A stretch of 30,921 nucleotides of DNA, taken from a virus. Position numbers and translations under genes: made by a program. The notes beneath the pieces are model-generated. The model was not told where the DNA came from and did not search any database. It worked only from the letters and a program-made list of their open reading frames with translations. The DNA lies in IMG/VR virus record IMGVR_UViG_3300045988_097310, positions 1-30,921 of that record. One strand, given 5' to 3'. Below, piece by piece: positions 1-30,921 of this stretch (within the stretch, counting starts at the first letter, position 1; every line of letters starts with the position of its first letter).

Positions 1-55
1 AAACAAGATTTACTTGTAAGTGGAACTAATATCAAAACAATCAATAGTCAGTCTT
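1..55. repeat. 55-nt terminal overlap, identical to 30867-30921 (circular closure of the contig)
   Basis: I compared the two ends base by base and they match exactly. The fiber reading frame is preserved across the junction. Confidence 0.9.
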
Positions 56-678
56 TACTTGGAGAAGGTAATATAGAAATTGAAAGTGGCTCTAATATTC
101 CATTTCTATTTATAAATTCCATTACTCATCTTTCTGGAGATTTCGCTGCTGTTAAGAATGCTATAGCTAATAAAACACCATTTGAGCTTTATTATGTAAA
201 TATTCTAGGTTATGGTGATATAGCAGCTCCAGAAGTATGTTTTGTTTCAGGAGAAAATATTCAAGCTACTTTCCATTTTGAAAGTACTACAGCTAATCAT
301 ACTGTAGTTCAAACTACTATTACTCCAACTGGAGTATCAGCAGATACTAGTTATCATAGTTATCAGGAGCAATTAGTCTCTGGGACTAATATAAAGACTA
401 TTAATGGTGAAAGTATTTTAGGAGAAGGTAATCTTGAAATATCTGGTAGTGGAGGGACTACCGATTATACTCAGTTAACAAATAAACCTCAGATTAATTC
501 TGTTGAGTTATCTGGCAATAAGAGTTTATCAGATTTAGGTATTCAGCCTGCTGGAAACTATATTGAAGCTGGAACTGGAACCCAACCTCAAATAAATACT
601 ATTACTGTTCTAACTCAATCAGAGTATGATGGTTTATCAACTAAAGATCCTAATACACAATATTTAATTGTAGAATAA
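1..678 (+). CDS. Tail fiber-like protein, 3' part of a gene that wraps the contig junction (start at 29409; about 711 aa in total)
   Basis: Frame 1 is open from base 1 to TAA at 676-678. It is in phase with the open frame 29409-30921 once the 55-nt terminal overlap is removed. It carries repeated (L)VSGTNIKTIN..S.LGEGN motifs and a fiber-like C-terminus (TQSEYDGLSTKDPNTQYLIVE). Confidence 0.75.
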   Translation, partial: KQDLLVSGTNIKTINSQSLLGEGNIEIESGSNIPFLFINSITHLSGDFAAVKNAIANKTPFELYYVNILGYGDIAAPEVCFVSGENIQATFHFESTTANHTVVQTTITPTGVSADTSYHSYQEQLVSGTNIKTINGESILGEGNLEISGSGGTTDYTQLTNKPQINSVELSGNKSLSDLGIQPAGNYIEAGTGTQPQINTITVLTQSEYDGLSTKDPNTQYLIVE

Positions 679-679
679 T

Positions 680-1801
680 ATGAATATTAGAGATGGTTTA
701 AAAACATTTTATGTAGGTGACAGACAAGGTACTGCTATTTATATTGGCAGTACCAAAGTCTGGCCTATCAATCCTTGTAATCCACAAATAGTTACAGTTG
801 CTAATCCAGTTCCTCAAGGCACTACAATAGTTGATCCTTGTAGTTATGTATTTAGCAGTTATGATGGAACTATAAATGATATACAAAGGGATTGAATGGG
901 TAGAGGATCTGGCCTTACTTCTACAGTAATTAGTTTTACTGCTGATTTAAGTGAATTAGCCCTTAATATAGATGGTGTACCTCTTTGTAGTATTATAGGT
1001 TCTGCTCAAACATATGCAGATGTAAAGTTAAATAGTGGAGATTTAAGTAGAAAAGGAGGGTTTTTTAAAACATCTCATTTTGATCTAAATAACCAGGAGA
1101 TTACTAATCTTAATGAAGCATATGGAAGATGGTATAGTGAATCTCAATTTTTGGGTCAAACAATACATAGTGCTACTTTATCTAATGTTAAAATACCTAC
1201 AACTACTAAAGAAGTAAGTGCAAATTATTTATTTATTGGAGTAGAAATAGATAATAATGATTTCTCTGTAATGAATAATTTTCAAAATCTTGTATTAGTA
1301 GATCCAAAATGGGCATTTGCAGAGACAGCTGATGGAGCTACTAATATAGATAATATAACGATTAATATTCCATTTAAAGGAGATTGTAATCATATGTTTC
1401 ATAGAGCATTATATCTAACAACTATTCCAAGTAATTTTACCTTTACTGGAATTACAGATATAAGCTATATGTTTAGTACTTGTAGTAGATTAACAGCTAC
1501 ACCAGAAATAGATTGCCATCTTGTTACAGATTGTACTAGTTTTGCTGCAAATTGTCCAGAATTAGTAACTGTAGGAGCTTTAAATGGATTAGGAGAGAGT
1601 TTAACTAAAGGAGGAGTTCTTTATTTTGCACAATCTCCAAATTTATCTACAGATTCATTACAAAATATAGCAGAATCTATTGGCACAGCAGTAAGTTCTA
1701 ATACAAGTATATCATTCAAATCTACTGCATATGATAAATTAACAGATGAACAGAAATCATTAATCGCTTCAAAGAATTGGAGCATAAATCGAGTTGCATA
1801 A
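680..1801 (+). CDS. Fiber/receptor-binding candidate with DUF285 (BspA-like) repeats; track ORFs 680-895 and 896-1801 fuse through TGA 893-895
   Basis: Both track ORFs share one frame and are separated only by TGA. The sequence has DUF285-like repeats (NHMFHRALYLTTIP, ISYMFSTCSRLTATPEI, CTSFAANCPELVTV). The C-terminus EQKSLIASKNWSI is paralogous to the end of 2698-3717. Confidence 0.7.
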
Positions 1802-1803
1802 TT

Positions 1804-2040
1804 ATGAAAATTGAAATTAAAGAAAAATATAAAGTAGTTAGTCCAGAAGAAGGTTATGTACTTACTAACTATAAAGAAGGAATGGATATTAAATTATACA
1901 GTTCATTTACTGAATGTATCTGTCCTTTAAGTTGCGATTTAGAGCATCTATCAGAAGTCTCTTTAGATAAGGATGCTGAATATAAAGAGTTAGCTATTAA
2001 AGCTTCTAAAGAGTATGAGGAATCAATAAAAGTTAGATAA
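1804..2040 (+). CDS. Hypothetical small protein (78 aa) in the fiber cassette
   Basis: ATG at 1804 follows the upstream stop closely, and the frame is open to TAA at 2038-2040. I recognised no motif. Confidence 0.5.
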   Translation: MKIEIKEKYKVVSPEEGYVLTNYKEGMDIKLYSSFTECICPLSCDLEHLSEVSLDKDAEYKELAIKASKEYEESIKVR

Positions 2041-2042
2041 TT

Positions 2043-2696
2043 ATGATTATACTTAAGAATACTAAAAATACACAGACTTTCTATGTAAGTAAGAAATGTG
2101 GTATTGAATCTGGACAACTTCCTGTTGGTTCTTATACTAAGATTGAAGCAGATGAAAGATTCCAACCTAAAGGTAATTACATTTCTGAAGAGAAAGCAGA
2201 AGAGTTAATTGATACTAAAGTAACAGAAAGTATTGAAGAGCAAGTTCCCCCTTTAGTAGATCAATCTATTGATGCTAAACTTGTTCCAATTAATACTGAG
2301 ATTACTAATCTTAAAGGAGAAGTTGAGGAGTTAGAAACTTCTAAGATGGAAGTATTCCAAGCTAATCAACCTCTATCTTTACATAGAAATGGAGAAGGTT
2401 TGCAATTATCTGTAGATTTAAGTAATTATGCAACTAAAGCAGAAATTCCTGATACTAGTGATTTTGCTACTAAAGAAGAGCTTACAGCTGTAGAGAATAA
2501 GATTCCTGATGTATCTGGATTAGCTACGAAAGATGAAGTTGCACTTAAAGCAGATAAAAGTGAGTTATCAAACTATGTAACTACAGATGCATATAATACA
2601 AAGATGACAGAGTTAGATGGAGAAATCTCAGCAGTTCAAGCTCAGATTGGTAATATTTCAACTACTCTTGATACAATTAATGGTGAAGTAATCTAA
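2043..2696 (+). CDS. Tail fiber-like coiled-coil protein
   Basis: Intact 217-aa ORF. It has short periodic repeats (NYATKAEIPDTSDFATKEELTAVENKIPDVSGLATKDEVALKADKSEL) like those in the C-terminal half of the 29409 fiber. Confidence 0.7.
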   Translation: MIILKNTKNTQTFYVSKKCGIESGQLPVGSYTKIEADERFQPKGNYISEEKAEELIDTKVTESIEEQVPPLVDQSIDAKLVPINTEITNLKGEVEELETSKMEVFQANQPLSLHRNGEGLQLSVDLSNYATKAEIPDTSDFATKEELTAVENKIPDVSGLATKDEVALKADKSELSNYVTTDAYNTKMTELDGEISAVQAQIGNISTTLDTINGEVI

Positions 2697-2697
2697 T

Positions 2698-3717
2698 ATG
2701 GCAAATACAATTTCTGATAAATTAACGTATCTTGAAGGTACTAAGAGTGCCATTAAAGATGCTATTGTAGCTAAAGGTGTTGCTGTATCAGATTCAGATA
2801 CCTTTAGAAGCTATGCAGATAAGATAGGACAGATTTCTGGAGGTGGTGGAGGAAAGGTTAATTTAAATGATTATGGATTAACACTTGCATTTTCTAATAT
2901 GTCACAAGAACAATATGATAATGTTACATATTCATTTGATGATACTAGTTCTACAAAATGATTTTTTCAAGACGCAAATTTAAATGGTATAACAATAAAT
3001 TTAAATAGTCTATTTAATATTTTGAATTATAATTTAGAGTATACTTTTTATCAAATTAAATGTTCTGATATTTTATTTCCAGCAGAAATATATTGTAGTA
3101 ATGCTAACTTTGCTTTTTATAATACTCAAATACAAGACAGTTCTCCAATAATTCAAAAATTTATTATTGAAGAGAATGGTAATTCTAGTTTTACCAGTAC
3201 TTTTGCATACTCTGTTATTAATGTAAATGAAATTGAGTTTAATAGTTCTAGATCAAGTTGTTCAATTCATATGTCTAGTATGTTTAATGGAGTTCAAAAA
3301 GATAGAGTGACAATATTGCCAACTATGAAATTTAATATTACGGGTAATGTAATTAATATGGAAATAGGAGGATTCTACGAACAATTACCTGATAATATAA
3401 CTGAACTTCCTGAATGAGATGTTACAAGTATAAGTGCAGCAGGACAAAACTTTTCTAATTGGCCATTTTATAGCTGATCTTCCAATAATACTTATATAAC
3501 TGATATGGGAGGAATAGTAGGGTTAAAAACGTATTTAGATTTAAGTAAACTGCCAAGTCTTAATTCTTTGGCTATTGATAATATTCTAAATAAAGCTGCT
3601 GATTTAACTGGAGAAGTGCCTCAAACTATTACATTTGCAGCAGATGTTTATAATGCACTTACTGAAGAACAGAAATCATTAGCTACATCTAAAAACTGAA
3701 CTTTAGCATCAGCATAA
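2698..3717 (+). CDS. Second DUF285/BspA-like receptor-binding candidate; three track ORFs plus linkers fuse through four in-frame TGAs
   Basis: ORFs 2698-2961, 3022-3417 and 3505-3699 share one frame. The TGAs are at 2959, 3415, 3475 and 3697, and the true stop is TAA at 3715-3717. TGA 3415 yields the DUF285-type LPE-W-DVTSI motif. TGA 3697 (SKN-W-TL) aligns with TGG 1778-1780 (SKN-W-SI) in the paralog. Confidence 0.75.
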
Positions 3718-3721
3718 ATTT

Positions 3722-3771
3722 TGTCAGTTTTTATTTTTTCTTAGTACTTTGAGTGAGTAAAAAACTTGACA
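3722..3771 (+). repeat. Copy 1 of a conserved 50-nt imperfect palindrome (TGTCA-N40-TGACA) ending in the invariant 17-mer GAGTAAAAAACTTGACA (3755-3771)
   Basis: The 17-mer is identical in all four copies (3755, 11219, 17382, 25928). Length and flanking half-sites are conserved. The copy is intergenic. Confidence 0.85.
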
Positions 3772-3797
3772 TTAAAGGAGGCTTAGGTCTCCTTTAA
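3772..3797 (+). terminator. Hairpin directly after repeat copy 1 (TTAAAGGAG / loop gcttaggt / CTCCTTTAA), followed by a T-rich tract
   Basis: The 9-bp stem can be read directly in the sequence. It lies at the end of the fiber cassette, 68 nt before the next start codon. Confidence 0.5.
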
Positions 3798-3864
3798 TTA
3801 TTTTAATACATTAGTAAATTGGTTTATATTTTAAGAAAAAGATATGTAAAACTAATGTAAAATT

Positions 3865-4530
3865 ATGCAAAGTGGAACAATTTATAAAATAACTAATTTA
3901 ATAAACAATAAGATTTATATTGGAAAAACCACCAGAGATATTAAGCGTAGGTTCATTGAGCATAAACTGAAAGCAAAATCTGGTTTGGATTATCATTTAA
4001 GTCGAGCTATTAGGAAATATGGAGATAAAAATTTTATTATCGAAGCTATACAGGTATTTTGTTGTACCTCAGAAAGTTTATTAAATAGAAAATTAGATGA
4101 AGCTGAAAAGAAATATATTAATTTATTTAATTCTAAAATAAATGGATATAATATGACAGATGGAGGAGATGGTGGATTTGGACATATAATAACTGAGGAA
4201 ACGAGAAAAAGATTGTCTGAAGCAAAAAGAGGGGAAAAGAATCCAAATTACGGTAAACATACTAGTAATTATTGTAGATCTGGAGAATTTCATCCTTTAT
4301 ATGGAAAATCAAGAAGTGAGGAATGTAAACAAGCTATGAAAGAAGCTTGAAAGACTAGGCCAAATCCCAAATATAAATATATTCTCAGATACTCTTTAGA
4401 TGGAAAACTAATTAAAAAATATAGTCGAATTAGAGAGCTAGAAGACGAATTTACAAGAAGTGGTGTATATAATGCTTTAAGAGGCATAATTCCCACATAT
4501 AAAAAATATATTTGAAAATATGAATTATAG
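3865..4530 (+). CDS. GIY-YIG homing endonuclease (I-TevI-like) with a C-terminal NUMOD/IENR-type DNA-binding tail
   Basis: N-terminus GTIYKITNLINNKIYIGKT...RRFIEH...RAIRKYG is a GIY-YIG core. In-frame TGAs lie at 4348 and 4513. The second gives the family-typical ending KKYI-W-KYEL. The stop is TAG at 4528-4530. Confidence 0.85.
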
Positions 4531-4906
4531 TCTTGTTCTTCAGCATACTGTAACAAAACAAATTTATATTTATAATTTAAATAATCAGAATTATTCTGAA
4601 AATATATATTATAAATTTGATATAACGTTAGATGATAATACACCAGATGGAGAGTATCAGTATGTATTATTTTATAACCCAAATAAATGGGAAATCGTCA
4701 TAGACCCAAATAACATATATCAAGATCAGTACAATAGCTATGTATTAGTCACCTATGATAATATATTAACTACAAATACTAAAATTCTGATAGCTGGAAA
4801 ACCTATTCCAATTCTTAGTACTGGTTTAATTAGAATTGGGGATTATGAAAATCAAAGATACCAATATGATAGACAAAATCAATATATAAGCTATGAAAGA
4901 AAATAA
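4520..4906 (+). CDS. Hypothetical protein (128 aa) upstream of the portal gene
   Basis: Intact ORF that overlaps the upstream stop and the portal start. I recognised no family. Confidence 0.55.
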   Translation: MNYSLVLQHTVTKQIYIYNLNNQNYSENIYYKFDITLDDNTPDGEYQYVLFYNPNKWEIVIDPNNIYQDQYNSYVLVTYDNILTTNTKILIAGKPIPILSTGLIRIGDYENQRYQYDRQNQYISYERK

Positions 4907-5981
4907 AATAAAATCAAATCTAAAACTCTCAGCCATAGATCCTTTCATTCAATCTAACATCGTTCTTCCAACGGAAACAAGGAAAAGAGGTTCTGATATG
5001 ATAATGTGAGGAGAAGATAACAAATATCCATTATATCTATGGGATTTATATTTAAATGTTGCTACTCTCCAATCTATTATTAATGGTTCTGCTGACTTTA
5101 TTGTTGGTAATGATGTTAAATGTAATGCTCCAGGATTTGAGGTAGTTGTAAACAAGAAAGGTGAAACAATAGTTGATATAATGAGAAAAATCACTATTGA
5201 TAAGATGATATTTGGAGGTTATGCTATCCAAGTAATTAGAGATATGCTTGGAAGAGTTGCAGAGATCTATCATATTGATTTTATGAATGTAAGGTCGAGT
5301 GAAAAGAATGATGTATTATATTATGCAACTGATTGGACAGCTTGGTCTGTAAAAGCTATAAAATATCCAAAATTTGGAGCTGGGGATGAAAATCCAGCTA
5401 GTATATTTTATAATAAAGGTTATATAACAAGAGGAGTATATCCTATTCCTGTTTATGGGGCTGCTATTTTATCTTGCGAAACTGAGAAAAATATTAATGA
5501 ATTCCATTTAAATAACATCAATAATGGATTTATGGGTAATCTTATTATTAACTTTAATAATGGGGAACCTACAGATGAAATTAGAGAGGAGATTGAGAGG
5601 AATATTAATGAGAAGTTCTCTGGTTATCAGAATGCTGGCAGAATATTGATTTCATATAATGCAGATGAGGCAAATAAGACTACTATTGAAAGATTAGATT
5701 CTGATGATTTTGATGAGAAATATCAATCATTATCTGAGAGAACCAGAGATCAAATATTCTGTGCCTTCAGAGCTAATCCTAACTTATTTGGAATTAACTC
5801 AGATTCAACTGGTTTTAATGAGCAAGAATTTGAATCTTCATTCAAGCTTTATAATAGAACTATGATTAGACCTATTCAGAAAGAGATTTGTGATTCATTT
5901 GATAAGATCTTTGGAATGCAGAATTCAATCACAATTTCACCATTTAGCCTTAATGAAGCTGATACTAAACAAGTTGAATAA
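4893..5981 (+). CDS. Portal protein
   Basis: ATG 4893 is in frame with track ORF 5181-5981, and the only interruption is TGA 5007-5009 (MIM-W-GEDNKYPLYLWDLY). Length (362 aa), position and the portal-like N-terminal region (QSIINGSADFIVGNDV) fit a portal. Confidence 0.75.
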
Positions 5982-6664
5982 TGGAAAATAATTATAGAAA
6001 TGTACTATTAATATCTGAAGATTATATAAAATCAGAATCTAATCTAGACAATAATGTTTCTGGTAAATATCTTCAGTCAGCAATTAAACTTGCACAAGAT
6101 ATTGAGCTTCAGTCATTAATTGGAACTAAGCTCTTAGAAAAGATTCAGAAATTAGTAATTGATTGAAAAGATCCAAATAAACCAGTTCATCCAATAGAAC
6201 CTCCTATTTATGATCCTACTTCAATAGATGACCCAGAAAATCATAGATATAAAGAATTGCTAGATTACTATATTCAGCCTTATTTACTTTATCAAGTATT
6301 AAGTGAGATTACTATACCCATCTCATTTAAGCTGAGTAATTTTGGGGTTATGAGGACTGATGATGAGAAAGATTTAACTTCTGATATTAGCCAAGTTAAT
6401 CTTATTAAGAAATATTATAGAGATAAAGCAGATTTCTTTAAAACGAGATTACAAAATTGGGTAATTACATATTATAATGATTTTCCTGAATTGTATTCTT
6501 ATAAACCTCTTAAAGATATGTATCCAAATATGTATTCAAGTTCATCTTGTACTATTTGGTTAGGTGGAGCTAGAGGTAAAGGTTGGAGATATAATTCTTG
6601 TGAAGGTCCTCTGCAAAGAGCTTATGATTTCCCTTCAAGTGATAACAATAAAAAGAGTAAGTAA
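5981..6664 (+). CDS. Head-tail connector-like protein (gp6-like); track ORFs 5981-6166 and 6257-6664 fuse through TGA 6164-6166
   Basis: Both ORFs share one frame and the linker has no TAA or TAG. The N-terminus (YLQSAIKLAQDIELQSLIGTKLLEKI) resembles connector/adaptor proteins. Confidence 0.6.
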
Positions 6665-6665
6665 G

Positions 6666-7091
6666 ATGACGTATTTTGAATTAATAAACAATTTAAAAGC
6701 TTGTGCTCTTGAAGAACCCAATATTAATTTTGTAGGAAGTAAGGATATATATGAACTTAATAGTATCCCAACTATTGAATATAATGTATTTTATATAACT
6801 CCAAATACATTTAATATGGATGAGGATACTATTACTTACTCTTTAAATCTCTATTTTATAGCAAGATGGGATGAGACTGATAATAATCAGCTTGAAGAGC
6901 AATCAGCTGGAATATTAGCATTAACTAATATAATTAACCGATTTAATAACCAATATCCAGAAGTTGATATTTCTTATCCTTTAATTTTTACTCCATTTTA
7001 TCAGAAGTTCAAAGATATTTGTACTGGAGTATTTGTTAGAGTTGATTTAGCTGTAGACAATACTCTGGGTACTTGTTCTGATAATATGTAA
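6666..7091 (+). CDS. Hypothetical structural (neck or tail-completion) protein
   Basis: ATG 6666 lies directly after the upstream stop and is in frame with track ORF 6564-7091. The gene sits in the head-tail joining neighbourhood. Confidence 0.55.
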   Translation: MTYFELINNLKACALEEPNINFVGSKDIYELNSIPTIEYNVFYITPNTFNMDEDTITYSLNLYFIARWDETDNNQLEEQSAGILALTNIINRFNNQYPEVDISYPLIFTPFYQKFKDICTGVFVRVDLAVDNTLGTCSDNM

Positions 7092-7747
7092 TGGAAAATA
7101 AATTAAACTGGTTTGGAAAGGTATTAGAATGAGTAGATAAATATGGATTACTAAAGATATTTAAAGCAGGGATTGGATTAATATTTATATCCTATGTAAT
7201 GGTTATTACACTTAATCCCTCTATTGTTTATAATAAGGTTGTAACCTATATTGAACAAACTCACAATTCTAAAACTATTGCAAGAAATGAAGCAACTTTG
7301 AAGATTAAATATAAGCTTAAAGAATTGCTTCAAAGTACCAATGCTGATAGAGCTTGGGTTATTGAATATCATAATGGAACTACTGGATTAGGAGGACTTC
7401 CATTTACCTATGGAGTAATGAATGCAGAGGAAGTAAAACCAGGAATAAGACCTGTAAGTAGCCATTATAAAGATTTCCTGTTATCTGACTATACTTCAAT
7501 TATAGAGTTTTCTAAGAATGATGGATGGTTTGGTAATATAGATAGTTTAGAAGCAGATGATCCAAGATTATATTATGCATTTAAATCCAACAGAGTGAAT
7601 GAAATAGCAGTATTTTATTTAAAGACTGAGGATAAAGATATTGGCATTTTAGGTTTATCATTCTGTGATACACCTATGCCTTATGATACTTGAGTACATC
7701 TAAGAAGAGCTGGAATACAGATAAGTATAATTTTAAATAAAATATAA
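7091..7747 (+). CDS. Membrane-anchored protein (218 aa), first gene of the putative lysis cassette
   Basis: ATG 7091 overlaps the upstream TAA. TGAs at 7130 (VLE-W-VDKYG) and 7691 (YDT-W-VHL) are in frame. A hydrophobic helix (LLKIFKAGIGLIFISYVMVITL) lies near the N-terminus. The stop is TAA at 7745-7747. Confidence 0.6.
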
Positions 7748-7748
7748 T

Positions 7749-7910
7749 ATGAAATATTGGTTAAAATATGTAATTGCAGTAGTTATTATTCTGCTGATAT
7801 GTTTACTAATTAAAGTAATTCCTTTTTGGATTACTGTAGTATTACTTGTAATAGGTGTAGCTTCACATCTATTTTATAGATACGTTATGATTAAAGATGT
7901 ACTTAAATAA
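7749..7910 (+). CDS. Small two-TM protein (53 aa), holin candidate (too short for the ORF track)
   Basis: Translation is MKYWLKYVIAVVIILLICLLIKVIPFWITVVLLVIGVASHLFYRYVMIKDVLK. It has two hydrophobic segments and a charged tail. It lies immediately upstream of the endolysin with a TAATG overlap. Confidence 0.5.
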   Translation: MKYWLKYVIAVVIILLICLLIKVIPFWITVVLLVIGVASHLFYRYVMIKDVLK

Positions 7911-8362
7911 TGAAGTATTTCACACTCGAAGAATTAACAAGATCTGATACTGCTTCAATTAAGCATATAGATAACACTCCAGATGAGAGTATAACAGAGC
8001 ACCTGATAGAGTTGGTCGAGAAGCTTTTAGACCCAATAAGAGAGAGATGGGCAAAGTATTGTGATGACAATCAGCTTGGTAACGCAGGCATCAGGATTTC
8101 CTCTGGTTTTAGAAATAAGGAGCTTAATAAAGCAGTAGGAGGATCTTCAACTTCTGCTCATTTAACAGGGTATGCAGCAGATATATCTCCAATTAATGGT
8201 AATATGAAAGTATTCCAAAGTTGGATTGCTGAAGCTATTGAAGAATTTGATTTCGACCAGTTGATATATGAAAGGCCTAGGAATGGTATAGCAAGTTGAA
8301 TACACTTGGGATTAAAGAATAAAGACGGGATGCAAAGACGACAGAAATTTACTATTATATAA
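7910..8362 (+). CDS. Endolysin, zinc peptidase M15 (VanY / D-Ala-D-Ala carboxypeptidase-like)
   Basis: Carries SGFR, the metal motif SAHLTGYAADI (H..G.A.D) and GIAS-W-IHLG. The W of the conserved SWIH motif is encoded by TGA 8297-8299. The stop is TAA at 8360-8362. Confidence 0.85.
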
Positions 8363-8955
8363 TGTTTTACTATTGTTATAAAATAATTTTAACTGCAGGT
8401 ACATTAAGAGGCAAGTATTATATTGGGAAAAGGATTTATAGAGGTAAAGACATAAATAAAGATCCATATAAAGGATCAGGAAGGATTATTACTAATTATT
8501 ACAAAAGATTCCCTAATGCATACCAAAAGATTATTTTGGCAACTTGCACTAATGCAGATGAATTATCTAAATTAGAATACAAACTAATTGGAGATAAATG
8601 GGACACTGATCCTATGTGTTTAAATTTGAAACCTGGAGGAGAAGGAGGCAATTACGGAGTCAAATTTAATTCTGAATGAAAGAAGAAACTGTCTAATTCT
8701 AATAAGGGAAAGAAACATAATTGCCCAGAATCTTGAAGAGTTAAAGTAGATGCTCATAACAAACAAAGATGTCGTAAAGTAGCTCAGTATGATTTAGATG
8801 GTAATTTTATTCAAGAGTATGAAAGTTGCACAGAAGCAGCCAAATCTGTAGGAACTGATAGAGGAGCTATTAGTAGAGTATGTGGTGGATTAGCAAATAC
8901 AGCTAAAGGATTCAAGTGAAGATATGTTAATAAAAAAGAAAAGGAGGGCAAATAA
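8362..8955 (+). CDS. Divergent GIY-YIG-type homing endonuclease with a C-terminal DNA-binding module
   Basis: N-terminus CYKIILTAGTLRGKYYIGKR. In-frame TGAs lie at 8677, about 8734 and 8917. The last gives the family-typical AKGFK-W-RY ending. Confidence 0.65.
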
Positions 8956-8970
8956 CCCTCCTTTTTGTTT
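8941..8970. terminator. Bidirectional intrinsic terminator between convergent gene blocks
   Basis: AAGGAGGG / loop caaataa / CCCTCCTT followed by TTTGTTT. It lies between the end of the plus-strand GIY-YIG gene and the end of the minus-strand block. Confidence 0.7.
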
Positions 8971-9109
8971 ATTCCATTATCTCAAATAATTTCTCATCTT
9001 TAGGTATTAATTCTCCAGTTTGTAAATCTACTAAGAATTTACTATTTTCGGGAATTACATAAACGTAATTTACTCCATTTAAGCATAATTTATATGTAAA
9101 GTACTTCAT
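8969..9109 (-). CDS. Hypothetical small protein (46 aa)
   Basis: ATG at 9109 and TAA at 8971-8969, hand-translated (MKYFTYKLCLNGVNYVYVIPEN...). Last gene of the minus-strand operon. Short, so weakly supported. Confidence 0.35.
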   Translation of the reverse strand: MKYFTYKLCLNGVNYVYVIPENSKFLVDLQTGELIPKDEKLFEIME

Positions 9110-9110
9110 A

Positions 9111-9251
9111 TTAGTCAATATATGTTGCGTTAGGAATCTCTGGTTTGGGTGTTTCTTTTACTTCTTCCCAAACTAAACCTCTATTCTGGTTTTCTAGTTG
9201 AACTATTCTATATTCTAGTTCTTCAAGCTTTTTAAATAAATAATCATCCAT
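9111..9251 (-). CDS. Hypothetical small coiled-coil protein (46 aa)
   Basis: Hand-translated as MDDYLFKKLEELEYRIVQLENQNRGLVWEEV... It is tightly packed against its neighbours. Confidence 0.35.
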   Translation of the reverse strand: MDDYLFKKLEELEYRIVQLENQNRGLVWEEVKETPKPEIPNATYID

Positions 9252-9253
9252 AA

Positions 9254-9415
9254 TTAATCAAATTTAGAAATAAACATATAATCTTTATCTTTTAATACTT
9301 TATCTATAATATCACCAAATCTTTTAGTAGCCTCTTTACATTCGAGCATTCATTTATCCAATTCTTTAATATACTCTTCTGTTTGTTTAATTGTTTCTTT
9401 AATATCACTTTCCAT
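9254..9415 (-). CDS. Hypothetical small protein (53 aa) with one in-frame TGA
   Basis: Hand-translated as MESDIKETIKQTEEYIKELDK-W-MLECKEATKRFGD... Under the standard code this would be two mini-ORFs joined at TGAATG. Confidence 0.35.
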
Positions 9416-9433
9416 ATCACAAATATAATATTT

Positions 9434-11155
9434 TTATTTATTAAATACAAATTTTTTATTAATAATTACATAACCTTCAGTTTGTTTACCATTTACTCTT
9501 TTCTGGCATTTTTTAACTTCATAATATTTATCAATTTCTGTTGCTTTTGGAGTAATAGTAATATCACTAATTTCATAAGCTTCTTTAACAAACTTTTTAA
9601 TATCAGCGTTAGAATACCACATTCCAAGAGTAATTGATTGATTTAACTTCTTAGCTGCTTTATTATCTGCACTTTTATTTGATTTCTTTAATAGAGCATC
9701 TTTAATATCCGAAATGCAATATTTCAAGCTTGCCATCTTTTCGAATCCTAATTTACTAATAGCTTCTGGTAACCAAGGATATTTAATAATAGCATCATTT
9801 AAGAGTGGAGTATTCAGTTTAAATTTATTTTCCCATTCTGTTCTAACTTCTTTAATTAGTTCTTTAAATGGTTTATTATCAGATTCAAAATCAATCTTAA
9901 TAGAGTTGTCTTCACATTCTATTACTTTTTTAAATCCATTCTTTATATATTCTTTATTAAGATTCGTTCTAATAGAATATAAACCTCTTGTCACTTTAAA
10001 GTTAAAAATATCTACCTTAGCCATATTTGGATCAAATGTAAATGTAAAATCATCATTTACTTGGATATAAGTATCAGATGTAAATTCTTTAAGTTTCTTT
10101 CTTGCAACTTCAGGCATTGCATTGTAAGCATCTACAGCAATCTTAGTTTCCTCAATATTCTGGATATTCTTCTTTTTAAAGTCTTCATAACTAATATCTG
10201 CATATCTTGTTGCTGAGTAAAGATGAGTTATCCAGTTTAAATATTTACTATTTCTAATTCTGCCAGCAATCTGTTGGATTGAAGTTGAGATGTCAAGAAG
10301 AGTTTGTGCTTTTTGAGCATCACTTACTACTACAATTCTTCCATTTTCATCATAAATATCAGAACCTTCAAATACTGTAGAAGTTAATAAATTTATTTTC
10401 TTAGGTTCATCTAATACTGTAGAATTATGAATTGATAATTTGGTTTTATTGTTTTTGGAATATATAACTCTGGTATTCTCTTCTGTAAGTTTAGCTTTCT
10501 GAATAAGATTCTTTATAAAGTCCACAGAATTTACAAATATATAAACATTACCTTCAACTTGATTATTAAGAACAGCATTAATTAATTTAATAGTTGAAGC
10601 TTCAACATTCTTACATTTAACGGCTTGTACCTTAGTTTCAATAACATCATCCCATTCTTGTTTTACTAATTCTAAATCTTTTAATTCATCTAATACGAAT
10701 TCTTCTTCAAGAGGAGTTGCAGTCATAAATGTAAAATCTTTAAATAATTTATAGTTCTCTAAAACAGGTTTAATAGCATCCTTTCTAAAGCTATACTGAT
10801 TAAATAGTATATGATATTCATCTACTAATAAACTGTATTCTTTAGTATTAACTGCAGAAATAACCTTCGGAAGTGAGTTATATGTAACAATAATTTTAGG
10901 ACATTTAACACTATCTACGTAATCTTTAATCTCTTTAATAGTAACTCCAGCATAAACTCCAAATATCTTCTCAGTACGTCTTTCATTTGGATATTGTTGA
11001 AGTTTATTCTCAACTAAGCTAGTAAATGGAACACAAATAACATAAGGCTTATTACATTCAATTGCCATTGAAGTTCCTCCACATCCAACTTTTCCTTTAT
11101 CAAATAAGCAGTTAGTTGGCAACTCATTAATCAAATTGTTTAAATATGTTTTCAT
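9434..11155 (-). CDS. SF2 (DExH-type) helicase-like replication protein, 573 aa, no TGA codon
   Basis: Intact ORF under either code. It has a P-loop-like KGKVGCGGTS, VDEYH (motif II) and MTATP (motif III). All five Trp are TGG. Confidence 0.75.
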   Translation of the reverse strand: MKTYLNNLINELPTNCLFDKGKVGCGGTSMAIECNKPYVICVPFTSLVENKLQQYPNERRTEKIFGVYAGVTIKEIKDYVDSVKCPKIIVTYNSLPKVISAVNTKEYSLLVDEYHILFNQYSFRKDAIKPVLENYKLFKDFTFMTATPLEEEFVLDELKDLELVKQEWDDVIETKVQAVKCKNVEASTIKLINAVLNNQVEGNVYIFVNSVDFIKNLIQKAKLTEENTRVIYSKNNKTKLSIHNSTVLDEPKKINLLTSTVFEGSDIYDENGRIVVVSDAQKAQTLLDISTSIQQIAGRIRNSKYLNWITHLYSATRYADISYEDFKKKNIQNIEETKIAVDAYNAMPEVARKKLKEFTSDTYIQVNDDFTFTFDPNMAKVDIFNFKVTRGLYSIRTNLNKEYIKNGFKKVIECEDNSIKIDFESDNKPFKELIKEVRTEWENKFKLNTPLLNDAIIKYPWLPEAISKLGFEKMASLKYCISDIKDALLKKSNKSADNKAAKKLNQSITLGMWYSNADIKKFVKEAYEISDITITPKATEIDKYYEVKKCQKRVNGKQTEGYVIINKKFVFNK

Positions 11156-11185
11156 AATTTTAATAATTTAAATAGTTAAAGTTTT

Positions 11186-11235
11186 TGTCAATATTTTTAT
11201 TTTCTTACTACTAAAAGTGAGTAAAAAACTTGACA
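11186..11235 (+). repeat. Copy 2 of the 50-nt palindromic element (17-mer at 11219-11235)
   Basis: Same length, half-sites and 17-mer as copy 1. It keeps plus-strand orientation although the flanking genes are on the minus strand. Confidence 0.85.
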
Positions 11236-11251
11236 GTAAGATTCAAAAAGT

Positions 11252-11270
11252 GGCAGGACTTTCACCTGCC
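11252..11270. other. Hairpin after repeat copy 2 (GGCAGG / loop actttca / CCTGCC)
   Basis: Perfect 6-bp GC-rich stem. Its sequence is unrelated to the hairpins after copies 1 and 3, but its position is equivalent. Confidence 0.5.
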
Positions 11271-11298
11271 TAGAATTATTAGTTTTAGTTTCATACTG

Positions 11299-11330
11299 CA
11301 AATATAATACATAAAAATTAAATTTCCAAA
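11299..11330 (-). promoter_or_regulatory. Bacteroidota-type promoter (-33 TTTG, 20-nt spacer, -7 TAtaTTTG) facing the helicase operon
   Basis: Plus strand shows CAAATATA at 11299-11306 and CAAA at 11327-11330. These are the reverse complements of TATATTTG and TTTG, with a 20-nt spacer. Confidence 0.6.
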
Positions 11331-11378
11331 TAATTCGGGTATTATTTTTAATAAAAAATTATTTTTTTCTTTACACTA

Positions 11379-11409
11379 CAAATATAATAATAAATTTTTA
11401 TTCTGCAAA
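11379..11409 (-). promoter_or_regulatory. Second Bacteroidota-type promoter (-33 TTTG, 19-nt spacer, -7 TAtaTTTG)
   Basis: CAAATATA at 11379-11386 and CAAA at 11406-11409 on the plus strand. The core and flanks (ACTrCAAATATAATA) are near-duplicates of the 11299 site. Confidence 0.55.
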
Positions 11410-11883
11410 ACTTTTCTTGATTTTTCTTACCCAAAGTTTTGTTAATTTTTTGCCATTCTCTTTTTCGTATCTTTGATTAGCATATTTTATTCAGTCTCAA
11501 TTTAGTGCATTTAATTGAATTGCAGCTCTATTTAATGATACTCCAGATAAGCACAATTCTACTAATTTATCTATATTCTCATTATATCATTCTTTTTTGC
11601 TTTGTTTATTTATTTTTATATTATTTGCACTCTTAAAATCTGCTAATAGCTCTACAATTAATTCATCTGGAAGTTTTAACCATTCTGAATTACTCTTAGT
11701 TTTATATGCTCTATATTTATCTCTATAATAATTTTCATCATCTCTATTTCCTTCTTTTGCTATAAAAAATTCTATCATCTCATTTGGAATAGTATTTTTA
11801 TAAGCAGTTAGTCTGCCACTTATATTAGTAGTGTAACCAACTTTAATAAAATTCGTTTTAGTTAATTTAATTACGTAAATCAT
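11398..11883 (-). CDS. T5orf172 / GIY-YIG-superfamily protein with a C-terminal helix-rich extension (161 aa)
   Basis: IYVIKLTKTNFIKVGYTTNISGRLTAY...EW matches the T5orf172 pattern. Track ORF 11587-11883 ends at a TGA. Reading through three TGAs (E-W-YNEN, LN-W-D-W-IKY) reaches TAA at 11400-11398. Confidence 0.65.
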
Positions 11884-11959
11884 ATTGTTTTTATTAATAT
11901 ATAATAAAAATACAAATAGTAATATTTTTTTGAAAATAATAAAAATAATACCTAAAAAA

Positions 11960-11991
11960 TTTGGAAATTGAATAAAAATGTATTATCTTTG
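11960..11991 (+). promoter_or_regulatory. Bacteroidota-type promoter (TTTG, 20-nt spacer, TAtcTTTG) for the plus-strand early block
   Basis: TTTG at 11960-11963 and TATCTTTG at 11984-11991, 44 nt upstream of ATG 12036. Divergent from the minus-strand block. Confidence 0.6.
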
Positions 11992-12035
11992 TAGTACAAT
12001 AATAAACAAGTATTAACATATTAAATAATAAAATT

Positions 12036-12275
12036 ATGAAAAAAATAAATAAAATTTTAGTTGGTCTTTTAATTGCATCTTCAATTGTTGCAGGTTTTAG
12101 AGTAAATGAAGTCTATCAGGAAAGACAACATAAAACATTTGAATTAAGATTAGAAAGAGCAGAATTAAAACATAAATTAGATTCAGTAATGTGGGTTAAT
12201 CCAGCAAGTGAAGAAGTATCTAATTTATATGAAGAATATTGTGATTTAACACTTAAAATTAATAATATAAAATAA
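12036..12275 (+). CDS. Small N-terminally membrane-anchored protein (79 aa)
   Basis: Intact ORF with a hydrophobic N-terminus (ILVGLLIASSIVAGF). First gene after the promoter. Confidence 0.5.
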   Translation: MKKINKILVGLLIASSIVAGFRVNEVYQERQHKTFELRLERAELKHKLDSVMWVNPASEEVSNLYEEYCDLTLKINNIK

Positions 12276-12712
12276 TGAAAACAGATATAAGAAGTTTAGT
12301 CTTTACAAAGAATCTATTTAAAGAGAAATTTAATATAGATATAGAATGATGTAAAGACGATTATTCCAGGTATGATGGAACATTTAATTGGAATGGAATT
12401 GATTATATAATTGAAGTTAAAAGAAGAAGATTCAATTCTAATAAATATCCAACCACTATTATTAATAGGGATAAATTTGATATGCTATCAAGAAATAATT
12501 CTATATTAGTAATAATATTTGATGATGGAGTATATATATTTAAAGATATAAAACAAGCCTTTATAAAGGATTCTATGAAATATGGTTGTTCTACAACAGA
12601 TTTTGGAGGAACTTATGGCTATTCATTAAAAACAGAGTTGTCTTTAAAGAAAGCCATTAAGATAGATGTAAATACAGAATTTAGTAATTATATAGCAAAT
12701 GATAGCCTATAA
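12275..12712 (+). CDS. Putative PD-(D/E)xK-fold nuclease (145 aa)
   Basis: ATG 12275 overlaps the upstream TAA and is in frame with track ORF 12482-12712 through one TGA (DIE-W-CKDD). A D...IDYIIEVKRR arrangement resembles a D-(D/E)xK nuclease core. The call rests on that motif only. Confidence 0.45.
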
Positions 12713-13193
12713 AAGAATACTTAATTTTGAAAACTACCAAATTGGAACTGATGGCTCAATATGAAGTTTAAGAGCATCAGTTCCAAAGAGGTTAAAACCT
12801 CAAGTAAAAACTAATGGTTACTTTACAGTAACATTATATAATAAAAATTTGAAAAAGAAGTGTTATATACATAGATTAGTAGCTGAAACTTTTATATCTA
12901 ATCCGAATAACTATCCTTGTATAAATCATAAGGATGAAAATAAATCAAATAATAATGTAAGTAATTTAGAACGGTGTACTTATAATTATAATAATAATTA
13001 TGGAACTCATAATCTGCGAGCTGGATATAGTCATAAGAAACCAATACTGCAATTACTAAATGGAATAGTTATTAAAAGATGGGATTCAGCAATAGATGCT
13101 GAGAGAGAACTAAATATACAATCTAGAAATATTGTAAAGGTTCTTAAAGGGCAGCGAAAAACAGCAGGAGGATATATGTGAACATATGAGTAA
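12699..13193 (+). CDS. HNH homing endonuclease (NUMOD4 + HNH_3 type), copy 1
   Basis: Motifs: FENYQIGTDGSI-W-SL, IHRLVAETF, INHKDENKSNNNVSNLE and the ending AGGYM-W-TYE. TGAs lie at 12762 and 13179. The stop is TAA at 13191-13193. Confidence 0.8.
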
Positions 13194-13494
13194 TAACGAA
13201 ATTGTAGAAAAGTACTATCCATTTATTATGGAACTTAAGCAAAAATTTGGTGCAGATGATGACTGTGTTCAAATGATTTTTGTAGAAATACTAGAGTATT
13301 CAAATCCAAAATTAAATCAGCTTGATAGCAAAAATGAATTGAAATTTTGGATTACAAGATTATTTAAGAATTATTGGTTTAGTAAAACAAGTAGATATTA
13401 CTATACCTATAAGAAATATTATGAGATTGTTAAAGAACCACTTGAACAACAAAATGACGAATTGGAGGATTGATTAAATGAAACGGAAGATTAA
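13186..13494 (+). CDS. Sigma-70 region-2-like protein (ECF-like sigma2 domain only)
   Basis: DDDCVQMIFVEILEY and ELKFWITRLFKNYWFSKTSR resemble sigma regions 2.1-2.4. One TGA (13471) precedes the TAA at 13492-13494. Confidence 0.5.
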
Positions 13495-13732
13495 TATTGA
13501 CGATTTACTTACTGAGTATGAAATAGACTATAGTATGTTTACAAATATGGATGATAGACTATTAAGTATATATCCAAAATGACTTGAGCTTAATAAGGCA
13601 GATAAGACAGTAATCATATTATATGCTGAATATCACAGTTATAGAGAAGTGGGAAAAATATTGGGAATTAGTCATACTACCATAGCAAGGTGTATAAGTA
13701 ATATTAGAAATAAAATATGTGGAAGGATATAG
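13478..13732 (+). CDS. Sigma-70 region-4-like HTH protein (sigma4 domain only)
   Basis: LNKADKTVIILYAEYHSYREVGKILGISHTTIARCISNIRNKI matches the region 4.2 helix-turn-helix pattern. The frame differs from 13186-13494 and the two ORFs overlap by 17 nt. Confidence 0.6.
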
Positions 13733-14202
13733 CTAATTATGAAGGTCTTTATAAAGTAAATAGTATCGGAGAAGTTTATAGTATAAGGACAAATAAATTT
13801 ATTAACCCCACTATTAGAAATAACTACTTAGCAGTAGGACTATGAAAAAATGGAAAGGTTAAAATGAAGTCTATACATAGATTAGTAGCTGAAACATTTA
13901 TACCAAATATATATAATTTACCAGAAGTAAATCATATTAATGAAGATAAGACTGACAATAGAGTTGAAAATTTAGAATGATGTACTAGGAAATATAATAC
14001 AAATTATGGAACTAGAAATAAAAAGATTTCTTCTTACCTTTCAAAACCTGTAGCTCAATATGATCTTAATGGAAATTTAATTAAAAAGTATAATTCTATT
14101 AAAGAAGCGGCAGAAGCTTTAGGTAAGTGTGATTATTCAATTCGAGCTTGTTTATATGGCAAATATAAAACAGGCTATAATTATGTATGAAGATTATGTT
14201 AG
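13717..14202 (+). CDS. HNH homing endonuclease (NUMOD4 + HNH_3 type), copy 2
   Basis: Motifs: MWKDIANYEGLYKVNSIGEVYS, IHRLVAETF, VNHINEDKTDNRVENLE-W-CT (TGA 13978-13980) and the ending YNYV-W-RLC. The stop is TAG at 14200-14202. Confidence 0.85.
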
Positions 14203-14525
14203 AATTATTTATAATAGCAGTAATAATAGTCTTTATAATTGATTTATCTGGGGCTTTGGATAGTTTTAAACATAGTATTTGAAAAAGACTATTTAAAGGT
14301 ATGCCTTATAAAGAAGATTGAAGACTAAAACCTTTAGATTGCAGTTTATGTATGACTTGGTGAATTGGATTAATATATATTCTTATTACAAGTCAATTTT
14401 CAATTTTAATGGTTGGATATATTGCACTATTAGCATTTATAACTCCAATTATTAAAGATATTATGATATTATTAAAAGATGCATCTACTAAGCTGATAGA
14501 TGTTATATACAAACTTATTGATTAA
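14187..14525 (+). CDS. Multi-pass membrane protein (112 aa) with a CxxC motif
   Basis: Hand-translated as MKIMLELFIIAVIIVFIIDL...KPLDCSLCMTW-W-IGLIYILI... It contains three in-frame TGAs, which is why the ORF track misses it. Confidence 0.5.
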
Positions 14526-14614
14526 AAATTATATTTTATGGAAACAGAAGTTATTTATCACTACAAGAATGGAAAGTTAATTTCTATATTTACTTATACT
14601 AAAAAGTGCTAATT

Positions 14615-14950
14615 ATGAAACAATTAACAGAAGAGCAGTTTAAATATTTAAGAGGATTTGAAGATAGATTTGTAACTGCAACTAAGTCTAATTATTGCAG
14701 AAATGTACAAAAGCAGGATGTAATTAAGCTTAAAGAGATTTATGAATGTTTAATTGAACAAGAATATAGAATGAGCGTAGCTTGTGCTACTTGTATACTT
14801 AATCTTATAAAGAGGATTGCCCCAATCTATTTTGAATATCAAGAAAAACTAAAGGAAAATGAAAGTAAAGAATCAGGAACTGCCGAAGAAAATAGGGAGA
14901 CCGAAAAAGGAAGAAGTAAAAGAGGATCAAATAGACGAACAAAAAACTAA
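14615..14950 (+). CDS. Hypothetical protein upstream of the terminase genes
   Basis: ATG 14615 is in frame with track ORF 14606-14950. The C-terminal 30 codons overlap the next gene. Confidence 0.45.
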   Translation: MKQLTEEQFKYLRGFEDRFVTATKSNYCRNVQKQDVIKLKEIYECLIEQEYRMSVACATCILNLIKRIAPIYFEYQEKLKENESKESGTAEENRETEKGRSKRGSNRRTKN

Positions 14951-15311
14951 ATATCTTTATGCAGCAAGATTATTTAATAAAGGGTGGTCCAGAAATAAAG
15001 TAAGTGAGGAACTTCAAACTAAATATGGAGTTGGGCAAACTACTGCTGCTAAATATATTAGAGAAGCTTATAAGATTATTGCAGATAAAAATGATAATCT
15101 TATAAAGAATTTAAGACATATACAATTAACAAGATTGGAAACATTGTTGGATATTGCTATTAGTAAAAATGATGTAAGATCTGCTACTGAGGTTATTAAA
15201 ACAATAAATTCTATGTTTGGATTAAATCAACCAGAAATTCAAGTTAATATTCAAAATAATGAATGCCAATTTAAATTTGGAGATCCTATTATAAATGACA
15301 AGGATATATAA
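14859..15311 (+). CDS. Terminase small subunit candidate
   Basis: Lies immediately upstream of, and overlapping, the large terminase. Basic N-terminus (GRPKKEE) followed by an HTH-like segment (GWSRNKVSEELQTKYGVGQTTAAKYIREA). Confidence 0.5.
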   Translation: MKVKNQELPKKIGRPKKEEVKEDQIDEQKTKYLYAARLFNKGWSRNKVSEELQTKYGVGQTTAAKYIREAYKIIADKNDNLIKNLRHIQLTRLETLLDIAISKNDVRSATEVIKTINSMFGLNQPEIQVNIQNNECQFKFGDPIINDKDI

Positions 15312-16542
15312 AGGATATAGGCCATTTATGTACCAATATAAGGTTCATATAGCTATGGCAGATGCTTATAGATCTGGAAGGATATTTACAATTAAAGCTA
15401 AACGACAAGTAGGTAAATCTTTCTTAGCTGAAAATGAATTATTACGATTTGCAATTAACTATCCAAAAACAGTCAATTGTATAGTAGAACCTACTCTTGG
15501 ACAATCAAGAAAAGTGTTTAAAGAAATAGTTAATGCTATAGCTGAAGCAGATATTCTTAAACGTAAGAATGAAACTTTGCTTGAATTAGAGTTTAATAAT
15601 GGCAGTTCTATATTATTTAGATCTGGAGAACAAATGGATTCGTTACGAGGATTCTCTGTAAGTGGATTACTTGTATTAGATGAGGCTGCTTACTTAAAAG
15701 ATGAAGTATTTGAAATTATTAAACCTACTACTGATGTGTGGTCTGCTCCAATATTAATTATTAGTACTCCAAGGTTTCGAGAGGGTTTCTTTTATGACTG
15801 CTTTACTAAAGGGTTAGATCCAAAATACGACAAGTTCTATAAATCATTTGATTGAGCTTTAGAAGATACATCTATGCTTTTAGATAAAGAGAAGTTAGAG
15901 ATGTATCGACTTACAACCTCAAAAAATAAATTTAGAACCGAATATTTAGGGGAATTTGCAGATGATGATGGATGTTTATTTAATAATATAGCTAATTGCA
16001 TAATTGAGAAAAAACCAGATTATCAGAGTCTTTATATAGGAATAGACTGGGCTACTGGAAGTGGTAAAGACTATACTTGTGTTACTGCTTTAAATGAATC
16101 TGGGCAAATGGTCTTTATAAAGTATTTTAACGATAAAACTCCAACAGAGCAAGTTGATTTATTAACAAATATACTAACTGAGTATCAAGGATTTATAAAG
16201 ATTGTACAAGTTGAACAAAACTCAATTGGTAGTGTCTTCTATGATATGTTAGTTCGGAAGAATCCGAAAATCAGGATTATACGATTCTTAACTACTAATA
16301 AGAGTAAGGCAGATATAGTTAATAAGCTTCAAGCTGCTTTGGAGAATGAAAAGATAGAATTATTAAAAGATGATAAACTTTTAAATGAGTTAAGACTATA
16401 TGAGGCTTCATATAATCCAAAAACTGGAAATGTTAGTTATAATGCTCCATCTGGATTTAATGATGATACAGTAATTTCATTAATGCTAGCCTATGACTCA
16501 TTAAATACAAACAAAGGACATTATAATATTAAAATTAAATAG
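15295..16542 (+). CDS. terL: Terminase large subunit (415 aa)
   Basis: Walker A-like KAKRQVGKS and Walker B LLVLDEAAY, with a nuclease half carrying IGIDWA...D and FNDD. Track ORFs 15295-15855 and 15874-16542 share one frame and are joined through TGA 15853-15855 (KSFD-W-ALED). Confidence 0.85.
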
Positions 16543-16543
16543 T

Positions 16544-17203
16544 ATGAATGTAGCAACTAAATGGGAAGAAGTATCTTTAAAGAAATTCCAAGCTTTAAAT
16601 ACATTTATTATGAGTGATGTAAAAATGACAGATTTAGATAGGAGTATCGAGATCTACTCATTACTTACAGATAACCCAGATGAAGCAAGGGATGCTTTAT
16701 TAAATATGACCGTAGATCAATTATCTGCAGAACTTAGTAAGATTCATTTTATTGTAAATAAATATAAATCCAAAGTTCCAGAAACTGAGTATGATATTGA
16801 TGGTAATAAATATACAGTTCAATTAAATCTCAGAAATATGACTGCTGCTCAGTATATTGATTTTCAGAACTTTTATAAAGATTATGAAAAGAATCAGAAG
16901 TATATATTCTTATGCTTTTTAATTCCTAAAGGAAAGAAGTATAATGAGGGTTATGATGTAATGGAACTAGCAGAAGATTTATATGATAAGATTCCAATTA
17001 CTATTGTTACTGATGTAATGGTTTTTTTTTGCAAATTATTAGAGAGCTTAACCATAGCTACCCTAATCTCTTCAATGCGGGAGATGAAGAAATTGATGAA
17101 AAAGGAGAAAGATCCAGTAAAGAAACATCAATTACGGAAGAGGATAGTTCAAGCGAGACAAACTCTGAATTTAGTCAAAAATGGAACTGGATTTGTTGAA
17201 TAG
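16544..17203 (+). CDS. Hypothetical protein, zero-frame product (219 aa); chaperone-like gene with an internal slippery run
   Basis: Intact ORF ending at TAG 17201-17203. It contains the T9 run at 17022-17030. Confidence 0.6.
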   Translation: MNVATKWEEVSLKKFQALNTFIMSDVKMTDLDRSIEIYSLLTDNPDEARDALLNMTVDQLSAELSKIHFIVNKYKSKVPETEYDIDGNKYTVQLNLRNMTAAQYIDFQNFYKDYEKNQKYIFLCFLIPKGKKYNEGYDVMELAEDLYDKIPITIVTDVMVFFCKLLESLTIATLISSMREMKKLMKKEKDPVKKHQLRKRIVQARQTLNLVKNGTGFVE

Positions 17204-17346
17204 ACAGAGTTAGTGAAGTAACAAGGTTAAACTGGCATCAAGTATATGATATGCAGATTCAAGAGTTTTTGAATATTATTTGCTACTTACTTGATAAAGG
17301 GAAAGAAGAAAAAAGACAAATAGATCTTTGAAAAGCTAAACACTAA
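17023..17346 (+). CDS. -1 frame extension reachable from the U_UUU_UUU site (predicted fusion product about 267 aa)
   Basis: The -1 frame has no TAA or TAG from 16990 to TAA 17344-17346, about 118 codons in an AT-rich genome. It reads plausibly: ...FFLQIIRELNHSYPNLFNAGDEEIDEKGEK...RLNWHQVYDMQIQEFLNIICYLLDKGKEEKRQIDL-W-KAKH. Confidence 0.45.
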
Positions 17347-17348
17347 AA

Positions 17349-17398
17349 TGTCAGTTTTTATTTATTTTAACTACTAAAAGTGAGTAAAAAACTTGACA
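17349..17398 (+). repeat. Copy 3 of the 50-nt palindromic element (17-mer at 17382-17398)
   Basis: Identical 17-mer and the same TGTCA-N40-TGACA geometry. It starts 3 nt after the -1 frame stop. Confidence 0.85.
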
Positions 17399-17401
17399 CT
17401 T

Positions 17402-17426
17402 AAATAGGGAGTAAATCTCCCTATTT
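17402..17426 (+). terminator. Hairpin after repeat copy 3 (AAATAGGGAG / loop taaat / CTCCCTATTT), followed by GTGTTT
   Basis: Perfect 10-bp stem read directly in the sequence. The next start codon is 43 nt downstream. Confidence 0.5.
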
Positions 17427-17468
17427 GTGTTTAGATACTCAATATGAGAATGATATATTTTAGTAAAA

Positions 17469-17948
17469 ATGGCAAATCAAGTTTTGGATTTTCCCAATTT
17501 AGAAGCTGTCTTAAAACAATATGGAGAACAATTACTTTCTATATATAGGCAGAAATTACTACAAACTGGTTCAGATGATACGGGAACTCTTGGTAATACA
17601 CTTAATTATATAGTTGAAGATCAAGATGAAGTATATGAAGTTAGTTTGCAAATACAAGATTATTGGAAGTATGTTGAGGATGGCAGAAATGCAGGAAAGT
17701 TTCCTCCTATCAGTGATATAAAAAGGTGAATACAAACTAAGCCTGTATTACCTCGTCCATATAATGGATTACTTCCAACTATTGATCAATTAGCATATTT
17801 AATAGCAAGAAAGATTTCCAAAAGAGGAATTGAAGGCAAACATATATTAGAGGAATCATTAACTGAATTAGATGCTTATATGTTATTAGATGATGCAATT
17901 ACAAAAGATTTAGAAACACAAGTTGATAATGTATTTAAAAACTTTTAA
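17469..17948 (+). CDS. Neck / tail-completion protein (HK97 gp10-like pattern)
   Basis: Track ORF 17469-17729 continues through TGA 17727-17729 (DIKR-W-IQTKP) to TAA 17946-17948. The segment YWKYVEDGRNAGKFPP resembles the gp10-family Y..YVE.G motif. Confidence 0.55.
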
Positions 17949-17950
17949 AA

Positions 17951-20131
17951 ATGGCATTTATACCAAGTAAATTAGGAATATATAATGCATCAAGGAGTTT
18001 TCCTGTTAAATGGAATAATCCTGGATGGGGAATTACTGGAGAATATGATTATTGGACTTGGGGAGATGATTATACTGAAGAAGGGCCTTTAAATGTAACT
18101 ATACAGGATCCAAGTAAAGAAGGATGTACAATACAATTTTTATCTCCTACAACAATAACTACTGATTCTTCTACTGTATTTCATTTTTATCCTAGAGGTA
18201 TTACTACTGCTTTATTAGGGGAAGATTTACCAATTAATTTACATAGTAAAGCTCCTGGATATTATCCTGCTAATAGTAGTATTAATGTACCAAATACTGG
18301 TGGAGAATATACAGTAGAGTATATATTAAATAGATCAGATATTATTAAATGAGATGCGGCAGTTGTTAATGCTACAGCTTTAGTTAATATGGAAGTTCTG
18401 GATTGGGATTCTTGCTCTATTAAGTTTAAATTCACAGTAAGAGCTAATACTCAATGGAATACAGATTTAACTGGAACTATCCAATTAGGAGCTTATTATG
18501 ACACTAATAAATTTATTAGTTATAGTTATGGCTTTAAAATTGAAAAAAGTAATACTCCAGAAGATTTAAAGCTAGTAGTAACTCCTTCATCTGGAACTTA
18601 TGGAGCATCTGCTTTTGTTACTGAAGAATTCCATTTAAGTACAACTAAAGCAGAAGAAACAATTACCTCATTTAATGTTACCTGCCCTCAAGCTAGTAAT
18701 ATTAAAAAGGATATTGTTGATAACTATTTTGTATTAACTGTTCCAGAGAATAAAACTACTAATAATTTAGAGTTTAGTGCAATGGTTACTGCAACAACTT
18801 CTGGAGGTTATACTCTTGAAGCTACAGTTCCAATTAAACAAGCTGCAACATCTTTAATGATTCCTAATACTAATTATGAAGTAAGTTGAACTGCATCTAC
18901 ATTAAATATAATTGGTACAGGCTCAAATAACTTAGATGATGTTGTATTTAGTATTCCTGTAGGTTGGATTAGTGGTCAGAAGTTCTCTGTGAATCCTCAA
19001 GGTGTAGCAACTATTAGTTTGAACATTGCAGAAAATTCAGGTTTATCTTCTAGACAAGCAACTATTGGAGTATCTGTTATAAAGAATAGTTCAAGTATTA
19101 TTAATTTATCTATTAATATTACACAATCTGTTAAATCTGATATATCTCCTATTTGGAAAGATTATGTTTGGAATGAGATAATCAGTTCAGATTTTATTGA
19201 ATATCATCTAGATTATGCAGGAGATATGGTTTATGCTGGCAAGGCTTATAAATATCCTGAAACAGATAGAGTAGAGTTTCTATTAAATAATGTAGCTGAA
19301 AATTATCTATCTAATGGAATTATATTTAATACTTCTAAAACTATAATATCTCCAGAATATTTGAAATCATTTACTTTGATAACATCTAGTGGAAATGAAA
19401 AACCAATTACTTTCTTCAATGACTGGAGTTATAAAGATAGAGATCTAACTAAAGGCACTATGTTAAGTGATCCTATTACTGGTTTAGTTGATCCAAGGCA
19501 GTATTTAGTATCAAGTTGAATTCTACCAACTGGAACTGGAGTTATTAATAGATTCTTTTATATAGATGGAGTACAATCTGCTATGGATATTAGTTTAAAT
19601 TCTGGAATTAATGGATATACATATACAGAAGATTTAAGTAATAAATTATGGCCTTGTGGAAGCTATTTAATAGTAGGATTTGTAGAAGGTGGAAATATTA
19701 GTGATAGACAGATTAGATATGATATAGATACTACAGGTAAAGATTATGTGCTATATTATACTAATTCAGCAGGTGGATGGGATTCATTACTTGTTGAGGG
19801 TAATGTTAGAAAGAATGATGAGATTAAATCTGAAACATATACTCGCAAGGTATTAAATACATCACAAGAGTTTGCAAGAAATAAGTATTTGAATACTATA
19901 ACTTCAAGCTGGGTTCTTTATACTGGTTATTTAAATGATATTCAAGCTTCTAAGATGTTTAATCTAATTGAGAGTACCAAAGTATATTTGCATAATCTTA
20001 AAGATAATACTATCACTCCAGTATTGATTACAGATACAAATTGTGAATATAAAACTTATACTAATCAAGGTAAAAACAAGTTCTATTATACAATTAATGT
20101 AGAAGCTTCTCAAGATACTTATCGTAAATAA
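17951..20131 (+). CDS. Large tail/baseplate protein (726 aa) with Ig/BACON-like domains (Dit-like candidate)
   Basis: Four track ORFs (17951, 18389, 18989, 19583) share one frame and are joined through TGAs at 18350, 18887 and 19517. YEVS-W-TAS...VGWISG...ISLNIAENSGLSSRQATIGVSV matches the BACON-type pattern. Confidence 0.7.
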
Positions 20132-20133
20132 TT

Positions 20134-23100
20134 ATGAGAAAGAATATTAAACTATTTATTGCAAATAAAGAGGTTGACTGTAGTGAGGGAATTAGTCTTC
20201 CTATGACATATACTGTTGAGGATTTCCAAAACCCCACTATAGTCAAGAACTCGTTTAGTAAAACGATTTCTATACCTGGCACAAAGAATAATAATAAGAT
20301 TTTTGGAGAGATTTATAAGTTAGATAGATTTCTCCATATAAAAGAAGGTAATTTCTCTGGAGTATATTTTGATCCTTCAAAACGAGTTGATTTTGGAATT
20401 TATAATAATGGCTATTTAGTTGAATCTGGATATATGCAATTAAATAGCATATCTATAAAACAAGCTGTCATTACTTATAATATTACTTTATATGGAGGAT
20501 TAGGAGATTTCTTCTATGGACTTAAATATAAAGAAGATGGTACTATTAGGACTCTTGCTGATTTACAATACTTTGTAACTGATGAAGATGGGAATACACT
20601 TCCTGCTGATACTGAACTTAATTTTTATATTAACAAAGATTTTGTAAATACTTGTTTTGACTGAAGTAAAACGAATGAAGGAAGTCAAATATATGATTAT
20701 TTGACATTTATTCCAGCATATAATGGTTTATATGAAGATTTTGATAATGAAAGTTGTTTAATAAATACTAATGAAAATAGTATATTTCCTACTAGTAAGA
20801 CAGATTCAGGAGTTACATATACACCTTATAATGGATATGGATTAGCTAAATTAAATAGAGCATATACAGAATGGGAGATGAGAGATCTTAGAAGTTATAT
20901 GCAGAGGCCAGCTTTAAAATTGAGTAAGTTAATTGAAACTATCTGTAGAAAAGAGAATTCTGGATATGATGTAGTATTTGATCCTTCATTTTTTAATTGA
21001 AATAATCCGTATTGAAGTAAATCCTTTGTAGCTTTACCTTTATTATCTAATCTAGTAAGTGACGAAGCAGATGTAACAGAATCTGGCTTTTTAGTAGAAG
21101 ATAGTAAATATAATTATCAGGTAGGTATAAATAAAGGAGAATCTACATCAAGTCCTTTAAAATTATCCATTGCATCACCTGATATTGTTTACGATTCTGG
21201 AATAATTGATTTAAGTGAGGCTGGATTTAGAAAAAGCCTTTCTACAACTTTTTATTTTAAGTTAAAGTTTAATCGAACTGCAGGAAATGTTGGGGATAGA
21301 TATTTTTTTGGATTTAGAAGGTATTTTAGCTCCTCTGCTCCTCCTTTTTATTCAGCATATAGAGGATACGCTGATGTTTGGCTAACAATTACTAATGAAG
21401 TAGATGATACTATTTATACTTCTGAAATACATAGATTTACAAATTCAGGAACCTACTCACATCCTATAGCTAATGGGGTTAATCATTTTGGGTATTTTCA
21501 AAATAATGTATTTTATGATACTTCTTCATTAACTAATGATTTTGTTATTAATATTACAAATTTTAAAATTCCAATTAATAAAATTAAAATTAAACTTAAT
21601 GTTGTATGATCTACTGGAAATAGTGTTAGACCTACTGGATTATTAAGTGAAGTAATAGAAAGAGGAGAGGATTACCAAGCTATTCCAAAAGGAGATCTTA
21701 TAGTAGATCTTACTTCTCCCATTGAAATTACTACTTCTACAGAGGTACTTCAAAGTAATGCATTATTAACTAAAAAATTATTATTAAAAACAGAACAATC
21801 TCCTGCTGATTACTTATTGAGTTATGCAAAACTATTTGGGTTATATTTTACAAAAGATATTGATAGTAAAACAATTAGAATATATACTAGAAATAATTTC
21901 TTTAAGAATATAATCTCTGATTGGAGTAAGAGAATAGATTATTCTAAAGATTTCAATGTAAATCCAATATTATTTGATAAGAAGTGATATAGAATGAGTT
22001 CTGAAGGTCCAGAAACTTATTTTTATAAAAAATACAATAAGGAATATTCTATATTATATGGTCAACAAAGATTAAATACTGGTTATAATTTTAATTCTGA
22101 AACAACTGAACTGTATAGTGATAATATATATGAAAATATAGTTTCTGCAAGATGGAGAAATAAATATTTTAGAAATTTTTACAATTCTTCTTCCCTTGTA
22201 GTTCCTGCATTTATGAATGATAATATTACCTATACATTATTTAATAATAGCACTACTGAACTTAAGACTATAGATCAAGAGTTATACGGAGCTAATTTTA
22301 TAGATCCCTCTAAAACCACAGAATGATATAAAATCGCAGGTAATGATATATTTGCCAAAAATGTATTTTTCTCAATTGATGGTAATGAGGAATCTTTAGA
22401 GGATATCTCTCAATCCCTAGTATTCTTTAACGGTAATGTTCCTTTAACTGATGTAAAAGGAAATGAAGTAACATATTGAATTACAGATGATCTTACAGAA
22501 ATGAACATATTAAATGATCAGGAAATGTGTTATATATCTACTAAAAGTGAGAAAGATATTAGGGGGAATAAAATTGCTATAAAGAGAACTGTATTACCTC
22601 AATTTACAAGGTATACCGTTTCGTCCTCTAATGTTACTGCTTCTTGAGATTTTGGATTACCACAAGAGATTTATATTGATGATATAACTTATAATATCGG
22701 AAGTACTATTTATAGTAGATTCTGGAGTGAATTTTATAATGATCAATTTGATGTAAATACTAAAAAAGTTACCTGCTTTGTAAGATTGGATGATTTAGAT
22801 GTTAAGTATGATTTACTTAGACAGTTCTATTATTTTGAAGATTCTTACTGGGTACTTAATAAGATTGATGCTTATGATATTAATTCAGATTCTACAGTTA
22901 GATGTGAATTTATTAAAGTTCAAGATATTAATAGTTATTTAGCTGGAATTCAAAATTTAGGTGAGTATATATCATTTGACGATTCAGATCCAGTTGTAGA
23001 TTATAAAGCTGGGACTAAAAAGATTACAGTTACTTCTAATATTCCTTGAGAATTAGGATGATATAGTCCAAATGAAATTGTAAGCATTACACCTGAATCT

Positions 23101-23493
23101 GGGCAGCCTGGAGAAACAGAATTGACAGTTACATATAATGAGAATACTACATATAATCAAAGGAGTTTCTATTTTAGTCTTTATAAACAAGGAAGTATAA
23201 ATGGCCCTCAATGTATGTTTACTCAAACTCCAGACCCAAATAAAGCTATTCTTATTACAGGAAAGCTTCAAACTTCTACTGGAGGTATTCCTTCTGGCGT
23301 TAATCAGATTCTAACTGAAAATGATAATTTCTTAAATGTCACTTATATGAGAGATGATGGAAGTTATAGAATATATGCTCAAAATGGAGTTCAATTTTTA
23401 TTTAGAGTATCTGACGGACCAACAGGAACAGTTAAATATACAGAGAATTTAACACTAACAGAAGATACTGTTAAAAACGTAACTATAAACTAA
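20134..23493 (+). CDS. Very large tail hub / receptor-binding protein (1119 aa) with a C-terminal BACON-like domain
   Basis: Five track ORFs share one frame. I hand-translated the gaps 21001-21993 and 22327-22785 and found no TAA or TAG, including a stretch of about 198 codons with no Met. There are ten in-frame TGAs (20662, 20998, 21013, 21607, 21985, 22324, 22477, 22645, 23047, 23059). NIP-W-ELG-W-YSPNEIVSITPESGQPGETELTVTYNENTTYNQRSFYFSL is BACON-like. Confidence 0.7.
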
Positions 23494-23494
23494 T

Positions 23495-25828
23495 ATGGCT
23501 GAAGAAATTAAAAAAGTAATTAGTGTAGATACTAAAACCAGTTCAAAGTCGATCAAGCAGCTACGAGAAGAAGTAGCTGGCTTGACGGCTGAACTTGAAG
23601 ATCTTGAGATTGGTAGTACTGACTATACTAAAAAGCTTGAAGAACTTGTTAATGTTCAAAATAAGTTAGGTGTTGCTACAGAATCTATGCAAGGTAAAAC
23701 TGTAAATGCAGTTAAGGCGTTTGACAGTATAAATCAAGTAGCAGGAGGTTTAGCTGGAGGAGTTTCAGCTGTTAGTGCAGCATTCACTTTATTTGGAAAA
23801 GATACAGAGAATCTTCAAAAAACTATGGTTAAATTGCAAGCAGCAATTGCTATAGTTCAGGGAATTGGAGGATTAAAAGGTTTAGGTGAAGGTATTCTTA
23901 ATGGAGTAAAATCATTTAAAGCCTTATCTGTAGCAATGGGTGGTGCTACGGCTGCAACTGGAGGATTATCTGTAGCAATGGGTGTGCTACGGTCTGCAAT
24001 TATATCTACAGGAATTGGAGCTTTAGTTGTAGCTCTTGGTATGTTAATAGATTTTGCAATTAAAGCAGCATCAGGAATTGATGATTTAAAAATTAGTATT
24101 TCTGGTTTAAAAGATATAACTGATCAATGAGGAACAAGTTACTCCAGAGCTAATACTGAAATTGCAGGATTGGAGAGACAAAGAGAGAGAGATTTAGCTG
24201 CTGGTAAAAAAAGTGAAATACAAATTTGGAAAGATTATGCTGAAGCATTAGGAGATTTAGATGCTGAATTATTTCATCAATTTGGCAGTGTAACTAAAGC
24301 ATATTCTGACTCATTTACTAATATACTTAAAAGTAATAAATACTTCAAAAAAGAATTTAAGAAATCTGGATATGAAACTTGGGAAGATTATTCCAAAGCA
24401 ATACAATGAGGATTAAAGAATAGTTCTAATGAAGTTGATTTCTTTTTAAGTAAGTTAAATGAGGATCAAAAAGCGGCTTATGATGAAGCTTCTGGTATTT
24501 ATAATACATATCTTGAGAAGCGAAATGATTTAATGCAAAAATCTGCTGAAGCTTATGAAAAAGTTAAGTTAATGGAGATTGCTGCAGAACGTAAGCAGAG
24601 AGAAGATGCTAAAGCCCAGTATCTAAAGAATATAGAAGATAGAAAGAAACATAATCAAGATCTGCTTAAAGTTATTAACGATTTCTATGAAGAAAATAGG
24701 AAACTTCTTTTAGATGATGAAGCAAGAGAACTTGATGAATTAAATAGAAACTACCAGAATCAATTAGATGCACTTAAAGAAGCCTATAATCTCAAATTAA
24801 TAACAGTTAAAGAATATAATGAGAGATTAAAGCAGGTAAATGATGCATATAATAAAGAGTGACTAGATAATAATAATGAACGTTATAGAGAAGACTTAGA
24901 AAATAGATTATCTGCATTACAAGAAATGCAAGATAGGGAATCTCAATTATTTGCAAATAAAGAGGCTGCATTATCTGCAGGTAAATCTGGAAGTTATGAA
25001 ACTAGAGTTCAACAATTTGGTTCAACGGATTTTTATCAATCTGGAGAAGATGTTCAAAGACAATATCAAGATACATTAGCTTATAATGAACAGTTATATA
25101 ATCTCACTAAAGATAGAATTACAAGAGAGAATGAATTGATGTCTCAACAGCAAGCTATTTTAGATGAGCAATATAACAATAAGCTGATAACTGAACAAGA
25201 ATATGCCAATCAATCTCAAGCAATTAAATTACAGCAAGAAGCTAATGATATAGCTTTATCAGAAGCAGCTAATGCAAGAGAAGAAGCAGATCTTCAAGCA
25301 TTTAAAGATAGACAAGCTAAAAAGCAACAGGCTATTCAAGCTACTATGAATGTAGCTTCTTCTTTAAGTGGAGCTTTAGCTAATGTATTTAAACAAGAAG
25401 CTAGTGATGATTCAAAATCAGAGAAGCAAAGAGAGAAATCATTTAAAGTTTATAAAGCATTAGCTACTACTCAAGCTATTATTGATACTATCAGTTCTGC
25501 CCAAGGTGCATATAAAGCTATGGTGGGTATTCCATTTGTAGGACCTATTCTTGCTCCTATTGCAGCTGCTACTGCTGTTATAGCTGGTATTGCTAATGTA
25601 AAAGCTATCCAAAATGAGCAGCTTCCTTCATCTGGAGGTTCTGGAAGTGATGCAGGAACTACTGCTCCTGCTGCTTTAAATACAGCTCCTGTAGAATATA
25701 CTCGAAACTTACTTGGCAATAAAGAGACTGATGAATTGAATCAACCAGTTAAATGTTATGTAGTTGAGAGTGATATTACTACTGCTCAAACTAAAGTTGC
25801 AGTTACAGAATCAAATGCAAGTTTCTAA
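23495..25828 (+). CDS. Tape-measure-like or internal/ejection protein (777 aa)
   Basis: Four track ORFs share one frame and are joined through TGAs at 24128, 24407 and 24860. The protein has long coiled-coil Q/E/K-rich regions plus Gly/Ala-rich hydrophobic segments (GGLAGGVSAVSAAFTLFG, GIPFVGPILAPIAAATAVIAGIA). Confidence 0.65.
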
Positions 25829-25847
25829 AGTGAGTAAAATTTATGAC
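25829..25847 (+). repeat. Degenerate right-arm copy of the repeat (AGTGAGTAAAATTTATGAC), starting directly after the upstream TAA stop
   Basis: The motif in context reads AAAGTGAGTAAAATTTATGACAC, against AAAGTGAGTAAAAAACTTGACAC in copy 3. Confidence 0.6.
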
Positions 25848-25892
25848 ACACTACTATGTAAGTTGCTGATTATCAGTGCTTATATAGTAGTG
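25848..25892 (+). other. Nested hairpin: CACTACTAT ... ATAGTAGTG enclosing CTGAT-ta-ATCAG
   Basis: A 9-bp outer inverted repeat (25848-25856 and 25884-25892) and a 5-bp inner one, read directly in the sequence. Confidence 0.55.
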
Positions 25893-25895
25893 CTA

Positions 25896-25944
25896 TGTCA
25901 AAATTTATTTATCTTAGATACAAATTTGAGTAAAAAACTTGACA
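25896..25944 (+). repeat. Copy 4 of the palindromic element (49 nt; 17-mer at 25928-25944)
   Basis: Identical 17-mer and TGTCA/TGACA half-sites. It lies 79 nt upstream of the first capsid-module gene. Confidence 0.85.
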
Positions 25945-26023
25945 TTTGATAGTATATAAATATATAAAAATAAAAGATTGTAACAATATTACATTTTTAA
26001 AATAGCTTATATATTAATAAAAA

Positions 26024-26614
26024 ATGGAAAAAATGTATAATGATCTTCCATTATATCAAGCAATTATTGCTGATGATTGTGATGGAATAGAGTTCGTAGC
26101 ATTGACCAGTAAACCTGCAACCCAAGTTAATTGGCTTGCTTTTGGGGAATCTCAGAAGTTCTCGATGGATGAAGAAAAACATATAGTTACTTCTTGTTTA
26201 ATGGTATGTGATATACCTATATTTAGACGGGATAGTAAAAACGGAGAATATTATATTCAATATGATAAAGAAACTCTCCGTTTAATGGCTGAAAAAATGA
26301 TGTATGATAAGAGAACTACTGATGTAAATATTGAACATTTGGAAGATTCAGTAATTCCTGGAATAATTCTTCAAGAACTATATATTAAAGATATAGATAG
26401 AGGAATTAATCCAGTTGAATTTGCTGATTGTCCAGATGGTTCATTATTTGCTACTTATAAAGTAAATAATCCTGTTATATGGGATGCAATTAAAGCTGGC
26501 AAGTTTAAAGGGTTCTCTATTGAGGGATTGTTTACTTTAGAAAGACAATCTGATGAATATGAGGAACTTAAAGAGATTCAAAAAATGTTGAGAAAAATAA
26601 AAAGAGTTAAATAG
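26024..26614 (+). CDS. XkdF-like (Peptidase_S78_2-type) prohead protease candidate
   Basis: Pattern VALTSKPATQVNWLAF...IEH...GSLFATYKVNNPVIWDAIKAGKFKGFSIEG resembles the XkdF family. First gene of the capsid module. No TGA. Confidence 0.65.
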   Translation: MEKMYNDLPLYQAIIADDCDGIEFVALTSKPATQVNWLAFGESQKFSMDEEKHIVTSCLMVCDIPIFRRDSKNGEYYIQYDKETLRLMAEKMMYDKRTTDVNIEHLEDSVIPGIILQELYIKDIDRGINPVEFADCPDGSLFATYKVNNPVIWDAIKAGKFKGFSIEGLFTLERQSDEYEELKEIQKMLRKIKRVK

Positions 26615-26615
26615 A

Positions 26616-27227
26616 ATGTATAGTGGAGTTATATATCTAGCAACAAATCTTATAAATGGCAATAAATATGTAGGACAAACAAATAATTTCTTGAGAAGAA
26701 AGAATGAACATAAATACAGTTCTAATCTTACATATTTTCATAGAGCGATTAGGAAATATGGATTCAATAACTTTAAATGGGAAATTCTTCAAATCTTTTG
26801 TTGTTCTTCTACAGAATTATTGAAAAGACAACTAAATAATGCAGAAATTAAATATATTCAGTTATTTGATACATTAAATAATGGTTATAATTTAAATGAA
26901 GGTGGAGGTTCTAATACTGGATTTAAACACAGTGAAGAATCTAAACACAAAATGTCTTTAAAACAGTCTGGAAGAGTATTAAAGGATGAAACAAAATTAA
27001 AGTTAAGAGAATGTAGATTAGGAACTAAACAAACTGAACAGCAGAAAGAAAAAGTAAGTAAACGTATAATTATGACAGATATTAATGATACTTATATATG
27101 CACTTGGAAATCTGCTATGGACGCTGAAAGAAACGGAAATTTTGATCATAGTGCTATTATAAAATGTTGCAAAAATAAACAAAACTATCATAAAAATTTT
27201 AAATTTAAGTATGAACAAATTAACTAA
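26616..27227 (+). CDS. GIY-YIG homing endonuclease, paralog of 3865-4530, free-standing inside the capsid module
   Basis: GVIYLATNLINGNKYVGQT...RRKNEH...RAIRKYG...NGYNLNEGG aligns with the 3865 gene along most of its length. No TGA. Confidence 0.85.
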   Translation: MYSGVIYLATNLINGNKYVGQTNNFLRRKNEHKYSSNLTYFHRAIRKYGFNNFKWEILQIFCCSSTELLKRQLNNAEIKYIQLFDTLNNGYNLNEGGGSNTGFKHSEESKHKMSLKQSGRVLKDETKLKLRECRLGTKQTEQQKEKVSKRIIMTDINDTYICTWKSAMDAERNGNFDHSAIIKCCKNKQNYHKNFKFKYEQIN

Positions 27228-27825
27228 ACTGAGAATCGAACTTAGTAAACTCTTAGCAAAATTTAACGATGTTAAGACTAGTGCTGGAGTTCTAACTTAC
27301 GATGGTAGTGAGGATGAGGATCTAAGGGCAGGTATGAGTGTATATACAATGGATACCGATACTGGCGAATATGCACCTGCTGCTGATGGTGAGTATGTTA
27401 CCGAAGATGGCAAAACGATTGTTGTTAAAGACGGTAAAGTAGAGTCCATTACTGATCCTAAAGCTGAGGTTGATCCTGAAGAGGGTATGAGAACTGTTGA
27501 GGTTGATGCTGCTTGTGGAACTAAGAAAGTAAAAGCTGAGGAAGTTACTGATCCTGCTGTTGAAACAGACGGTGTTAAAGAAACTGAGACTGATGCAATC
27601 GACGCTATTCATCGCGAAATTAATGAGCTTTACGATATTGTAGATAAGCTTGTTAAGAAAGTAGCAGAACTTGAAGGAAAATCAGAAGCTACTGAAAAGA
27701 CTGTAGAAAAAATGAGTAAGATGAGTGCTGCTTTTTCAGCAGAGGAAACACTTGAAAATAAAACAACTGCTCCTATAAGTGGGATAGCAGAAATAGATAG
27801 AAAGCTTAAAAACTTTATTGGTTAA
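27211..27825 (+). CDS. Scaffolding protein candidate
   Basis: Acidic, low-complexity and coiled-coil protein. It lies between the protease and the major capsid gene. Confidence 0.55.
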   Translation: MNKLTKLRIELSKLLAKFNDVKTSAGVLTYDGSEDEDLRAGMSVYTMDTDTGEYAPAADGEYVTEDGKTIVVKDGKVESITDPKAEVDPEEGMRTVEVDAACGTKKVKAEEVTDPAVETDGVKETETDAIDAIHREINELYDIVDKLVKKVAELEGKSEATEKTVEKMSKMSAAFSAEETLENKTTAPISGIAEIDRKLKNFIG

Positions 27826-27846
27826 TTTATAAAATTTTAAATAATT

Positions 27847-28752
27847 ATGGCAAATAGTCCTGTAATGACAACTCTTCCTGCTTATGTGGAGCAAAGACGT
27901 CTCCCTCTTATTAAGGAAGCGGTTTTAAAAGCTAAGAGTGCAAGTTTATTTAATCTTCAGACAGATATTAAAACTGATGCTGCTCTTAACCTGTTATCTA
28001 CCGATGTTCAGTTCGGTGATGGTCTTACTTGTGGTTGGGATGAGTCTGGAACTCAGACTCTTTCTCAGAGAATTCTTAAGACTGGTAATATTAAGATTAA
28101 TATGGCATATTGCGATAAGGCTATGCTGAAATACTGGACTCAGTATGCAGTTAAGGTAGCCGCTGGTCAGAAGACTCTTCCTTTTGAAGAGGATTTCGTA
28201 AATGCTGTTGTAGAGAACGTAAAAGAGGCTATTGAGATAGCTATCTGGCAGGGTGATACGGCTTCAGAAACTAATAACCTGAAGTATTTTGATGGTCTGT
28301 TAAAGATCCTTGGTGCTGCTGATGGTGTTGTTGATGTAACAATTGCTGGAACATCTGCCTATACTGACATTATGGCAGTTTATAATGCAATTCCTGAGAA
28401 GGTTCTTGATGGTGCTTCGATTCTTGTTGGTGCCGATATGTTCCGTAAGTTCGTAAATGAACTTGTTGAGAAGAACTATTTCCACTATAGCGGAGAGAGC
28501 CTTGATGGTGAGATTTATCTTCCTGGTTCACAGGTTAAGGTTATTGCTGTTAATGGTCTTAATGGAACTGATAAGATTGTTGCTGGTCAGTTAGACAAGA
28601 ATTTCTTCTATGGTGTAGATATGATGAACGATGAAGAGAAATTCGAATTGTGGTATTCACAGGATTTCAGAGAATTTAGATTAGCTATTGAATTTAACGC
28701 TGGTGTACAGGTTGCATTCCCTGACGAAGTAGTATTAGGTGCCAAGGCTTAA
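27847..28752 (+). CDS. Major capsid protein (HK97-fold type, 301 aa)
   Basis: Size, position after protease and scaffold, biased codon usage, and a strong terminator at the end of the operon. All four Trp are TGG. Confidence 0.75.
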   Translation: MANSPVMTTLPAYVEQRRLPLIKEAVLKAKSASLFNLQTDIKTDAALNLLSTDVQFGDGLTCGWDESGTQTLSQRILKTGNIKINMAYCDKAMLKYWTQYAVKVAAGQKTLPFEEDFVNAVVENVKEAIEIAIWQGDTASETNNLKYFDGLLKILGAADGVVDVTIAGTSAYTDIMAVYNAIPEKVLDGASILVGADMFRKFVNELVEKNYFHYSGESLDGEIYLPGSQVKVIAVNGLNGTDKIVAGQLDKNFFYGVDMMNDEEKFELWYSQDFREFRLAIEFNAGVQVAFPDEVVLGAKA

Positions 28753-28792
28753 TTTCAATAGATTTTATTAACTTCTAAATGATATTGAAATT

Positions 28793-29317
28793 ATGGCTTG
28801 TTTAATAACTATCGCAGGAATCACACTTGATTGCCAACCTTCATTGGGTGGAATCAAACAGGTATGGATTACCCAGTATGCAGATGTTAAAAGTGTAACG
28901 GTTGATCCTGAGAGCAATATGATTTCAGCTATTACTCTTGAGTCTTCAGCTAAATGGTATAACTACCAATTTAGAAAGGCTACTGGTTCTCTAACCTCAA
29001 CTTTAAATGTAGATGAAAGTGCTGGTGTTAATTATGTAAGTAATGAGCTTGCTCTTGTATTTACAAAGATGGAAACAGCAAAACGAGTAGAGATTGCAGC
29101 TTTATCAATTGGTCAGCTTGCAGTTGTTGTTGAAGATAGCAATGGTAAGTATTGGTTCTTAGGTAAAGATGATTATGTAAGCGCTTCCGCTGGTACGGGT
29201 GTTACTGGTACTGCTAAAGGTGATCAGAATGCTTATACTCTGACACTTTCAACAGATTCAGATTCTTATCCTTATGAGTTATCTGCAGAAGCTATCCAAA
29301 GCGTTGTAGGTGCTTAA
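28793..29317 (+). CDS. Tail tube-like (major tail) or head-decoration protein (174 aa)
   Basis: Follows the major capsid gene with the same codon bias. The pattern ...VVVEDSNGKYWFLGKDD...GTGVTGTAKGDQNAYTLTLS... resembles siphovirus tail-tube proteins. The assignment is tentative. Confidence 0.45.
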   Translation: MACLITIAGITLDCQPSLGGIKQVWITQYADVKSVTVDPESNMISAITLESSAKWYNYQFRKATGSLTSTLNVDESAGVNYVSNELALVFTKMETAKRVEIAALSIGQLAVVVEDSNGKYWFLGKDDYVSASAGTGVTGTAKGDQNAYTLTLSTDSDSYPYELSAEAIQSVVGA

Positions 29318-29328
29318 TAACAGAAAGA

Positions 29329-29365
29329 GGGGCGAGTATTAATTTACTTGCCCCTTATTTTGTTT
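29329..29365 (+). terminator. Rho-independent terminator ending the capsid operon
   Basis: GGGGCGAGTA / loop ttaatt / TACTTGCCCC (10 bp with one G-T pair) followed by TTATTTTGTTT. Confidence 0.75.
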
Positions 29366-29408
29366 ATATACCACATAATGAATAATTTATATTTTATAGA
29401 AAAATAAT

Positions 29409-30921
29409 ATGGCAAACGAAACTGAAAAGACAATTCTTCCCTATCTTAATGTCCTTGAAGTCGAAACAATAGATAAGTCAAATGTGACTAAAGTTATTGT
29501 TATTGACAAGGATGATGAAGTTAAGGTTATGGATGGTTCTCAGTTAGGATCAAGTAACTATCAAGATCTTCAATTTAAGCCTGAAATCAATGGGGTTGAA
29601 TTAAATGGAAATATTCCTTCTAAAGAATTAGGAATTCCTTCTATTGAAGATGTTGATAATCAGATTACTGAGAAACTAGCTGACTATCCAACTAAAGAAG
29701 AGGTAACTACAGAGATTACTGAAGCCACTGCTGGAAAGCAAAATACACTCGTTCAAGGTGACGGTATAGTAATTGAAGAGAATACTATTTCTGCAGATTA
29801 TAATACTATTCGTAACAAACCATCTTTAAATGGAACTGAATTATCTGGAGCAGCTTCAATAGTACCTGCCATTAATATTCAATCAGTCCCATCTAAAGTT
29901 ACTTTAGCTCCTGTATTTGGTAATCAAACTGGAGAAGCAGTTGAACTTCCAATATATAATACAGAGACTAATCAAGCTGGTATTGTTAATGGTCCTCTAT
30001 ATGCACAATTAGCAGATAAATATACTAAAGCTGAAATTGATGCTTTAAATACAGCTATTAATAAAGAGATAGCTTCAAAACAAGGAACGCTTACAGCAGG
30101 AAAGAATATATCTATTATAGATAATGTAATCTCTGCTTTTGAGAATCATTTCTTACTTAATTTAGATGAGAATGATCCTGTAAGACAGAAACATATCTAT
30201 GACTTTATTAGAACTAATCTGGACTTCTATTTATTCTGCCAGATTACATATAAAGGTGATATTATAGTTATTCCTGTTGCAACTATTGAGCATCCCGAAA
30301 CTATTGATTTATATGGCTATTATTTCCAAGATAATGGTGTATTAGTAGTTATTAATGCAATCTTAGTAAATAATGGTAATATGACTGTTAAAGTTACTGA
30401 GGTTGATCTTACTAATAAAGGTTATACTAAAGATGAAGTAGATGAGAAACTTGCAACTAAGCAAGGTGTATTTACTCCACAAGCTCCATTAGCTTTTAAT
30501 GAAGATAAATCCCAATTATCTGTAGATTTATCTGGATACCAACCAGTTGGTGATTATGCTTTAAAGAGTGATATTCCAACTAAAATTAGTGAGCTTACTA
30601 ATGATTCTAACTTTGTAAGTGAAGCAGAGGTTTCTGGAGATTTAGCAGGTAAAGCAGATAAGACTTATGTTGATGAGCAGCTTGCTACTAAACAGCCTGT
30701 AGGAGATTATGCAACAAAAACAGAACTTGCTGGTAAAGCTGATTCTTCTGTGGTAGAATCTCTATCTACTCAAGTAGCAACTAATACTTCAGACATATCA
30801 ATTATTAAAACAAAGCAAGAAGAAGATGGAAACAAGATTGATGCTCTTGATAAAGAGATGGCTACTAAACAAGATTTACTTGTAAGTGGAACTAATATCA
30901 AAACAATCAATAGTCAGTCTT
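29409..30921 (+). CDS. Tail fiber-like protein, 5' part (continues at base 1 after removing the 55-nt overlap)
   Basis: ATG 29409 opens a frame with no stop to the window end. It has periodic fiber repeats (LATKQPVGDYATKTELAGKADSS) and no TGA. Confidence 0.75.
   Translation, partial: MANETEKTILPYLNVLEVETIDKSNVTKVIVIDKDDEVKVMDGSQLGSSNYQDLQFKPEINGVELNGNIPSKELGIPSIEDVDNQITEKLADYPTKEEVTTEITEATAGKQNTLVQGDGIVIEENTISADYNTIRNKPSLNGTELSGAASIVPAINIQSVPSKVTLAPVFGNQTGEAVELPIYNTETNQAGIVNGPLYAQLADKYTKAEIDALNTAINKEIASKQGTLTAGKNISIIDNVISAFENHFLLNLDENDPVRQKHIYDFIRTNLDFYLFCQITYKGDIIVIPVATIEHPETIDLYGYYFQDNGVLVVINAILVNNGNMTVKVTEVDLTNKGYTKDEVDEKLATKQGVFTPQAPLAFNEDKSQLSVDLSGYQPVGDYALKSDIPTKISELTNDSNFVSEAEVSGDLAGKADKTYVDEQLATKQPVGDYATKTELAGKADSSVVESLSTQVATNTSDISIIKTKQEEDGNKIDALDKEMATKQDLLVSGTNIKTINSQS

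Follow-up and report, generated by a model that had tools for sequence, protein, structure and literature searches.

Our analyses show, with near certainty, that TGA is a tryptophan (Trp) codon in this phage. The window, by which we mean the whole stretch of DNA analyzed (30,921 nt; IMG/VR record IMGVR_UViG_3300045988_097310), is a circularly assembled, complete genome with ~30,866 bp of unique sequence, as the 55 bp at its start recur exactly at its end. On the best reading, the phage adds a new representative to a known class, the TGA-to-Trp recoded gut phages ("code 4" phages; Borges et al., 10.1101/2021.08.26.457843). We place at roughly 0.6 the probability of the complete reading, in which such a phage infects a walled, standard-code host and its UGA codons are read, at a cost, by a separate decoder.

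The phage derives from the human gut, has a GC content of 29.4%, and has relatives of 29-32 kb. It is very common among human-gut assemblies, its exact capsid protein being found in 168 collection blocks. When hallmark genes were compared with those of cultured phages, the terminase showed <30% identity and no capsid match was found.

Results

TGA as a sense codon

The genes of the window contain 47 in-frame TGAs, distributed over 20 of 35 genes (57%) and both strands, and a 53-aa ORF contains one more (48 in total); an earlier sequence-only reading had estimated about 50. That reading held TGA to be a sense codon throughout the genome, which overstates its spread: no TGA occurs in the capsid module, g14 or g36/g01. 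In-frame TAA and TAG codons were both zero. As also claimed, no gene ends in TGA: terminators were 29 TAA and 6 TAG in the window, and 142 TAA, 28 TAG and 0 TGA clade-wide. The relevant features are as follows.

680-1801 (+), g02, fibre/RBP-like, paralogue of g05; TGA at 893, bona fide TGG at 1778 (SKN-W-SI)
2698-3717 (+), g05, paralogue of g02; TGAs at 2959, 3415, 3475, 3697
3865-4530 (+), g06, GIY-YIG and NUMOD3 homing endonuclease (Pfam); TGAs at 4348, 4513
4893-5981 (+), g08, portal protein (Pfam Phage_portal); TGA at 5007
5981-6664 (+), g09 (DUF6712); TGA at 6164
7091-7747 (+), g11, membrane protein adjoining the lysin; TGAs at 7130, 7691
7910-8362 (+), g12, Peptidase_M15_3 peptidoglycan peptidase (endolysin; Pfam); TGA at 8297, W130 of a WxH motif
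8362-8955 (+), g13, NUMOD1, homing-endonuclease-like; TGAs at 8677, 8734, 8917
8969-9109, 9111-9251 and 9254-9415 (-), three small conserved ORFs, of which 9254-9415 is listed as the first (sORFa, 53 aa; in-frame TGA at 9350-9352)
9434-11155 (-), g14, SF2-helicase-like (DEYH motif, weak Helicase_C_2 match); 0 TGA, 5 TGG
11398-11883 (-), g15, T5orf172 domain; TGAs at 11589, 11499, 11493 (first base, minus strand)
12275-14525 (+), g17-g22: g18 and g21, HNH/NUMOD endonucleases (Pfam HNH_3, NUMOD4); g19, no Pfam or PHROG match; g20, HTH with weak sigma-70 region 4 matches; g22, membrane protein; TGAs at 12347, 12762, 13179, 13471, 13580, 13843, 13978, 14188, 14280, 14319, 14361
15295-16542 (+), g25, large terminase (Terminase_6N, residues 37-231); TGA at 15853
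17469-17948 (+), g27, structural protein; TGA at 17727
17951-20131 (+), g28, tail protein, 726 aa; TGAs at 18350, 18887, 19517
20134-23493 (+), g29, tail protein, 1119 aa; TGAs at 20662, 20998, 21013, 21607, 21985, 22324, 22477, 22645, 23047, 23059
23495-25828 (+), g30, tape-measure-like, 777 aa; TGAs at 24128, 24407, 24860
26024-29317 (+), TGA-free capsid module: g31, protease (S78_2); g32, GIY-YIG insert; g33, scaffold-like; g34, major capsid protein; g35
29409-30920 then 1-678 (+), g36 and g01, one 711-aa tail-fibre gene over the circular junction (Phage_tail_C match)

ORFs of 100 aa or more, compared as the earlier reading had proposed, covered 0.81 of the sequence under table 11 and 0.945 with TGA as sense, against 0.82 in a control with TAG as sense. 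The same jump was seen in every close relative, and the signal is far above chance. Read-through yielded the predicted ORFs of 1119, 777 and 726 aa, and the stretch lacking Met at 21016-21606, put at about 198 codons, comprises 197. If the TGAs were instead real stops, whether through gene decay or fragmentation, through errors of sequencing or assembly, or with programmed read-through as a rare event, this would agree with the ORF-like look of the table 11 pieces and with the truncated products in public databases, where the g12 lysin appears as entries of 127 and 129 aa, the latter cut exactly at TGA 8297. However, many independent assemblies carry these same TGAs, all pieces lie in a common frame (including the 197 codons without Met), TAA and TAG are never in frame, TGA and TGG alternate at conserved Trp columns, and the essential portal, terminase, tail and lysin genes would all be broken. 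This explanation was rejected on the grounds of conservation, and we allow it next to no probability.

TGA encodes tryptophan

Codon-level alignments were made with about 100 related contigs, and 22 standard-code relatives were among the comparisons. TGA and TGG were found to interchange freely at shared columns: in recoded relatives, the TGA columns of the window (n = 642) held TGA 289 times, TGG 147, Tyr 44, Phe 17 and Gly 9, and at its TGG columns 113 of 1021 codons were TGA. When the TGA columns were masked as X in the query, the standard-code relatives had Trp at 43 of 129 aligned residues, far ahead of any other residue, and Gly at a background level of 2 of 129. A BLOSUM sum ranking with the same masking gave W +319, well above Y and then F, and G -259. 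The predominance of Trp together with background Gly indicates that TGA encodes Trp rather than Gly. The glycine assignment (table 25), known from phages of Absconditabacteria and Gracilibacteria, can draw on the few TGA columns that align to Gly, mostly W62 of g09 inside an indel region, where column 6164 is TGA in 5 relatives, TGG in 7, and elsewhere Gly or a gap. Nevertheless, Gly occurs in true TGG columns (10 of 1021) at the same rate as in TGA columns, and TGA swaps with TGG, not with GGN. The Absconditabacteria phages likewise read in-frame TGA as sense, mirroring a recoded host, but theirs is Gly and about 90% of their genes are recoded. The alignments reject the glycine reading, whose probability we consider negligible; table 4, and not table 25, is the correct gene-calling table for this contig.

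Single positions were also compared. The paralogue pair offered as evidence by the earlier reading was confirmed, with TGG at 1778 in g02 and TGA at 3697 in g05; the latter is TGA in 13 and TGG in 3 relatives, and W in L074, the closest of the standard-code relatives. The motifs it quoted are all present, namely GIAS-W-IHLG (8297), ENLE-W-CT (13978), LPE-W-DVTS (3415), the residues at 23047, 23059 and 18887, and C-terminal aromatic-x-W motifs at 4513, 8917, 13179 and 14188. Conservation of Trp was borne out at 8297, and at 13978, 14188 and 13179, where standard-code relatives have W, but not at 3415, which is Leu or Ile in many relatives. Two family labels fared less well: no Pfam or NCBIfam match supported DUF285, and BACON matches were sub-threshold (15-19 bits against a cut-off of 25; g28, E = 0.019; C-terminal BACON_2 in g29, 19.4 bits). 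Profile alignments had been expected to span the TGAs, and Pfam alignments did so at five positions, with HNH_3 and NUMOD4 crossing 13978, 13843 and 12762, the g15 match (2-109) crossing aa 99, and Terminase_6N crossing aa 187. The M15 alignment stops at residue 110, before W130, though this residue is nearly invariant in the family alignment and is encoded by TGG in a standard-code homologue. Standard-code relatives had W in 12 of 19 and Y in 7 of 19 at portal column 5007, W in 4 of 5 at terminase column 15853, and W in 10 of 10 at 17727 in g27, where recoded relatives had TGG 18 times and TGA once. Position 7691 in g11 is TGA throughout close relatives.

Uneven use of TGA

TGA makes up 40% of the phage's Trp codons, whereas A-ending codons make up 71-88% in the Lys, Glu, Gln, Leu and Arg pairs. 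The capsid module, g14 and g36/g01 together have 0 TGA and 16 TGG (Fisher p = 1.7e-4, the grouping being post hoc); the fibre gene has no Trp codon at all in the window, and its relatives have 19 TGA and 1 TGG. Head and helicase genes had 2 TGA and 21 TGG, as against 45 and 49 in the remaining genes (p = 6e-4). Clade-wide, the capsid module and the helicase-like gene contain almost no TGA, with TGA/TGG counts of 0/175 (g34), 1/92 (g35), 0/29 (g33), 6/53 (g31) and 1/79 (g14). The GC content of the capsid module is raised (0.35-0.39). That g34 is the capsid protein was concluded from synteny, a weak PHROG match and the name of a 91%-identical nr homologue ("Major capsid protein"); its AlphaFold model had a pLDDT of 38.

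UGA decoding appears to be costly. TGA lies far below AT-pressure expectation, and it is kept out of the helicase-like gene and of the proteins required in the greatest amount (capsid, scaffold, protease, g35), whereas low-copy genes for tail, lysis, packaging and homing endonucleases tolerate it. Mycoplasma phages P1, MAV1 and phiMFV1, of similar GC content, served as native table 4 controls. They share TGA as Trp, terminators restricted to TAA and TAG, and no need of tRNA genes, but TGA is their dominant Trp codon (77-95%) and occurs in nearly every gene (82-93%). The usage pattern of the phage does not look like a native table 4 setting.

Host and decoder

The most likely host is a bacterium with a cell wall and the standard code that makes no use of Shine-Dalgarno sequences, probably one of the Bacteroidales. 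The M15 peptidoglycan peptidase implies a host with a cell wall. Its nearest cellular homologues lie in Bacteroidales-type loci; one with 52% identity occurs alongside Mfa-like fimbrillin and HU-HIG genes in injection-system loci. The sub-threshold BACON matches were counted among the host signals. A Shine-Dalgarno core precedes 3 of 38 phage genes (background, 13%) and 0 of 19 in L074, compared with 36-77% in the Mycoplasma phages. Four promoter-like sites were also found.

11299-11330 (-), Bacteroidetes-type site, TTTG-N-TAnnTTTG, upstream of g14
11379-11409 (-), similar site
9420-9451 (-), similar site, 5' of sORFa
11960-11991 (+), similar site, 5' of g16

All four are intergenic and correctly oriented; the count itself, reached by 22 of 100 shuffles, is not significant. 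A search for a host link found no prophage context, host contig or CRISPR link.

ARAGORN detected no tRNA gene in the circularized genome or in 80 related loci, and no Rfam tRNA match was obtained at E ≤ 5. No integrase, release factor (RF1 included) or Trp-tRNA synthetase was found in the complete 31-kb genome. The decoder matches no recognizable tRNA gene of the phage or any relative; its source must then be an unrecognized phage factor, the host or a co-resident element. Given a standard-code host, UGA would have to be read by a Trp-accepting decoder competing with release factor RF2. Ten TGAs in one essential gene (g29), no phage tRNA and an RF2-containing cell form a combination with no demonstrated mechanism, which counts against this reading.

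Alternatively, the host itself may use table 4 (UGA as Trp, no RF2, a tRNA-Trp(UCA)), the phage mirroring an unrecognized gut bacterium as Mycoplasma and Spiroplasma phages mirror theirs. This would suit the missing tRNA, release factor and synthetase genes, the presence of TGA on either strand and among probable early genes, its absence as a terminator, and the low GC content (29%). Against it stand the modest TGA share, the virtually TGA-free capsid genes across the clade, the lack of a Shine-Dalgarno signal, the standard code of close relatives, and the peptidoglycan peptidase, as Mycoplasmatales are wall-less and the Mycoplasma phage records annotate no peptidoglycan hydrolase. Systematic screens know table 4 only from Mycoplasmatales, a few endosymbionts, two Eggerthellaceae genera and some Patescibacteria, and list no common walled table 4 lineage of the human gut (10.64898/2025.12.01.691617; 10.64898/2026.05.24.727570), yet the phage is very common there. 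We regard a table 4 host as unlikely, at about one chance in four. The table 4 assignment applies to the reading of the phage and does not by itself extend to the host, for which the evidence leans against it.

Discussion

The recoding arose within a lineage that has the standard code in its more distant members: relatives with capsid-protein identity of ≤67% gained nothing when TGA was read as sense, and TGA stops are rare in L074 (2 of 27). Borges et al. described TGA-to-Trp gut phages in small (Garnet, Amethyst, Topaz) and large (Agate, Jade) clades, 65% of the TGA-recoded genomes having no detectable suppressor tRNA and 26-71% of genes being recoded (10.1101/2021.08.26.457843). We place our phage in this class as a whole on the likeness of its human-gut source, low GC content, in-frame TGA at Trp, partial recoding (57% of genes, within their range), close standard-code relatives with rare TGA stops, recoded tail and lysis genes and undetected suppressor tRNA. 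It differs in that a tRNA is missing across the whole clade rather than from one genome, and in its lack of a detected integrase, RF1 or Trp-tRNA synthetase. The timing model, in which early genes are standard and late genes recoded, also fits poorly. TGAs occur in probable early genes (g17-g22, sORFa) just 3' of host-type promoters, an arrangement that a cell already able to read UGA would account for more easily, and the late capsid, scaffold and protease genes are those without TGA, opposite to the model's emphasis.

The crAss-like phages have ~100-kb genomes, a suppressor tRNA and BACON-like domains on tail proteins. Ours resembles them in its probable Bacteroidales host, GC content of about 29%, lack of Shine-Dalgarno use, BACON-like (here sub-threshold) tail domains and recoded stops that are present or absent by block, but has a 31-kb genome, no suppressor tRNA, and hallmark genes without detectable homology to cultured phages. 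Block-wise opal/amber reassignment in crAss-like phages of Bacteroidales is among the findings of the Mgcod report (10.1101/2022.06.29.495998). Stop-codon recoding in phages is already known; the particular points here are that no tRNA is carried by the lineage itself and that its capsid genes are kept free of TGA.

Genome organization and gene products

The window comprises 30,921 bases at 29.4% GC, and its terminal 55 bases exactly repeat its first 55, indicating a circular assembly and a complete genome of ~30.87 kb. The ORF at 29409-30920 runs on into positions 1-678 to form a single 711-aa tail-fibre gene with a Phage_tail_C domain. When TGA was read as sense, 35 closely packed genes and three small conserved minus-strand ORFs (8969-9415) were predicted, with a coding density of 0.953.

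Predicted gene products of the phage genome
g08: portal protein
g12, 7910-8362: Peptidase_M15_3 lysin
g14: helicase-like gene
g25: large terminase
g31: S78-type protease
g34: major capsid protein (the nr name of a 91%-identical entry)
Tail proteins: three, of 726, 1119 and 777 aa
Homing-type nucleases: two HNH/NUMOD, two GIY-YIG, one NUMOD1-only homing-endonuclease-like (g13) and one T5orf172

Searches of PHROGs and NCBIfam added nearly no functions, PDB sequence and profile searches with g12, g14 and g34 gave no useful match, and an AlphaFold model of g34 built from a shallow alignment had a pLDDT of 38. The load of homing-endonuclease-type genes is heavy (g06, g13, g15, g18, g21 and g32; GIY-YIG, HNH/NUMOD and T5orf172 types). 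One of them, g32 (26616-27227), is flanked by the protease and scaffold genes; several relatives that are otherwise near-identical lack it (e.g., loci L100 and L101 vs. L102), which gives it the look of a mobile insertion. Weak sigma-70 region 4/HTH matches were found in g20 and none in g19.

The capsid region (27001-30000) has a GC content of 0.35-0.39, with a GC3 of 0.31 in g34, as against ~0.27-0.30 GC and 0.12-0.2 GC3 in the remaining genome; these raised values fit either codon selection in highly expressed genes or a separate origin of the module. The minus-strand ORFs at 8969-9415, which encode 46, 46 and 53 aa, fill the largest "intergenic" gap. The first has an in-frame TGA, a Bacteroidetes-type promoter-like site lies upstream of the three, and a bidirectional terminator (8938-8966) lies at their end.

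A 17-mer, GAGTAAAAAACTTGACA, occurs in four exact plus-strand copies (3755-3771, 11219-11235, 17382-17398 and 25928-25944; chance expectation 0.26). All copies are intergenic, three of them 5' of g06, g27 and g31 and the fourth between g14 and g15, and every one lies within a ~50-bp conserved element that begins with TGTCA and so forms an inverted repeat, TGTCA...TGACA; three of the four are followed by a hairpin. These copies are candidates for a promoter or regulator site specific to the phage.

TGA is a sense codon

The sequence-only reading had proposed that TGA is a sense codon for Trp throughout this genome, and every coordinate and motif that it quoted was found in the window. Coverage by ORFs of at least 100 aa was 0.81 when these were called with table 11, 0.945 once TGA was made sense, and 0.82 in a TAG-sense control. 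The predicted genes end in 29 TAA, 6 TAG and no TGA codons and contain no in-frame TAA or TAG, in agreement with the proposal that TGA is not needed as a terminator; the terminators of the clade were 142 TAA, 28 TAG and no TGA. We counted 47 sense TGAs, spread over 20 of the 35 genes, and one more in sORFa (the 53-aa minus-strand ORF, 9254-9415), close to the earlier hand count of about 50; the Met-free stretch at 21016-21606, put at about 198 codons, measures 197. The in-frame TGA signal is real and far beyond chance, and pseudogenes or assembly error were excluded as its source.

Most of the domain labels that had been assigned by eye were recovered, the table-4 translations scoring above or near Pfam cut-offs for M15, HNH_3/NUMOD4, GIY-YIG, Terminase_6 and portal. 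The DUF285 label for the fibre-like paralogues g05 and g02 was not, as no match was obtained in Pfam at E ≤ 10 or in NCBIfam at E ≤ 0.05. Profile alignments, which had been expected to span the TGAs, crossed five such sites in Pfam, but the M15 alignment ends at residue 110, before W130. BACON matches on g28 (15.4 bits) and BACON_2 matches on the C-terminus of g29, covering W972 and W976 (19.4 bits), fall below the 25-bit cut-off and are at most suggestive of such domains.

TGA is read as tryptophan

Approximately 100 related contigs were gathered. The search queries were the terminase, the capsid protein and the portal fragment of a relative, and the capsid protein was also used in an exact-protein look-up; contigs with a stated origin came from human-gut assemblies. 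In codon-level tblastn comparisons with the recoded relatives (642 unique contexts), columns holding TGA in the window contained TGA 289 times, TGG 147, Tyr 44, Leu 20, Phe 17 and Gly 9, and columns holding TGG (n = 1021) contained TGG 634 times, TGA 113, Tyr 67, Phe 63 and Gly 10. Hence TGA and TGG replace each other freely within the same columns, with a single substitution spectrum for both.

Twenty-two more distant relatives showed little or no gain in long-ORF coverage with TGA as sense and were therefore treated as standard-code. For comparison with these, the query was masked to X at TGA sites to guard against bias. Among the 129 residues aligned to TGA columns, 43 were Trp, 14 Tyr and 2 Gly, and the BLOSUM62 sums were +319 for W, +87 for Y, -11 for F and -259 for G. 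Trp was found at g27 W87 in 10/10 standard-code relatives, at terminase W187 in 4/5, in the HNH motif ENLE-W-C in 3/3, and in the C-terminal GG(Y/F)IW(K)(Y) motif in all. In the lysin, g12, whose predicted peptide across the TGA site at 8297 is NGIASWIHLGLK, both W130 and H132 are nearly invariant in the family alignment, and the W130 codon is TGG in a 52%-identical homologue on a standard-code contig of 52% GC. Both the TGA/TGG interchange and the Trp columns of standard-code relatives support the assignment of TGA to Trp and the calling of genes with table 4. The alternative that TGA encodes Gly (table 25) was rejected, given the BLOSUM sum for G and a Gly share of 1.4% at TGA columns, the same as at TGG columns.

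At seven Trp positions, 8297 (g12 W130), 7691 (g11 W201), 18350 (g28 W134), 11589 and 11493 (both g15), 24128 (g30 W212, in a tape-measure-like gene) and 893 (g02 W72), every Trp codon in the recoded clade is TGA and none is TGG, with a few relatives having another residue or a gap; most other Trp columns alternate between the two codons. Such columns could reflect an equilibrium under AT pressure or selection for TGA at those sites.

Extent of recoding and relation to known phages

Reading TGA as sense raised coverage from 0.81 to 0.93 in IMGVR_UViG_3300012662_000073 (71% capsid identity, GC 0.35), whereas IMGVR_UViG_3300029905_000019 (L074; a syntenic sister with 67% capsid identity and 28% GC) showed no gain and uses TGA at 2/27 stops. 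Judged from these coverage values, recoding is limited to the close clade, with a sharp border between 71% and 67% capsid-protein identity.

Recoding of TGA to Trp is already established in gut phages (Borges et al., 10.1101/2021.08.26.457843), and the window represents another such phage, from an uncultured lineage without a close cultured relative. In the recoded phages of that study 26-71% of genes are recoded, as are 57% here, tail and lysis genes among them. Those phages have close, low-GC, standard-code relatives in which TGA stops are rare, and L074 is the same; a standard-code sister of this kind agrees with the proposed route, in which a stop codon is first depleted and then captured. 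What this phage adds is the clade-wide lack of tRNAs, the exclusion of TGA from the capsid module (26024-29317), and indirect pointers to a standard-code Bacteroidales host.

Uneven distribution of TGA

In the window as a whole, 47 Trp codons are TGA and 70 are TGG, i.e., 40% TGA, as compared with an A-ending share of 71-88% in comparable A/G pairs (Lys, Glu, Gln, TTR-Leu and AGR-Arg). The genes that carry TGA include those for tail, portal, terminase and lysin proteins. The capsid module, the fibre gene and g14 have no TGA and 16 TGG codons, against 47 and 54 in the other genes (Fisher p = 1.7e-4, with the grouping made post hoc), and head-morphogenesis and helicase-like genes have 2 TGA and 21 TGG, against 45 and 49 in the others (p = 6e-4). 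Hence the claim that TGA is sense "throughout" stands for in-frame TGA in 20 of 35 genes but has to be qualified by the 40% share and the TGA-free capsid module, fibre gene and g14.

The same pattern was seen among unique orthologues of the clade, where TGA/TGG counts were 0/175 for the capsid protein, 1/92 for g35, 0/29 for the scaffold, 6/53 for the protease and 1/79 for g14. The TGA share was 10-16% in portal, g09 and g10 and 30-100% in tail, lysis, packaging and homing-endonuclease genes. Uneven use of TGA is a property of the clade and not of a single genome. GC3, too, is highest in the capsid genes, and no significant bias in the +4 base was found between TGA and TGG (p = 0.19).

The published timing model assigns the standard code to early genes and recoding to late ones. 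In the window g14 is TGA-free, but g15, g17-g22 and sORFa carry TGA, and g17-g22 and sORFa lie directly 3' of host-type promoters. These TGA-containing genes, together with late capsid genes free of TGA, do not fit the timing model well. A cost of decoding, by which TGA would be kept where few copies of a protein are needed and purged where many are needed, seems to us to fit the data better. TGA might then act as a dosage throttle that sets high-copy, TGA-free capsid proteins apart from low-copy tail, lysis and nuclease proteins.

Search for a UGA decoder

ARAGORN runs on the circularised genome and on 80 related loci detected no tRNA, and Rfam searches at E ≤ 5 returned no tRNA-like match, only chance ones (snoR43 and sraA, for example). 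When ARAGORN was relaxed or run in mitochondrial mode, low-scoring "tRNAs" appeared within coding sequence, the "tca" calls being the reverse complement of in-frame TGAs or lying inside g11; these were discarded. The largest seemingly non-coding stretch is occupied by three small conserved ORFs. Release factor, RF1 and Trp-tRNA synthetase were absent among the Pfam domain matches. As a suppressor tRNA was detectable in only 35% of TGA-recoded phage genomes (Borges et al., 10.1101/2021.08.26.457843), the decoder gap is already known; here, with a genome of 31 kb and dense sampling, it is the clade as a whole that lacks tRNAs.

The code of the host

The recoding could be native to the host, with the phage mirroring a table-4 bacterium, and phages of genuine table-4 hosts, the Mycoplasma phages P1, MAV1 and phiMFV1 (GC 25-29%), served as positive controls. 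In these, TGA accounts for 95%, 77% and 87% of Trp codons, respectively, a share in line with that of other A-ending pairs, and 82-93% of genes contain it; in the window it makes up 40% of Trp codons and occurs in 57% of genes. A Shine-Dalgarno core precedes 3/38 window genes, under the 13% background, and 0/19 genes in L074, the closest standard-code sister, in contrast to 36-77% in the Mycoplasma phages. The Peptidase_M15_3 endolysin, with an intact SxHxxGxAxD...WxH zinc-site motif, is at odds with a wall-less Mycoplasmatales host. Moreover, the table-4 taxa recorded in two recent systematic surveys are the Mycoplasmatales, a few endosymbionts, some Patescibacteria and, from non-human hosts, two Eggerthellaceae genera, and no others (10.64898/2025.12.01.691617; 10.64898/2026.05.24.727570). 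A natively table-4 host is, on these grounds, the less likely reading, and the main rival to the one preferred here.

Other observations point to a different kind of host. The Bacteroidetes promoter consensus TTTG-N17-23-TAnnTTTG is matched at four sites, all intergenic and pointing into g14, sORFa and g16, although their number by itself does not reach significance. Among cellular proteins, the closest lysin homologues are encoded in contractile-injection-system loci adjoining Mfa-like fimbrillin and HU-HIG genes, a context that is Bacteroidales-type. The sub-threshold BACON-type matches on g28 and g29 point the same way. Unlike the table-4 taxa of the surveys, the phage is widespread in assemblies from the human gut, where 168 collection blocks contain its exact capsid protein. 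Taken together, the lack of Shine-Dalgarno sequences, the promoters, the M15 peptidase and its homologues, the surveys of table-4 taxa and the abundance in the gut make a standard-code, walled, probably Bacteroidales host the better-supported reading, with a probability of about 0.6-0.65.

Database searches for a host were negative. Megablast of 25 kb against GenBank phages and tblastn with the capsid protein gave no match, and the best terminase match had <30% identity; with no close cultured relative, no host could be inferred from these searches. In GTDB the capsid protein had only two matches (47-48%); the short contigs that carry them are assigned to bins named "Azospirillum sp. CAG:239" and "Bacteroidaceae bacterium", and neither was usable as host evidence. 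In the exact look-up of the capsid protein all contigs were <50 kb, and hence no integrated copy was found. The 148,631-bp contig IMGVR_UViG_3300045988_175865 (L028, L068 and L095) was considered as a prophage in its host and rejected, its flanks being more phage tail-fibre genes. Its end repeats tail-fibre sequence from ~30 kb upstream, the fibre genes of the two copies differ, and it contains only phage sequence where read; it is probably a concatemer or a chimera of related genomes.

Under a standard-code host, UGA would be decoded by a mechanism that has yet to be described. One candidate would be a phage protein that acts on RF2, to disable it, or on host tRNA-Trp, to retune it; another would be a suppressor that comes from the host strain or from a co-resident phage. 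The full proposal envisages small gut phages, an abundant clade, whose UGA codons are translated as Trp in standard-code, RF2-containing Bacteroidales without a phage-encoded tRNA, through such a decoder and with TGA as a dosage throttle; it is speculative and, taken as a whole, rather improbable.

Implications

A very common gut phage is mis-annotated under table 11, and we advise the use of table 4. Many database entries of the lysin family are 127 or 129 aa long, the latter length corresponding to a stop precisely at the TGA, and the names "putative chitinase" and "YcbK (DUF882)" occur among them; the 1119-aa tail protein is split into pieces in public databases. Other pipelines that applied table 4 to the same contigs recovered the full 150-aa, 726-aa and 1119-aa proteins. 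The genome is compact, complete, highly sampled and TGA-recoded without any tRNA, and the clade offers a 31-kb search space for the decoder. The clade is also useful in that it combines, inside one genome, a contrast between capsid genes without TGA and tail and lysis genes with it, and has a standard-code sister lineage. The phage is thus a compact test case for the translation of tRNA-less recoded phages.

Follow-up and report, generated by a model that had tools for sequence, protein, structure and literature searches.

A complete 31-kb human gut phage genome that reads TGA as tryptophan and carries no recognisable decoder of its own

The window analysed here, the 30,921 nucleotides forming positions 1-30,921 of IMGVR_UViG_3300045988_097310, represents the complete genome of a tailed, virulent-looking phage of about 31 kb in which TGA is read as tryptophan and in which, as the original prediction had claimed, no decoding machinery for UGA is visible; neither a tRNA nor a release factor nor a tRNA synthetase was found. 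Thus, the decoding of UGA has to come from outside the recognisable gene set. The phage is very common in human guts, with stand-alone contigs of ~30 kb present in hundreds of sample blocks. An integrase is absent from the genome, an integrated copy was never seen, and every contig with the exact capsid or g13 protein is shorter than 50 kb, none of them showing integration.

Completeness follows from the identical ends (Table 1), a 55-nt terminal overlap which indicates a circular assembly with a unit of 30,866 bp, so that nothing is hidden outside the sequence. Provided that TGA is a sense codon (code 4), 95.8% of the genome (G+C 29%) is coding, and the longest open reading frames reach 1122, 780 and 731 aa, compared to a maximum of 578 aa in table 11. 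The intergenic gaps in code 4 measure 21-265 nt each and sum up to 1,288 nt, close to the 60-250 nt estimated before. The stretch 8956-9433 (478 nt) turned out to be coding after all: three small ORFs lie there on the minus strand, together with a bidirectional terminator at which the plus- and minus-strand operons converge. These ORFs downstream of g13 are kept as called genes in relatives and are candidate host-takeover factors. The gene g13 itself, the largest early gene translatable in the standard code, probably encodes a replication initiator, and g18/g19 form a putative split ECF-like sigma factor. The tail fibre gene g35 crosses the circular junction and continues into bases 1-679. Three of the four copies of a hairpin repeat are followed by a terminator-like hairpin.

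Table 1. Features of the phage genome (positions within the window; a dot marks features without strand)
Feature	Position	Strand	Remark
Terminal direct repeat	1-55	.	same as 30867-30921; circular assembly marker
Hairpin repeat, one of four copies	3722-3781	+	~50-60 nt (TGTCA...AAAAACTTGACA)
Portal protein	4893-5981	+	one TGA
g10, TM protein	7091-7747	+	2 TGAs; lysis cassette (7091-8362)
Holin-like ORF, 53 aa	7748-7909	+	two-TM; directly upstream of g11
g11, M15 peptidoglycan peptidase	7910-8362	+	1 TGA; Peptidase_M15_3, E=2.9e-14
Bidirectional intrinsic terminator	8935-8968	.	GC-rich hairpin between A and T runs, read directly from the sequence
Small ORF, about 46 aa	8969-9109	-	standard-code compatible
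Small ORF, 46 aa	9111-9251	-	standard-code compatible
Small ORF, 53 aa, or 21+31 aa split at TGAATG	9254-9415	-	standard-code compatible
Bacteroidota-type promoter match	9420-9451	-	TTTG-N20-TATATTTG; upstream of small ORFs
g13, 573 aa	9434-11155	-	SF2 helicase core and C-terminal domain; TGA-free, 5 TGG
TTCGAATCC motif	9740-9748	+	inside g13 coding region, opposite strand; no tRNA model match
Other hairpin repeat copies	11186-11245, 17349-17408, 25904-25944
Bacteroidota-type promoter match	11299-11330	-	upstream of g13
Bacteroidota-type promoter match, second for g13	11379-11409	-	upstream of g13
Bacteroidota-type promoter match	11960-11991	+	upstream of rightward operon (g15 onward)
Rightward early/middle operon g15-g21	12036-14525	+	membrane peptide, two HNH endonucleases, g18/g19, unknowns
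Large terminase	15295-16542	+	Terminase_6N/6C; one in-frame TGA
Three large tail proteins	17951-25828	+	726, 1119, 777 aa; 16 in-frame TGAs
Capsid and tail-fibre module	26024-30866	+	S78-type protease, GIY-YIG endonuclease, scaffold, major capsid protein, g34, g35

The assignment of TGA to tryptophan, not glycine, is based on its exchange with TGG in relatives and on the tryptophan it faces in standard-code homologues. In-frame TGA occurs 47 times, distributed over 20 of the 35 main genes, and as a stop it is never used (28 TAA, 6 TAG, 0 TGA). Opposite these positions, close relatives feature TGA (223), TGG (15) or TAT/TAC (7) and never GGN, and the residues found there in standard-code relatives are W (41), Y (16) and G (3). 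The single TGA of the portal protein faces W in 13 and Y in the other 6 of 19 standard-code relatives; likewise, the g26 site corresponds to W in all 11.

No tRNA was detected in the whole genome by ARAGORN in default mode, nor any tRNA or tmRNA on the circularised unit in intron and tmRNA modes, and a whole-genome Infernal search against Rfam yielded nothing at the gathering score, nor did any hit at E<=10 belong to a tRNA or tmRNA. The sensitive and organellar runs suggested earlier stayed at chance level, with 13 relaxed and 10 organellar hits against 13.2+-3.5 and 8.5+-3.6 in simulated sequences of matched composition; both 'tca' hits obtained in this way lie inside coding sequence. The TTCGAATCC motif, noted before as having no complementary arms, does exist, but within the coding region of g13. 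Twenty ~21-kb loci of close relatives are also free of tRNAs, and as a positive control a clear tRNA(CTA) was detected in a TAG-recoded relative (L127). Among the phage proteins, Pfam, NCBIfam and PHROGs revealed neither a release factor nor a tRNA synthetase, nor any enzyme that modifies tRNA; no anti-RF2 factor was recognised, and the small early ORFs gave no homologues of known function. A non-canonical decoding factor encoded by the phage, one of three options left by the original prediction, might still exist, but no candidate was identified; g13, the largest TGA-free early protein, has the fold of an ordinary, generic SF2 helicase.

The usage of TGA is costly or time-dependent and not neutral, as the codon is under-used and excluded from particular genes. 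It accounts for 40% of the tryptophan codons, while the A/G pairs of Lys, Glu, Gln, Leu and Arg are 71-88% A-ending. The capsid module (G+C about 36%, above that of the genome) contains 0 TGA versus 11 TGG. This avoidance is selective: among ~80 relatives, the TGG codons of this genome almost never give way to TGA in the capsid protein (1 of 322 aligned positions), g34 (3 of 236) and the early helicase g13 (1 of 161), the corresponding counts being 66 of 196 for g10 and 87 of 523 for g27. In the rightward early operon, six of the seven genes already bear TGA, the putative sigma factor among them.

Indirect cues suggest that the host is most likely a cell-walled, standard-code member of the Bacteroidota and not of the Mollicutes. 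Several of them had been named before. The M15 peptidase with its holin-like partner was confirmed (Table 1), and instead of three promoters of the TTTG-N-TAnnTTTG architecture four were found (1.5 expected), every one of them at an operon boundary; such boundaries cover 4.2% of the genome. The near-absence of Shine-Dalgarno motifs holds as well, the 4-mer core preceding 3 of 35 genes against a background of 10.9%, i.e., no signal. The BACON-like domains are hinted at in the first two large tail proteins, with sub-threshold matches (E=0.019 and 0.076; 15.4 and 13.5 bits, cut-off 25). Further support was added by genes in common with a crAss-like phage and by relatives integrated in standard-code Bacteroidota. 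A relative of the capsid protein (52% identity) belongs to an integrase-bearing element which adjoins DUF5063, LolA_2 and FtsK on a 647-kb contig labelled 'Bacteroides sp.'. A g13 relative (45%) lies in a prophage with TAG recoding that adjoins a tRNA gene; the surrounding Bacteroidota contig is Lentimicrobium-like, with host genes intact in code 11 and a GlnA sharing 92% identity with one from Lentimicrobium. A CRISPR spacer match to a host was not found.

For the decoding itself, we tentatively favour, at clearly less than even odds, a loss of RF2 activity caused by the phage together with near-cognate reading of UGA by the tRNA-Trp of a standard-code Bacteroidota host. Soon after infection, a phage product translatable in the standard code would lower the host RF2 activity, the candidates being the three small ORFs, g15 and possibly g13, and the host tRNA-Trp(CCA) would then decode UGA via near-cognate pairing. 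TGA would act as a brake, delaying translation of the genes that contain it until after the switch and making it less efficient, which would account for the absence of TGA from the early helicase and from the most highly expressed capsid genes. Phages whose code differs from that of their host are known only with TGA->Trp and TAG->Gln (Borges et al., 10.1101/2021.08.26.457843), which fits the prediction of near-cognate reading. Nevertheless, read-through would have to suffice for the 10 TGAs of the 1119-aa tail protein. Moreover, the TGAs in the rightward early operon imply that decoding is needed very early, a requirement more simply explained by a constitutively available decoder, from the host or from a resident element, than by an RF2 switch.

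Such an element could be a co-infecting or resident helper that provides tRNA(UCA) as a suppressor or a different code-switch factor, e.g., the ~168-kb crAss-like phage X, although we regard this as rather unlikely. The TerL of X matches Crassvirales only, with recorded hosts all belonging to the Bacteroidota, and both g10 (29%) and the M15 peptidase g11 (37%) have homologues in X. In a relative of the small phage, the tail-fibre ORF runs in frame across the junction and shares 2,256 bp at 100% identity with X, a link that derives from one 148.6-kb contig joining both phages in one data set. The late genes of X are TGA-recoded (TGA:TGG 67:36 and 69:21; 10 TGAs in TerL, 24 in one tail fibre), while its early/tRNA region avoids TGA (6-9:27-42), a two-phase pattern as expected in a standard-code host. 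A helper would also meet the need for decoding from the earliest rightward genes of the small phage. However, in the portion of X that was read (68.7 kb, 41%), neither tRNA(UCA) nor tRNA-Trp occurs; the tRNA block there comprises Leu, Met x3, Lys, Ile, Gln, Thr, Ala, Asn, His, Ser, Phe, Cys, Arg and a tmRNA, besides a degenerate tRNA-like sequence recognised by Infernal only (L189 233-302, 32.6 bits). In addition, the complete structural, packaging and lysis gene set of the small phage and its stand-alone contigs do not resemble an obligate satellite.

The same early need could be met by Bacteroidota strains with a UGA-reading tRNA of their own, e.g., on a mobile element, or with a naturally weak RF2, where UGA would always be partly readable. 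Partial, costly read-through would agree with TGA being avoided in highly expressed genes, and no suppressor occurs in the small phage or the examined part of X. Still, we know of no Bacteroidota host with constitutive opal suppression, which is usually harmful to standard-code cells, and the nearly TGA-free early genes of X would be left unexplained. Hence, we consider this improbable.

Just as little probability is given to a phage suppressor tRNA too divergent, split, permuted or embedded in coding sequence for ARAGORN and Rfam. A hidden suppressor was suggested for the 65% of code-4 phages in which none was detected (Borges et al., 10.1101/2021.08.26.457843), and aberrant phage tRNAs do occur, as the tRNA-like sequence of X illustrates. 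The conserved, structured intergenic repeat in four copies could also speak for it, but is a simple AT-rich hairpin without features of an anticodon arm or T-arm. Against such an RNA also stand the little non-coding space, the lack of any tRNA-clan match by Infernal, the chance-level results of relaxed and organellar ARAGORN and the ease with which the same tools detect the amber suppressor in the TAG-recoded relative.

A host natively using code 4, with tRNA-Trp(UCA) and without RF2 (an unrecognised lineage, Mycoplasmatales, or the Eggerthellaceae CAVGFB01/JAUNQF01), is likewise doubtful and now the least likely of the three options originally proposed. It would account for TGA in 20 of 35 genes including the early rightward operon, for its absence as a stop and for the missing tRNA in the phage and the examined part of X, and code-4 lineages are still being discovered; but AT-rich native code-4 genomes such as Mycoplasma and Spiroplasma prefer UGA, whereas here it is under-used and purged from capsid, g34 and g13, the early region of X avoids it, the promoters are of the Bacteroidota type and Shine-Dalgarno motifs absent, relatives are integrated in standard-code Bacteroidota chromosomes, peptidase and holin argue against wall-less cells, and 29% G+C is at odds with Eggerthellaceae. 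Surveys of >116,000 genomes (GTDB-scale) did not report code-4 Bacteroidota, and the host of a phage this common ought to be well sampled, which tells against an unrecognised code-4 host.

Phages of native UGA-recoding hosts (Mycoplasma and Spiroplasma, code 4; Absconditabacteria, code 25) also feature many TGA genes and neither need nor carry a suppressor tRNA. In contrast to them, the phage described here reads TGA as Trp and not Gly, possesses a peptidoglycan peptidase with holin and Bacteroidota promoters, lacks Shine-Dalgarno motifs, and under-uses TGA, keeping it out of highly expressed genes. Closer parallels exist among code-4 gut phages, above all those 65% in which standard tools detect no suppressor tRNA, which share low G+C, TGA->Trp without TGA stops, predicted standard-code Bacteroidetes/Firmicutes hosts, relatives in other codes and recoded lysis and tail genes (Borges et al., 10.1101/2021.08.26.457843). 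However, their clades Jade, Sapphire and Agate exceed 100 kb, the 'code-change module' of Jade (RF1/TrpRS/tRNA) is absent here, and a TGA-free capsid beside a recoded early operon differs from a simple layout of standard early and recoded late genes. The Garnet phages and prophages (24-34 kb, TAG-recoded, in standard-code Prevotella; Borges et al., 10.1101/2021.08.26.457843), compared by description only, resemble the phage in genome size and Bacteroidota association, and its g13 and capsid relatives occur in similar settings, but they recode TAG and integrate. TGA-recoded crAss-like phages share TGA->Trp in structural and lysis genes, Bacteroidota hosts and many homing endonucleases. Their genomes are five times larger, and the terminase here is not crAss-like, with best matches to Halorubrum, Meiothermus and Thermus phages (25-29% identity). 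Lera of the Zeta group carries 26 tRNAs including tRNA-Sup(TCA), absent here, yet in some Zeta-group genomes with clear reassignment a suppressor is undetectable (PMC12386605). The statement that suppressor tRNAs are usual in recoded phages was overstated, as a TGA suppressor was detected in only 35% of code-4 phages (Borges et al., 10.1101/2021.08.26.457843). Absence is accordingly the rule rather than the exception and far less of a surprise than implied, and the phage is a compact new case in an already known, unexplained class of TGA-recoded phages without a suppressor.

Bases 1-55 recur exactly at positions 30867-30921, and the record is thus a closed circular assembly of 30,866 bp which leaves no gene hidden beyond its ends. 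The G+C content is about 29%, rising to 36% across the final 4-5 kb. Under table 11 the longest ORF comprises 578 aa, compared with 1122, 780, and 731 aa when TGA is read as sense; genes then tile the genome, and full-length terminase, portal, and M15 peptidase are only obtained in this way. The resulting coding density is 95.8% (four extra small ORFs counted), with nine gaps of 21-265 nt amounting to 1,288 nt. Pfam matches include a portal, a large terminase, an S78-type protease, an M15 peptidoglycan peptidase, DUF6712, a T5orf172 protein, and an HTH/sigma-region-4 protein, while a PHROGs search of ten unknown proteins gave no match. A near-identical genome exists (IMGVR_UViG_3300045988_114391), and the exact capsid protein and the exact protein of the early helicase gene g13 were found in 168 and 326 blocks of public assemblies, respectively, mostly from human gut and always on contigs of at most 50 kb. 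The phage is very common in the gut and apparently does not integrate. GenBank phages offered no DNA match, no capsid-protein match, and no close relative; the large terminase (TerL) finds its best matches in Halorubrum, Meiothermus, and Thermus phages at 25-29% identity.

The genetic code of the phage is code 4 (TGA as Trp) and not code 25 (TGA as Gly), because TGA pairs with Trp, interchanges with TGG, never faces a GGN codon in close relatives, and never terminates a gene (28 TAA, 6 TAG, and 0 TGA stops). In ten near-identical genomes, in-frame TGA was aligned with TGA 223 times, with TGG 15 times, with TAT/TAC seven times, and never with GGN, and TGG in turn faced TGA 25 times; across some 80 relatives such TGA/TGG interchange is common in many genes. 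In standard-code relatives the residue opposite TGA was Trp in 41, Tyr in 16, and Gly in only three cases, with one portal site being Trp or Tyr in 19/19 and one site of gene g26 being Trp in 11/11. Reading TGA as Gly was rejected accordingly, and the genome differs in this respect from the code 25 phages of Absconditabacteria and Gracilibacteria, in which TGA aligns with Gly.

No decoding machinery was recognized for this reassignment. ARAGORN in default, intron, and tmRNA modes detected no tRNA on the circular unit, and Rfam gave nothing at gathering score and no match to the tRNA clan even at E<=10. The relaxed and organellar modes returned 13 and 10 matches compared with 13.2+-3.5 and 8.5+-3.6 in composition-matched random sequence. 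Two relaxed-mode tRNA(tca) candidates at about 6104-6201 (-) and 7462-7525 (+) were rejected as chance-level matches inside coding sequence, weak Rfam matches (snoR43, sraA, and others) were dismissed as far under gathering score, and the closed circle rules out a tRNA outside the window. The only sizeable gap apparent in the gene list, 478 nt at 8956-9433, was discarded as a site of a non-coding RNA, since a bidirectional terminator and three small ORFs on the minus strand occupy it. Likewise, no tRNA was found in twenty loci of close relatives jointly spanning the whole genome type, whereas the same tools recovered a clean tRNA(CTA) in a TAG-recoded capsid-protein relative used as positive control. 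Pfam, NCBIfam, and PHROGs searches of the window proteins revealed no release factor, tRNA synthetase, or tRNA-modifying enzyme. The original prediction was thus correct in seeing no tRNA, confirmed here by four ARAGORN modes and Rfam, but not in treating this as an anomaly. Suppressor tRNAs for TGA were detected in just 35% of code-4 phages (Borges et al., 10.1101/2021.08.26.457843), and reassigned genomes without a detected suppressor were also noted in a study of Zeta crAss-like phages (PMC12386605), so that their absence is the usual state of TGA-recoded phages.

The use of TGA is uneven. It accounts for 40% of the Trp codons, compared with 71-88% of A-ending codons in the A/G pairs of Lys, Glu, Gln, Leu, and Arg. 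Tail, lysis, portal, and terminase genes as well as the rightward early operon are recoded, and the early g13 operon and the capsid module, with 11 TGG codons, are free of TGA. This agrees only in part with a layout in which late structural and lysis genes are recoded and early genes remain standard. Among about 80 relatives, TGG of the window was replaced by TGA in merely 1/322 aligned codons of the capsid protein, 3/236 of g34 (in the capsid and tail-fibre module), and 1/161 of g13, compared with 66/196 in the transmembrane lysis protein g10 and 87/523 in g27. Because such replacements are rare in the former genes and frequent in the latter, TGA appears, from these codon patterns, to be tolerated but counter-selected where expression is highest and in the gene that comes first. 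The avoidance in the capsid protein and g34 persists across the relatives. The lack of TGA and the raised G+C of the capsid and tail-fibre module could stem either from an advantage of efficient translation or from a recent transfer out of a relative with the standard code. The closest relative that apparently uses the standard code is a sister genome (L057, IMGVR_UViG_3300029905_000019, 30,128 bp) with a 67% identical capsid protein and a G+C content of 28%, whose 21 ORFs contain no TGA at all, neither in frame nor as stop (18 TAA, 3 TAG). TGA hence looks unassigned or avoided in the sister lineage, which is the TGA-depleted condition proposed as starting state for the evolution of recoding (Borges et al., 10.1101/2021.08.26.457843).

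An early position and a lack of TGA coincide only in g13, in g15 of the rightward operon, and in three small ORFs situated downstream of g13. Six of the seven rightward-operon genes contain TGA, including the adjacent g18 and g19, which overlap by 17 nt in different frames and carry one TGA each. A weak match of g18 to ECF sigma-70 region 2 (TIGR02937, E=8e-4) and matches of g19 to sigma-70 region 4 and HTH models make the pair resemble a phage sigma factor that is either split or joined by a frameshift. The g13 product, the largest of the early proteins, was modelled (mean pLDDT 83) as a two-RecA SF2 helicase with a C-terminal domain, resembling DEAD-box, RecQ, and Mfd enzymes and the origin-binding protein UL9 of HSV-1. 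As far as the model can tell, this fits a replication initiator and nothing translational; a role as translation factor is unsupported, given the generic SF2 fold and UL9 among the matches. The first of the small minus-strand ORFs following g13, 9254-9415 (-), reads ...GAT AAA TGA ATG CTC... with the TGA at 9350-9352. It encodes a single 53-aa protein in code 4, or 21-aa and 31-aa products separated by a stop-start junction in the standard code. The ORF may thus give different products on the two sides of any code switch.

Besides, the genome harbors an AT-rich hairpin element of about 50-60 nt (TGTCA...GAGTAAAAAACTTGACA) in intergenic gaps at module boundaries, one copy lying inside the minus-strand early region. 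In three of the four copies, a GC-rich hairpin resembling a terminator begins no more than about 10 nt further on, and a further copy occurs in a related phage (L111, 9469-9525). A tRNA-like nature of the repeat was rejected on structure; possible roles are those of a binding site for a regulator, a TTGACA-containing late promoter, or an RNA element. The five homing endonuclease genes comprise two of GIY-YIG/NUMOD3, one of NUMOD1, and two of HNH/NUMOD4 type, with one of them situated between the capsid protease and scaffold genes. Their presence varies among otherwise near-identical relatives, with, for example, extra HNH genes in L013 and L018 and g31 missing in several loci.

Coordinates of features in the window and in related sequences
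Feature	Sequence	Position	Strand	Remark
Capsid and tail-fibre module	window	26024-30866 plus 1-679		G+C about 36% vs 29%; 0 TGA
Putative split sigma factor, g18/g19	window	13186-13732	+	profile matches
Hairpin element, four copies	window	3722-3781, 11186-11245, 17349-17408, 25904-25944	+
Homing endonuclease genes, five	window	3865-4530, 8362-8955, 12699-13193, 13717-14202, 26616-27227
Element L122	USAN01000001.1 'Bacteroides sp. UMGS1534'	579-12100		about 12 kb; integrated
TAG-recoded prophage L184	ENA ERZ28598220 scaffold_71	5900-21740		adjoins tRNA-Thr
Tail-fibre join	IMGVR_UViG_3300045988_175865	L051 12312-16066; L111 6225-9119
tmRNA of phage X	loci of phage X	L186 10902-11307; L189, L190, L191, L188 10909-11330; L198 1839-2260

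A link to a second recoded phage emerged from a 148.6-kb contig (IMGVR_UViG_3300045988_175865), in which a window-type phage of about 30 kb is joined to a fragment of phage X, a crAss-like phage of about 168 kb. The contig was therefore rejected as an integrated prophage that could name the host. The join consists of a 2,256-bp tail-fibre segment present in two 100% identical copies, and the mosaic fibre ORF stays in frame over the junction checked, which suggests a real exchange of a receptor-binding module between two unrelated TGA-recoded phages. Phage X also carries homologues of g10 and of the M15 peptidase. Its TerL is of crAss type, with matches confined to Crassvirales, a group recorded from Bacteroides, Flavobacterium, Cellulophaga, and Azobacteroides as hosts, whereas the TerL of the window is not of this type and the window's capsid protein lacks a match among GenBank phages. 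The TGA:TGG ratio of X amounts to 67:36 and 69:21 in late genes, compared with 6-9:27-42 in the early/tRNA region, a two-phase pattern expected only if the cell initially reads TGA as stop. Nevertheless, neither tRNA(UCA) nor tRNA-Trp occurs in the 68.7 kb (41%) of X that were read, which apparently include the whole tRNA block (Leu, Met x3, Lys, Ile, Gln, Thr, Ala, Asn, His, Ser, Phe, Cys, Arg, and a tmRNA). This block is scattered, with at least 15 tRNA genes, and the late genes are heavily TGA-recoded. The tmRNA scores 50-53 bits with Rfam RF00023 (gathering score 47) and has the ARAGORN tag peptide AKNTVRKMANKVMPLATPMRAQVAFAA. A degenerate tRNA-like sequence at L189 233-302, found by Infernal only (32.6 bits), is probably a pseudo-tRNA: its D and T arms are well formed, but the anticodon stem is broken, and the anticodon appears to be AAU.

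With regard to the host, the cues for a cell-walled Bacteroidota that had been read from the sequence largely stood. A Shine-Dalgarno-like core precedes 3/35 genes, under the background of 10.9%, and the near-absence of this motif is upheld, as is the M15 peptidase (Peptidase_M15_3, E=2.9e-14) with a holin-like partner, a 53-aa two-TM ORF located upstream together with a TM protein. The Bacteroidota promoter architecture TTTG-N17-21-TAnnTTTG is present four times instead of the three claimed; although unremarkable genome-wide (1.5 expected), all four occurrences lie at boundaries of the divergent early region, which make up 4.2% of the genome, two upstream of g13, one of the rightward operon, and one of the small ORFs. 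BACON domains remained sub-threshold, yet were the top Pfam match in two tail proteins. Further indications come from integrated relatives. A capsid-protein relative of 52% identity resides in an integrase-bearing element (L122) on a 647-kb contig labelled 'Bacteroides sp.', flanked by DUF5063, FtsK, LolA_2, and thioredoxin reductase. The element encodes integrase, a DUF5906 primase-helicase, terminase, capsid protein, and portal but no visible tail genes. It resembles a satellite that forms capsids, or else what is left of a prophage, in a Bacteroidota chromosome of standard code. This was the only contig of a capsid relative used for host assignment, owing to its flanking host genes; the MAG labels of others (Lachnospiraceae, Acutalibacteraceae, Saccharimonas, and others) were set aside, since they belong to short free phage contigs which are probably mis-binned. 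A g13 homologue (45%) was found in a prophage (L184) beside tRNA-Thr on a 132-kb Lentimicrobium-like Bacteroidota contig, which encodes a glutamine synthetase of 92% identity to one from Lentimicrobium. Terminase, portal, and capsid genes of this prophage are uninterrupted only if TAG is read as sense; its integrase needs no more than the standard code, and the host genes are intact in code 11. No suppressor tRNA was visible in the 16 kb covered. A TAG-recoded prophage in a code-11 host matches the situation of Garnet (Borges et al., 10.1101/2021.08.26.457843), and the window phage resembles the Garnet clade only in size, Bacteroidota association, and TAG-recoded integrated relatives. Taken together, the promoters, the lack of Shine-Dalgarno motifs, the integrated relatives, and the tail-fibre link to X make a Bacteroidota host likely, the last two strengthening the original prediction. 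Indirectly, the promoters, the missing Shine-Dalgarno motifs, the relatives integrated in Bacteroidota contigs of code 11, and the two phases in which X uses TGA hint at a standard code of this host.

How UGA might be decoded in such a cell can be answered tentatively. The best guess, though we would not rely on it, is that an early TGA-free product (g13, g15, or a small ORF) would lower RF2 activity, whereupon the host tRNA-Trp(CCA) would read UGA. Such a mechanism would account for the insertion of Trp only, for the dispensability of a tRNA, and for the cost of TGA in capsid genes and its exclusion from g13. A more specific two-way proposal, that UGA becomes Trp in standard-code Bacteroidota without suppressor tRNA either by a tiny early anti-RF2 protein or by free-riding on the switch of a crAss-like phage, is rather doubtful; candidates would be the TGA-free ORFs at 8969-9415 and 12036-12275 for the former, and a co-infecting crAss-like phage with tail-fibre exchange for the latter.

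A suppressor supplied by a helper seems unlikely. The tail-fibre segment shared with X suggests exchange with a larger recoded phage; at the same time, satellites such as P4 and PICI are integrated, with an integrase and few structural genes, whereas the window phage lacks an integrase, never occurred on a contig above 50 kb, and is completely equipped with genes for terminase, portal, protease, scaffold, capsid, tail, and lysis. A host natively using code 4 would explain the reassignment directly, but is considered improbable, because TGA is under-used and purged from capsid, g34, and g13, X shows two phases, and a 2026 translation-table survey assigns code 4 to Mycoplasmatales, to insect endosymbionts, and to two genera of Eggerthellaceae and two groups of Minisyncoccia, but to no Bacteroidota, although the host of so common a phage should be well sampled. 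UGA is the preferred Trp codon in AT-rich code-4 genomes, and Mycoplasmatales lack peptidoglycan and require no endolysin degrading it. Phages of Mycoplasmatales would thus be expected to use TGA freely, unlike the window phage (0.40 against 0.71-0.88; capsid 0/11), which moreover possesses the M15 peptidase, the holin-like ORF, and the TM lysis protein. A decoder RNA of non-canonical type, hidden from the tRNA and Rfam searches of the closed circle, carries only a slight chance, and we expect just as little from opal suppression at the level of the host or strain.

About two thirds of TGA-recoded phages lack a visible suppressor tRNA (Borges et al., 10.1101/2021.08.26.457843), and the window phage joins this known, unexplained class rather than representing a new kind of system. 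The sequence observation alone repeats a known pattern, and its value is practical. It lies in a complete and tiny genome of about 40 genes, with 1.3 kb of non-coding sequence, that occurs extremely often in human guts and of whose products only about six are accessible ahead of any code switch. The exclusion of TGA from the capsid and the early helicase provides a measurable signature of costly or timed UGA decoding, the tail-fibre link to a crAss-like phage a concrete host lead, and the candidate switch genes form a short list. Once its host is identified, the phage constitutes a practical minimal system for a tRNA-independent switch or for helper dependence. If the proposal of an anti-RF2 protein or a borrowed switch were true, a genome of roughly 40 genes would pin down a decoding mechanism where most TGA-recoded phages show none.

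Follow-up and report, generated by a model that had tools for sequence, protein, structure and literature searches.

Intergenic palindromic repeats in a TGA-recoded gut phage resemble portable transcript-boundary elements more than promoters read by a phage sigma factor

The window analyzed here is a stretch of 30,921 nucleotides from an uncultivated, TGA-recoded gut phage (IMGVR_UViG_3300045988_097310), and it carries four copies of a palindromic element on its plus strand. Copy 1 (positions 3722 to 3771, 50 nt, TGTCAG...CTTGACA) starts 4 nt past the stop codon of the gene at 2698 to 3717; it scores 69.0 bits with our covariance model and has a predicted RNA minimum free energy (MFE) of -10.7 kcal/mol. 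Copy 2 (11186 to 11235, 50 nt, 64.4 bits) is flanked by two minus-strand genes, which makes it antisense to local transcription, and lies 30 nt upstream of the start of a 573-aa gene on the minus strand (9434 to 11155); its MFE is -12.1 on the plus strand and -9.6 on the minus strand. Copy 3 (17349 to 17398, 50 nt, 72.1 bits, MFE -13.1, z = -3.5) begins 2 nt past the stop (17344 to 17346) of a conserved frame, while copy 4 (25896 to 25944) has 49 nt, 56.1 bits and an MFE of -8.3. Directly past the stop of the gene at 23495 to 25828 there is a degenerate fifth copy of the right arm only (AGTGAGTAAAATTTATGACA, 25829 to 25848, plus strand), which differs among relatives; the left arm of copy 4 is able to pair with it.

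A preliminary description of this DNA had placed four copies at these positions, all between genes, with an invariant 17-mer at the right end and a longer stretch shared by three of them, and our analysis bears this out. The 17-mer GAGTAAAAAACTTGACA is the same in all four copies and GTGAGTAAAAAACTTGACA is the same in copies 1 to 3. The window contains four exact matches to GAGTAAAAAACTTGACA, all on the plus strand, and none extra at up to 3 mismatches; chance expectation is 0.26, and four matches were reached in none of 100 shuffles. Scanning the window by covariance model with the filters off returned the four copies only, with the next match at another locus at E = 2.1. The distances reported from copies 1, 3, and 4 to the next plus-strand gene (93, 70, and 79 nt, respectively) were likewise reproduced. 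The statement that all copies have plus orientation holds within this window but not in relatives, where flipped and minus-strand copies exist.

Copy 1 is followed by a terminator-like hairpin of 12 pairs (3771 to 3798, plus strand) with the tail TATTTTAATA, which is called by the terminator scan and is predicted to fold in tandem with the hairpin of copy 1 itself. Beside copy 2, a GGCAGG/CCTGCC hairpin (11252 to 11270) has an intrinsic terminator score on the minus strand, with the tail ACTTTTTG. The AAATAGGGAG/CTCCCTATTT hairpin after copy 3 (17402 to 17426, plus strand) is conserved jointly with the element. Between the degenerate copy and copy 4 lies a long plus-strand hairpin, CACACTACTATGTAAG...CTTATATAGTAGTG (25849 to 25893), and no strong hairpin was detected downstream of copy 4. 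The hairpins after copies 1 to 3 had been noticed before and likened to covariation; they do exist, but they are separate and unrelated terminator-like stems.

Downstream of the copies, the strict TAnnTTTG promoter form is absent, as previously claimed, but near-consensus TATATTTT boxes occur at 3825 and 17454. The first (3825 to 3832, plus strand) is a near-consensus Bacteroidota-type -7 element and probably the real promoter of the block starting at 3865. The second (17454 to 17461, plus strand) precedes the ATG at 17469 by 7 nt, persists in every allele of junction 3, and is the probable promoter of the block starting at 17469. Typically, then, a stop codon immediately precedes the element; an intrinsic terminator hairpin often adjoins it on the 3' side, and a host-type promoter comes next.

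The covariance model identified 150 further copies in 37 distinct variants, all of them in phage contigs of about 30 kb whose terminase (TerL) is at least 80% identical to that of the window. The element was not found in L152 to L154 (TerL 56 to 77% identical), nor in the IMG/VR relatives L107 to L149 (TerL at most 50% identical). At the equivalent junctions of L152 to L154 the genes abut or a promoter alone is present, and L152 retains the promoter-like stretches that lie downstream of copies 1 and 4. Since these intermediate relatives lack it, the element was probably inserted. Four genomes (L073, L076, L081, and L091) contain an extra copy with no counterpart in the window; that of L073 is on the minus strand and, read along transcription, starts 2 to 4 nt past a stop codon, and in the same genome a 572-aa gene is bounded by two copies in inverted orientation. 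Distant relatives harbor unrelated palindromes 6 to 41 nt past stop codons at equivalent junctions. Perfect palindromes with flippable centers occur in distant relatives, and in L142, L143, and L145 the centers are inverted between copies. A scan of 185,579 representative genomes of bacteria and archaea gave two matches, both attributed to chance, and the element was not found in the unrelated phage contigs searched. Rfam, including CRISPR repeats and known phage RNA elements, gave nothing at the gathering threshold, the best subthreshold match reaching 23.9 bits against a threshold of 56.

Conservation is seen at junction 3, where the element is 94 to 100% identical among contigs and the flanking coding sequence is only 68 to 71% identical. 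In the same contigs, the adjoining stretch 17399 to 17440, which holds the adjacent hairpin, is 93 to 100% identical. The junction-3 copy is flipped at its site in 14 contigs; the alleles have the same flanks and the GAGTAAAAA core is kept. The four junction repeats are real and under constraint.

The end pairs of the element covary, occurring as TGTCA/TGACA, TGTAA/TTACA, and TGTCTA/TAGACA. At pair 4-49, 29 variants have C-G, 7 have A-U, and none is mismatched, and the TGTCTA left end is compensated by TAGACA in 3 variants and left uncompensated, as TGTCTA/TTGACA, in 5. The AU/GU-rich stem proposed earlier agrees with our folding, in which the plus strand can form about 20 predicted AU/GU pairs with a small internal loop. 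Of 36 variants, 33 fold better on the plus strand, the mean being -11.1 kcal/mol against -6.3 kcal/mol for the minus strand, z-scores reach -7, and conserved G-T oppositions underlie this strong strand bias. The inner stem has weak statistical support, with 81.5% of cells paired versus 80.2% in shuffles and 13 of 500 shuffles reaching the observed value. The right arm is invariant over the 37 variants, and hence unable to covary, while the left arm drifts. On the transcribed strand of copies 1, 3, and 4, the predicted fold has the RNase III-type trait of an RNA duplex of about 20 bp interrupted by an internal loop; for copy 2 and the flipped junction-3 copies just 12 to 14 bp are predicted, the flipped copies being left with a 12-bp outer stem (-7 to -12 kcal/mol). 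The element is not itself an intrinsic terminator, having 2 to 4 G-C pairs and no T tail, and the terminator scan does not call it.

We tentatively favor, at somewhat less than an even chance, the view that the copies belong to a clade-specific palindromic cassette that spread by duplication and forms an RNA hairpin at transcript boundaries. The palindromic repeat would have been duplicated and inserted at the boundaries of phage transcription units, so that, once transcribed with the upstream block, it may form a hairpin in the 3' untranslated region of that transcript. The element would mark a boundary and not be a promoter; it would work either as a double-stranded RNA processing site, as RNase III cuts in phage T7, or as a protective 3' stem together with the adjacent terminator, and the messages of neighboring modules would be separated or stabilized. 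The invariant right arm may be the part that is read by a trans-acting factor. Of the roles suggested in the preliminary description, the composite terminator or 3' stabilizer and the RNA-processing site are compatible with the position after stop codons, the plus-strand folding bias, and the adjacent terminators, but copy 2 and the flipped copies fit both poorly. Several observations count against a boundary hairpin: copy 2 is antisense and sits in the would-be 5' leader of the 573-aa gene, junction 3 has its 14 in-place inversions, the inner-stem statistics are weak, and five variants are uncompensated. A further one is the junction at 29318 to 29408, which has a terminator and a promoter without the element; thus, the element is not required for a boundary.

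Two known phage systems resemble such a boundary hairpin. The RNase III sites of phage T7 (R0.3, R1.1, and others) are a few related intergenic hairpins of about 50 nt, in which a small internal loop separates the lower stem from the upper one; they lie on the transcribed strand and leave a protective 3' hairpin. Our element shares with them the handful of intergenic hairpins of about 50 nt between gene blocks, here as a predicted fold, but the sequences are unrelated, transcription runs antisense to copy 2 and to the flipped junction-3 copies, and the stems are almost pure AU/GU. The PeSL cassettes of T4-like phages are composite terminator/promoter motifs (PMC2839356, PMC4122927). In general plan they resemble the element, being short, conserved intergenic repeats that join a stem-loop to a promoter, many per genome, at module boundaries, associated with insertions and deletions between close relatives. 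Composite stem-loop/promoter junctions do exist in this phage; however, the repeated part is the extra 50-nt AU-rich palindrome alone, whereas the terminator stems and promoters vary by junction, and recombination breakpoints are not concentrated at the copies. Furthermore, PeSL promoters are of the sigma-70 early type, whereas those found here are of the Bacteroidota -7 type.

Binding at the DNA level and selfish mobility are serious rivals to the boundary hairpin. According to the former, which we regard as doubtful although with appreciable probability, a protein of the phage or its host would recognize the GAGTAAAAA(A)C core and the TGT...ACA ends in duplex DNA. Such a site could act as an elongation roadblock, in the manner of a stoperator, or as an upstream activator or insulator for adjacent promoters, and it would function in either orientation. 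This agrees with the retention of the core whatever its orientation to transcription, as in copy 2 and the flipped junction-3 copies, and with the perfect palindromes with flippable centers in distant relatives; an invariant right arm beside a drifting left arm likewise looks like sequence recognition and not structure only. The element-to-TATATTTT spacing, counted on the sequences, is 53 to 56 nt at junctions 1 and 3, in alleles with different hairpins, but the promoter spacing changes elsewhere, with 38 and 64 nt in two alleles of junction 4 and 25 nt in L090. The end pairs vary among the copies of one genome (TGTCA, TGTAA, TGTCT), which favors pairing over base-specific reading of the ends, and the G-T oppositions with their strand bias in folding also speak against a double-stranded site. 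No candidate protein tracks the element, and the pair of helix-turn-helix (HTH) genes occurs in element-free relatives as well. Mycobacteriophage L5 stoperators and the activator dyads of P2 and Mu late promoters are dispersed, conserved phage sites served by one regulator, and P2 late promoters have a TGT...ACA dyad. Our element resembles them in its several dispersed intergenic copies and in the P2-like dyad, but it differs in that the dyad spans about 44 bp and not 12, there is no candidate regulator, the promoter distance varies, and the end pairing covaries.

Alternatively, though we consider this unlikely, the element may be a selfish miniature mobile palindrome of the MITE or REP kind that is tolerated in intergenic DNA and has no dedicated phage function; it would be spread and homogenized via recombination or some enzyme. 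MITEs such as Correia/nemis elements, and likewise REP sequences, are small and intergenic, have terminal inverted repeats, occur in either orientation, and form hairpins when transcribed. Viral MITEs have been surveyed (bioRxiv 10.1101/2024.01.18.576219). With these the element shares imperfect terminal inverted repeats with TG...CA ends, both orientations at one site, and presence/absence differences between relatives, from the extra copies to the lack of any copy in L152 to L154. The lineage-specific palindrome families of relatives also fit, a cassette that is 100% identical within 68% identical backgrounds fits recent transfer, and homing-endonuclease genes, drivers of gene conversion, abound in the genome. 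However, the element is just 50 nt long, the inspected flanks of every copy lack target-site duplications, and no transposase or recombinase was found among the proteins scanned. It is missing from the bacterial and archaeal genomes and the unrelated phage contigs scanned and is confined to one phage clade. Moreover, gene conversion would homogenize the entire element, whereas just the right arm is invariant, and the insertions always fall neatly between stop codon and promoter. Junction 3 does display the inverton trait, a segment with inverted repeats present in both orientations between alleles; an invertible core of 26 bp would be, to our knowledge, far below the length of known invertible segments.

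It is very improbable that the element is a strand-specific nick, cleavage, or recombination site for I-HmuI-like HNH or GIY-YIG enzymes of the phage. An asymmetric core within an inverted repeat is known from lox- and hix-type sites, and nick consensus sequences are known from T5- and phiKMV-like phages. In keeping with such a site, a conserved asymmetric motif of about 19 nt recurs at a few scattered positions, always on the plus strand within the window, and the architecture is one of arms and an asymmetric spacer; the genome has two I-HmuI-like HNH genes and further GIY-YIG genes, and the 572-aa gene of L073 is bounded by inverted copies. We found no link between any nuclease gene and the element, however, and alignment breakpoints are not concentrated at it: of 309 alignment boundaries in 34 relatives, none falls at junction 3, 6 at junction 2, and 13 at junction 4, with the peaks at homing-endonuclease and tail genes.

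The earlier proposal that phage sigma domains at 13186 to 13732 recognize the element as a late promoter or operator is not supported by our analysis. The gene at 13186 to 13494 has no Pfam, PHROG, or PDB-sequence match, and Foldseek gave no match at E <= 0.001; that at 13478 to 13732 is a generic HTH matching HTH_50, with Sigma70_r4 scoring under the Pfam cutoff. Homologues of both persist in L152 and L153, which lack the element. Recognition through TTGACA or the left arm, suggested by a TTGACA-containing motif upstream of three gene blocks and by the minus strand of the left end of copy 2 (TTGACA-17-AATTAT, just ahead of the 573-aa gene), is scarcely credible given that no conserved -10 follows 16 to 18 nt past TTGACA in any of the four copies, that a terminator-like hairpin stands between element and gene, that the element is inverted in place in 14 contigs, that at junctions 1 and 4 of L152 the downstream promoter-like stretch stands alone, and that the claimed sigma has no sigma signature.

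A more speculative reading, which we deem improbable, is that the copies constitute a sense/antisense network or, in a related form, a new kind of phage-carried, miniature, self-inverting mobile palindrome. The early 573-aa gene on the minus strand has copy 2 antisense in its presumed leader, and the flipped junction-3 copy is likewise antisense in some genomes. The invariant 19-nt right arm, presumed to lie at the 3' ends of plus-strand messages, is exactly complementary to the antisense copies; by pairing in trans, the plus-strand messages could thus cause the early message to be cut as double-stranded RNA. If true, such a network would explain both the identity of the right arm among copies and the way in which the copies of a genome change type together.

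According to our analysis, the 50-nt imperfect palindrome (here, the element) is a real, constrained and clade-specific repeat of gene-block junctions. The preliminary description had placed copies 1 to 4 at 3722–3771, 11186–11235, 17349–17398 and 25896–25944 on the plus strand, and this was confirmed: the invariant 17-mer at the right end of the element has four exact plus-strand hits and none further at up to three mismatches, a count for which 0.26 is expected by chance and which 0 of 100 shuffles reached. With filters off, a covariance model based on 26 variants recovered these four copies only in the window (56–72 bits), with weaker opposite-strand hits at the same sites because the element is palindromic in shape. 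Rfam gave no hit for it at gathering or E-value thresholds. Upstream of copy 4 come a degenerate copy of the right arm (25829–25848) and, between the two, a long hairpin; the degenerate arm could also pair, over this hairpin, with copy 4's left arm, so that the region 25826–25960 is predicted to adopt two mutually exclusive folds.

The first 55 bases of the window (1–55; 29% G+C overall) recur unchanged at 30867–30921, which makes it a closed genome assembly, circular or circularly permuted, of about 30,866 bp (~30.87 kb). Most of its genes use TGA as a sense codon: reading it so raises plus-strand long-ORF coverage from 23.7 to 28.8 kb and merges fragmented frames, giving proteins as long as 1119 aa, and the single TGA of the large terminase (TerL) lies opposite W or F in aligned homologues, so that TGA is read as Trp. 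The capsid block, when 26024–30920 is contrasted with the rest, has 11 TGG and no TGA codons, and a 573-aa gene (9434–11155, minus strand) has five and none. A tRNA/tmRNA search of the window found none, nor was a suppressor tRNA found there. Among fetched contigs of the same terminase family, L130, L136, L140 and L148 recode TAG and L117 recodes TGA, while other members use the standard code (compare bioRxiv 10.1101/2021.08.26.457843). Small recoded gut phages of this kind are without a cultured relative; a megablast of 25 kb against GenBank phages gave no match, and a TerL protein search reached 29% identity at best.

Copy 1 follows the tail fibres (29409, over the origin, to 3717) and precedes a GIY-YIG gene, portal and lysin (3865–8955); copy 2 lies between two minus-strand genes (9434–11155 and 11398–11883); copy 3 separates small genes, terminase and two HNH genes (12036–17346) from large structural genes (17469–25828), which copy 4 separates from the capsid block (26024–29317). 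The 573-aa product has only a weak helicase-like match and no relative in PDB. Upstream of copy 3, a conserved frame at 17204–17346 lacks a start codon before 17251 and is open back to 16990, overlapping the gene 16544–17203, which suggests that 16990–17346 may extend this gene through a programmed frameshift; the stretch is also conserved in L152–L154, contigs whose TerL is 56–77% identical to the window's.

As RNA, the four window copies fold at −8.3 to −13.1 kcal/mol on the plus strand (z = −1.9 to −3.5) and at −4.5 to −9.6 kcal/mol on the minus strand, while 36 variants average −11.1 versus −6.3 kcal/mol, the modelled strand being better in 33 of them; the bias stems from conserved G-U pairs between left-arm AUUUAU and right-arm GUGAGU. 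The end pairs covary (TGTCA/TGACA, TGTAA/TTACA, TGTCTA/TAGACA), with 29 variants of the first type against seven of the second and no mismatches, and five variants carry an uncompensated TGTCTA/TTGACA end. A single genome can hold different end types, and therefore pairing appears to be more important than base identity at the element ends. Whole-stem statistics are weak (81.5% paired cells versus 80.2% in shuffles, 13 of 500 shuffles reaching the observed value), and the right arm is invariant among variants. Our tentative preference is for an RNA hairpin that would act at transcript boundaries, in processing or 3′ protection, and would have been gained as a portable cassette.

The orientation of the copies is the main complication. 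Fourteen contigs have the junction-3 copy in reverse orientation at the same site, with its core retained, the upstream stop codon unchanged and a homologous hairpin downstream. Several genomes carry an extra minus-orientation copy directly after the stop of a minus-strand 572-aa gene, the helicase-like counterpart of the 573-aa gene, after whose stop the window has no copy; copy 2 keeps the plus orientation throughout, though placed between minus-strand genes. In some relatives the 572-aa gene lies between two copies of opposite orientation, as in L073 at 4630–4679(−) and 6426–6474(+). A candidate binding site at the DNA level, with these flips on one side and the strand bias of folding on the other, is possible and ranks second to the RNA hairpin.

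Exact matches to the 17-mer are present in dozens of IMG/VR contigs of ~30 kb. Across 77 loci fetched around terminase homologues (100% to 23% identity), the model found 150 copies, 37 of them distinct, confined to contigs of 80% TerL identity or more; none of the three contigs at 56–77% has the element. In these three, the gene pair corresponding to junction 3 abuts or overlaps, and the sites corresponding to junctions 1 and 4 hold no more than a promoter-like stretch, homologous to that of the window. Since these sampled intermediates lack the element and the terminator stem that often goes with it, a gain in one sub-clade is the reading preferred here, loss in the intermediates being the alternative. 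In L084, L086 and L152, the 572-aa gene and copy 2 are replaced entirely by different genes. The element was not found in 185,579 representative bacterial and archaeal genomes; a host-genome MITE or prophage was rejected, the scan giving two chance hits (Lactococcus and Clostridium), as was spread to unrelated phages, since other contigs matched in two 17-mer scans lacked the element's context.

The junction-3 element is 94–100% identical where flanking coding DNA is 68–71% identical to the window; in the same contigs the adjoining 42 nt are 93–100% and the promoter stretch 75–79% identical. Such identity could reflect either strong constraint or recent cassette transfer. A selfish palindrome that is simply tolerated seems unlikely.

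Homing-endonuclease-type domains occur in six genes of this 31-kb genome (3865–4530, 8362–8955, 11398–11883 on the minus strand, 12699–13193, 13717–14202 and 26616–27227): two GIY-YIG, two HNH/I-HmuI-like, one T5orf172 and one with a NUMOD1 DNA-binding domain only. A direct repeat (12866–13007/13872–14013) lies inside the two HNH genes, and L086 has an HNH gene between homologues of 13186–13494 and 13478–13732. The relatives' genomes are highly mosaic; alignment boundaries are most frequent in homing-endonuclease and tail genes and do not peak at the elements. A recombination linker was rejected, as breakpoints are not enriched at copies, and a nick or recombination site is quite improbable.

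By score, the stem after copy 1 is a plus-strand terminator and that after copy 2 a minus-strand one. The hairpins downstream of copies 1, 2 and 3 had been taken to resemble covariation; they are mutually unrelated, so their differences are not covariation. Antiterminator pairing between element and stems was dropped after a by-eye search, since the stems vary between copies and the element is constant. Further terminator-like stems lie at 8938–8966, strong and bidirectional between the convergent gene 8362–8955(+) and minus-strand genes, and at 29327–29356. A TATATTTT box stands at 3825, with the start codon 3865 lying 32 nt downstream, and at 17454, with the start codon 17469 lying 7 nt downstream; at the junction 29318–29408 a terminator and a TATATTTT box occur without the element. 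A fixed element-to-promoter distance was rejected: junctions 1 and 3 agree with it, junction 4 and contig L090 do not. The early divergent region has perfect TAnnTTTG boxes. A 70-nt inverted repeat (11284–11353/11937–12006, 77% complementary) on both sides of the T5orf172 gene corresponds to two divergent early promoters of Bacteroidota type (TTTGGAAATT ... TGTATTATnTTTGnAGTA), a motif with two occurrences in L152.

The phage sigma domains proposed at 13186–13732 did not hold up: 13186–13494, whose sigma identity was rejected, has no relative in Pfam, PHROGs or PDB sequence searches and its AlphaFold model (mean pLDDT 79) was negative in Foldseek, 13478–13732 encodes a small HTH protein with a Sigma70_r4 score under the Pfam cut-off, and contigs without the element carry homologues of both (44–66% identity). 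A promoter read by a phage sigma factor is highly improbable.

Contigs with 35–41% TerL identity have their own dispersed palindromes of 50–105 nt, unrelated to the window's element and located at equivalent junctions, 6–41 nt beyond stop codons, with perfect arms of 13–21 bp and centres inverted between copies; two families start with TGTAAC and end with GTTACA. They lie at 1, 998, 1322 and 12951 in L143, at about 3953, 4984, 5555, 12556 and 19967 in L145, at 5071 and 11227 in L142, at 2812, 8971 and 12639 in L132, and at 1271 and 7542 in L130, where one palindrome arm recurs, inverted, 6.2 kb away.

In concept, the element comes closest to PeSL cassettes of T4-like phages (PMC2839356, PMC4122927), to the RNase III sites of T7 and to MITE/REP elements, none of whose definitions it fully fits. 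As a conserved non-coding element at gene-block boundaries, it offers a concrete handle for transcript mapping in these phages; were it only a tolerated selfish palindrome, it would still be a useful clade marker. In distant relatives these junctions hold unrelated palindromes, which suggests a general principle of design, not a one-off. Since the element is gained or lost between close relatives and flips in place, it may illustrate how regulatory cassettes move between homing-endonuclease-rich phage genomes.
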